Positions 1-64,000 of a stretch of DNA of 64,000 nt are shown here, piece by piece; within the stretch, counting starts at the first letter, position 1, and each line of letters starts with the position of its first letter. The position numbers and the translations under genes are program-made. The stretch covers positions 23,622,001 to 23,686,000 of the forward strand of contig OZ241826.1 of the NCBI GenBank assembly GCA_965202585.1. The letters run 5' to 3'. The notes below the pieces were generated by a model. The model was not told the DNA's origin. It searched no databases and saw only the letters and a program-made list of their open reading frames with translations. Origin of the DNA: Thalia democratica. Taxonomy: Eukaryota.

Positions 1-370
1 AAATTTTATTGGAGAGGTTCGCTTTAATTTAGAAAGTTTGCTAATTTTTGCTACGGAGAGTTGGTCATGGATGAAATTGGTCTCAGTGGAGTTATTTTCC
101 TATGAATTTCTAAAATACCTCAAATCCTGTATTAAATTATTTTAAACAGTTTCCTTCTTCATTTCCTTCAGTAAAGCTAAATGTTTCAATTATTTGACAA
201 TTTTGTTTTCTAACTTGTCAAATTTGTCAACTTAACTTAAACATTTAAGTTTTGATGTATCATAAATGATGACTTGAATTTTTACAGATAGTCATTTTTT
301 TCTGAAACAATACGGTCATTATCTTCACAAGGCTTCGTAATAACCTAAATTTTTAACTTTTATGGCTCTT
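1..370 (-). mobile_element. Decayed Penelope-like element (PLE) reverse transcriptase fragment in the intron of kelch gene 1
   Basis: Reverse strand reads, with stops and frameshifts, VITKPCED...DTSKLK...EIHRKITPLRPISSMTNSP*QKLANFLN, matching the PLE RT N-terminal motifs (ITKPDKG...PLRPI.S..SP.Y.LAK.L). It is homologous to 40230-40620, 57520-57900 and 16960-17070. Confidence 0.65.
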
Positions 371-689
371 AAGTTAATTCTTTACAGCCTAAATATCATC
401 TAAATCATCATTCTAAACATTTTAAACAAAAAAAGTAAATCTAAACAGGATATTGTGTTATCGTGCAAATTTAATTAGTTTGATTTATTATTTGAATTCT
501 CTGAAAAAGTAAATAAATATATTTAGGACTTAATGTATAGGAATGGATATTCTCCTTAGTTAGTAGAACAATTTCTATACACAAAAAACAGTTCTGTTTA
601 TTCAATAAAGAATATTAATCAACTAATAAATTCTACGTTTTCAGTTTCAAAACTAAGAGTAGTTTTTTACTAAAGTCCTATTTTGAATG

Positions 690-1075
690 ATAAAGGTAAA
701 GACCAGATGTGATAAGAACATGGATATATACTAGGGTTTCCCAAACATTTTTTTAAATGTACCCTTTATGAAAATAAAAAAAGCTATGGCCTCCTTTAAC
801 AATATTACTCAAGAAACTAATATTAAAAACACCTGAGACTTTTTTTTTTTTTTTTTTCATCAGCAACTCCAGAATATCTAGTGTAAGTTTCATAACTACC
901 ATTAAAACACCTAAGACTCTTTTTTTACTCTTCACCTGCAACTCAAGAATATTTAATGTTAGTTTAAAATTATGACTACTTTGCCCACTTTGGGAAACCT
1001 TGTTATATACAAAATCAAAAGCTTATGCGACAACAGCTATATCGGTCTTACAACTAGTTAGCTGATGAATGGGTC
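690..1075 (+). mobile_element. PLE GIY-YIG endonuclease remnant (inverted relative to the RT), interrupted by a MITE
   Basis: aaagaccag...catggatatatac at ~700-731, then after the MITE agctatatcggtcttacaactag (SYIGLTT). Homologous to the minus strand at 39790-39900 and 57050-57200. Confidence 0.55.
732..1002. mobile_element. hAT (Buster/Charlie-type) MITE
   Basis: Ends tagggtttcccaaac / ctttgggaaaccttg. 8-bp TSD atatatac/ttatatac (7/8, NNNTANNN). The empty site catggttatataccaa is present at ~17150 and ~43395. Confidence 0.75.
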
Positions 1076-1645
1076 AAAGAACATATACTTTCTTGCAATA
1101 TTAAGTTTTTAAATTTATATGAAAATGAAGTGGAATTATGAGTCCAATTAAATGATTAGCTGTTTAGGAACATTTGGTGAACAATAAAAGCTGTGCTGAT
1201 AAGTTTAATTTGAAGATATTAAAGTTAATTAAAATTTGGCGTAACCTGTATCACCTAGTCAATTTCTTCCAAAATGTATTTTAATATTAAACGAATTTAC
1301 CTTCTTATATCAAACCATTTTATGCAAAAAAAAATTACTTTAGTGTTTCTTTCTTTACTTAATGCCGTTTTCGGTGTTTATTTGTTTGTATTTAATCAGG
1401 TCTAATTAAAACTCTTTTAATTAAACTTGTGCAATTTAAATTTAATGTAATTAATATTTACGATGATTACCACTGCTACTATATCAGTTAGTTTTGTTTC
1501 TATTAATTGCTGTAAATCCAATGATAAAAATAGAGTGAAATATTTTTGGGTTTTAGTTATGAGTATGTTTTGTATATTGTTTAAAGTTAATCTTGATTTC
1601 TTGTCATTGCATTGTTAAAAAACTGCTATAAAAATATTTTTATAG

Positions 1646-3150
1646 GTAAAGTACCAATAGAAGAGCATCTCATCACTAAAGCCATGCAGCTAAATAAGGT
1701 AGCCTTAGACGACAATGAAAAACGAAAACTTGTTAAATATTTCAAAAATAAAATGAGTTACAAAAACTTTTGCATGCATCTCACCCTTTCAAAGATATTT
1801 TTTTTTTCGAGCAAAGACACTTTAATATATATAGACAGCTGGTTTTCGATGTTTTCAGAGACAAATAATTTTTTGCAGTTGGAAGTAAATCTGCTTGAGG
1901 AGATTATTTCAAGATCAAGTTTGTTAGTTACAACTGAGATTGAAGTTTACCAGGTAGTTAATAAATGGATTAAATACAACTTTACAGAAAGAGGAAAATT
2001 TTCAAAAAGGCTGCTTCTAAAAATACGTCTTCCACTGTTAGGAGAGAAAACCATAAAAAAGATTTTAACTAAAAAGAGTTGTTTTAAAAAGAATAAAGAA
2101 TCTCGTGGAGTTGTAAAAGAAATTTTGAAAGGCAACTTTGATTTTTATAGGAATAAACCGAGCAAGTTTTTTACAGCAAGATGCTGCGATCACGATTCAT
2201 TTGACACTTTGTATTTTGGAGGTATTAAAGAAACAATAGGTGATGGTAGAACTGTTGATGACAAAGTACTTCGAATAAAGCACTCTAAATACTATAAAAA
2301 TCCTAAGGTAGTTTCTTCATTAGCAGAGAAACGTTCTTGCTCTAAAGCGGTTTACCTCAGGGGAAACGTGTACATATTTGATGGTTATGATGAATTAGGG
2401 AGTTTTGTAAAAAAAGTAGAAATTTACAGCCTCATTACAAAAACGTGCAAAGTAGTTGCTAATACAGAAGATATTGATATAACTAAAGACTATAGATATA
2501 TAGAATATTCTGTTTGCGGTTTTATTGATAAAATATATCTAATCGGAGGATGGGATAAAATTGATAATGAAATAGGCTTGTGTATAGAGTTTGATACGAA
2601 AAATTTCTCTTGGAAGCACAAATCCCATATGAGCGAAAGAAGAGATGATCCTGCTGCGTGTGTCTTTGAAGAACAAATAGTCGTATCTGGTGGGATGCAG
2701 AACGCAGGCTATAATATTGTTAACTTTCATAATTATTACGATGATTTTTACCTTCAAACATTAAATACAGTTGAGGCATACTACCCGATAGACGACACTT
2801 GGATACAATTTCCAAGCATGAACTATTCAAGAGGTCTTCACAAGTCAGTTGTAGTTAAGAAGAAATTTTTTGTTATCGGAGGAGGAACTGATATCAATGA
2901 AGTTTATAATTCTACTTCTAAAAGATTCACTGTTCTCAAACCATCATTCAGCCTGCACGACATAAGTAAAACATATCCACTTGCAGCATTTACTTTTAAA
3001 CACAAACTGTTTATTTATTTTGATGGTTTGTCAAGTATCTTTTGCCTCGATACAGTAAAGGGTGAATGTGCGAGAAACCTAGCGAAGCAACGAAATATCT
3101 CAACAGCTTTGCTGCTATCACAGCTCCTCGTCTATAAAGCGAGACTTTAG
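1646..3150 (+). CDS. BACK + Kelch-repeat protein (KLHL-like), gene 1, last coding exon; exon A lies upstream of the window; apparent 1-bp frameshift near the 3' end
   Basis: Acceptor tttatag|gt at 1645/1646 is at the same position as in the three paralogs. BACK motif FLQLEVNLLEEIISRSSLLVTTEIEVYQVVNKWI...RLPLL, followed by Kelch blades (VYIFDG, IYLIGG, VVSGG, VEAYYP...W). The ORF-track start at 1612 is intronic. Confidence 0.9.
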
Positions 3151-4626
3151 AAAGGAGTTATTTCTTAATTTTATAATATTTAAACAAATTAACTTTTTGG
3201 TTCTATTGTAAGAATCATATCTACAAGAGAAAATAGGTTAAATGTTGTTCAAAAGTTTATTTAAAACATTTAGCTTTTTGTAGTTCGTATTACGTTTTTT
3301 ATAAAAAAAAATTAAGTTTAACTCATACAGTAAAATTAAAGTTTAAAGCGAATTTAACTGTAATACGGGTCTAAGTTTTATCTTTTCTTTAAACATTCTA
3401 AATGTAGTGGATTATTTTTTCCGCTGTGTAATGTTATTTTACTAAATAAGCCAAGCTAATTTAGTACGTAAATACTGATTTAGTTGCGCTTAATAATTAC
3501 ATTATACTTTTATTGTTATCAGTATTAGTGTTGTTATTGATGTAAAAATTAGCAATTAAGACCTATTTTAAGAACTGCTAACGATTTTTGTTGAATTGTT
3601 GTTGTTTAAATATTAAGAGTTTTTATTTAAAGACACTTTAATTGTTTTAGGTAACTTCATTTAAATTTAAATATTTTATCTTTCTCACATTACTTAAAGT
3701 TTTAAAGTACTTTCCACTTAAGTTTGATTTATTATTGAGTGTTATTTATTAATGTTTGATTTATAAAAATAACTTATAGTTTTGAATTCAAGTTTTTATA
3801 ATAGTGTTATTTGGTTCTTTATTTTGTCATAATAGATATCTTATTAAAACTGTTTTGTCTGATGTACATAACATGTAGTATTTATAATACAATAATTTAA
3901 TAAGTAGTCCAAATAAATTAAGTATACCAACATTCATCAATTACATATAGTATTGTAACAAACTGGATTTTAAAGAACTCAAATCTAAGGCAGTCAGTTA
4001 ATATTAGTAAATATAAATAATATGTATATATTTAATTACTTTGTTTTATATCCCTTAGTTTAAGAAAGTATAATTTTAGATTGACTGCCTTAATGAATCA
4101 AACTTCTAAAAAATGCATTACTATATACTTATTGAACACAAGAAACATAGCTAATCAATTAAAAAAACACTATAATAATAACAAAGTAGGTGTGAAACAG
4201 TAAATTTGACGCTAAATCGTCCACGCAAACTGAACACATTTGTCTTGATTTCCTGTGTTGTTACTATAAAAAACCAGACTGGCAGAGAAAAGCATGTCAG
4301 CTAGCGGAGAATTTTAAAACAGTTTTAACGTTTTGAAAACAATAAATCAGCTTAAAACGTAACTAGAAAAGCCTGATTTTCTTAAATTATAACTAAAATG
4401 TTTTCAACTATTTTACAATAGCTAAAATTTAATTAGTAGTGTGAACAATTTTGAGAGATATAAAAATTTTGGCTTATTACTAAGACAATATAGAATTTTT
4501 TAAATATTGAGGAGTATAAAATTTGCAAATTACGCCGTTTTTTGTTTGGATTCTAGTGAAAAATGTTTTAGTTTTATTCTTGTTACTTTCAATTAAAAAT
4601 GTTAAAAACTAAAGTTTAGTATTAAC

Positions 4627-5014
4627 CAGGGAAGCAAAAAATCTTTTAATCCTGGAAAACGTGGAGTTTGAAAATTTAGGCTAAAAAACCTGGAATTTTA
4701 GAAATATTTCGAAAAAACCTCTAAGTTTTAACAATATAACTAAAAAACATTGATTTTTTAATTATTTTTACATGTTAAAAGGTAAAACTCTAATTTGACA
4801 GAAACAATTTACCATAATAATAAAAGTTTGTCATCATAAAAAATTATTAACAAAATACCTATTTAAAGTAGCTTTACAGTACCGTTTAATGTTTTCATAG
4901 TATTTAGCAAAGGTTTTAACCTTAAACTTAGTTTTAAATTAAAAACAGACCTAAAAACGTTGGAGAAATTTGTAAAATCTGAAAAAATTTCTCAAAAAAA
5001 AATCGGGATCTCTG
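4627..5014. mobile_element. Non-autonomous DNA element (CAGGG-ended MITE family, hAT-like)
   Basis: Reverse-complement copy of the element at 60763-61185 and of the MITE part of the 25-28 kb array. Degenerate ends caggg.../...ctctg flanked by a perfect 6-bp direct repeat attaac. Confidence 0.65.
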
Positions 5015-7939
5015 ATTAACTAATGTTATTAAGTTTAGAGTAAAATGTTTTTTATAATCTTCTAAGTTGTCTTCATAAATAAATTACCGTTCTAGAATTT
5101 TAGTACGAATTCATTTTCTTACGTTAGTTAACTTGTATTTGTTTTGGCCATCATCAACAAAGTTGAGGTGCTTCGCACTACAAACAATTACTATTACGAT
5201 ATACAAACGCACAACGAATTCTAACATCTGTCAAGCTCGAATAAACTTATAAAGCTTCACACAAAAATGTTAAATAGTAATTGCGATGTCATGTAACTTT
5301 TTTTCTCGTGTAAAGGTACAAGTAGTTTAATACAAATAAATATCAGTATGAAAATGTATATACAAATTAAATTCTAAGAAAACTTTTTTTTTTCTTAGTT
5401 TAGTAATTTGTTGTAGCATAAAATTAAATCCAAATAAGTGTAAGACATAACATAAAAAATATCATTAGTTATATAATAAAAAACTTAATAAATCCATCTT
5501 TGATAAATCTATACATATATAGATTTTCTTAATTATTTTAATGATATTTCAAACCGAATGGGTGTGTTCTATTTAAGTATTTGATCAAAACAAAAAATAT
5601 GTTGTAAATATGCTTCAATATTGAATTTTACCAAGTTGTTTTTTATGTAGAATTCGATTTCAATAATTTTTAATTATTGCCACACGATTCTTGTGCATAT
5701 TTCTATTTTGCACAAATTATGTATTAAAGTAATTCATAATTAACTGAATTACCTTAAAGTTTGTTGAAAGACTAGTTTTGTTAAACTTTTAGTGATATGA
5801 TTAATATTAAGTGACAAGAGAACAAACTTGAATATTTTTATTTCAATTTACTTACTACACAACAAATTGAAGTATTTTGTAAATTAGCTTTTTACAGCTA
5901 TTTATACTTATTTCACGTTCCAAAACAAATTATCAGTAGTTTAGCTAAAATTTAATATTATCGCACAAAAATAGTTAAAAATAATATTTAATTTAAACAA
6001 GTTATTTTATTAGCTGAGAAAGATGTTTTAATTTTATAAAGAAAACATTGTATATAACTTTAAAAATTTACTTTTTTAAAAAAATACAAATTTATCAATC
6101 GATTTTTACTAACCATTTAGTAAATTTCAAATTTGTAATTATTTTGAAAATTGTTATCACAAGTAAAAAGAAAAAAAACTATCTTAATTTCTATACTTTC
6201 TACATATTATTTTAAACTATGAATTTATTTATATATAAATCTACAAAAAGTAGTTAACTAATTCGCCATATCTACTTCATAAAAAGTTTTAGGAAAATTT
6301 TTTTAATAATATTTCAGTTGAAGCATTGAAGTATATTGCTACCTTGCCTTGAAAAATTTGTAGCATACTTTTAAAAACGTAAAACAATTCCGTTCTCACT
6401 ATATTTGGTTACAAAATTATGTGGTTTTTTCAATGCCTGCTGTAAAGCATTATGATAGTTAAAAATAAATTAGTTCAACCATAATTCAAATAAAAATTAA
6501 AAAGTTTTCAAATAAAAAACAAAAAATTAAATACACTTTAAATAACGAAACAAAATAAACAATAATCTTGATAAGTTAAATTAGATCTTTTTAATTAGAT
6601 GACTAAGTTCGTGTAAAATAGCAAATTTCATTAAATGTTCTTTATTTTCAATTCCAGATCATGAACTGAGAAAAAAAGAATATTTTACAAAGTTATACAA
6701 AGTTATATATATATATATATATTTTAAACCAAATTATATGAAATTAAATAATTTGTTTTGAGTTATTTCTAGTCAACAGCAACTTATTTGAATTTTAGAA
6801 CTTAGAACTAACTTAATGTTATAACTTACTTAATTTAAAATGATGTATTGTGCAACGAAATAGAACTAACACAAAACTTTCGGCTCTATTCGGAGCTCTG
6901 TTGTTCTAATAAAAATATCTCTGATGCGTAAAATAAAATTATCTTGATATTTTAAATCTTTCATGATAAGTTTAAAATATTTTATTTATTTTTTAAGCTT
7001 TTACTTTAAAACCTTTTTTTTTTGCAACAGTTTCAGGGTTTTTCCTACGAAATTAACTGGTCCCTGGTGCCGGCAGAACCGGAACAGTCACTGAAAAACC
7101 ACAAAAAGCACGATTAAATTTGCAGAGTATGGACAAAGAAATACGCATCCTTATTTTTAAGTCATAAAGTGTGTTTATGAAAATTCTGATGTTATCTGTT
7201 GTTTCTTTTGTCAATTATGTTACTGAATGAAGGGTACATTTCATAACTATTTTTAGTTATATTCTCTTAGTTTTGCTCTTTACTTTCTTTTGTTCTCGGT
7301 TTTGTCATGTAAAGTAATAAAGTTTAGTTATAAACGATGATATAGGTATTATTTGAATTATAAATTGGTAAATATGTGGCCCGCGAAAGAATTTTCTGCG
7401 ATCCACGACAACTTAAATTTGGTCAACCAAACAAAATTATTTTCGATTTGATTATTTTTCTTCTTCAAAACCGTTTAAAACATTTTAATGATTAGACTTA
7501 AAAATGTTAAAAATACAGATTGGATTTTTAGCAAAGTTTTTATTTATTAGATAATAACTTCCTTTTATATAGCATTTTTGTTAGATCTTACTTCTTAATC
7601 TTTTTATTTTTCTTTAAAATCACGAGTAGTTTTTTATTTCACTGCGAACAATTTGCTAAAAAACTACACGAGCGGATTTTCAAAATAGTTAAAACAAGTT
7701 TGTATAGTTTTTAAATTGTACTTTAATTTAGTTTAATTCATTATTCTTTGAAATTTAATGATACTATTTGTTTTTAAAATCACTAAAGCTATAACTATGA
7801 TATTAAAAAATAAAAAAAACCATAAACGAAAAAACCTTTGGTTATCAAGTCATACACTACTTGGATACAGTTTATCGTTATGTCCAGAACTAGTAACAGT
7901 TCAAGTAGTTCGAGTACCTCCATAGTAAAAAAAATTGTA

Positions 7940-8420
7940 TCCCTGTTTCTTACAGATATCGAATCTAAAAAAGACAGTATTCTTTGCTGAGCTAAGCGTA
8001 AAGCTTTTGAATACACAATACACAGATCACTACTATACTCGTTGTTTTCTAACTTCTGTGTTGCAGTATAGATTTTAGTAAATAGAATATATATAAGTTA
8101 TCCATGTGGGACTTTAACAGTAAGTCAAAAATCACAAAAAGTGTTTGTTGCGTAATATGTCAGCAGCATGTTAGAGCTGAAAATATTTTAACTTTGCTAA
8201 ATTTTTACAGACACTTGCTAATCCTTAGTTGTTTTCTGAACTTGGTGTCGCATATAGAATTTAGTACAAAGTATATAAGTAATCCAGGTAGATAATTTAA
8301 TAGGTAGTGGAATCACATGCATTAGTTGTGGAATGTGTCAGCAGCATCTGATGTTGTTTAAACTATTTTTAAAATATTAGGATAGAAGTTTTTATTATAA
8401 AATCAACAAAACTAGTGTTC
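7940..8420 (+). repeat. Two tandem copies of the locus-specific 'X' module upstream of orphan exon A
   Basis: Reverse complement of the gatgctgctgacacatt / ggttcacgcttggctga module at 23370-23640, 46690-46950, 48050-48350 and 61270-61460. Confidence 0.6.
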
Positions 8421-8957
8421 CTTTGTTTTAAAGATACTGTTAATTAAACAGATTACATTAGTTTAATACTACAATACTACTTATGATATGTAACAAATTA
8501 AAAGCAACTCAGAATAGATATTTAAAATTCATGAAATTCCCAGGATGACTCGAAATATCCCAGGTTATTGAATCTTTTTTTTTCAGCTCAGAAAAACTCA
8601 AGCCAGTTTTATCTTTTATAAAGAATTCATTACCGTTTTTAGATTTCTGAACTATGTGGCCAATTTTTTTTAAATAAGATTAATATAATTTAGATCCAAT
8701 GTTTCTAATCTTTTAATTGGGTTTGTTAAAGAACCTAGTTTTATCGAAACTCTCAAAGAAAATGTTTTTAAGGAATCTAATAATTTTTGATTACTAAGTA
8801 CAGTTATGGTCTGTTATTACACTTTTTGGTTACTTAGAAACTATTTTTTTATTCTAAGAGTTGCAACCGTGCTTTAGCTTCAGTCTACTTTATTTTTTTT
8901 ACTTGTCATAGAAATTAGAAAGAAAAGTTTAATTAAACATTTATTAACATTAAAATG

Positions 8958-9192
8958 ATGAGTAGAAAAAATTTGAAGCGTAATTCATACTGCTGTAGAG
9001 AAAGGTATAAGAAAACCAATGTTAAAAAAAGTAAGTTGGAAGATTTAAAGACAACTAAACACCTGAGTAGACATGAAAATAAGATTGAAGTTGGTAGTAT
9101 TTGTGAGAAATGTATTACAGAAGCACAACAGAAAACAGTTACGGAGAATTCTGTTAAGAATATAACAGAAAGCAAGAAATATTCTTATCAAA
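8958..9192 (+). pseudogene. Orphan exon A (N-terminal coding exon of a fifth kelch paralog); no BACK/Kelch exon follows on +
   Basis: MSRKNLKRNSY...KLEDLKTTKHLSRHENK...CITEAQQK...SKKYSYQ aligns with the three other exon A copies, with one codon deleted. It ends at the same phase-1 donor caaa|gtatgt. Intron homology continues to ~9365 and then stops. Confidence 0.7.
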
Positions 9193-9744
9193 GTATGTTT
9201 AATAAATTCAAAGTTTTTATATATTTATAAAATTTTTGATAAATTAAACCTCTTAAGTTTAAAATCAATTTTTTTCTACGTTTATAAACAAACATCTAGG
9301 TAAAAATAACGAATATTTTTATTAAACTAAACTTTATTTATTTAGTTGAACAAAATAAGACATTAAAACTTAACAAAATTTTGAATTAGCTGTACTTTAA
9401 AAATGTTTCAATTTTATTACTAACATTTTAAGTAGAAATGGGTTATGAACAATATTAAAAAGACAGTAAAACATACACTTTAAGCTTCTGCGATATACTA
9501 ATAAGAACTGTTTCTAAGTAAAAGACAATGATTTGCATAAACACAGATGTTTTTATTTTACACCTGAGTAGAGTTGTTTTTTAAACTCAGCATAAAATTT
9601 TATTTTGAAAATTGTTACCGGGCAGATTAGATAAAAATAATTTAAAAAGTGTCTTAAATCATATAATGATTAAAGCTTAAAATAATACATTAAGATCAAA
9701 CTCAAAATCAAAAGTTTACCGGTTAATTGATTTAAAAGTATTTT

Positions 9745-10180
9745 TAGTCTTTTTATGGGTATCCTTTAAAACTTTAATAACTAAAACAATTTAAACAAGT
9801 TTTTAAAGTTACATAACTAAAATAAAAGTTTAAGATAAGATAGTTTGTTAAAACTCAAAAGGATACCCATAAGAAGTTTTTAAGCTGTTGTTAGTCTTTT
9901 TATGGGTATCCTTTTGAGTTTAAACAATTTGTACAAGTAAAAAGTTTAAAGAAAAAATTTAAATCAAATTTAAAAGGATAACCATAAAAAGTTTTAAAGT
10001 TTTGTTCAGTCTTTTAATGGTTATCCTTTCCAAATTTAACATCTAGAACAGTATAAATAAGTTTTGTAAAGTTATACAACTAAAATAAAAGTTGGAAACA
10101 AGATATTTTTATTAAACTCAAAAGGATACCAATAAAAAGATTTAAAACTTTGTTTAGTCTTTTTATTGTTGTCCTTTGAA
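9745..10180. repeat. Array of ~3.5 hairpin (inverted-repeat) units, period 115-148 bp
   Basis: Perfect 22-bp arms aaactcaaaaggatacccataa (9851-9872) / ttatgggtatccttttgagttt (9900-9921). Further pairs at 9973-9991/10011-10029 and 10121-10140/10158-10177, plus a lone right arm at ~9749. Confidence 0.85.
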
Positions 10181-11229
10181 ATTTAAATGCTAATATAGTT
10201 CGAACAAATTTTCAAAGTCATTTTAACTAATCTTCAGTTTTAAAAAATTGAACAATTTTGTGATAAAATATACGTAAAAAGACTTTTTTGAACAACTGTA
10301 CAAAAATGTTGAAAAATACGTCAAATCAATATAAAGTTGTACAACTTTTTAAAGGATGCCCGAAAAAAGACTTAAATTGTGTTCCAGCAAACTCCGAATG
10401 ACATTAAGGGACATCAGTAACAAACGTGTTTGCAGTCGACGGACCACTTCGAATTCACTGAACGTCAAAGTTGTTTGCTTCTGTTGGGACTTGTCGTCAA
10501 TACATTTTATAACATTGTACGCTTTTTGCTTGTTTTCAATACAAAACTTTAACTAGTTAGTTTGAACTAAAACTAATACCTAACTAAAATTTGTATTTGC
10601 TAGCTACGTTACATTTTTATTGATTTCATAAAAAAACTTTTACGTCTTACTTTAGCCAAATAAAATTAGCCTTGTAACTTAAAATCTTTTTTTTTCGAAT
10701 ACTACGCTTTTTGTCATAAAATATCTAACAAAAAGTTCAAAATCTGGTAGTTTTTTTTACTGCACATTAATACCTAAAAGCTTGAAAAGATGTAAGCCCT
10801 ACAAAATATTAATTTTAAATACAATAATATACAGGTTAACATACACATGGCAAAATTACCGTACCTTTTTAATGTATTGATACTTTTTGTAAATACATTA
10901 AAAAATTAATTAAGGTTTTAGTAGAAAAAAATTTAGTTTGATAATGTTAATTTAAGTTTAGTTTATGTCATTTAATTGATATACGGAATTTGTGAAAGGC
11001 TCTTAAAAACTAAAAATTATCGTGTCTAGTTTATAACACTAAACTATATCTTTGATGAAAAAATTGATAACAGAAAAGAAAATAGTACACCAAATCATTC
11101 TACCAAACTTTTTGAAGCTTATTTTGTTATTCAATATATAATAAATTATTTTATCTGACAATGAAGTACACTCGAATATTTAGTGAGCAATAGAACTTGT
11201 TTTCTTGTTTGAAACTAAGTAACTGTTGA

Positions 11230-14200
11230 TTGAAAACGTATTGAACTGAAAGCCTTAATAAACGTTAAACTTTTTCATTTTTGTTTTGGATTGATTTTGG
11301 AAATATTTCATTTATTTTTATAAGGCTGAAAAACTGCATACTAAAAAATTAAAATTACTCTATAAAACCTTTAGACTTAAGTTGTCTAAAATTATATCAA
11401 CTTCATACGAGTTTGAAGTTTAAGGTGCAAGTTAAAGAATTTTAATTTGTACCATAGATTAAATATATATTATTCAAATTAAACTTATTTTAAGTTATAA
11501 TTCTACTTTACTTAAAACATTTTGTAAAGTTAAACAGAACTTTAGTTATATAAAAACTTTTTTAGATATATAAAAAAAAAATAACTGAAATAAACATTGA
11601 TGTTTATAATTTTTTAGTTATTGAAGTTAATGATAAAGAACTGCTTCAATAAAAATCTAATTAAAACGTCTTAAATTGTGCGCGATAAGTTTATGTGAAA
11701 ATTGCCACATAAAAGAAAATCATTTAAAAGCTTTAGGGTATATTTTTGATCCTATGCAGCTCGCAAGCTGAAAACTCTAAGTCGCCGTATTTATTAGCAT
11801 CCTAATGCATATAGTAAATTTAAAAAGAATGTATAAAATAAGAATGAATAAAGTCTAAATAAACAAAAAAAAAAAGTTTAATTTAATGCTAAACTGACGC
11901 TGTGCAAACGTTACCTTCCGTGCAAAAGTTTACGTTCGTACATTTCTGAAACCAACTGAAAGTTATTACTATTTATAGACTAAAACTGGTATATTATGTG
12001 CTATTTAAAATTAGTTGCTTTCATTAATTATTAAATAATATAGTCAATCTTTAACATCAAGAACCTTACAACAGTTATTAAAGTTGTTATTTTTTATAAA
12101 AACGTGAACAAAATCTATGCTTATTATTTTATTTACGAAGAATTTAAAAGGAGATAAAAAGCTTTACACTATTGATTTATTAAAAATATTAATAACTTAG
12201 CTTAGATTTTAAACAGTTTTTTTTAACTTAATAAGTCTGACAAACTTAATATTAAAACTTTAAATAACTCTTTAAAACCTTTAGATTTAAGTTTTCTTAA
12301 TTGTATCAATGTTTTACCAGTTTGATTTTTTGATTATATTGACTTTTTTTATAACTACTAAACGTGTTTGAAATGAACTAAAGTACCAAAAATTAAGGCT
12401 TTAATATCTGATTAAGACTTTAATTTAAGTAAAAAATTGAACAATTGTTTGGATTTACATAGCTTACAGCTTGAATATATGTAAAGTATAAAATTACTAA
12501 ACAAAAACCTTAAACGTGTATATCATTCAAGATAAAGATAACAAAATTTCAAGTTTGTTTATAAATAATTATAAAAAGTATGATTATATACTATGAAACT
12601 CACTTTTTACTAGCAAAATATTAAAATTCTAGTCGATCAAAAGAAATTTTTTTAAACTTCACCATCAATTGACAAAATAAATTGCAATCAAAATAGGCCC
12701 ATAGATTATATACTTTTGTTAGAAGTATGAAGAAAAACACAGAAAAATTATAAAATATAATTTGATGTATTTTATTCATTATTAAATATAATTAAGGATG
12801 GGGGTACTTATAATAACAATTTTTTTTGCTGATTCTTAATATCTGCTATGTATTTATTTACGAAAATGCAAAGAAATGGTCTTGTTTAAACTTTTTAAGT
12901 TTTTTTACATGATTTGTGATTTTTTAAGTATTAAGTTTTAAACAAAGTGCTACTATCTAATTTAAGAACACTGTTGAAATATCTTCAAATTGAACAAGTT
13001 TTTGTCCAAGAAAATAAACATTATTTAGGTTTTTAATAATTAAAATATACTTTTTAAAGAAGCATTTATAGGTAGTTTTTTAAAAATATTTGTCAGGAAG
13101 CCAAATGTTTTTAAAACTCGTCAAAGGAAGTCTTCTGAAAAAAAAGTTTAGGAAACACTTGTCTAGTATAATTATAATCTAAAAAAAGACTTTGTTTGAA
13201 CTAAAAATAGTTTTAAGATTTTTTTCTATATAAATAAACATCTAATTATCAAACAAAATCTGTAAGATAAACAAATATTCAATAAGTTAATCTAATATGC
13301 TTAATCAAAATTTTCTTTAGTTAATTTTTCTTTAGCGTATAAAGAAATTAAATAACTTTATTTTACTTACTTATTCAAAACTATTTTTACGTGCAGTAAA
13401 AGTATATAATATATAAAAGATATTTAATGTAAAAATAAGTACGTATTTTAAGATTCAATTTAAAGTAGTAGCATTAGTATGCTCCTACTGTCTAACTACT
13501 AAAATTTTTAAAAACTTGGCTTAAAACCTAGTTTATGTTTATTTTTTTAATTTGTACCGTATATTAATACATATTTTTTTACTATACTAATTTTTAACTA
13601 TCCTTCGATTATATTTAAAACATTTCGTAAATGTAAAAAAAAATGTAAGATGTGATTTTAGTTGTGTAAAAATTATCAACGACAATTTCGTAATATATAA
13701 TGTTACTACCAGCTGAAAAAAATTATCAAGAAGCTTCCATTAAACTTTTACTAAATCGTCTTAAATTACGCGCAAAAGGTTTATGTGATAATTGCCACAC
13801 GTAAAACAAAGTCATTAAAAACTCTAAGTTTCGCTTCGTTTGGGTCCTATGTTGTTTGCGTTGGAGTGTTTTTCAGAAAGTAGAATTCTGCTAAGGTGAA
13901 AGTTTCGTTAAATAACCAAAAGTTTTGCGCAGGGTGTTTTTAAGGTACTTGCCAAGCGTAAAAATAGAAAGCTGAAAATTCCAACATCGCCACATTTGTA
14001 AGAACCCCAGTGTATACACTTAATGTAAATACTTATTCTTAAAAGTTTATTGTTAGCTTCAATGATAAAATTTCTCTAAATCTACTGCTAACTAAAATGC
14101 TCTATGCAACTAAAATGACAAAAAACTAAGAAAGTGATTGAAAAGTTTGATGTAAGCTGCTTTTAAAATGAAAGCTACTATACTGATAAAATGGGTATAA

Positions 14201-14330
14201 GGAATTCAATTTGTAAGCACTTTAAACTGTTACCTTGACGACATGTAGTTCTTTACATGGAGAAGCCCATTGTAAACCTATAGGAATAGAAGGCTACTTG
14301 AATCAAAGAGAACATTAAAGTATTTGTTTT
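11230..14330 (+). repeat. Duplicated 3'-flank segments of the kelch unit (internal repeats, and shared with 34230-37160)
   Basis: 11890-12200 matches 36830-37160 (gctgtgcaaa.gttaccttccgtgcaaaagtttacgttcg). 13400-14330 matches 34230-34850 plus 36242-36560. gctgaaaactctaagtcgc occurs at ~11767 and ~34810. Confidence 0.7.
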
Positions 14331-14993
14331 AAATGCGTCCTCGAGATTTTTATTACATTTACAAAGAAGAAACACCAACCAAGAGTCAGGGTAAGGTGTA
14401 ACAAGAATATTATTTAAAAAATAGAAAATGTAAAAAAATAAGTGAAAAAAATATGTATAAATTAAAACGACCAAGTGTATGGGCTTTTATTATGAATCTA
14501 TAAAGAGTTTAAAAGTATAAAACTCTCAATTTAGAAATAAAACTTAAAAAAATTTCTTAATCACTACATCTTTAAATGAAAACATCTTTAAATACAAGTT
14601 GTAATCTACTAAAATTAAAAGATTAGATTCAAGAGCCGTACTATTAAATCAAAATTTAGACCATACTGAAAATTTTATCTTAAAAAAAAAATAGTGTTGT
14701 GAAAAGATGAACATTAATAAATTAGCTCTATTGTAAAACTAAAAAAACGCATTTAAGTCAGCTCAGCTCTTAACATTTATTTTTCAAACTAAAAGTAATT
14801 ATGACTGATAGTTAAAAAACACTTAAAACCAAAAAAAAGCGATATGAAGCTAATCGGTTTAAATAAATTTTGATAGAAATTTGAGCAATTTTTTATTGTC
14901 TTGTAACAATGAATTCGGCTGTACAACTGGTTCAATATAAAATTTATCCAAAAAACTGAGATAAAACATTTTACTAAAGTCTTAAAGCATATT

Positions 14994-16462
14994 TCATAAT
15001 CTTGGAACTTTGGTAGCGGAAAATAAAGTGAGATGTTTCGTAGGTTCGCAAGGTTTTTCATACCATTTGCCCTTTGTTGTGTCAAAAAAGAATATACTTG
15101 AAGAATGCGAGAAGTAAACAAACAACTTGTGTCCAATACTAAACGCTGCAAGTAGATAGTTTTCACGTATGTCATACAGACTAAATGAAGGTTTGAGAAC
15201 AATAAACTTTTTAGAAGTAGAATCATAAACTTCATTAATATTGGTTTCTCCTGCAATAACAAATAATTTATTCTTTACCACAACCGACTTATGATTACAT
15301 TTAGAATAGTTCATGGTTGAAAATTCTGTCCAAGTGTCGTTTATTGGGTCGTACGCTTCAACTGTATTTAATGTTCGATGGTAGTAATCATCGTCATAAT
15401 TTAAAAACCCATCATCTGTGTATTGCTTGCCACCAGATACGATTATTTTCTCTTCGAAAACACATGCAGCGGGAATTTGTCTTTTTTCAATCATCTTTGA
15501 TTTGTGCTTCCAAGAAAAATCTTTTGTATCAAACTCAATACACGAATCTTTCTCAAGGTGTTCATCGTCGTATCCACCAATCAGATAGATTTTATCCATA
15601 AAGCCGCATACAGCATAATTCTCTAAACCTTGGTCGTTTAAATCGTTTACATTAGCAACTACTTTGCAAGTGTTCGCAAGATGGTTGTACACTTCTACTT
15701 CTTTTACGATAAGTTCACGCCAACATGTTAAACCACCAAATATGTAAACATTTCCTCTGAGATAAACAACTCTAGAGTTATAACGTTTTTTTGTCAGCGA
15801 AGAAGCTATTTCTGAACTGCTAAATTGGTCAGAGTGCTTTATTTGCAGTATTCTGTCATCGATAACTTGATCAGCTTTACCCTTACCTCCAAAATACAAA
15901 ATGTCAAATGAATCGTGACCACAAAATCTTGTTGTAAAAAACTTTCTCGGTTTATTTCTATAAAAATTAAAGTTGCCTTTCAAAATATCATTTATAATCG
16001 CTAGGCAGTCTTTGTTCTTTCTAAAACAACTGTTTTCAGTAAAAATTACTTTTAAGGTTTTATCTGCTAGCAGTGGAAGACGTATTTTGTGTAGCAGCCT
16101 TTTTGAAAATTTTCCTCTGTCAATCAAATTGTAATTGATCCATTTATCAACAGCTTGGTAAACTTCAATCTCAGTTGTGACTAACAAACTTGATCTAGAA
16201 ATAATATCCTCGAGCAGATCTACTTCTAACTGTAAAAAGTTATCTGTCTCTGAAATCATCAAAAACCAGCTATCCATGTATATCAAAGCGTATTTGCTCA
16301 AAAAACAAAATATCTTAGAAAGAATAAAATGCGTGCAAATGTTTTTGTGACATGTTTTTTCTTTGAAACACTTAACTAGTTTTTGCTCTTCGTTGTTGTC
16401 TAGAACAACCTTATTTAGCTGCATGGCTTTGGTGATGCAATGCTGATGTAATGTACTTTTAC
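14994..16462 (-). CDS. BACK + Kelch protein gene 2, coding exon 2 (joins exon A 20016-19779; predicted 568 aa)
   Basis: Acceptor tttttcag|gt aaa agt...gcc ATG is in frame with the 476-aa ORF. BACK motif and ~6 Kelch blades; intact to the stop. Confidence 0.9.
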
Positions 16463-16959
16463 CTGAAAAAAATAGTTACAATGCTTTTGCTAATTGAATT
16501 TAAAAGTAAAATAACTGACTAAACATATTTTACATTTAGAGATTAAATTGACTACTTATAACCATTCTTTTACGAATATTTTTTTATATTTCAATTAACT
16601 TAATATTATATTTATTTACAGTTGACTTACGACAATATCCGAAAGACACACAATGCAAAATTCTAGAGCTATTTCAAAATAGTAATAAACAAATTACAAA
16701 CTTACTTTATTATGTAACTTTAGTAATCACCATACAAAAAATTAATTACATACAAAGTCAATTAACATAACTGATCAAAATACTAATTATTAAAGCTTTT
16801 TAAAAACAAACATTTCAACTCTAAAAATTGCATTAAGTAAATAAATCAACACTATAGTCAATCTCATTTTGTCTACAAAGGGTTTGATAGGCTTTGTATT
16901 TAAACACAATAGTTACATGAAAATTAAAACCAATCGGTTTAATTGGACCTAGGGATCTT

Positions 16960-17175
16960 TTGTTTTTTGAAAACTAATATATCAATCCCACTGAGACTAG
17001 TTTTATCCATGATCAACTCCAAGCAGCATAAAGTAGCAAAATTTCAAACTGTTGACTTAAACATCTTTTAAAATAATATTCTGACTATGTATGTTTTACC
17101 TATAATGACACCTTAATGTAAAGACCATATACCCACATTCGATCAAAGCATGGTTATATACCAATTCAAACGTTT
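16960..17175 (+). mobile_element. Residual pieces of the ancestral intronic PLE (RT and start of GIY-YIG)
   Basis: ccactgagactagttttatccatgatcaactcc...cagcataaagtagca (PLR..LSMINS..HKVA) and aaagaccatatacccacattcgatcaaagcatggttatataccaattc (KDHIPTFDQSMVIYQF). Confidence 0.55.
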
Positions 17176-17309
17176 TTTTAAAAATATCGGTTTAACAACT
17201 AGACAGCTGTAGATAAGGGCTAAAGAACAACTACCATTTTGAATGAAAAATTTTGAACTAAGCTAAAAAATAAAAAAATAAATAATAAAGTTATCAATGA
17301 CTAAAAGAT

Positions 17310-17880
17310 TTTAATCAGTAAGAACCAATATAGGCAAAGCTTTTCTGCAACTAATAGATAAACATTTCAAAGAAGACCACAAACAAAATAATAACCAGAA
17401 ATAATTGTAAAATTTCATATAGCTGCATGAGCAATATTAAGAAACTAATCCAAAAACACAATCGAAAATACTTAAAAACAAGAAACGATGATCCAAACGA
17501 AACACTTTGCAACTGCTGAACAAAAACAAATGTCCTCTTAAGAATAAATGCTAAGTTGAAAATGTGGTATATAAAGCGACAATCAAATCGGAAAACGTAA
17601 CAAAAAACTATTTGGGCTCAACGGGTGGAACTTTTAATAAAAGATGGTACAACCATATTAGTGACTTTAAAAACTATAAAGAGAACGGAACAGAATTATC
17701 GAAGTATATATGGAAGCTTAAAAATAAGAACATTGAATACAAAATAGATTGAGAAACTATCCACCACATTTGCAAAGCAAAAAACCCACAAAGCATTTGC
17801 AGTACTTGCATATTAGAAAAGGTCGCGATCGCTAAAGCAGACAGGAGGGATAATCTAAAGAAACGGTACGAACTCTTTTA
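17310..17880 (+). mobile_element. Second, different PLE: 3' fragment with GIY-YIG endonuclease, nested in the gene 2 intron
   Basis: NIGKAFLQLIDKHF...RNNCKISYSCMSNIKKLIQKHN...CNC...CPL..KC..ENVVYKATI...YLGSTGGTFNKRWYNH...ELSKYIWKLK...CILEK, with stops and frameshifts. Confidence 0.75.
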
Positions 17881-18683
17881 TTCCTGCCCGCACTTCCGAA
17901 AACTCCACTTCAAAACTTAAATTACTCGTAATACAGGTTTTATGCATGCTTTTTAATTTTTGTAACTATAATTTTCTTAAAGTAAAAAGTTTTTTTTTTT
18001 CTAAATTATTCAAGCAAAATTTCTAAATTTTGGTAACTATTACAAGCACAAAATTACTTAAATTTACAATATTCAAGTCACAATAAAATTTAGCTTGTTA
18101 AAATGCATCTTAACTTAAGCCCACTTATTATTATTAACCTAATTCTTATTTATTTGTGTTGATCTTTGATTTTTAAATTTAACTAGAATTTAAACTTTGC
18201 CAAAAATTCAAACTTAGTACCATAATTTAACTTGTTTTGTTCTAAGGTAAAAAATTGTTTTAACTGTAAGCTTTCATATAAAGCATTTGAGCGGGAATTT
18301 AAATTTTAATAACGATTAAAAGGACAAAATTGTTCAAATTTTTAATAATTACGTCACAATTAAAATAAGCTACACCAAATTCAATTAAATTTTAAGCTCA
18401 TTTCATTACTTACACTTTTGCTTAAGCAATGTTTAGTCTGTAAATTATCTAAAAGAAAAAAGAAAGCTACATACAGCTTTGTTTATTATTATTATTGTTG
18501 TTATATTGATTTTAAAACTTAGCTAAAAATTTAAGTTCTACTAAAACTCAGTCTTAATATTAAAATTTGATTTGTTTAGTTTCTTTTGTAAAGATTTTCA
18601 GTAATAATTTGATTTTATTTTAGTTTAATTGTTTAAATGCTTTTTTCCATGACTGTCACATATCTTTTTTTAGACTTATTTAA

Positions 18684-18718
18684 GCACCGACGAGGTCTTT
18701 GACCGAAACTTAGTTTGC
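18684..18718 (+). ncRNA. Minimal type-I hammerhead ribozyme-like motif (core U4>C), probably the pLTR of the second PLE
   Basis: gca CCGACGA ggtc-ttt-gacc GAAA cttaGTT tgc: helix I gca/tgc, perfect 4-bp helix II, GAAA, NUH site. Lies ~800 nt 3' of the PLE ORF on the same strand. Confidence 0.55.
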
Positions 18719-19498
18719 AAAATAAATTTTTGAAAGAATAAATATATTACTTCTCCTCCAGCAGTTGAGATCTCTCTATTTGTTTTCTTAAAACCAAAAC
18801 ATATAATAAACATTAAAACAAAAAGTATAACTATACAAAAAAAAAGTATCTAAATTTGTATAAAATAATAATATTTTTAAATAAATTTTACTAATTTTAA
18901 TAATAAGTATATTTTATCTTTAGTTCTTTATTAATGTGTTACTTTTTTGACACTTAACATTTATATTCTATTCTATTTAACAAATTCAATTAATATTTAA
19001 GCATTTTTTTACAATTAAGAAATGGTGTGGTGTCCATATTAAAATTTATTCCCGTAGCCTTTTAGAAATTTATGCCTTTTGTGCTGTAATGGATTTCTTC
19101 TTTCGAATAAAAATATTGAAATACAAGAAAATGTTTAATAAAAATTGTTTGTGTTACTACAACTTTTTTGATATTGACCTTTGCCCACATAAGGATAAAC
19201 TTGTCTTGCATTGTATTGAGGATATATTAAAGGATTTTTTAGAATAAGAATGGAATTTAATGCCATATGAATTTGAGGAATTGCTTAGTTTGTATCAATT
19301 TTAAATAAATCTAACTTGTTAAATATTAAAAAAAATAAAATATTTATTTTATATTTTATTTTTATCTTTTAAAATTCTAAATGCGTAACTAAACAAGAGT
19401 GCGTAAAGATGCGAGAGGTTACTGTAATAAAATTTTGTTTATAATGATTACTAGAATTACTATATAAGTTAAATTTATTTTGTGTTTATTGCTATATG

Positions 19499-19532
19499 TT
19501 CACTAAAGAAATAACGTGAAATATATCTGGAT
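19499..19532 (+). ncRNA. Degenerate hammerhead remnant of the ancestral intronic PLE
   Basis: ttca ctaaaga aataacgt gaaa tatatc tggat is positionally homologous to 59156-59191, which retains CTGATGA. Confidence 0.35.
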
Positions 19533-19778
19533 TTTGAAACTAGGTTTCTTTTGTATACTGCGTAAAATCAATATTGACTTCGATTACTTATAATTAAAAT
19601 TAAAACTAATTTTAAAAAATAGCTTATTTGATTTAAACTTATTATTTGTTTAACAGTATTTACCTTAACTTTACATAGATGTTTGTTTTTGAAATAGAAA
19701 ATATTTTCTCGTAAGTTTGAAGGTTTTGTTTATCAAAAACTTTATTAACATAAAAAAATTCAAATTTAATAAACATAC

Positions 19779-20016
19779 TTGGAAAGAAAAATTTCTTGCT
19801 TGCTCTTAAATTCCTAAAAGAATTCTCCGAAGTTTTTTTCTGTTGTGCTTTTGTAATACATTTTTCAACAAAACTACAAACTTTAAGTTTATTTTCATGT
19901 TTACTCAAGTGTTCAATTGCCTGTAAATCTTCTAGTTTACTTTCTTTAACAGGAGAGCTTTTCTTTTTTCTTTCTCGAAACCAGCATGAATTAAGCTTTA
20001 AATCTTTTCCACTCAT
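19779..20016 (-). CDS. Kelch gene 2 coding exon 1 (exon A, 79 aa, Lys-rich N-terminal region)
   Basis: ATG at 20016; 238 nt; donor cca a|gtatgt. Phase 1 matches the exon 2 acceptor (A+GT = Ser). Paralog similarity stops exactly at the donor. Confidence 0.8.
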
Positions 20017-21929
20017 AATTAAGTAGTGTAAAACAATTTTATAAACCTGTGTTGAAATTCTGTTGTAAAGTAGAAAAAATTAAAGTAGACTAAAGCTGAG
20101 GGCAGGGTGGCAACTTTTTAGTAAAAACAATTGTTCTATTTGGCAAAAAAAACTGTAATGTGTGACCATAAACAGTTCTTAGTCAACATAAGTTTTTGAA
20201 AATCCTTGTAAATCTTTCATTTTACTTAAGAAAATTTATAAATCTGGTTCTTCAACAAGTTAAATTAAATTTTTAAAACTACATTAATTAGTTTCAGTAA
20301 ATAAAATAGCCACATACCTTTAGGAATCGTTAAACTACCTTGAGCTATCATTTTAAAACTTTTTTAGCTTAAGTTTTCATAAAATCAAAAAAAAAAAAAA
20401 AATTCTGAATTAATCTGAGTTATCCTAAGTCATCTTAGGGTTTTCATGAACTTCAGACAATCTTTAGTTGTCCTAAATGTCTTAAATGTGTGACAATCTT
20501 GCTAAAGGTAGGAATAAAGATTTTATGTATTATAGCAAATTGAAATAAACGGAAATCAACACTATCAACAAAATCGAATTTTAAATATAATTAGTAAATT
20601 AAAGTCCAATTCTATTTGGATATTTTAAAACTAACAAAGTATATTGATAATACATACATCTCAAAGACATTAAACAATTCACAACCAGTTTTAGACTCGG
20701 GCTGAAAGTGACAAACAACTAAAAAAACGTAAGACAAAAATGATAATAACAGTATTAATAATAATAACCATATTAATAGTTGTTGTAAAATTATCATAGT
20801 AAAAGACTTGTGAGAATTTGCTTAAAAAAAAACTTAAAATTTCTATGTAATAAGGTTATTAAAAGTTTGCTTTAAGTTACATTATTCTTACGAAGAAATA
20901 ATTATAGTTAAACTCCAGTAAGTAATAATAAACATATTTATAGTAACATTGTACTTTTCAGTTTAAAAACAAAGGCTTTCATGTATTTACTTATACCAGG
21001 ATTTCACATAGTGGGCAAAGAATTTATCCTGACATCTCAATAAAATTTAGTTTTAAATTTTCAAGCTTATTGTATCAATACTACTAGAACACTTTAAAAC
21101 TATACCAACCTAAAAATATAAAATTCAATTTTTCAAAATTTATATTTTTTAAATTATTAACCTATTAATTAATAATAAATTTCTGCTTAAACTAAGTTTT
21201 AAATAAATAATCTAAATTTGTTTCCAAATGTAAATTACAACTATTATAGCTAGTAAAAATTAGTAAATTTTAAGATTAATTTTCGACGAACCCTTTTTAC
21301 TAGTTTTTAATAAAAAAATTATAAAGTTTCTATAAGATTTTAACAAAAACTGAAAATAGTATAAGTGAGATTTATTTTTTATTGTTATAAGTTTTTACAA
21401 CCTGTATAACACACTTTTCTTTATAACCTAAATACTAATATTTACTTAAAGTTTAATAAATATAGTGCAATTATCAACAGTTTTTAGGAGAAATCTTCAG
21501 AATGCTGATTTTGCAATGTCAATTGAACACTGAATACTTATTAAAAGTTTATATGTTTAAAATTTTAATACTACGCTTAAATGATTTTTGTGAATGTTTG
21601 TTAGACTTTTGGATTGAAAAATGGCAAGCCTGTGTCTAAATATTAAAAAAAAAATAAAATCACAAAACTATAATCTTATAAAAAAAGTATCCTCTTCAAA
21701 TATTAAGAAAGTTTTACTTTAAATAACAATTGAAAAAAACATTAACTAAAATTTTGTGACTTAGTATATATAAAATTTGACTTTTTAACAGAATAACAAT
21801 ATAATAGGTACTTTAAAAATAAAGAGGCAAAATTATAAATTTTCTTATCAAAAAAATCACAAAAAAATAACCAACACAGTAACATTTTTGAATATTATTA
21901 ACTGCAAAAATTAGCTTCTAACAAATATT

Positions 21930-23225
21930 TTAATATTGTGGTAAAAAAAATATTTATTAATTTTATGTAGAAAAAATGAACTAAAAAAGGGATAATTAAT
22001 GCATGTAAAGGTAGAAATAAAAATAATATTGAAAAGCTTTGTAATTATTTTGAATAGAATTTTTCAATAAAAGACATATAACCAAAATTTTAAACAACCT
22101 TTTGAAAATTAAAACTTTCAAAGAATACTTAACTCATAATTTAGTAATCTTGTTATAAAAAGTTTTGCTTAACTCTATATAATTTTTACATCTATCAGTT
22201 TACATACTAGTGTTGTTATAATGGTAATCTATTGTTTATAATGAAATGGTTATAATACCAAATTATGATTACTTAGTATTAGGAAAACACTAACCTAGCT
22301 AATTAGCAATTACTGTCTTATTTATTTCAGTTCTCCCTACATTCCTACCTCAAAATCTACCTTTGATTCTATGAGCTTTTTTATTACTACCTTTTTTTAT
22401 TTAACATATTTATCTCATATTTTAATTTGACCTGATGACACAAATTTGTTTAATAGAGAATAACTACCACATATAACTTTGTACCATTGATATTTTTGGT
22501 AATATTGAAACTAAATTTACCAACATTTTACCTCAATATATCTTAAAACTATTTTTGTTATCTTTTTTAAATATTTTAATATTTGTGGTAAAAAAAAATA
22601 TTTATTAATTTTATGTAGAGAAAATAAACTAAAACAGTGACAATTAAAGCATGTAAAGGTAGAAATAAAAATAACTTTGAAAGCTTTGTAATTATTTTGA
22701 ATAGAATTTTTCAATAAAAGACTTAATAACCAAAATTTTGAACAACCTCTTGAAAATTAAAACTTTCAAAGAATATTTAACTCATAAGTTAGTAATCTTG
22801 TTATAAAAAGTTTTAATTAACTCTGCATAACTTTTACATCTATCAGTTTACATACTATAGTTGTTATAATGGTAATCTTTTGTTTATAATGAAATGGTTA
22901 TAATACAAAAATTATGGTTACAAAGTATTAGGAAAACACTAACCTAGCTAATGAGAAATTACTGCCTTATTTATTTCAGTTCTCCCTACATTCTTCCTCA
23001 AAATCTACCATTGATTCTATGAGCTTTTTTATTACTACCTTTTTTTATTTATCATACTTATCTCATATTTTAATTTGACCAGATGAAACAAATTTGTTTA
23101 ATACAGAATAACTACCACATATAACTTTGTACCACTAATATTTTTGGTAATATTAGAACTAAATTTACCAACTTTTTACCTCAATATATCTTAAAACAAT
23201 TTGTGTTATATTTTTTCTATATTTT
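21930..23225. repeat. Direct tandem duplication, 2 x ~645 bp
   Basis: tgtggtaaaaaaaatatttattaattttatgtaga...ttacctcaatatatcttaaaac occurs at ~21937 and ~22583 with high similarity throughout. Confidence 0.85.
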
Positions 23226-25019
23226 ACAACTTATCACTAAAACAACAAAAAAAAATTAAGCATTATAACTTGATTAAACTTTTGAACTTGAATTAATATT
23301 GTGACAATTTCAAACAACTAAACTACACTACAATATTAACTAATTGTAGTTTGAAAACAAGTAGACAGGAAATCTTGCTGGTTTAATGAACAACTTCTAT
23401 CTTATTTTTTAAAAACAGTTAAATCATTTTCAGCTCTAAGATGCTGCTGACACATTCCACAACAAACACTGCTTGTAATTCAACTACATATTAAAATTCG
23501 AACCTGTATAGTTTATATACTATCTACTAAATTCTACATTGCAATGCAGAGTTCAGGAAACAACAATAAATTGGCACATAGTGTTTGGAAAGGTTCACGC
23601 TTGGCTGAGCAATTTTTATTAGATTCGACATTTTAAAAGGGGCATAGCTTGAAATTTTCTTTTACAAATAATGATAACAAGTTACTCACATTTCTTAAAA
23701 GTAATTATGGTCTTTTAGATGTATTCAACACAAACAGTTCACTAAAATTTAAGAAAAGGGTTATGTGAATGAAAGTAAACTAAAATCTACGTAAACTCAG
23801 TTGAAGAATTCTACTTATAAAAAGTTATGAAAACTGAATACAAACATATTTATATTATTCTGAAAATCTATGCTCGAGTAATTTTTGACGAAATGTTTGC
23901 AATAAAACAGAAAACTATGTGTTATTTTATTATAAAATTTAGATGATTTAGAATTTAGATCTATAAAAAAATTTGATAAAAGTTCGATAATAATAATAAT
24001 AATTCGAATTGTTGTAAACAAATTACAATAATTTAACTCTTAAAATGACTTATCTATCTATACTAGAATTGTTCTACATCAAGAAAAAAATTTATAAAGA
24101 TAAGAAAAGGTATGACTAAAAATATGTAACCTTTTTGAAAATAGGAGTCCTAATACTTAATTTTTTATTCTATATTTTATTTATATAAAATGGACTTTTT
24201 ATGTTCAAGTTTTACCTTAGGGTCAAATATCTAACAGCAAACTAAAATTAGTGTAAAAGCAAGATAAAAAGTGAAATTTTTATGACTACACTGAATTTTA
24301 TAATCACCCTCCTTTAGCCCTCTGCTAGTTATCGCCCACCTTTTTGTCCCTTAATTTGTTATCGCCCCCCGACATACTAAAATCGCTTTCAGGGGGCGAT
24401 ATCGTTTGCTTTGGAAAACCGTGCTTTCTTTAAAGAATAAGAGTTTAGATGCAATATAGAAATCTTATAAAAAAGTTCGATGATAACTAAAACAAGTACA
24501 ACAGTTGTAAACAACTAACAACACTTAGAGTCGTAAAATGACTAATTTATCTATGGTAAAATTTATTTACAGCAAAAAAATAACAATAACAAAAATATTT
24601 AGATTTAATTTTTTTTTTAAATCTGCTATTTTCACAGTTCCATCTTTTTTTTTATAAATATAGCATCAGAATTTGATATATATAATTTCAACTGATATTT
24701 TCTCCATTATGTAGTAGTGTTTACCCGCTATCACAATTAACATCAATTTTTACTGGAAAACCATTAAAAACCATCTCTCAGAAATTCCGCAAACTAGCTA
24801 GAGGTTTAAAATAAACAAGCAAAATTCTTTAACACATAAGGTTTTTGTTTTGCAAAACAACTAATCAAAACCAAATATACTTTATCGTTCAACAAGCTAT
24901 ATGAATGCAAAGATGTTTTAAATCAAATGAATAAAAATGTGTAACTAATCTTGTCTCCGATTACGATATAAAACTTTATTTTACTCAAAACACTCATTCA
25001 GTCAGTTCAAGTTTTTCTC

Positions 25020-28000
25020 AACTACCAGGTTTTAACACAACCCTGTTTAATTAATAGTATTTCGGAAACAAAATTATGCAAAACTTTCTAGTTTTAAAAA
25101 AATCTTTGTCATAAAACTAAATAAACTCAGCTATAAAATGCAGCAGACACATTACATAGCTAACACTGATTGTGGTTTGACAAATTACCACCTCGTTAGC
25201 TTTTATATTATCAACTAAATTATATACTAGAAAACAACTAAAAATTTGAATATTGTGCCTGTAAAAAGTTCACTTCTTACAGTTTTTCTTTATCTTATTC
25301 TTTTTTTTAAAAGAGCACATTTTTGGGTCTACTTTTAAATTAAAGTTAAGTTTAGATAGAAAAAAATTATGTTAAATAGTTAACAACATTGAAAAGACAC
25401 TGTAAAGCTACCTTTTAAAAATAAATAATTTGATGTTGACAAAACTTTTTTATTCATATGATAGATTTTTTACATTACATCAAAATTTTACTGTTGCTCC
25501 TGTTTTAATTATTTAAAATTCTAGGTTTTTCATGATGTTCTAGGGATGTTTGTTAGAAATTCAAGGTTTTTTCAGATTCTTTTTAATTTAAATTTTTTAA
25601 ATTCTAGTTTCTTTAGGTTTTTAGCCTTAATTTTCTAATTCCAGTTTGTCTAAACTACCAGGTTTTGAGACAACCCTGTTTAACAAATAATATTTTCAAA
25701 ACAAAATTATGCAAAACTCTCAGTTTTATAAAAATCTATGTCATAAAACTAAATAAACTCAGCTATAAAATGCGGAAGACACATTACACAGCTAAAACTG
25801 ATTGTGATTTGACAAATCACCACCTGGATAGCTTATATATTATCAACTAAATTCTATACCAGTAAACAACAAAAGGTTTGAATATTGGGCCTGTAAAAAG
25901 TTCTCTTCTTACAGTTTTTCTTTACTTTATTCCTTTTTTTAAAAGAGCACATTTTTGGGTTTACTTTTAAATTAAAGTTAAGTTTAGATACAAAAAATTA
26001 TATTAAATAGTTTAACAACATTGAAAAGACGCTGTAAAGCTACCTTTTAAAAATAATTAATTTGATGATGACAAAACTTTTCCTTCATATGGTAGATTTT
26101 TTACATTACATCAAATTTTTACTTTTACACAGGTTATAATCATTTGAAATTCCAGGTTTCCCCTGATATTCTAGGGATGTTTGTTAGAAATTCAAGGTTT
26201 TTTCAGATTTTTTTATACTTAATTTTTTTTCAATTCTAGTTTCTTCAGGTTTCTAGCCCAAATTTTCAAATTCCAGTTTTTCTATTCTACTATAAGTCTA
26301 GTGGTTTTGAGACAACCCTGTTTAATTAGTAATATTTTGAAAACAAAATTAAGCAAAACTTTCTAGTTTTATAAAAATCTATGTCATAAAACTAAATAAA
26401 CTCAGCTATAAAATGCAGCAGACACATTACACAGCTTAAACCTATTGTGGTTTGTTAAATTACCACCTGGATAGCTTATATATTATCAACTAAATTCTAT
26501 ACCAGAAAACAACAAAAGTTTTGAATATTTCGTCTGTAAAAGGTTCACTTCTTACAGTTTTTCTTTATTTTATTCTTTTTTTTAAAAGAACACATTTTTG
26601 GGTCTACTTTTAAATTAAAGTTAAGTTTAGATAAAAAAAAAATATGTTAAATAGTTAACAGCATTAAAAAGACACTGTAAAGCTACCTTTTAAAAATAAA
26701 TAATTTGATGTTGACAAAACTTTTTTATTCATATGATAGATTTTTTACATTATATCAAAATTTTACTGTTGCACATGTTTTAATTATTTAAAATTCCAGG
26801 TTTTTCCTGATGTTCTAGGGATGTTTGTTAGAGGTTCAAGGTTTTTTTTCAGATTCTTTTTTATTTAAATTTTTAAATTCTAGTTTTTTCAGGTCTCTAG
26901 CCTTAATTTTAAAATTCCAGTTTTTCTAAACTACCAGGTTTTGAGAGAACCCTGTTTAACTAATAATACTTTGAAAACAAAATTATGCAAAACGCTCTAG
27001 TTTAAAAAAAATCTATGTCATTAAACTAAATAAAGTCAGCTATAAAATGCAGCAGACAAATTACATAGCTAACACTGATTGTGGTTTAATAAATTACCAC
27101 CTGGATAGCTTATATATTATCAACTAAGTTCTATACTAGAAAACAACTAAAGATTAGAATATAGTGCCTGTAAAAGGTTCACTTCTTACAGTTTTTCTTT
27201 ACTTTATTTTATTCTATTTTTGAAAAGAGCACATTTTTGGGTCTACTTTTAATTAAAAGTTAAGTTTAGATATTAATAAAGTTATGTTAAATAGTTTAAC
27301 AATATTGAAAAGACACTGTAAAGCTACCTTTTAAAATAAATAATTTAATGATGACAAAACTTTTTTATTCACATGATAGATTTTTTGCATTACATCAAAA
27401 TTTTTACTGTTACACATGTTATAATTATTTAAAATTCCAGGTTTTTCCTGATATTTTAGGGATTTTTGTTAGAAATTCAAGGTTTTTTCAGATTCTTTTT
27501 TATCTATTTTTTTAAATCCTAGTTTCTTAAGGTTTCTAGCCTTAATTTTAAAATTCCAGTTTTCAAAACTATCAGGTTTTGAGAGAACCCTGTATAACTA
27601 ATAATATTTCAAAACAAATATATGCAAAACTCTTAGTTTTATAAAAATCTATGTCATAAAACTAAATAAACTCAGCTATAAAATGCGGAAAACACATTAT
27701 AAGCTAACACTGGTTGTGGTTTGACAAATTACCACCTGGACAGCTTATATACTATCAACTAAATTCTATACTAGAAAAACAACTAAAGATTCGAATATTT
27801 CGTCTGTAAAAGGTTCACTTCTTACTGTTTTTCTTTATTTTATTCTTTTTTTTAAAAGAACACATTTTTGGATCTACTTTTAGGTTATAGTTAAGTTGAG
27901 ATACAATAAATTATGTTAAATAGTTTAACCAACATTGGAAAGACACTGAAAAGCTACCTTTTAAAAATAAATAATTTAATGATGACAAAACTATTTTATT

Positions 28001-28450
28001 CATATGATAGATTTTTTGCATTACATCAAAATTTTTGCTGTTACACATGTTATAATCGTTTAAAATTCCAGGTTTTTCCTGATATTTTAGGGATTTTTGT
28101 TAGAAATTCAAGGTTTTTTCAGATTCTTTTTTATCTATTTTTTAAAATCCTAGTTTCTTCAGTTTTCTAGCCTTAATTTTAAAATTCCAGTTTTCAAAAC
28201 TACCAGGTTTTGAGAGAACCCTGTTTAACTAATAATACTTTGAAAACAAATATATGCAAAACTCTTAGTTTTATAAAAATCTATGTCATAAAACTAAATA
28301 AACTCAGCTATAAAATGCGGAAAACACATTACACAGCTAACACTGGTTGTGGTTTTACAAATTACCACCTGGATAGCTTATATATTATCAACTAAATTCT
28401 ATACTAGAAAACAACTAAAGATTTAAATATAGACCCTGTAAAAGGTTCAC
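25020..28450. repeat. Tandem array, ~5.4 copies of a ~635-bp unit (X module + left-truncated CAGGG MITE)
   Basis: ctaccaggttttgaga.aaccctgtttaa recurs at ~25022, 25655, 26300, 26931, 27569 and 28200. Each unit runs X module ...aaaggttcac|ttcttacag MITE body ...caaccctg. The array exits into normal X sequence (aaaggttcac|gcttggct) at ~28450. Confidence 0.9.
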
Positions 28451-29899
28451 GCTTGGCTAAACAATTTTTTTTAGATTCGAAGTTTTAAATGAGTAAGGCT
28501 TAGTTTATTTTTATGAAGTACAAGAAAGAACTCGAATTTAAATTGAGTAATTACTGTGTTTAATTAGTATTAAACACAAACAACACTAACAAGTTTAAAG
28601 AAAATGATTAATGTAACTAGATAAAATTCAAGTCAACTTGAAATAAAGTGATATAATTCTACAAAAAAAAAAATTGATTGAATGTTATATAAGTAATCTT
28701 AAATTCCTTAAGTTAAATGCCCAAATATTTTTTTGCAAATTGTTTGCAGAGAAATAAAAATCTGTGTGTGATTTTATAGAATGATTTAGAAGAGTAAGAA
28801 TTATATACTAGCACCAAAATGCTGGAAAAAAGTTCGATGATAATTATACTAAATAAATCACTTATAATTATATTACAAAACTTGAATTCTCAAAACATAG
28901 TTAAGATTAATTTATCTATACTAAAAGTTGTTGACAACAAAAAAAGACTCATATAGATTTTTTTTTAAATATTTTCAATAAACAACTCTTTACAGCACTC
29001 ATTTTTTCATAATGAAGTTTTAGAATTTTTAGGCACTAAACTGTCATTATTATTAATTCCAACTATTATTTTTAGGATCACAATAAGTAATAGTCTTTCC
29101 TATTCTATCAAAATGAACTATACTTAATGTTAGTTTTGCAAAAAAAGTTACTGCTTAAAAATTTTGGATATTTAAAAAATTTTTTTTTTTAAATAAGTTT
29201 ATTAGTTAAAACATTACAAAATTATATTTTCATCAAAATTAAAATAACACAAGCCTCAAGTTATTTTTATAAAATTTACTAACTTTAAGGGTTTTATTTG
29301 AAATAAAAAGAGAATAAGTGTTTGAGTTTACATAATTTATGGCTTAATTTAATGGAATGTAGAAGATGTAGTAATTAATAATTAAAAAATTTTGTAATTT
29401 TTGAAAAGACATAAAAACATAATTAGTTACATTTTCAAACAAATTAGAAAAAAACTAGTTACTAAACTTTGAAATATACCAGAAAGCTTTAAACTTATAT
29501 AAGATTTATTTAAAAATAAAAAATAAACTAAATTCTATTAGTAAATTCTAGCTAGTTGTTGAAACAAACACTACTAAAATAACTTACTCTCCAACAAAAT
29601 TAACATTTATATTTTGGTGGATCTTTTTATGGGGTTTCAAGTTGCAGCAGTTGATTTTCGCAAAATTTTGCAAAACTATTAAATTTATACTTTTTATTGA
29701 TTTCATCAAAATACTGGGAGAGATTTTCCATTCTCGAACTTTTTAAACAATATAGAAGCAATCAAAACATATTCTAAATGTTTACACAATAAATCTAAAT
29801 ATAAAAATTCATTAGAAACTTATTTATGGTATATTATATTATATTCTTTACATGATATAAAAAACGTTTAAGAAAATGTCTATTAGCTTAATTTTATAA

Positions 29900-30180
29900 T
29901 TTTATATGTACAAAACCGTACTTTATACTTAATAAAATCTACTTAAATTTTAAAAAGTTTTAGCCAAGCTTTTGAAGTTTTTACAGAAATGGAATTTGAA
30001 ATATTTTTTTATAGATTTACAGGATAAAACTTGTTTAATTTTTATATGTATAAAAACTTATTTTTTAATAAATCGATGCTACTATATTTCTAAAAAGTTT
30101 TGACTAGGCCTTTGAAATTTTAACAGGAATGGAATTTTTTTTTTTTTATTATATTTACATGATAAAATTTGTCTTAACAT
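29900..30180. repeat. Short tandem duplication, 2 x ~140 bp
   Basis: tttatatgta...aaaagtttt...tttgaa..tt.acag.aatggaattt...atttaca.gataaaa at ~29901 and ~30041. Confidence 0.6.
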
Positions 30181-33100
30181 CTGTGTGTTAGCTAAGTTTT
30201 AAAATTTGTAATTTATGTACTAAATGCTTATACAATTTACTAAAAGTTTTGGCTAAGTCTCTTAAAATGTGTTATATTTAGTTTTAAATTCATATAATAA
30301 TTAAAACTTTTTAGTAAAAAATTATCTTAAATTTATTTAGAATAAACTAAAAATAGCTGAATTTTGACAATTCAATTTTTACAAAATTTAGTTGTTACAC
30401 TTTTAAACCAAGCAAAACAAAGTAAAGCTATTTTTGTTGATTTGTTTACTTTATTTGTTAATAAACATTTGTATATGAAATCTACATAATATGCCAGAAC
30501 TAGCTAAGTTGTTCTTGATCTAATTATACAGTTTATTTTTTACCACTAGTTTTTGTATAATGTTACTGTTTGTTTGAATAATTGCAAAAAAAAACAATTA
30601 CATCTTGAGGAATGCACAGAATTATTCTTAACACCAAAAGTTGTTATCTTATTTACATTTCAAGCTACTAAAGTATAATGATAAGAACAGTTTTAAGTGA
30701 AAGAAAATGATTTGCATAAACAAATTTATTCTTTTTTAATTTTAACACTAAGTTTTTTTCAACTCAGCATAAAACTTTATTTTGAACAATGGTTACTAAG
30801 CAAGTTAAGTACGGAAAATACAGCGAAAAAAAGTCATAAATAATAAAGTGGTTAAGCTTTAAACATTAAGTAGCATTTTTTAGTTACAAAACTTACATTT
30901 TAAGCTTCTGCGATATACTAATATTTTTTTGATAAACGTAAAAAGACTTTTTTTGAACAATTGTACAAAAATATTGAAAAAATATGTCAAATCGATATAA
31001 AATTGTAGATTCTTTTTACAAACCAGTCAAACTTTACCAAAATACAAATGATGTAAATGTCTTCATAAAACAGTTAAATTTTACAAAAGCTATAAGCTAT
31101 ACCATTTTTATTTTTAGCGATAGGTAAAAAAACCCTAAAACTGGATATAAGTATAAAATAAGATACTTTTTTTATAAAATAGACTTGGTTTTTTTTGTTT
31201 TAAGTTTCTTAAGAACTTGTTAACATTACAGTAAATTAATTTTAGTTTTGTCATATTATAACTTTTTACTTTGACTTAAATTTAACTACATTCTATACAA
31301 TTACTAAAACATTCTAAGCAGGGTTGCATCAAAATGATAATGTTTTTACACCAACCTAACACCGAATACTTATAAGAATGTCTTGGATTAAGATAAAAAT
31401 AACACGCTCGACTAATTATTGTAGAAGTTCCTGGGACTATTGAATTTTTAAATGGCAAGCTAGCTATTAAAGTAATTAAAACTACAACAGTTGACTAGTC
31501 AAAAAAATAATTTTCAGCTAAGAACAAAACTAAAAAAAAAACTTTAGATTTATTGTTGAATGTTTAACAATCCCGATTTAATAATGCTGTTACTTATCTT
31601 TACGCGAACCTGGCTCTTATCTGTCTCCGTGCGTTATAACACTATCGGTGATGTTATTTAAACGTTTAGACTAAGCTAAGTTATTTAACAATTGTGATAC
31701 ATATACTATATAGTACTGCGATACAAATACTATATAAAACTGTAAAAATAACTATTTTAAATCAAATGTTTATACAAAAAACAGTCGAAATCGTACTTAA
31801 AAAGTACGATGCGAACACAACACTTATAGCACACAATGTTAACACTAGCACGCTTAAACTTACTCTCCAAAGTGAGCGCGTTTTCTGAATTTAACCGGCT
31901 TGAATAGTTTGAGAAAAAAGAAAGAAAAGAGAAAGCCGCTTTTGAATTTGAAAAACCTTGCTAAACTGTTACATTCTCTCGAACTAAACTCGCCATTCTA
32001 GAAATTAAAGTTGTCTTTAAGAAAACATTGTCTTAAATTAGTTCTAAATTTGTAAAAATACTAAAAACCCTCTAATATAGAAGCATACATGAAAAATGAC
32101 CGTCGGCTGTGGTCGACTTATCTCTTGTTATTTGTAAAAAATATAACTTTAGTTTTAAAATGCTTTAAAATCCGTAGATGACGTGCGGAATTAATTAAAA
32201 ATTTTGAACAACTTACAAAATGAAAAAAACAACTGAAAGAATTTTTAGAATTTCGCTGATAGTACTCCGTTGTTTCTAGTACACGCTCTTCGTACATGCT
32301 TGGTCTCCTCATCTGTTCTCCACCTCGTCCACCGTGCTGATGGTGCATCAGGTCTCTGTGTCACCTTCGCCGACTTCTTGATGACTTTGGATTCTCGAGC
32401 CATTTTCGTGCGAAAGTTCAAAAAGGTGTAAGCAATTACTTGAATTAATAAAATTACAAGTAAAAATATAAAGAAGACACTTTTTAATTTTTTCAAGTAC
32501 TTTCAAGTATGTTTTCAAGAAACTTAAAAACATATATAGCTTCATTTTAAACAAACTATTTTCTATAAAAAATTAAGCGTATTAAAAACATTTGACATTT
32601 AACATGAGTTAGTTGACAAAACAAGCAATTACATGCATTTCCAAAATTTAAACTTGTTTTCGTAAATATATATATATTGAAATTTGTAATAATTTTTAAA
32701 AATTTCAATATTCTAGGAAAGTTAAAAACAAATTTGTTTGTTTAGCGTTTATATACTAAATAAGATTTTCAATAGCTCGAGTGACCTTATTAAAAATGTG
32801 TTTTTATAAATACACTGATGTGTATAACAACAAAAAAAAGGCAATAAAGTTTTTTTAACAGCAATTACTAAGTTTATTAAAGTACAACTGTAGATATTGT
32901 AGTTCAAAGTTTGAATAAAAAATTGTTGCTAAAAGACAAATTGAAATTAAGTATAACAAACTGAGGCATTTTTTTTAGTATAAGTAAGAGCTCAACATAA
33001 AACTTTTAATTAAAATTTACTTAAAAAATACTCATTTAAATTCTTATGACTTGATTTCGTACTAAGCTCTGTTCAGAAAGCTTCTTAGACTGGTTAGCTG

Positions 33101-34850
33101 CTATAATTAAATAAACAAATTACTTTTCGGCGGTCTTTACTATTCGCTGTAAGAGTTAATTAACCGTAAAGTTTCGATAACATCTCAATTCAATATTCCA
33201 GCGGTGAAAAACCGTGTACGAAGTAATATTCATAGTTTCACAACGGTTTATTTTCAAACAATTAAACGGTTTTTCGTGTTTATTTTAACTGTAAGACTAA
33301 CTATTGTTAACACTTAATTGATACTTTAAAAATTATTACTCATAACTACTAAAAATGAGTTCTATTTATTACGTATAAACAGATTTTTTGTTATTTTTAT
33401 AAATATAATTTTTATTAATGTTTTTTTTAGTTAATATTGATCAAGTTCCAACCTTTTAATCTACAAATTTGTTTTATTACGATTCAACAGTCTCTTTTTA
33501 GTTTTAAAGAAAAAGTATATTCGTTTACCAGTTTTAATCAAATTTATATCTTAAAATTTAAATTATTTTCTATAGTCAATTTAATATTTTACTACAAATA
33601 AGTATATAGTACTTTTTATTAGTTTATAGTTAAAATAGACACAACTAACAAATTAATTTATGTTAAAAATATCCCTTTGTGTAAGTGGATTTATTTTAAA
33701 TATTTTTTTTTTGTTTATGTTTTTATTAAAATATATTATAAAATCGTGTAATTTTATTTTACGTTAAATGTACAAGAATTATAAAAGTTTCTTGTTTTAG
33801 ACTTTAACTATTATAAAAGTTTTATCTAACAAAATAAATTTTATTTGAATGTTTCGTTTATATATAATTTAATTTATTAATAGTTAACGTTGATTCACAT
33901 GTAATTTTGAAATAAAATAATGTATATTTAGATAATTTAAACTAAAAAACAACACAACTAATTTGTATAAGTATTGAAAGTTAGATAAAGTATAAAATAT
34001 AAATACAGCAAAAAACACTTAAAAGTATACCCGTTAAAACTAATATTTAAATTTAATGATCTAACTATTTGATAATGATGCTTGATATTAGATAAGAATT
34101 AGCTTTTTTCATACGTTGAACACTGCCTTATAAGAAGCTTTCTTTCGTGCTCAGTAGAGCGAAGTATTTAGCGGTTAAACGCGAAGCCACCCACTTTTAT
34201 TAACTAATTTATTTTAACTTTTTTTTTGTGTGCAGTAAAAGTACATAATATCTAATATATATTCAATGTATAAACTATTGAAGTGTTTTGTGTAATTTTA
34301 GGATTTAATTTAAAGTAATAGCATTAGTATGCTTCTACTGTCTAACTACTAAACGTTATCAAAACTTTGCTTGAAATCTAGATCACTTTTTTATAATTTC
34401 TACCATAAATTAAAGATATATTTTCTAACCTATACTTGATTTTAACTATAAATCAATTTTATTTAAAACATTTTGTATAGCTAAACAGAATTTTAGATGT
34501 ATCAAATCTTTTTAGATAAATAAGAATACTTAAGTAAGATAAACATCAAAGTTTGTAATGTTTCAATCACTTAAAGTAAACAATCTAGAACTGCCTCCAT
34601 AAAGCTTATTTGAAATCTTTTTAATTTTTTCGCAATATGTTTATGTAATAGTTGCAACACGTAAAAAAATCATTTAAAAGCATGTTATTGGTCCTATTCA
34701 GTTCGCATTGAAGGGTTAAAAAACGGTTTGACTCTTCTTGGAGATAGTTTCTAAACTTGTTTAAAACATTGCACCGCGGGCTTTGTGGTATTTGTAAACT
34801 AAAAAAAAAGCTGAAAACTCTAAGTCGCTGTATTTGTAAGTACCCTAGTG

Positions 34851-36233
34851 CAGTGCTTCTGAAATAGGGTTCCGCGGAACCCTAGGGTTCCGCGACGTCT
34901 CTCAGGGGTTCCGCGAAGCCATTCGAAATTTAAAAAAGAAATTTGAAAAAAAAAACATAAATTATAAAACTTCAAAAAAAATGGAGCACATAAAATGGAA
35001 AACATATATAATTATAGCATTTATTGATCTGCTTAGTGTATATCAAGCGGTAGGACTTTAAATGGGTATTCATTATTAATAGGTGTCCTGGTTACGCAAA
35101 TTTTTGCAAACTTTTGAATTTCTATTTTTAGTGAAGTCATGAAAATACTGGTATTATCACTAAAGCAAACAATGTAGGAGCAATGAACTTACACATGCAA
35201 GGGAAGCAAAATTTCATTTTTGTCATGACAGACAAGATTGAGTTGTTTAAAAATAGAATTAACTTTAATAGAAAAGAAAAAGGTTAGCAATGGTAATTTT
35301 GCGATGTTTCACTGGTTTGATGAGGCCCATGAAAAATGCATAGAGTTCATCTTCTCTGACGAATTATACAACCACTTTGATCTTTGGTCTATAAAGTTTC
35401 AACATTATTTTCCTGAAGATGTTCGCATCGGAAATTTATGGATTTTGAATCCTTTTATGTTTGATATTGCTTCAGAAGAAGTGAATCTTCCTACAGATAC
35501 AGTAAACGAATTGCTGCAACTATCTGAAGAGAGCAATTTAAAATTGAGTTTCAAAGGGAAGGAGCTTTTAGATTTTTGGATATGTGCAATATCAGAGTAC
35601 TCCGTCTTAGCAAAGCGCGCAGTAAAATTTATTTTACCATTCACCACCACTTATCTTTGCGAGTCCGGCTTTTCGCATGTAACAAACATTAAAACGAAGC
35701 AAAGGAACTGTATGCTGACTCCAACCTTATCTACCTGTCTCCGTCTCAGTCTATCTAAAATCCAGTCGCGCATTGACATGCTTCTTGCTAAGAGACAAGT
35801 TCAAGTTTCGCACTAAATGTTTTTTATTTAATTTTCGTTAGGCATTTTACCTGTTTATTACAGTAATCTGTGAATTCGATTAGGTTCATGTTTATTTCGT
35901 TATTGTTTGTAGCTCTCATTTGTTTTTATTATGCAAGGAATGATTTTTATGACGTTGCGATTAATCATGTTTGCTTTCGTTTATTTATTATAGAATCATA
36001 AAATACCTATTGCCTCTGGCGCACTTTGAGTTTGACTCGACTTAATACTATTACAATTGGTATGATTTCTGACAATGATATAGTTTTGCTAAAAAATTAG
36101 TTTTTCACTGAAATTCTTTTGGTTTTGAGTAAATATTAAATTAAACATTTATGTAAAATTAAATTAGGGGTTCCGCGGAAAAGTTGAAATTAGGAAAAGG
36201 GTTCCGCCACTAGAAAAAGGTTCAGAAGCACTG
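34851..36233 (+). mobile_element. hAT Buster/Charlie-family transposon, internally deleted (1383 bp)
   Basis: 13-bp perfect TIR cagtgcttctgaa; perfect 8-bp TSD ccctagtg (34843-34850 / 36234-36241, NNNTANNN); subterminal GGTTCCGC repeats at both ends. Confidence 0.95.
35238..35816 (+). pseudogene. C-terminal fragment of a Buster-type hAT transposase (dimerisation domain; SCAND3/ZBED5-like)
   Basis: FWI...EYSVLAKRAVKFILPFTTTYLCESGFSHVTNIKTKQRN...LRLSLSKIQSRIDML...QVSH is the typical Buster C-terminus; the N-terminal and catalytic parts are missing. Confidence 0.9.
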
Positions 36234-37630
36234 CCCTAGTGCACATAGCAAAAGCAAGTATTGATTTTTACAAATGAAATGTTAGCATCAATGATAAAAA
36301 TTCTCTAAACCTACCGTTAACTAAAATGCACTATACAATTATAAGGACACATAGCTAAGTAAGTTAGTAAAAAGTGTGATAAATACTGTTTTTAAAATAA
36401 AAGCTAGTACCATAGCAAAATTTACGGAGAGAATTTACTGTTTTTGTCTCGTTTAACTGTTATCTTTAAGTTATTAACCCGGAAAACTCCATTGTAAACC
36501 TATAGGAATAAATGCTACTTAATAAAAAGAACGAATAAAAAAGAACAGTTACCTCTATTTTAAAGTTGGTTTGTAATGCGTCTTTTAGTATTTCTCTACA
36601 ATTAAACAAATAGTTACCAGCAAATGGTAAAAGTTAAAAAGGGCAATAAGAATATTAAAAAAAATAATGGAAAGAGAAATGTAAAAAGACCAAAAATATA
36701 TATATATACAAAGAAATTTCTTAAATACAAACCAAGGGCAAAGTTTAGAGAAATAGTTTTATTAAAAAGAGTGTAAAAAAAGAATGAAAAAAACCTAAAC
36801 AAACAATATAAGGTAAATAGTTTAAACTAGTCCTAAACTGAGGCTGTGCAAAAGTTACCTTCCGTGCAAAAGTTTACGTTCGTACATTTCTGAAACAAAC
36901 CAAAATTCATTACTATTAATAAACTACTACTGATATACCATTGGCTATTTAAATTTAGTTGCTTTCAATAATAGTTAAACAATATATAGTTTTTAATCAA
37001 GAACATTTAAACAGTAACTAAAGTTGTTATTTTTTATGGAAACGTAAACGATTTGAAAACAAAATCTTTTTTTTTTGTTAATGAATAATCTAAAGGGAGA
37101 ATAAAAAGCACTACACTCTTAATTTATTATAAATACAAACTTAGCTTAGATTTTAAACTAACTGTTTTGAAACACAAAACTTATATAAAACCTTTTAAAA
37201 CACATATTTATATGAAAGCATCTCAAAGCATACGTTCTAATCTATTTAATTTAAAAGAGTTAATTCAAATGCCATGTTATTAAATCAAAATTTAGGCTAT
37301 ATTGCACAAATGTTTAACAATGCTAAAAAGAAAAAGTTTCGTTGTAAAGTTGACTGATAAGTCATAATCTTAATGAAAAAAAATTGTATTCAAGTTATAT
37401 CAGCTGTAAATAAATTTTTTTATATTAAGAAGAACTAGGACCAAAATTACAAAAACTTATTACCGTTAAACCTGGTACGAACTAGATATATCTTATATGG
37501 ATTTTAGCGTTTTTTAAAACATTTAAGCGGATATTCATTGTCTGTAGACATAAATTTGATAACGACTAATTTATTTTTAAAATGTGCTCAACAAAGTTGA
37601 AAACTTTTTCTTTTTGAAGTCCTATACAGT

Positions 37631-39111
37631 TTATAGTCGAGGAACTTGGATAGCAGAAAACAATGTGAGATGTTTTGTAAGTTCGCTATGTTTCTCACAC
37701 CATTTACCTTTCGTTGTGTCAAAACACAAAACATTTGATGAGCGCCTCAAATGAAAGTATAGTTTGTAGCCGGTGTTAATGGCTGTAAAAAAACTTTTTG
37801 AAGTTATGTCGTACAGTCTCAGTTCTGGTTTAAGAACAGTGAACTTTCTAGAAGTAGAATCATAAACTTCGTTTACATTAGTCCCTCCTCCTATAACGAA
37901 TATTTTATTCTGAACTACAACTGACATATGGAGACACCTTGAATAGTTCATGGTCGGAAATTTTGTCCAAGTGTCGTCAATCGGGTCGTATGCCTCAACT
38001 GTTTTTAATGTTCGGCGGTTTCTCTGATCGTAATGATTAACAAAGTCAAAAATTTCATCATCTTCGCTTCGTATGCCACCAGATACAATAACTTTTTCTT
38101 CGAAAACGCATGCAGCAGGATAATCTCTTTTTTCGATCATATTAGATTTGTTTTTACATGAGCAATCTTTCGTATCAAACTCTATACACAAATCTCTTTC
38201 CAAATTAATTGTATCCCATCCTCCAATTAGAAAAATTTTGTCCAAAAAACTGCATACAGCATAATTCATTAATACATGGTCATTTATATATTCTATATTG
38301 GCAACCACTTTGCACGTTTTTGTAATATGGCTGTACATTTCTACTTCTTTTATGATACCATTATCATCAAAACCACCAAATATGTACACTTTTCCCCTGA
38401 GGTAAACCGCTTTAGACTCATAACGCTTTCTTGTTAATGAGGAAATTATCTCAGGTTTTTTGTAGTCGTCATAATTCGTTATTTTCAATATTTTTGCACT
38501 AACAGGTTCAACATGACTTTCAAAATTTTTAGCACCTCCGAAATACAAAATGTCAAACGAATCATGACGGCAACATCTTGCTGTGAAAAACCTTCTCGGT
38601 TTATTTCTATAAAAATCAAAGTTGCCTTTCAAAACTTCACTTAAAACCGAAAGTGAATCTTTGTTCATTCTAAAACAACTTATTTTAGTTAGGATGGTTT
38701 TTAAGGTTTTCTCTGCTAATAGTGGGAGACGTATTTTGTGTAGCAGCCTTTTTGAAAATTTTGCTCGTTCAATTAAGTTGTAGCTTATCCATTTATCAAC
38801 AACTTGGTAAATTTCAATCTCAGTTGTGACTAACAAACTTGATCTAGAAAGAATTTCCTCGAGCAGATTTAATTCCAATTGTAAAAAGTTATTTGTCTCT
38901 GTAATCATCAAAAAACAGCTATCTATGTATACCAAAGCGTCTTTGCTCGAAAAACAAAATATCTTTGAAAGAGTTAGATGCATACGATAGTTTTTGTGAA
39001 CCATTTTATCTTTAAAACATTTAATTATTTTTTGCTCTTTATTGTCGTCTAAAGCTACCTTATTTAACTGCATGACTTTAGTAATGCGATGCTCTTGTAT
39101 TGTAACTTTAC
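37631..39111 (-). CDS. BACK + Kelch protein gene 3, coding exon 2 (joins exon A 44190-43953; predicted 572 aa)
   Basis: Acceptor attttcag|gt aaa gtt aca...gtc ATG is in frame with the 480-aa ORF; intact BACK and Kelch blades. Confidence 0.9.
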
Positions 39112-39699
39112 CTGAAAATAAATGTTAAAACGATTTTTGTTAATTAAATTTAAAACGAATATATATTGACTATAAAATTTATACATGCAGAAATTATATG
39201 ACTATTTATTAATCAGCTAATAAATTATTTTTTATTATTCAATTAAAATAACATAATTAGTAACTTTAAACATTTGTAATTGGTTATAAACAGTATACAA
39301 AAGACACTATATGCAAACATTCCTAAATATTTCACGCTAGTTTCATAAGCAGATACATTAAAAATGAATAGTTGGAGTTATATAGTGACTGTAGTACTCA
39401 ATATAAACATATATTAGTAAAATGAAAATTCAGTTACACAATACTAAACAAAATACTAAACATTGTAAATGATTCATCAGAAACATGTAGACTCCTAAAT
39501 CATCATTAAGTAAAAAAAAATAATAACAAACTTGAATTGATTTTGCCTACAAAAGATAGGTTTTTTATTTAAAATACATATAGCTTCCATTCTAACTAAG
39601 TCAAAGACGTTACAACAAAATCTATTTATCTTAAATGTTTTTAAATTAATTCTTTTAGCAAAATTTTAATTATTCACCAAATGTTCCGCTTTTGTAGAT

Positions 39700-39900
39700 C
39701 TTTATATTGCGTTCATAGTTGTACTAGAGTTAATTAATTTTTATTTTTCAGCTAAATTCAAAAAATTATCAAGCAAGACGTTATATATACTTTTAGCCTT
39801 TTCCTTAGGTGTCTAGTTGTAAGACCGTTATAGCTATTGTAGCAATAGTATTTGAATTGATTTATATCCATGATTATTAAATGTAGGTATCTGGTATTTG
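39700..39900 (-). mobile_element. Inverted PLE GIY-YIG remnant in the gene 3 intron
   Basis: Minus strand reads QIPTF...SYNGLTTRHLRKRLKVY (GIY-YIG YIGxTxRxLxxR motif). Confidence 0.6.
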
Positions 39901-40229
39901 CCTTACATAAGGTTTACAGCTGAAAAAGTAGAGCTTTTTGTTACTTAATATACTTTTATAAATACACATATTATTTTGTTAATGTATAGAATTTTTAAGG
40001 TGTGTTAACATTTTCCGGTGTAATTTTCTTAATTCTTTTCAAAGAATTTATGTGAGATATAATCGTTTTAATTACTAGCTCAGGAGGGTGACCATTTACA
40101 TACAACAGTGTCATATTGTAACTATTTTTTCTTTAATGAACTTATATGAATACATTTTATGTGCACGATCACACTAAGTCCTGATAAGATTGACTTTTTG
40201 TTTTAGGAAATAAAGAGTTCAATTGAATG

Positions 40230-41341
40230 CCATAAAGGTGAGAAAAACTCTAGTTGTTACTAATTCTGATAAAAGTAAATGGTTGTGCTATTTTAGATAA
40301 GCAAGACCATCTGGAAAAAATGCAACTAATTAACAATATTTCAAAATTTAAACTTTTAGGTTCAACTGACAAACTTTATAACACTGATAAAGTAGAAAAT
40401 AATATAGTCAAGTTCTTAAAACATCTAATTTTAAATAAGCAAAAGAGCCAAGAGATTTATGAATTTATTTAATCAGTTAGTACAACTAGACCTTAAATAT
40501 ATGGTCTTTCATAAATTTATGAAAAAAAATATCACTAAGATCAATTTTATCGATGATCAACTCTACGCAGTATAAAATAGCAAACTTACTAAACTGGCAA
40601 CTTAAAACTGTTATATATTAATATTCTAATTATGTTAATTAGGATTTATTCACCTTTGTGGTAAATTTTAGATATATTTATGCTAATAGCACATTCACGG
40701 TTTCGTTTGAAGTAAAAAATTGATGAAAAATATATAATTTAATTAAAGAGCTGATATTTACACACTATAAAGTTTTATGAGATTTAAACATCTTCATCAA
40801 GTAAAGAAAATTTTGTTAAATTGCTACCACTAGTGATGTAAGGTTCTCTTTCAATAATGTAATACAAATTGAAGATGTAGCTATGAGATCTTGTTTTGGC
40901 TTTACCTTTGCCAATACTTTTATGGGCTTGTCAGAGTCAAAAATCATCTCTAAGGTGCAAGATGGAAGCAATTACTCAAAATGAATTTTTTGTTATAAAC
41001 AAAATTCAACAAGAACTGGATAATTTCTATAAGTTGTCAAATAAATAGCATGATTTAATAAAGTTCACCATTTAAAATGAACAAAATAATGAGATATTCT
41101 ACTTTGATGTACTGGTGAAAAAACAAAAATCAGATTTAATTGCTAATGTGCTACGAAACTTTTACTGGTGATTATCTAAATTTTTTGTCACTTTGCTGTC
41201 TGAAACTATAAGTCAATCTAAAAACAGAACACTGTGTCATTGTGTATATTTAATATGTTCACCTGAATTTTCTGAAGAAAAATTTAATAACATTGAGGAC
41301 TTGTCGTTAGAAAACGGATATCCTATTGAGTTAGTAAGTAG
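40230..41341 (+). mobile_element. Decayed PLE RT in the gene 3 intron (continues at 43153-43430 after the LTR insertion)
   Basis: VVTNSDKS.GCAILDKQDHLEKMQLINNISKFKLL...SMINSTQYKIANLLNWQL...DVAMRSCFGFTFANTFMG...FDVLVK...CSPEF...NGYPIELV. Confidence 0.75.
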
Positions 41342-43152
41342 TGTAACCTATGGATGTAAGTACCTTTAGATCACAAAACCTAATAATACTAAATGCTATG
41401 ATTCAATAATACTTAGGGCTACACTATATTAAACTAGGCATGACATGAGTTAACATATTTTATACAAAGAACAGTTGCAAACACAAGCACAAGTATATAA
41501 AGAACATCAAATTTAGAAATCACTTGAAATGTGAGTCAAAAATATTACACAAGATTTAATCAACCAAAAGTATACAACAAAGTAATATTTAATTTCATAG
41601 AGTGTAAATAAGAAATACTTATAAAAACAACACTCGTAAAAAAAACACTTGTGTTTAAAAAACACAAGAACACAATGTAAATGTCTATTCTTCATTGTCA
41701 CGTTTACTGCAGCAGGCTGTGGCTAGAGTCCCCCGTCTGTCTGTTGTATCAGCTTATTTAAAACATTCCATAACTCAATGTTAATTTAGGATTTCTGGTA
41801 TAAAATTTATTTTTTCCTTGTGTCAACTGTATTAAAATTGCATCAATATGAAAATTGACCTTACGAGCTTTCTTTTATAGCTTGAATAAACTTTTAGCTC
41901 ATAACTTTCAACCAAATTTAAACAGTAATCAAGTGCAACTTGATATCTTGTTACAGTTTCTCTTCTCCACTGTTGAAAGACAAATCGTCACTCTACTTCT
42001 CCTCTGCCTTTTTGTTTGGAAGATAATCAACACCTTTACTTTATGAACAAGAAAAAAGTTACACATATCAAAATTTAAAATGGTCTCAAAACTACTCATG
42101 TTTTCATACAAGATTTAAAGCAAACTAGAAAATAAATTCAGACAATTTAATACAAATGGTAATTTAGTTTTTAAAATTTTATGTTTTTAATAATCAAAAA
42201 AAAAAGTTAATGTGTTTTACTAGCTTGAACAATTTACTTTAACTTCTGAAACAATAATAAACATTGTTCATTCTACTATAAAGATTGCAGTTTTGAAAAA
42301 CAGGTAAATGACAAAAATACAAAAAAATCACTATAATCACTATAATATAAACTCAAAAAATTTTCATCATGTTACTGCTCTTTGCTGTCTTAGTTATTAA
42401 TAAACTTTGTTTTCTATCGTTCTATTAAGATTGAAGAGCCTTAGATAAATTTAATATTACTCACTTTCAAATAAAATTGGTCACCACTTTAAAGAAGACT
42501 TATTTATACTTATACCATGTTAGTTTTTTTTTCTAACCCCTATTCTTTCTGGTTATGGGTACAAACTCAAAGGCTTTTAAATGGGCATACGGTAAGTGTA
42601 AGTATTGCTACTTAAAAATTAAATGCACACCTTGTTGTAAAATTTCTCTAAATCTACTACTAAAAAAAAGGCAGTGTATAACAAAAATGACTAAAATATA
42701 TGATTGTGAGTAAAAACTGTGATAAATACTGCTTTCAAAATAAAAAGTGATACACTAGTAGAACTTATTTGGGTAAAATAATGTTTTGGTAATATTTAAC
42801 TGATACCTAAAAGACTGGTTATCCTTTAAACGAGGACGCTAATTTTAACCTATGGGTGTAACTTTATAAAACACAAGAAAACAATATAAATGTCTAATTT
42901 CATCGTCACGTTTACTGCAGCAGGCTGTGGCTAGAGTTCCCCGTCTGTCTGTTGTATTAACTTATATAAAGCATTCCATAACTAAATGTTGCATCAGGGT
43001 TTCTGGTATGCATTTTATTTTTTCCTTTTGTCAACTGTATTAAACTTGCATCAGTATAAAACTTGACCTTGCAAGCTTTCTCCTTAACTTTTAGCTCAAC
43101 ACTTCCAACCAAATTTAAACAATAATCAAGTGCAACTTGATATCTTGTTACA
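41342..43152 (-). mobile_element. Internally deleted LTR retroelement (Gypsy-like by its 4-bp TSD), nested in the PLE
   Basis: Termini tgtaac...gttaca. LTR copies at 41342-41955 and 42844-43152 (the second with an internal deletion). TSD gtag/atag. Polypurine tract ggagaagagaaa directly before the 3' LTR on the minus strand. The PLE sequence rejoins across the insertion, as seen uninterrupted at ~58645. Confidence 0.75.
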
Positions 43153-43952
43153 ATAGAACTTGTAAATCTCAACTAAAGTTTTTGAACAGAGATAAAGAAA
43201 TTAACCAAAAAAAATGTAGTCTTCTTAAAAGTTCCATAGATAAATAAAAGATTAGTATATTAAGAGAAGAAAATTAGCAATTAATAAACACTGATTTTCA
43301 GCAACAAAACCTAGAGTAATTTTTACATCAAGTCCTATGTTGACACCTGGAGACATAGATCAGATACCTACGTTTGTATATATAAAATAAAACATGGTTA
43401 TATACCAACTCAATTGTTATTGTGATAATGTTGTAACGTGTTTGACATTGTCAAAATCGAAGCTAAGTGTATTTTAAATACAAAAATTTTACCCTTTCTA
43501 AGCAAAAATGATTTAGTTTTGAGAGTTGCCTTTTTACTCATTGGTGTTTTTAATGTCTAGATGTTTGTCATAACCAATTACAACATTTAGTATTTTGATT
43601 AGTTTTAAGGAATATACTGTGTATGTTATTGCTAGCTATCACAATTTCTAAAAAAGTTAAATTTCTTTTTTATTAAATCTTTGTATAAACTGTAGAAAAT
43701 AGGGTAAAATATCTCTGGATATTGGCATAAAGTGTCTTTTGTACATTGTTTAAAGTTAATATTAACTTCGACTGTTTGTTTATATTGCTTATAACTACTA
43801 CGTCCTATTTTGTTCAACTATTTTTTATTAATCAGTTATAATTCAACTAAGTTGTTTGTTTCTCAAATAAAAAATATTTGCTTGTAAACTTTAAAAATTT
43901 TGTTTATCCTAATTTACAAAATAAATAAAATACTAAGTATTATTAAACATAC

Positions 43953-44190
43953 TTGTATACGTATACTCCTTACTTGCTGTTGAATTCTTAAAAGCATTTT
44001 CCATGATTTTTTTCTGTTGTGCTTTTGTAATACATTTCTCAACAAAACTACAAAATTCAAGTTCATTTTCATGTTTACTCAGGTGTTCAGTTGTCCGTAT
44101 ATCTTCTAATTTAATTTTTTTGACATCAGCTGTTTTGTTATTTCTTTCTCTCAACCAGTACGAATTAAGCTTTAAATCTTTTCCACTCAT
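43953..44190 (-). CDS. Kelch gene 3 coding exon 1 (exon A)
   Basis: ATG at 44190; 238 nt; donor aca a|gtatgt, phase 1. Confidence 0.8.
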
Positions 44191-45149
44191 TATTAAAGTA
44201 GTTTAAAACTATTAATTGAACCTGTTTAAAATTTCTATGATAGAATAATTAAGATAAAAGTAGACTGAAGCTGGGTTGCAGATCTTTGAGTAAAACTGTT
44301 CTAGGTGATAAACAAACTGTCCTTGTGGACTAATTTTTTTGAAAATCCTTATACAACTTTTTTTTTACTTTATAAAATTGATAAAATTAGATTTTTCAAC
44401 AAATTAATTTAGAAAATTACAAAAATTGAAACTAAATTAACTATGTCTAATTAAAAAAAAAATTTTAGCCACAGATTTTTTAAGAATCTTAAAACTATCC
44501 TGAGTTTTTTTAACTGTTTTGGCTTGAGTTTTACTGAACTTAAAAAAAAAATCTTAATATTTTTAGTTATCCTGAGTTTTTCTTGGTCATTTCAGGATTT
44601 TCATGAATTTCAAAGTATTTTAAGTTATCCGGAATGTGTTAAATATGTAACTTACCTGCTAGAGGTAGGACTAAAGATAATAAATATTATAATAGTATAA
44701 AATAAAAGGAAACTACTACTTTTAAGAAGATTGACTTTAAAATAGAAATTAAAAGAAATTAAAGTTAGTCTATTTAGATTGTTACAATTGACTAAGTGAG
44801 TAAATTTAAACAAATATTTCTTTAATTAAGGCTTTAAGTTCTTTATAGTCAGCTAAAAATTAAAAACAACTAAACAAGCGTAAAAAAGTTATTAGCAACA
44901 TTATTAGTTGTTGCTAAATCACAGTAAAAGATATGAGAGAGGTACTTAAACTTTCAATTAATTTTATATTTCAGGGAATTAAGTGCAGTTAAAATTTAAT
45001 GGTGTAATTGTAAAATGTAATTATGATCATATTTATATTAACACTGTACTATTTAGTTTGTTAACAATGCAAAACCTTCATGTATTTACTTAAACCATAA
45101 TTCCAAAAGTAAACCAAATGTTCCCTTTGGGCCTTAACAGAAATTTAAA

Positions 45150-45510
45150 GGGTGTTTAGCAGTATAGAGGCTTTAGGTTTAGTATGGTTGTATAGTTTTA
45201 ACTGAACACTAAAAATTCTGGAGTTGATGATGAAGAGCATTAAAAAAAGTAAGCCTTTTTTGTGGTAATTTTAAACAAACACTAGACAGTTAATAAAAAA
45301 GTCAAAAAGTATAGGGGCAAAACTAAGGAGTAATAGAAAGTCACAATTTGAAACTTACACTAGATATTCTGAAGTTGACATTAAAGTGCTAAAAAAGGAA
45401 GATTATAGCTTTTTTTAGGGGTTTTTGTTTTTGTGAAATCTTATTGAAAAGGCTACATCTGTTTTAATTTGTTTGAAGGGGTCTTTTGAAAAAAAGTTTT
45501 GAAAACCCTG
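45150..45510. mobile_element. Copy of the 732-1002 hAT MITE family (reverse orientation, decayed left end)
   Basis: Internal aaacttacactagatattctgaagttg is the reverse complement of 866-893. Right end gaaaaccctg is followed by atttaaac; atttaaag lies on the left. Confidence 0.5.
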
Positions 45511-45951
45511 ATTTAAACTGAACTTTCATTAAAAAGGTTTGTGTAACTTGGTAAAAATATTCCTTTAACTTATAAGCTTTTAGAAATATGAATTTGTCCT
45601 AGCACCTATATTTAATTTGGTTTATGATATTTTTAAGATTATTGTAAGTATACCATTAAAAAAACTTATTACTAATGTATCCACCTTAAAAAAATAATAT
45701 TTATTTTTTTTTATTTTAGCATAACTTTAATTTATGATAATTTTCTAGATAACCTAATTTCTTATATAAACAATGTAAGTTTGTTTATAAAATTTTAAAC
45801 TACTAAAAACTAGATTATAATTCTAAAAAATTGATATAAATATTTATACTTATTTTGTTTATCTAATTTTTCTTTGTTTTACTTTTTTGTTTTTCAATAA
45901 CTATAAAACAAAACTTTAGCACCATAAATTTATTAAATTTTTAAGTTTAAA

Positions 45952-46607
45952 AAGGGTTGCCACAGATCATTCTGAAAAAAGTTTTCTAACTTTTGCTGAC
46001 TTTTTATTAAAGTTTTTCTGACTTTTCTAAATCAAACTTTTCACTCAAACTTATTGTAAAAAGCATAATTAAACAACTGATATTGTATAAAGCTTTCAAT
46101 TTTACAGGATTTTCATCAGTTTTTTGCTGAATTCATTCATCTACCTTTCACAAACCTTTGAACCATTAGTGTTAAATTGATATGTTTGCAATAAACAGCT
46201 CAATCAGAAAAATACTTTTAGTTTATAACTTATAAACAAAACTTGTCTGAAAGTAGAAAAAATTATCTAGAAATCTCTAGCATAAATGCTAAAACCACCA
46301 TAACTATAATGCACATCAAAAATGATTATTTAAGTAGGGTAGTTGTGCATTATGTTTAGAGAAAAATGTTGCTGTTTTTTAAAGGATATTTTATTAATTT
46401 TAACAAATAAAGGCATTGAAAAATTTTACCATTTGTAGGATTCTGAAAATACAGAATGTTGTAAATTTGAACTACAAAATTCTGAAATTTTTTCATCTTC
46501 ATCAAATTTCCTGGTTTTTTTTTCAAAAACCCCATTTTTTCCCAACTATACCTGATTTTCTAACAGTTTTAGTGTTTCCTGACTTTTCTGACCATGTGGG
46601 AGCCCTG
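45952..46607. mobile_element. CAGGGTTGCCA-ended non-autonomous DNA element
   Basis: Ends aagggttgccacagatca / gaccatgtgggagccctg; flanks tttaaa/gttaaa. Both halves match 61721-63049 in reverse complement. Confidence 0.65.
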
Positions 46608-49600
46608 GTTAAATTCACTGTTTTAAAATTTTAAACAAATCAATTACACTACAATGTTTAAATAGAATTAATTTGAAAACAAAAATCTTGCTGATTGTAT
46701 GAATAGTTTATATGCTTAGTTTTAATTATTTCAAAATATTCAAGATGCAGCTGATACATTACACAAGCAACATAGTTTGAGATTTGACTACCTGTTAATT
46801 TCCCACTTTAATAACTTACATTGAATACCCCTATCTACTTAAGTCTATACTACAACACATAGTTTAGAAACCACCTAAAGATTTGTATATAGTGCCTATT
46901 ATAGATTCATGCTTGGCTGAGATTTTTTTGATTAAATTCGACATTTAAATAATCAGTACTTAAAAAACATATGAATATCAATGTGAAGAAACTTGTATTT
47001 TTTGAAAGTAGTCACAACTCACAATGTCTAGTAGTATTAATTATCAACAGCTTTTTTTTATTTTAAAGGATTTTTATATTGAACCAAAGTAATTTAAGAC
47101 CAAAGACGTACGTAAAATCAGACGATAACATTCTACGACTCACAAGTTATAAAATCTGATTTAAAGTTCGTTCATATTGTCTGAAAATTCATTGCTCGTG
47201 TAATTTTTAAAGCATTCTTGGCAGTAAATCATGAAACTATTTGTGATTGTAAAGAACATTTAGAAAAGTAAGAATTAAGATCTAATAAAAACATTCTTGA
47301 AAACTAGTTCGATGATAAAAATAGAATTTTTTTTTTGTAAACGACTTATAATACTTAAGCTCTTAAAATGTTTATAAAACTGTTTTTTATACAAAACTAT
47401 CCGCAACAAAAATGAGCTTTAATAAATATTTTTCGAGTATTAATTATACTAAAAAGCATTGTTTTACAACAGTGCAATTTTTGTTCTTTAAATAAAAATT
47501 CAGATTATTATGTAGAAAAATGTCTATGTTTATTTCAATTTTTATGATTAATTTAACTTATCATTTTATTGTTTAGCCGTAATTTTTTTCTCAATATCAT
47601 AATAATCACCAAACAAAAATCTGAAAACAGTAATCATCACAACTACTAACAACCTTGCAACACTCTGTGTATTAACTATATATTTAAAATATTGAAAAAC
47701 AAACCTCAAACACTTAAATTTTGTTTTTCAAAAAGACTATAAAAAATACTGCATTTTAACATACATAAGCAACATATATAAAACAATCTAAATTTAGAAA
47801 ATAACTTAATAACAAGCTTAAAATTTTAACAATTGTATTCAAAATAAAATAATAAAAATAAAACGCTTCAAACAACATCTCTAAATTAAAACATCTTAAA
47901 TTACAATTTTTAAATTGCTTAAATCGAAAAAATTCATTCAAGTGCATAATTAATTAATAAAAATTTCGACCATATAATAATAAAACAATAAGTAAAGCTT
48001 AAACTGTCAAATTCTATGAATTCTAAGATTTCAGGATTTGTGGCAACCCTGTTTAACTAACTAACAATTATTAAAAATCACTAAATCTTACTTATTTTTT
48101 TAAAAGACTATATCCTTTTACTTGAAAATCAGATAAAACATTTTTAAGTATAAGATACTGCTGACAAATTACACAACTAAAACTGCTTGTGGTTTGCTTA
48201 CCTGTTAGTTTTCCATCTGGATAACTTATATAATATCTACTAAATTCTACACTGCAACCCAGAGTTCAAGAAATAACTAGAGATCTCTATATACTGCCTT
48301 CAAAAGCTTCACATTGGATGAGCAACTTATTTTTAGGCTTGACGTTATTAAAAAATCACGGCTTAATTTATTTTTGTAGATAATAAAAAAGAAGGTACTC
48401 TAATTCTTTGAAAGAAATTACAGTGTTTAGTAGTATTCAACACAAACAACATCACTGAGTTCAAATAGAATGATAATTTAAACGAAAAAATGGACTACAG
48501 CCTACGTAAAGTCAGGTGATATAATTCTACAGTTAACAAATTATAAAAACTAATGAAAGTTTGTTTATTTAAATTTAAAATTCAATGCTCGAATAATTTT
48601 TGGCCCACTGTTTGCAGTCAAACTAAAGCTATTGTTGATTTTATTTTAAAATGTAGAAGAATAAGAATTAACATCTAACAAAAATTTCTGAAAATGTTCG
48701 ATAATAACTATAACTAATAAAATTGTTGTTAACAATTTAAAATATTTAAACTTTTGAAATTACTAGTTTATTTATACTAGACTTAAATTAGATCAAAATT
48801 TTACTTTCTTTATTGTGTAGTAGTGTTTTACCGCTATAGAAGTTGACATCAATTTATAATGGGAAACCGTTAAACAATTCCTGCGAACTAACTAGAGATT
48901 AACAATAAACAAGAGAAAACTTTTAAAACATAATGTTTTTGTTTTAAAAAACAACTAAATAAAAACAACTATTCTTTATCGTTCAATAAGCTTTATGTAT
49001 ATAAAGTTATTTTTGAGCAAATATTTAAAAGATAACAATTTGCAAAGTTCATTTACAATGTCGCGTTATGCAATGCGCTTATTTTTGAATACTAAAAATA
49101 AGCTTTTTAGTATTTAATTTTTAAACTATGCCACCAGCCAACAAGGTTGCCAGAACGCTTTTTTTTTTGTTAAGTTAAGTATTAGTACAATGTACACTTG
49201 AAAGCCTTAAATTGTTTTAACTTTTATTGTCACACTGAATTGCTTCTTTTGAAATAATAAATAAAAAAATTACTTTCTTTACGCAATTTAGTTACTTAAG
49301 CAATTTCTTTTTCAAATAAATAAACAATTTACTGTTGTAGTAACTACTGTTTATTCTGCAAAAACATTTGGTATATAAAAAGCTTGTTTATACCATTTTT
49401 TACTTTAGCAAATATTTGGATGGCAGTTGACAAAACTACAAATAAAAACATTTTAGTGTTTGAATTGAATATTGACGTTATAGCATACTATTAGAATTAA
49501 TTTATTGGTTAGTATACGTAATGTGATTCCAAATCAGAAGTATAAAAGTGGCTTAAACAACTAATTTATATTTAAATTTTGTATAAAAATTCAGCTACAA

Positions 49601-51131
49601 ATGAAAAATATGGAAAAACACATACTGTGAACAACACAGTAAAACACTGGGTTTTAAAAAATTTACTTGTGTTTGATTAATTTTAACAACATAAAACATT
49701 AGTTAAATAAAAAATTATTTAGTATGTTTATAAATATATATATAGTTCAATACTTCACAGCGGGCTGAAAACGAGGTTCAAGACGCAAATGACTATTAAA
49801 AATTTTGCTGAATAGATCATCAAAGTAAATGTTTAATATTGTCAGATAGAACTTTTTTTATGATTTCAAAAGTGGTTTTGTTTCTTTTTAGGTAGTAATT
49901 GGTTTTGCTAAAAACTGATGTTAGTTTAAATCCAGACGGTTTTTTAACTTTTACAGTATAAATGAATCCAGAGGGAGTTGACGACCTAACACCCAAAGGT
50001 TCATTTACCCTAGAACGTTTACGCTTAGGGCTTAATCTATGTGTTGCTTTTCTAATGGAATTTGACATAATTATAACTTTACTCTAGACTAAGTATTACT
50101 AGATATCAATACTACTATAAATAACCAGGCACAACAATTGAGTGGGTTTCTCTATTAAACGAACTTCAATGAACACAAAACCAATTGTGAAAATCATGAG
50201 AACTATTTAATATGTAAATTGTGTACTAAAATACTGTATAATAGTTACTATAAAAAACTCAATAATATTATAAGAAATAATTAACATTAAATGCAAAACC
50301 AAGTGTTGAAAAACACAAGAACTATAAAAGTTTGTCACTTATGTGAAAAATGCTTTATATTTAACTACTGTTAATAATAGTTTTAATAAATCACTTGTTA
50401 AAAATCAAAAAATATATAAAAATTTACAGTAAGAGAATTACTAAACTTACTTTAAATAACAAAATTTAAATCTAAGAAACACAGTTATAATTATATTAAC
50501 TAAAATTGTATAAAACAACTTAATACCAATGTTCAAGTGTCTTTCTTGTAAACACTTGTCTTTCTGTAGCTCCTGGCGGTTCTCTCAACACAGCTCAATC
50601 TGTCGTATCACCTTATCAGCTCGTGACCAAAAAAATTAAATATGAATCGTTGCATCATACAGTTTTGATTGTACGCCTTAAAAGTGAAATGCGCTCTCAT
50701 TTTCTTTTATTCTCTTTACGTCATAAAAATACTGCGCTTTTATTCTCTTTCTCACTTTTTGTTACATCAGACTTGCCCGGGCAAGAATTGGAAGTGCAAT
50801 AACTCTTAATTTTTTCTTAAAAACAAAACGGTTTTCAAGTGAAACTTGCAATATCTTTACATAAATACTATAAATTCTTCATAGTTTTCCGCAACTTTTT
50901 TTTTACTTAAAGTTACAGATAAATATCTGAAAAACCAATTTAGAACTAGTTTTGACTATTCATATCAAAAATAAAAAAACCTATTCAAATACTCAAAACT
51001 TAAGAGTTCTTTTAATATAAAAATTAAAAATAAATATTTACATTTTATTCAAAAGTCAAAAGTAAATACATCAAAATATTACTTGTTTAAACATATAAAA
51101 AATTATTGTTACTGTTAATGGAAATCTTGTA

Positions 51132-52040
51132 CAGTGTTTCCTCGCTAATACGGCCAAGTTGGGCAAGTTTTTTTTGAAAATACGGCCGGTTTTGCCTTTG
51201 GCCGGATAAGAACAAAATATCGCTTTTTTTACAAACTATCTACCTTAGTTATATTATGAATGTATATAACAAAACGTACAATAAAAATTCACTTAATTTA
51301 ATTTATTTTACTTTTTTCAAAGAAAAAAGAATTAAAACAGACAAAACTAAACGAAACAAAATTTTACAAGTTGATAATTAATGGAAAAAAACTACGCTGT
51401 TAACACTTTAACTAAATTAAGAATTTTTTTTGAAAAAAGAAAGAATGGAAGATTGTTTTACCGTACTTTCTCGTTTCTTAGCAGAAAACTCACGAAATTG
51501 GATGAGTTTAGACACATCTTCAGGTGTGGCTTCTGTTTGGCAACGATAGTAAGCTAAGTAATCGTCCATTTTCTGCATGGCTTCAGCATGAGAAAATGGA
51601 CGCCTAGAAGGCTGGGAAACACCAATTTCATCTTCAACAACTTCAACAGCCTCTTTTTCGTTATCCCCAGTAACCAGTTCAACAATTCCTTGCTCGTCCA
51701 TATGCTCATATCCAGGACCATGGCAACTCATCAATCTTTGAATATCATCTTCTGTATATGTGATATTTAATCTCGCAAATTGCTGTACAAACTCGTTATC
51801 TTGAGTTTTTTCTGAAGGGTCTATATTTTGCATGGAAGAGCTTTGCTGTAATGGCATTAATTTCTTCCATGAGTTTCTAATGGAAGAAGGCTTTACTATA
51901 CCCCAAGCAGATTAAACGGTGTCGACAACTTTTGTCATGTCGATTATTTTTAAAAAATCTTCAATTGTGAAGGTTGATTGCGATATAAGATTATTTAAAT
52001 ATGAGTAGGTGTAATAAACGAACGAACGTACACCTTTGCA
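51132..52040 (-). mobile_element. pogo/Tigger-type (Tc1/mariner) transposon, 3' fragment with one TIR
   Basis: TA + cagtgtttcctcgctaatacggcc terminus at 51130-51155. Minus strand SAWGIVKPSSIRNSWKKL...acidic tract...KQSSILSFFKK is the Tigger/pogo transposase C-terminus; in-frame stop upstream. Confidence 0.8.
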
Positions 52041-52333
52041 TGTTGGGTATCATTTGCACAATGTTAGTTTAAATCTAGTTTAAACTCTTTACCTTTTTTA
52101 TTCATGTTTTTTGTTCTTTTTATAAATTCATTTTAGCATTACTACTGCTTCTACCACTTACACTCGGTCGGTATATTTCTATTTACAATTATCTTTTTAT
52201 TTAGTTAACCTTTTTTTTAATTTTCTATTTTTTTTGATATACTTGTTACTCCTTTCCTCGACGACGCAGATAAACTTACATTAAAATGATGATTAATGTT
52301 TTATTTCTTTAATTACTCCCTCGCTTTCTATAG

Positions 52334-52760
52334 GTTTACAATGGCGTTTTTCAGATAACATACTTGATGTCTTTAAAGTAAGAGTTAAACGAGACGAAGA
52401 CAGTAACTTCCAAATTTAATAAATATATTAGCTTTTATTCTAAAATCAGTACTTCATCACGCTGAGTTGGGGTTCGCGATAGACGGACCTCCGGACAGCC
52501 CTTTCGAAGAAAATTTGCGCTGATATTCGTCTTTTCCGAAAAGTACCCGTTCAAGCCACCGAGAGTGACTTATCTGGCCAGTTTACTACTGCCTTGTGGA
52601 CCGCAAAGGCAAGACTAGCCTGGACTTCCTCGACTCCAAGTGGGCTTCTGGCTACGCGGTCGCCACTTTGCTGCTGTCAATTCAGTCTTTTGTCAACAAA
52701 TTTCCGAAAAACCGCAAAAAACACGATGAAGTTTGCAGAGAATGGAAAAAAAAGTACTAG
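52334..52760 (+). pseudogene. Ubiquitin-conjugating enzyme E2 (UBE2D/E-like) pseudogene with a probable 47-nt intron (52403-52449)
   Basis: Across two frameshifts: DEDILH...FAIDGPPDSPFE/KFALIFVFSEKYPFKPPRVTYL/VYYCLVDRKGKTSLDFLDSKW...TLLLSIQSF...NRKKHDEVCREWKKKY*. The catalytic Cys position reads Ser, and ~14 aa of the C-terminal region are deleted. Confidence 0.85.
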
Positions 52761-54971
52761 TCCTGTTTGGTACGTCATAATATTTAAGAAAACTATTATG
52801 TTCTTTGTTTATTGTTTTGTTGAGTGATGTCATTGAATGAGTTGTTTTTTTTTTCTAAGCTAGTTTTAGTTGTATTCTGTTATATTATCTGTTTTGTTGT
52901 TGTTGTCAGTTTATTCTCGTAATGTAAAAAAGTCTAGTTTTCAAAGATTGTCTGTGTTTTAATTAAAGTAAATTTTAGGATATAAATAAAGTTGATTAAA
53001 AAGCTAGTTTTTTGAAAATATTAATAACTATTTAATTGTTAGATGTTTTAACTGCGAGCTAAATAGTAGAACGTTGTTAAACATTATTCTTTTAAGAAAT
53101 TTATAACTAAGTCTAACTCTCGCAGTATATTTCATAGTTTATATCCTAGTTTTTTTTTTATTGAAAAGTTTAATAAAATATAGTTAAAGTTTTTTTTAAG
53201 TATTAAACACATTTAAAACATTTAGTACATCTTTTACATTAAGTATATTTTAGCTATAAGATATGTAAATTCAAACAGCTATTCACCTTTTATTTTAAAT
53301 ATATTCATTTTAAGTAGATTCATTTCAAAAAATAACTGGAGTCTTATGTTATTTTAGTTTCAATATATGTAATAATAATTTTGTAATAGTTTGAGTGCTA
53401 AACTTGTCTAAAACGGACTAAAATTTCTAAAAAATTCAGTATTTATTTTTGTTTAAAACTGACGTTAAATTTAATTTGTTCTGTTGAATACGAAACAGTC
53501 TACTAATAAATACATAAATTCGTCAAGTACACATTCGAAGGCAAGCGGAAAATGACAATATTTGTGACTACTTTTACTTACTTTAAGTTTTATTTAACTA
53601 CTTAGAGCTAGATTAACCGGTTTATATTGTCCTGGTCACGACGTTAAACTGTTCTAGTGTATGACTCGATAACCGAAAGGTTTTTCTCGTGTACCAGGTC
53701 CTTGGACTAATATTTTTGAGAATTTTGGAAGTTTAATAAAAAATGTATTTAGAATCTGTTTTGCTTTAAATATAATAATATTCAAACCAGGTTGAATATA
53801 GAAAATTTTTGTAATTTTGAAGTTTAACACAACTCATGTCATGTTAATCTCTAGTAAGTTCGCAGTATGTCGCAGAAATGTTTTTTTTTTGTTTCCAAGT
53901 AAGATTTATGTTAATTGTTATAGCGGGAAAATACTACAACATAGTGAAGAAAATATCAGTTAATGCTAAAGATATAAGTTAATAAAACCTTTTTGATACA
54001 CAAAAAAGTTAAACCTGTGAAAATAGTAGTTTTATTACAAAATATTAAAATTGAAAATGTTTTGTTTTACTTTATTTTTGATGTAAATAAACTTAAGTAT
54101 AGATAGATTAGTCGTTTCGAAATCACATGAATAGAAAGCATAAAAAAAAAACTTTATAGCTTTAAACTTGAGAAATCATATTACTTTTAGAAGTTTTGCA
54201 TTATACTGGTTTATTTAAAACAGGAAAAAAGTGAAACACTTAAAAACGCAGTACTAATTACTCGTACAAAATTCGATTACCGTATATTCTTTATTATAAA
54301 TAAACAAGCCCTAATAATTTAGAACTTCGAATATAAGAATAAATTCTCAGTGAAGCGTGAACTTTTTACAAACACTATGTGCAAATAGCCCAGAAGTCGG
54401 CAGGTCAAAGTATAACATTTTTTATGTGCTTTAAAAAAATACTTATGGATAATTTTAATAATTAAAAAAGATTTAGGCGATAGATTATTCTTTGAAGATA
54501 ACACTAAAATTTATTTTTGTTTTTTCGTGAATATCGATATAATAAACTCGTTAATACCAAATTTTAATGCGACCGGCGGGCCGCAGTTTGCCGAACCCTA
54601 TGCAAATCCATAGTTGTTTGCTGAACTTGTGTTTAAGTATAGAATCTAGTAAATAATATGCTCTAGTAGTAATAATCCAGGTTGAACATTCGACAGGTTG
54701 TCAAACGACAAGCAGTGTTAGTTCTATTTTGTGTCAGCCGTTTTTTATACCTGTTTTTTAATTTTATTTAAAAAATAACATAAATGTTTATAAATCAGCA
54801 AAATTTCGATTTATTATGTTTTCAAATAATTAATATTTAGACAGCTTTGTATAAAACTTAAAAGTCTGAAATAATTTGAAATATGATAGTTTAGGCAAGA
54901 GAACCTAAAAAACTAAAATATCAAAAACTAAACCAAAGACATAGAAAACAATTTATTTCTAAAATTAAACT

Positions 54972-56473
54972 TTAAAGACACGGAGCAGTAATAGCAGAGA
55001 ATCCTGGAAAATATTTTGTTTGATCGCTAGGTTTTTCACACCATTCATTCTTTACTGTATCGAAGCAGTAGATACTTGATGAGCCTTCAAAACTGATAAA
55101 CATTTTATGCCCAAAACTAAATGCTGCAAAAGGATTTGTTAGAGCTATATTGTACAAAGTGAGTGGTGGTTTGAGAACAGTGAACTTTTTAGAAGGAGAA
55201 TCATAAACTTCGTTGATTTCAGTTCCTCCTGCGATAACGAATAACTTATTCTGAACTACAATTGACTTGTGATTACATCTAGAATAGTTCATTGTTGCAA
55301 ATTTTGTCCAATTGTCGTTTATTGGGTCGTATGCTTCAACTGTGTTCAATGCTTGATAGTTTTCATTACCGTAAAAATTAACAAAATCAAGAAAATCATC
55401 ATCTGCGTATCGAATCCCTCCGGATACGATTATTTTCTCTTCAAAAACACATGCATCAGGACTTTCTCTTTTTTCATTCATCTCAGATTTGAGCTTCCAA
55501 GAGTAATCTTTTGTATCGAGCTCTAAACAGAAGTCTCTTTCATCATTATCAAATTCATCCCATTGTTTTTCTAAGAATCCACCTATCAGATAAATTTTGT
55601 CCATAAAGCTGCAGACAGCATAATCACTATTTTCATAGTCAAATATATCTCCTATATTAGCAACTACTTTGCACGTTTTTGAAAGATGGCTGTACATTTC
55701 TACTTCTTTTACTAAGTGCCCTTGCTCATCAAAACCACCAAATAAGTATATGTTTCCTCTAAGATAAACCGCTTTAGAGTAATAACGTTTTTTAACCAAA
55801 GAAGAAACTATCTCAGTAACTTTATAGTCGTTGGAACGATGTAATTGTATTATTTTGTCACTAACAGTTACACCAAACATTCTAAATTTTTTGATACCTC
55901 CAAAATACAAAATGTCAAACAAATCGTGATCGCAGCATCTTGCTGTAAAAAACTTGCTCGGTTTATTCCTATAAAAATCAATGTCGCCTTTTAAAATATC
56001 ATTTACAACCTCATGGGAATCTTTGTTCTTTCTAAAACAACTATTTTCAGTTAGGATCGTTTTCAAGGTTTTATCTCCTAAAAGTGGAAGACGTATTTTG
56101 TGTAGCAGCCTTTTTGCAAATGTTCCTCTTTCAATCAAGTTGTAATTGATCCATTTATCAACAGCTTGGTAAACTTCAATCTCAGTTGTGACTAACAAAC
56201 TCGATCTAGAAAGAATCTTTTCAAGCAGATTCACCTCAAATTGCAAAAAGTTATCTGTCTCTGAAATCATCAAAAACCAGCTGTCCATGTATATCAAAGT
56301 GTCTTTACTCGAAGAACAAAATATCTTTGAAAGAGTGAGATGCATGCAAAAATTTTTGTTACTTATTTTATCTTTGAAATATTTAACAAGTTTCTGCTCT
56401 TCTTTGTCGTCTAAAACCATCTTATTTAGTTGCATGTCTTTGATAAAGCAATAGTCTTGTAAACATTCTTTAC
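54972..56473 (-). CDS. BACK + Kelch protein gene 4, coding exon 2 (joins exon A 59686-59449; predicted 579 aa)
   Basis: Acceptor gttattcag|gt aaa gaa at the conserved position (the ORF-track MCYS is intronic); intact BACK and Kelch. Confidence 0.9.
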
Positions 56474-56999
56474 CTGAATAACACATGATTTTAATGATAT
56501 TTTAAGAATGCAAACATTTAAAGTTAAAAATCTACTTAAACTATACAAGAGACACTCAGTGTAGAACACAAGTATGTTTTACATTGTTTTTATCAGTGAA
56601 TTAAAAAAAAAATACAAGTTAAATTTAATCTATTTAGTAACAGTAGTTAGTTCTCTGTTAAAACAATTTAACATAATTAAAAACAACTAAATAAAAAGTC
56701 AATTACATAAAACTAATCAAAATACTAGTTATTAAAGTTGACTATATATAAACATGTAAAAACAAAAAGAGCATTAAGTAAATAAAGCAACACTATAGTT
56801 ATGTTGTTTTTTTTTGTCTACAAAGGGTAGGTTCAGTCTTTAAAATACATATAGTATTATTTTTAACAAGGTAATACATGTTATAATATTTTTTGATAAT
56901 CTTAAATCTCTCCAATTTGAAGTTTCAACACAATATTGATTGATCACTAGATAATCAACAATAGCAGATATAACAAGTTTATTCTTAATTTTATAACTT

Positions 57000-57210
57000 C
57001 TTTACTTTTTTTTTCAGCTAAATTTAAAAACTTATAAATGCAAGCACATATATGTTCTTTGATCTTTTTTTTAGTTGTCTAGTTGGAAAACCAACATAAT
57101 TATTGTTGTAATAACATGTTAATTGGTATATAACATGATTTTATCAAATACAATTATCTAATGTTTACCTTCAGTTGTCAACATAGGACTAGAGATAAAA
57201 ACTACTCTGG
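57000..57210 (-). mobile_element. Inverted PLE GIY-YIG remnant in the gene 4 intron
   Basis: Minus strand DK.CVIYQLTCYYNNNYVGFPTRQLKKR, across one frameshift. Confidence 0.65.
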
Positions 57211-57499
57211 GTTTTACAGCTTAAAAGTTTAAATTATAAGTTGCTTATTATTTTAACTAAGTAAACCTTTTTTTAAATTATGTATGAAATTTTCTTTTCT
57301 GGTCAAATTTCCTTGTCTATATTTAAAACATGAAAATGAAGTTTATTTGCTCTACTTTCTAACTCAGGGAATTAACATTACTATAGTAAAGAACAGTCTT
57401 AACATAATTAATTTTTTTTTCACAGAATTCCTATGAAAAGATTAAACGTGCAAAATGACACTGTGTCCTGCTTAAACTGACTGCTCCGTTTTAAGGATA

Positions 57500-58900
57500 T
57501 GAAAAGGTTAAATAACAGCTTTAAAAATGAAAAAAAAGTTATTACAAAGGCTAATAAAGGCAATGCCTGTGTTATTTTAGTTATGCATTACTATCGGAAA
57601 AATGCATTTTTGCATTTATGATATTTCAAAACCTAAATGTTTAGTATAAGTTAACAAACTTGACAACACTAACAAGTTAGAAAACAATACAGTCAGGTTT
57701 CATTAATATTGTGTTTCACGGAAAAAAATTAGGAAAGAAATAGGTTTAATTAGTTTAAAAACGTATCTAAAGAAATTGGTTAAATTAGACTTGTGATCTA
57801 TGGTCTTTTAAAGTTCATTAGAAAGCAATCCAAATGAGGTAAAATTTATCAATAACTAACTCTCCGCAGCATAAAGTAGCAAAACTTCTAAACTGTCTAC
57901 TTGTATTCTGTACTGGAACAACGGTTAGAATATTATTTTTATTATGTAATCAAGGATTCATCACATTTGTTGGATAAGTTAGAACCTAAAAGCTAATAAA
58001 TACTTATGGCTTTGTTTGACGTCTAAAATTTGTTCACAAATGTCCTACTAAAATAAATAGTTGATCTTTTCAACAAAAGTTGTATGAACTTGAGAAACCT
58101 TTGATTATCTAAAGAAAATTTTGTTAAATTGCTAAAGATTGTCACTAGTAATGTAAAGTTCTCTTTTAATGCTATAATGCTCAAACAGTATGATGGTGTC
58201 GCTAAGGGATCTCCTTTAGTCAGTATCTTTATGGGGTTCTTAGAATTAAAAATTATCTTTAAGATTCAATAAAGAATCCATTACTTTAGGTATGTAGATT
58301 ATTGCTTCATTAGAGCCAAAAATGAAAAAAAACGGAATAATTTCTACTAGTTATTAAATAAATAGTAAAATTTAATTATATTTACCACTAAAAAAGAACA
58401 GAATAATGAGTAATCATAGCTTGATGTACTGGTTATAAGGCAAAATACTGAAGTTGTTACTACCATTTTCAGAAAGAAAACTTTAACCGGTAATTATATA
58501 AAATTTTAGTCACATTGCTGTCTGAAACTATATGTCAATCTAATAACAGTACACAGTGTCATCTCGTATATTTAATCTGTTCACCTGAATTCTCTATTGA
58601 AGAAATTAATAACCTAGAAGCCAATGGATGTCCTATTGAACTAGTGAGTAGAACTATTAAATCTCACATAAATCGTTTTAAAAAAAGATCAGGAAATTGG
58701 ACAAGAAAAAAGAGTTGTCATTTTGAAAGTACCGTACATAAATAAAGGATCTGTTTATTACAAGAAAAAATTTGAGCAACTATAGACCACTTTTGAGCGG
58801 CAAAACCCAGAGTAACTATTAACTCAAGACCTAAATTGACACATTTAGGCAAAGACAATATACCCAATTTTGATAAAAGCATAATTATATACCTTTGGAA
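57500..58900 (+). mobile_element. Decayed PLE RT/thumb and start of endonuclease in the gene 4 intron
   Basis: VITKANKGNACVIL...NSPQHKVAKLL...KQYDGVAKGSPLVSIFMGFLEL...YFRYVDYCF...FTTKKEQNNE..LDVLV...RKKTLTG...NGCPIELV...LKVPYI...KDNIPNFDKSIIIY. Confidence 0.8.
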
Positions 58901-59155
58901 AGATTTAAGATGACTTAAAATGTTGTAACATGTTTAATTTATTTAAAATAGAACCAATAGGTATTTTAAATAGAAAACCTACCCCTTTTAGGCAGAAATA
59001 TTTTAATTCTAGTGTTGCTTTATTTACTTATTGCTTATTTTGGTGTCTTATTTTCAATAATTAGTAATTCAATTAGTTATCTAGAGTTAACATTGTATGT
59101 TGTTAATAGTTGTTATACTAATAAGTTAAATCTATTTTTTTATATATTGCTATGT

Positions 59156-59191
59156 ATCCACTGATGAAAACAGCGTGAAATATCTATGGAT
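59156..59191 (+). ncRNA. Hammerhead ribozyme remnant at the 3' end (pLTR) of the intronic PLE
   Basis: atcca CTGATGA aaacagcgt GAAA tatcta tggat: intact core and 5-bp helix I (atcca/tggat); helices II and III are weakened. Confidence 0.55.
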
Positions 59192-59448
59192 GTTGGCACA
59201 AAATGTCTATTTAATATTGGTTTAAATTAATATTTACATTAAATATTTGTTTTTAAAACTTAAACTAAATACAAAAGAGCTCATTTAAAAATGTTTCACT
59301 TACTAATTGTTGTAACTGGTTTTTTCAACTAATCTTAAAAAATTGGTTGTTACTTTATTTATTGTTTTTTTAATAGATAGTATTTGCTTGTAATATTTTT
59401 TTTTATCAAAAACTTTACAAACAATCACAAAAATTAAACTAAACGTAC

Positions 59449-59686
59449 TTGGATAAGAGTATTTCTTGCTTGCTGTTAAACTCATGAAAGCATTTTCTTT
59501 AATTTTTTGCTGTTGTGCTTTTGTAATAAATTTTTTGACAAAACTACAAGCTTCAAGTTTATTTTCATGTTTACTTAGGTGTTCAGTTTTCTGTAAATCT
59601 TCCAACTTTCTTTTTTTAATATCAGCTGTATTCTTATTTCTATCTCTCAACCAGTATGGTCTAAGCTTTAAATCCTTTTTACTCAT
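59449..59686 (-). CDS. Kelch gene 4 coding exon 1 (exon A)
   Basis: ATG at 59686; 238 nt; donor cca a|gtacgt, phase 1. Confidence 0.8.
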
Positions 59687-60762
59687 ATTAAATACTTAAA
59701 ATTAATAAAATGAACCTGTATTGATTTTATATGATTAATTAAATGAAATAAAAGAAGACTAAAGCTAGAGCAGAGTTGCACTTCTTTAAGTAAAAAATGC
59801 TTTAGTTAACAAAAATGTAATTGATTACTATAAACTTTCCTTTTTCAACTTAAGTTATTAAAAAACCTTATTTAACTTTTTTTTTACTTAAATAAGCTGA
59901 TTTTTTTTTCTAATTTAATAAGAAAATTACAAAATTGCAACTAAATTAAATAAAACTCTTTTAATAATACTTGCCTCAAGTTTTCAGAATTCTTAAAATA
60001 TCCTGAGTTTTCATTTTAAAACTATTTTACCTAAGTAATCCTGAACATAAAAAAAAGATCTTAACATTCTGAGTCATCCTGTGTTATTAGAGTCATCTTA
60101 GGATTTTCATGAATTTCAAAATATCCTGAGTTATTATTTATGTCTTAAATGTGTGATAAGCTTGATATAATTCTAGTATATGACCAACATCATAAAAACC
60201 TGAAAAAATTTAATTTTGAAAGAACACCAAACTCATAATTTAGTTACCTTATTTCAAACAGTTTTATTTAAACTTTTATAGATTTTATTACTTTTATCAG
60301 TTTGGATACTACTGTAATTATTCTTGGTAACTTAAATGGTAATAAAACAATTGTTTTTTGAAGTAATTATACTATTAGAATTAATTATGATTACTTTGAG
60401 TCTCGAAGTGACCAACCATATATCTATTTCATTTTTAATTTGTATACATTTTTACCTCAAAATATTTTGTTATTACCTTTTTAATTTTTTGTAGTTTTTT
60501 AATTATTTATTTTTAGTTGTTTGAGATAGAATAACTACCATATATAATTCTGTATAACTTATAGGTAATATTGAAAACTAGACTTACCAGCTTTTTACCT
60601 GAATATACATTAACACCATTAGTATTATCTGTTATTTGTTTAGTCTTACAATTTTTACCATAAGTATAACATAAAACTTAGCACCAAAACTAACTTAAGT
60701 TTGAGATTTTAAATCACAACTTTGAAAGTTGTAAATAAATCAAACTTACTACAATTTTAAAC

Positions 60763-61185
60763 CAGGGTTGCCACTAGTTTTTGAGAAGTTTCTTCCAGTT
60801 TTTCTGAATTTCTTCCTGATTTTTAAAAGTACACATTTTTAGGTCTATTTATAGTTTAAATTTAATTTTAAGGTACAAAAAAACTGTGTAACTAGTTTAA
60901 CAACATTGAAAAGACAATGTAAAGCTACTTTAAAATTGTTTTAAAAAATAAAATATTATAATGACCACTAAAAGTTTAATTCATAGACTTTCTCATAAAA
61001 TCAAAAGTTTCACATAAAAAATTATTAGAAAATCCTATTTTTTTAGTACTTTAGGTATGTTTGTTAAAAATTTCAGGCTGTTCAAGATTTTAAAAAATTT
61101 TTAATTTCTGGCTTTTTCCATTTTTCTTGGACTAAATTATTAAATTCAAAGTTTATTTAGAATTTTAGATTTTAAGAGAACTCTG
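60763..61185. mobile_element. Full-length copy of the CAGGG MITE found truncated in the 25-28 kb array
   Basis: Ends cagggttgcca / gagaactctg; flanks ttaaac/ttaaaa. The body matches the array units (acacattttt.ggtcta...aacaacattgaaaagaca.tgtaaagctac). Confidence 0.7.
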
Positions 61186-61720
61186 TTAAAATAATAATAA
61201 ATATATAAATAAAGTTGATTATTTTATAAATATATATATTATTATTTTAAATAAAAAAACAGGTAAAAATGCGGCTGACTCAATTTACAAGTGGCATTGC
61301 TTAAGGTTTGACTACCTGTCATATATTCCACTTGGATAACTTATATTTTATCTACTTAATTCTAAACTGCAACACAGAGTTTAAAAACAACCATGGATTT
61401 GCACGAATAGTGTCTGTAAAAATTTCACGCTTGGCTGAGCAATTTTTTTTAGATTCAAAATTCTAATTGATTAAAACTTTTTTTTTTCTAAAGAACAAGA
61501 AAGTACAAAAATATATTATAAGTTATTATATACTCTGTTTAAGTAGTTTCCCTGAGAACTAAATGTGTAAAATTTTTGACCACATTTTAAGTAATTTTAA
61601 ACATTGATGATATATGTATTTATAGTTTTTGCAATTGTTCTTAAATACAATGTTTTATATCTTTGTCATCTCTAATTATACTTAAAGTAGCTCTAAGTAT
61701 CATATAATATCAGAAATTAG

Positions 61721-63049
61721 CAGAGTTGCCACAAGGTCAGGAAAAATCAGAAAATTCCTTATTTTCAAAAATTTAAAATGGTATAAATCAATAAAAATTT
61801 CTTTTGTTTGGCTAAAATTACAATTTACTAATTTTCTGATGTCTTCATCAGGTATAAATTAATAAAATGTTCTATATTAAGGTCTAAGATTTTTTTATTT
61901 ATGCATTAAACTTCCACCTTAGTTGAACAAGCAGTTATAGTATGCTTTTTATTTTTGATGATCTGATGCAAGGACACTTCCAGAGTGAGAATGTCATACG
62001 TACACGAAAGTTTATCTTGTAGAATTTTAGAATTAAGGTGTTTTTTGTTTAAGTAAATAATTAAATTCTTTCTATTTAATCAATGAGGTTAGTATTTTAT
62101 GTAACAAGTTTATGTGTACACTATACCTTTTTATAATTTGTTTCATGTTGATTAAACTTAAATCTTAAGTTATAAGAGAGGGTTACACTATGATAATTTA
62201 ACTTATTTGTAATTTTTTTGTAGAATAATTTATTTTTTTTAATAAATACGAGCAGATTTGTTTGTTACATATTTTGTGCTAAATGATGAGATGAAATATT
62301 TTATATAACAGATGTTTAATAGTTACTCTTTATGTATTTTCTTATAGTTACTTAGGTTTATTCATTTCTAATTGATTTTTAACATAAGGATTTTGTTTGT
62401 AATAATTGTGGTAGTATGTTATTAATCTAGAAGAATAACTAAATAGGTACTAAATATTTTAGATAATTATTTAATAATTTAGGCCAAGAAAAATGGAAAA
62501 AAAAAACAGAAATTAAAAAAACTTTTAAACAAATCTTGAAAAGCCTGGAATTTTTAACAAACATTCCTAAAATACCAAAAAAAACTAGATTTTTTAATTA
62601 TTTATACATGTGAAACAATAAAATTTTGATTTTTGAGAAAATCTTTCAATTAAAGTTTTAGTGGTCATCATAATATTCTATTTTATAAAACACTTTTAAA
62701 GTAGCTTTACAGTGTCTTTACAGTGTCATTTTATTACTTGCTAGATTGTTTTACAACGTTTATGCTAAGTCTGACTATATTTTGCTGATAAAGCTGTTTA
62801 TTGAAAATACATCAACCATACACAGATGGTTCAAGTGATGTAATGGAAGTTAGATGATTAAATTCGGCAAAAAAGCTGTTGTTATAACTTTTGTAAAAAC
62901 AATATTGAAATTTTTGCTAGTGTCAAGTGTTTGATTATATAATTTAGAATAAGTTTGATTTAGATCTTTCATGAAAATACTAGTAAAAACTCTGGAAAAT
63001 GTCAGAAAAAGTCAGGAAATTTTTATCTGCTTGATCTGTGGCAACCCTG
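61721..63049. mobile_element. Composite CAGGGTTGCCA-ended element containing a piece of the related MITE (~62480-62720)
   Basis: TIRs cagagttgccacaagg / gatctgtggcaaccctg. Ends are homologous to 45952-46607 in reverse; the internal segment is the reverse complement of 60880-61140. Confidence 0.6.
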
Positions 63050-63365
63050 ATTTACTTTAAGTTCAGTTTTAAAATCAACGACTAAGAGTGTTAGTGTAAA
63101 CATACTATAAGCAAATAACTTTACTATCTAAATAATCTACATCCATGGGCTACAAGATTTATTAGGTGGACACACTAGTTATAGTTCAATATTTTCCTAG
63201 TGGTACCCTTAGATCTAGCTCAAAAATAAAGATTTTAGAATTAGCTCAATTTTGAAAAGATATTAAATCGAAATTTCAGGTAAAATAAATAATTTATTAA
63301 AGCTTATAAAATAAGGAAGCTTTATAACTAAATAAAGTTATAGTTAAAATTGTAATATTTTTAGT

Positions 63366-63768
63366 CAATGTTTCCGAATCTTTTTTTTCGAAGCCTTTTT
63401 AAAGAAATTAAAAAATCTATGATCCCCTAGATCTAGATTTCTGAAAAAACTACTACTTAAAAAAACTAAGACTTTATTTCTGCTTTTCATCACCAACTCG
63501 AGAATGTTTAGTGTAAGTTTAAAATATTGCTTTGTGGCAATTCTTTTCACGGATTATGGCTCCTTAAACTTCTAGAATGTTGTCTAAATAAATATCTACT
63601 ATAAGTTTAAAAACTAACATTTAAAACGTTTAAGATTTTTTTCCGTTCCTCATCAATGTCAGAATTTTTATGTTAAGTTTCTAATTATGAACTAATAATC
63701 ACTCTTTTACCTCTTAACTTCTAACGGTAACCTTAATATTTTGTAATGGTCCACTTTAGAAAACCCTG
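63366..63768. mobile_element. hAT MITE of the 732-1002 family
   Basis: Ends caatgtttccgaatc / tttagaaaaccctg; TSD tttttagt/ttttaagt (7/8); internal caactcgagaatgtttagtgtaagttt matches 866-893. Confidence 0.6.
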
Positions 63769-64000
63769 TTTTAAGTAAACAAATATAGCTTTGCAAAAAA
63801 GTACAATATTACTATTAAAAAGTTCATTATTACTTACTCAAGTTTAACTGCACATAGTTCCTTGTTAAGATAAATCTAACTAGTAAAAATTTAGTTACAG
63901 CAGATTTTTTAACAAAAACTTTCACATTGTTACTAGATTTTTTGATGTTTGTTTAGTTGTTTGTAAATTATAGCCAGAATTTAAAACTGACTATGAATTA

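Follow-up and report, generated by a model that had tools for sequence, protein, structure and literature searches.

A tandem family of putative two-exon BACK-Kelch genes with a basic leader and no recognisable BTB domain in Thalia democratica

The best-described proteins resembling those discussed here are the KLHL and KBTBD adaptors of CUL3 (KLHL3, KLHL11, KBTBD2 and KEAP1), which have in common with them, by profile and fold comparison, the last BTB helix, the 3-box, BACK and a six-blade Kelch propeller. Contact with the cullin repeat is expected to be made by the BTB domain, in which the alpha3-beta4 loop wraps around that repeat, and loss of the contact with the CUL3 N-terminal extension costs KLHL11 30-fold in affinity (PMC3597819). 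A BTB-less BACK-Kelch architecture is itself already known. Human KLHDC7A joins a BACK-like region to Kelch without a BTB, and its domain order is like that of the present family; the likeness drawn here is one of architecture. The poxvirus BTB-Kelch proteins, such as vaccinia A55, C2 and F3, likewise form lineage-specific, multi-copy Kelch families.

The present family departs from each of these. Unlike the KLHL and KBTBD proteins it is without the BTB core, which carries the dimer interface and the CUL3-gripping alpha3-beta4 loop, and has in its place an unrelated basic leader of 72-79 residues, predicted to be helical and encoded on an exon of its own. The N-terminal region of KLHDC7A is long and different, whereas the present family has expanded extensively in tandem and carries a first exon of its own. 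The vaccinia proteins keep the BTB, while the present genes are cellular and intron-containing. Below, we describe the exon-intron anatomy of these genes, its conservation, and a domain content in which no BTB is recognisable.

Gene structures in the window

The stretch analysed, hereafter the window, comprises 64,000 nt of Thalia democratica (GCA_965202585.1, OZ241826.1, 23,622,001-23,686,000, forward strand), and all positions are given relative to it. Each of the three minus-strand genes presents, on direct reading, a phase-1 GT donor and a polypyrimidine-AG acceptor. The features are as follows (a slash marks the exon-intron boundary).

Gene 1
19779-20016, minus strand: exon A; ATG at 20016; donor CAA/GTATGT after 19779; 79 codons plus 1 base
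16463-19778, minus strand: intron, 3.3 kb; positions 19325-19379 masked in the later searches
14994-16462, minus strand: exon B; acceptor ...TTTTTCAG/GT at 16462; stop included; last BTB helix, 3-box, BACK and six Kelch blades
Gene 2
43953-44190, minus strand: exon A; ATG at 44190; donor after 43953
39112-43952, minus strand: intron, 4.8 kb, with a dispersed repeat and an inverted-repeat pair inside
37631-39111, minus strand: exon B (BACK-Kelch); acceptor at 39111; the copy used for folding
Gene 3
59449-59686, minus strand: exon A; ATG at 59686; donor CAA/GTACGT after 59449
56474-59448, minus strand: intron, 3.0 kb
54972-56473, minus strand: exon B (BACK-Kelch); acceptor at 56473
Further copies
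8958-9192, plus strand: orphan exon A, 235 nt; donor AAA/GTATGT
1646-3150, plus strand: fourth exon B; acceptor ...TTTTATAG/GT; frame broken near the 3' end

In all three genes exon A is 238 nt long (79 codons plus 1 base), the split codon A+GT encodes Ser and the residues MQLNK follow 12 codons after the acceptor, so that the predicted spliced products are of 568, 572 and 579 aa for genes 1, 2 and 3. An earlier sequence-only reading of this DNA had given these figures, including the shorter orphan exon, and they can be read directly. Its further claim that similarity among the copies ends exactly at the donor does not hold: DNA similarity falls from 80% in exon A to 66% over the first 100 intron bases, and stands at 57-59% across the 300 bases upstream. 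Its description of introns filled with transposable-element debris stands for gene 2, the intron examined, where positions ~41342-42860 belong to a dispersed repeat of at least 40 copies at 82-90% identity, and where an inverted-repeat pair occupies 39440-39617 and 43429-43606.

No exon B lies downstream of the orphan exon A within the window. The exon A belonging to the fourth exon B lies beyond the window edge and contains an in-frame TAA; together with the broken frame of its exon B, this marks the fourth copy as one that is probably decaying.

Domain content of the two exons

Exon B carries, after the last BTB helix, the 3-box and BACK followed by a Kelch propeller of six blades. Pfam recovered BACK (PF07707) in four of four window copies, with E-values of 3e-17 to 4e-16, and Kelch_1 at 1e-19 to 1e-28. 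The exon B profile matched the BTB-BACK structure of KLHL3 (4hxi, residues 135-273, 3-box helices included) at E 4e-18, and vaccinia A55 BTB-BACK (6i2m) weakly, at E 0.002. Comparison with hhalign against BTB-BACK-Kelch gave 98.8%, the alignment running from exon B residue 23. Judged from such alignments, exon B begins inside the C-terminal end of a KLHL BTB domain and retains its last helix and the 3-box. An AlphaFold2 model of exon B of gene 2 alone (pLDDT 84, pTM 0.85) consists of a helical N-terminus and a propeller, and Foldseek placed this model with the Kelch domains of KLHL17, KLHL3, KLHL12 and KEAP1 at target TM-scores of 0.80-0.84. In a word search with exon B the nearest named matches were distant BTB-Kelch proteins of 20-22% identity.

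Exon A offers far fewer points of comparison. Searching 1.84 billion proteins with an exon A profile (HMMER) returned 26 short unspliced ORFs and no other relatives, an outcome in keeping with the earlier suggestion of a lineage-specific family. Pfam yielded no domain in exon A, a PDB sequence search gave a single chance-level match (E 0.44), and a search of the ESM Atlas scored 0.87, below recognition. In the searches made, the exon A-type family is known from the Thalia democratica genome and marine metagenome contigs only, which supports a lineage-restricted distribution at the level of sequence similarity. The exon is Lys/Arg-rich with few hydrophobic residues, carries a K-K/R-x-K/R stretch and a conserved F-V-E-K-C motif, and is predicted to form one long continuous basic helix without strands. 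It had been described as a novel domain; the predicted form is a single long helix and not a globular unit. The K-K/R-x-K/R stretch looks like a nuclear localisation signal, a likeness to a short consensus only. In gene 3 the basic stretch reads KKRKLED.

The absence of a recognisable BTB from exon A, from the introns and from the rest of the window is supported by several searches. PF00651 found no match at E <= 1 in either exon, and none of the 150 scored genome matches from a PF00651 scan fell in the window. The ORFs that contain a BTB elsewhere in the genome belong to other families, whose BACK/Kelch similarity to exon B is weak at most. A BTB-coding exon hidden in an intron, the finding that the sequence-only reading had named as evidence against itself, was nowhere recognisable in the window, and paralogs with short introns (212-345 nt) have no room for one. 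That exon A bears no recognisable resemblance to a BTB, as first noted, is upheld. The accompanying idea that the BTB was replaced applies to the BTB core, which is absent, and not to the last BTB helix and the 3-box, which are still found in exon B.

A domain may nevertheless be eroded past recognition. Were exon A the remnant of an N-terminal BTB core, with the intron falling inside old BTB coding sequence, its position would be as expected, and exon A together with the 22 residues of exon B that precede the alignment would amount to ~100 residues, near the size of the missing BTB part. The best hhalign placement of exon A, itself insignificant, even pairs the FVEKC helix with a helix from the end of a BTB. 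However, that comparison reached a probability of only 0.4% (E 0.17), Pfam found no BTB in any exon A at the threshold given above, and a Lys-rich, hydrophobic-poor segment predicted as one strandless helix is not what such a remnant would suggest. BTB-BACK-Kelch ORFs that are intact in this genome, moreover, run through the corresponding region without an intron. We consider this origin unlikely, at about one chance in seven.

Equally unlikely, in our estimation, is that the proteins continue to act as CUL3 adaptors by way of the last BTB helix, the 3-box and the BACK groove, with the leader helix standing in for the BTB in dimerisation. The 3-box region of exon B aligns with those of KLHL3, KLHL11, KBTBD2 and KEAP1, and in KLHL11 the CUL3 N-terminal extension sits in a groove to which the last BTB helices, the 3-box and BACK all contribute (PMC3597819). 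Since the last BTB helix and the 3-box are retained, some CUL3 contact may persist. Nevertheless, the part of the BTB that grips the cullin repeat, the alpha3-beta4 loop, is absent here, and the family has no dimerising BTB strand or helix.

Age, constraint and pairing of the exons

An array of this kind might consist mostly of silent or decaying duplicates whose frames are open through youth and not through function. The broken copy and the orphan exon A in the window lend this some weight, as do stops in several genomic copies and an exon A pN/pS of 0.67, which is not far from neutral. Yet synonymous divergence between the window genes is at least 0.6, a value from which the copies are judged to be old, and all three have nonetheless kept both exons, their splice sites and full frames. 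Constraint on exon A is weak, yet its pN/pS is significantly below 1 (p 3e-4, 16 non-overlapping pairs), and for exon B the ratio is about 0.32-0.46. The architecture is, in addition, retained down to 32% identity. We therefore regard a largely silent array as improbable, somewhat more so than either of the explanations weighed above.

Genome-wide comparison supports a real intron joining exon A to exon B, as far as conservation of sequence can indicate. Exon A is present in 38 copies, nearly all of them followed, 0.2-5.7 kb downstream and in the same orientation, by a BACK-Kelch ORF. A first-pass scan of the genome gave 5231 exon B candidates. Thirty-three of the 38 are free of stops, against a chance of ~7e-4 (an arithmetic estimate) that a 79-codon frame would be open at 25% GC. 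Of the 31 close exon A copies examined, 29 have a phase-1 GT donor at the matching site, and all 12 close loci that were followed into exon B have a polypyrimidine-AG acceptor; the identity of the split codon differs among close loci (Ser, Arg or Asp), its phase remaining constant. The phase-1 acceptor extends to all 12 distant paralogs (32-42% identity), nine of which are preceded by an MS... exon that ends in a phase-1 donor, and a tenth weakly so. A conserved ACAG/GT about 30 nt ahead of the ATG may be a spliced-leader acceptor. Exon A spans 72-79 codons across the family, and the lengths observed among copies (238, 235, 226 and 217 nt) differ by multiples of three. Distances in exon A track those in exon B (Mantel r 0.89, p <= 2e-4, 16 genes), no swapping of exons between family members being seen among these genes, and a Tara Oceans metagenome scaffold carries the identical two-exon layout. 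In many paralogs I, L or A stands in place of the Met of MQLNK, which would leave exon B alone without a start, and the 12-13 codons from the acceptor to that Met are open and conserved. The conserved donor, acceptor and phase, with near-universal pairing, support the original proposal that the small ORFs are the first exons of the kelch genes.

That they are instead micro-genes in their own right, upstream ORFs, or promoter DNA that is non-coding but conserved, beside kelch ORFs that run intronless from MQLNK, much as metagenome gene callers annotate them (two separate ORFs), is highly improbable in view of the unconserved Met, the open codons before it, the family-wide splice signals and phase, length changes in threes only, and exons nearly always paired and diverging together.

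Proposed account and implications

We propose that exon A and exon B together form a single protein-coding gene in each unit. The start codon would come from exon A, along with a leader that is rich in Lys and Arg and probably helical, and a phase-1 GT-AG intron, 0.2-5.7 kb long and probably enlarged by transposon insertions in the window copies, would link it with an exon B that runs from the equivalent of the last BTB helix through the 3-box and BACK to the six-blade Kelch propeller. The ancestor would have been a BTB-BACK-Kelch gene that lost the BTB core, and with it the surface for dimerisation and the chief contact with the cullin repeat, before expanding into tandem arrays in a tunicate lineage, the taxonomic placement being settled with mitochondrial HSP70. 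The protein is presumed to be made and to be incapable of KLHL-style dimerisation and CUL3 docking, which would leave it a role, possibly in the nucleus, in binding targets through the propeller, with the leader helix offering a different contact. The CUL3-independent, decoy or new-partner roles suggested in the earlier reading are hypothetical. To this account as a whole (two-exon genes, loss of the BTB core, tandem expansion and a propeller that binds targets outside KLHL-type CUL3 docking) we assign a probability of roughly 80%.

A more specific version, in which the leader is a lineage-born basic helix with a nuclear signal that ties diverse Kelch propellers to a non-CUL3 partner, is speculative and in our view unlikely. 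If true, a pelagic tunicate would possess a large family of nuclear proteins that bind targets or act as decoys outside the cullin system, possibly serving as a recognition or defence repertoire.

If expressed, the family would constitute a natural experiment, in which a Kelch receptor has been deprived of its BTB core, has kept the 3-box and BACK, has gained a new first exon and, within a single animal lineage, has been multiplied into dozens of copies or possibly thousands. Such a family would help to isolate the roles of BACK and the 3-box and would show how a new first exon can be recruited. For annotation, the consequence is that prokaryote-style or naive calling yields two ORFs, the kelch one starting at a Met that is not conserved. 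Among 1.84 billion representatives, no spliced full-length protein was found by an exon B word search or by the HMMER search with the exon A profile, and the matches in both searches were separate, unspliced short ORFs only. Four marine metatranscriptome runs contain 6-7% of the words of gene 1.

Two-exon genes in the window and across the genome

The window consists of AT-rich eukaryotic DNA (22-31% GC) and contains four kelch ORFs with 61-65% mutual identity. Pfam assigns a BACK domain (E about 1e-16) and Kelch repeats to each of the four, and a BTB domain to none. There are also four small ORFs beginning MS(G/K/R)K, three of which precede the minus-strand kelch ORFs by 3-5 kb in the same orientation. 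A sequence-only reading had joined these pairs into the genes g1, g2 and g3, each with a small first exon (exon A) and a second exon encoding the BACK-Kelch body (exon B). Its splice coordinates and arithmetic can be read directly in the sequence and are right.

Kelch ORFs, exons and splice sites of the window (a slash marks the exon boundary)
14994-16424, minus: kelch ORF of g1, of the 476-504 aa class
37631-39073, minus: kelch ORF of g2, of the 476-504 aa class
54972-56486, minus: kelch ORF of g3, of the 476-504 aa class
1612-3150, plus: fourth kelch ORF, similar to those of g1-g3
20016-19779, minus: exon A of g1, donor CAA/GTATGT; exon B from 16462, acceptor TTTTTCAG/GT
44190-43953, minus: exon A of g2, donor CAA/GTATGT; exon B from 39111, acceptor TTTTCAG/GT
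59686-59449, minus: exon A of g3, donor CAA/GTACGT; exon B from 56473, acceptor TATTCAG/GT
8958-9192, plus: orphan small ORF of exon A type, standing alone

Exon A measures 238 nt in all three genes; its last A joins GT to encode Ser, 12 codons follow before MQLNK, and the predicted spliced products are 568, 572 and 579 aa long. The fourth exon B (1646-3150, plus) lies on the strand opposite to g1-g3, with acceptor TTTTATAG/GT and its final ~27 residues in a different frame, while its exon A, 3.4 kb upstream and outside the window (C1:23620007-23620219), contains an in-frame TAA. This copy is probably decaying.

That the small ORFs are first exons and not separate genes is borne out by exon pairing, splice signals and phase throughout the family. 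Within the 802-Mb assembly, where the window occupies C1:23622001-23686000, exon A of g2 returned 38 matches, 33 of them stop-free (the calculated probability that a random 79-codon frame is open at this base composition is about 7e-4), and exon B returned 5231 first-look candidates and about 88 scored matches. Comparison of the two match lists paired nearly every exon A with a same-strand exon B located 0.2-5.7 kb further downstream. Donor and polypyrimidine-AG acceptor occupied homologous positions in 12 fetched close loci, where the shortest gaps between exon A and exon B matches were 212-345 nt. The split codon varies among close copies (A+GT Ser, A+GA Arg, G+AT Asp) and phase 1 is constant. 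A phase-1 GT stands at the homologous donor place in 29 of 31 copies, among which exon A is 238, 235, 226 or 217 nt long, so that all length differences are multiples of three. Distant paralogs (32-42% identity) share the same phase-1 acceptor in 12 of 12 cases, so that family members taken to be intron-free may likewise have an overlooked leader exon; an upstream exon that starts MS and runs to a phase-1 donor of GTAAG type is recognisable in nine of the twelve and weakly so in a tenth. In many paralogs I, L or A stands in place of the Met of MQLNK, which rules this Met out as the start of exon B.

Distances for exon A and exon B co-vary over 16 genes (Mantel r 0.89, p <= 2e-4), and this sample shows no exchange of first exons between members. 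Exon A shows a pN/pS of 0.67 (16 non-overlapping pairs; binomial p 3e-4), and exon B, at 0.32-0.46, is under tighter constraint. Close relatives occur in marine metagenomes only, and a homologue on a Tara Oceans metagenome scaffold has the same exon A, a CCAA/GTATGT donor at nt 238 and the acceptor ...TTTTCCAG/GT. A mitochondrial HSP70 exon from this genome shares 84-87% identity with Clavelina, Phallusia, Ciona, Botryllus and Styela, against 81% for the best named full-length hits outside the tunicates, which are insects; together with the marine metagenome relatives this marks the genome as that of a tunicate, probably a pelagic one. Four marine metatranscriptome runs (2016) contained 6-7% of the words sampled from the g1 region 14900-20100, which may come from exon or from intron repeat. 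By comparison rather than from RNA, the two-exon gene may be regarded as established; the exon-intron anatomy of the family is solid and of use for annotation.

The BACK-Kelch body and its leader

Searches and folding were performed by single exon, with exon A and exon B treated separately. A profile of the first 170 residues of exon B matched solved BTB-BACK structures, namely KLHL3 (4hxi, residues 135-273; E 4e-18), KBTBD2 (2e-16), KLHL11 (2e-15), KEAP1 (9e-14) and gigaxonin (2.5e-10), with alignments running from residue 20-23, in the helix ending the BTB domain, through the 3-box and BACK. Comparison with BTB-BACK-Kelch ORFs by hhalign gave 98.8%, starting at residue 23. AlphaFold2 models exon B of g2 as a propeller preceded by a helical stalk (pLDDT 84, pTM 0.85), and Foldseek matched exon B to the six-blade Kelch domains of KLHL17, KLHL3, KLHL12 and KEAP1 (target TM about 0.8). 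These profile and fold matches indicate that the gene retains everything from the last BTB helix onwards and lacks the BTB core. The proposed replacement of BTB is thus correct for the core and too sweeping for the last helix and the 3-box.

Exon A belongs to no Pfam family, has no sequence relative in the PDB (best E 0.44) and gave no ESM Atlas lead above noise. A full HMMER search of 1.84 billion representatives with a profile of 27 copies matched 26 proteins, all of 55-135 aa; the 12 that were read all continue past the donor into the intron, and so represent ORFs called without splicing from genomic or metagenomic DNA. AlphaFold2, run on the alignment, predicts one helix, unbroken from residue 3 to residue 78 (pTM 0.37); its pLDDT averages 78 and peaks at 93 over a conserved F-V-E-K-C-I-x-K-A-Q. 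The novel Lys-rich domain initially described is indeed Lys-rich and without known relatives, and would be better regarded as one long predicted helix. It contains 13-17 Lys, is positively charged overall (+4 to +12 net), and includes a K-K/R-x-K/R stretch (KKRKLED in g3), which we take to fit a classical monopartite nuclear signal.

The missing BTB core and CUL3

The absence of a recognisable BTB from exon A, already remarked upon from sequence, agrees with the Pfam result and with a profile-profile comparison against BTB-BACK-Kelch proteins, which gave a probability of 0.4%; we consider it improbable that exon A originated as a degenerate BTB. Nor do the introns appear to conceal BTB exons. 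A genome scan with PF00651 (150 of 225 candidates scored) placed no BTB in the window, nor in the cluster at C1 23.6-23.8 Mb, and the introns of the short-intron paralogs are too small to hide further exons. In g2, in-frame stops between the ATG and a conserved ACAG/GT motif 30 nt upstream exclude a further coding exon ahead of exon A. Single-ORF genes with a BTB at other places in the genome are members of other families, with at most weak BACK/Kelch similarity to exon B.

Many single-ORF genes of ~500-580 aa carry an N-terminal BTB of VKVRFN... type (for example C1:30669200, 22074300, 41870800, 95903000 and 33395000). BLASTP with exon B found no match to them at E <= 1, so they look like a second expanded BTB family.

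In the KLHL11-CUL3 structure it is the BTB domain that makes the expected cullin-repeat contact, and its alpha3-beta4 loop wraps around the cullin repeat; the BTB dimer is the basis on which BTB-Kelch proteins dimerise, and the CUL3 N-terminal extension has its groove in the 3-box together with adjacent BTB and BACK helices (PMC3597819). The BTB-cullin contact and the BTB dimer have no recognisable counterpart in the family described here, whereas the 3-box groove is partly retained. Residual CUL3 binding seems unlikely. The propeller would bind targets without a KLHL-type dimeric CUL3 ligase being formed, and the basic helix of exon A may provide localisation or a new contact. The BTB-less BACK-Kelch architecture itself is already known: a review lists human KLHDC7A as lacking a BTB and having a predicted BACK domain (PMC12035522). 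A full-text search found no paper uniting kelch, gene family expansion and tunicate. The family is a lineage-specific, expanded, two-exon BACK-Kelch family in which an orphan basic helical leader replaces the BTB core.

Introns, flanks and neighbouring features

Mean pairwise DNA identity among copies is 80% in exon A, 66% over the next 100 bases and 57-59% over 300 bases upstream. Similarity had been said to end exactly at the donor; it does drop there, but for DNA it persists over the following 100 bases. The view that the introns are filled with transposon debris holds for that of g2, the one checked, in which a ~1.5 kb repeat (about 41342-42860) has at least 40 dispersed copies of 82-90% identity, spread over all large contigs (with 2385 first-look candidates in the genome), and lacks any ORF that reaches 70 aa. 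Paralog introns of about 210-345 nt show that the long introns are secondary. An inverted-repeat pair near both ends of the g2 intron (39440-39617 and 43429-43606; 178 nt, 73% identity) may mark the two ends of an element that was inserted long ago.

Between g1 and g2, a 192-aa ORF (35238-35816, plus) is a transposase relic; it matches the hAT dimerisation domain weakly (E 0.001), short of the Pfam cut-off. A 146-aa acidic ORF between g2 and g3 (51417-51857, minus) has no Pfam match.

All four exon A copies of the window are preceded, about 70-100 nt before the ATG, by a block GTTGCAACC...CAGCTTYAGTCTACTTT, and three of the four have an acceptor-like ACAG/GTT about 30 nt before the ATG.

Sites of the upstream block
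20040-20100, minus: before exon A of g1
44215-44280, minus: before exon A of g2
59715-59780, minus: before exon A of g3
8860-8930, plus: before the orphan exon A

Tunicates trans-splice, and the block or motif could be a promoter element, a 5'UTR element or a spliced-leader acceptor.
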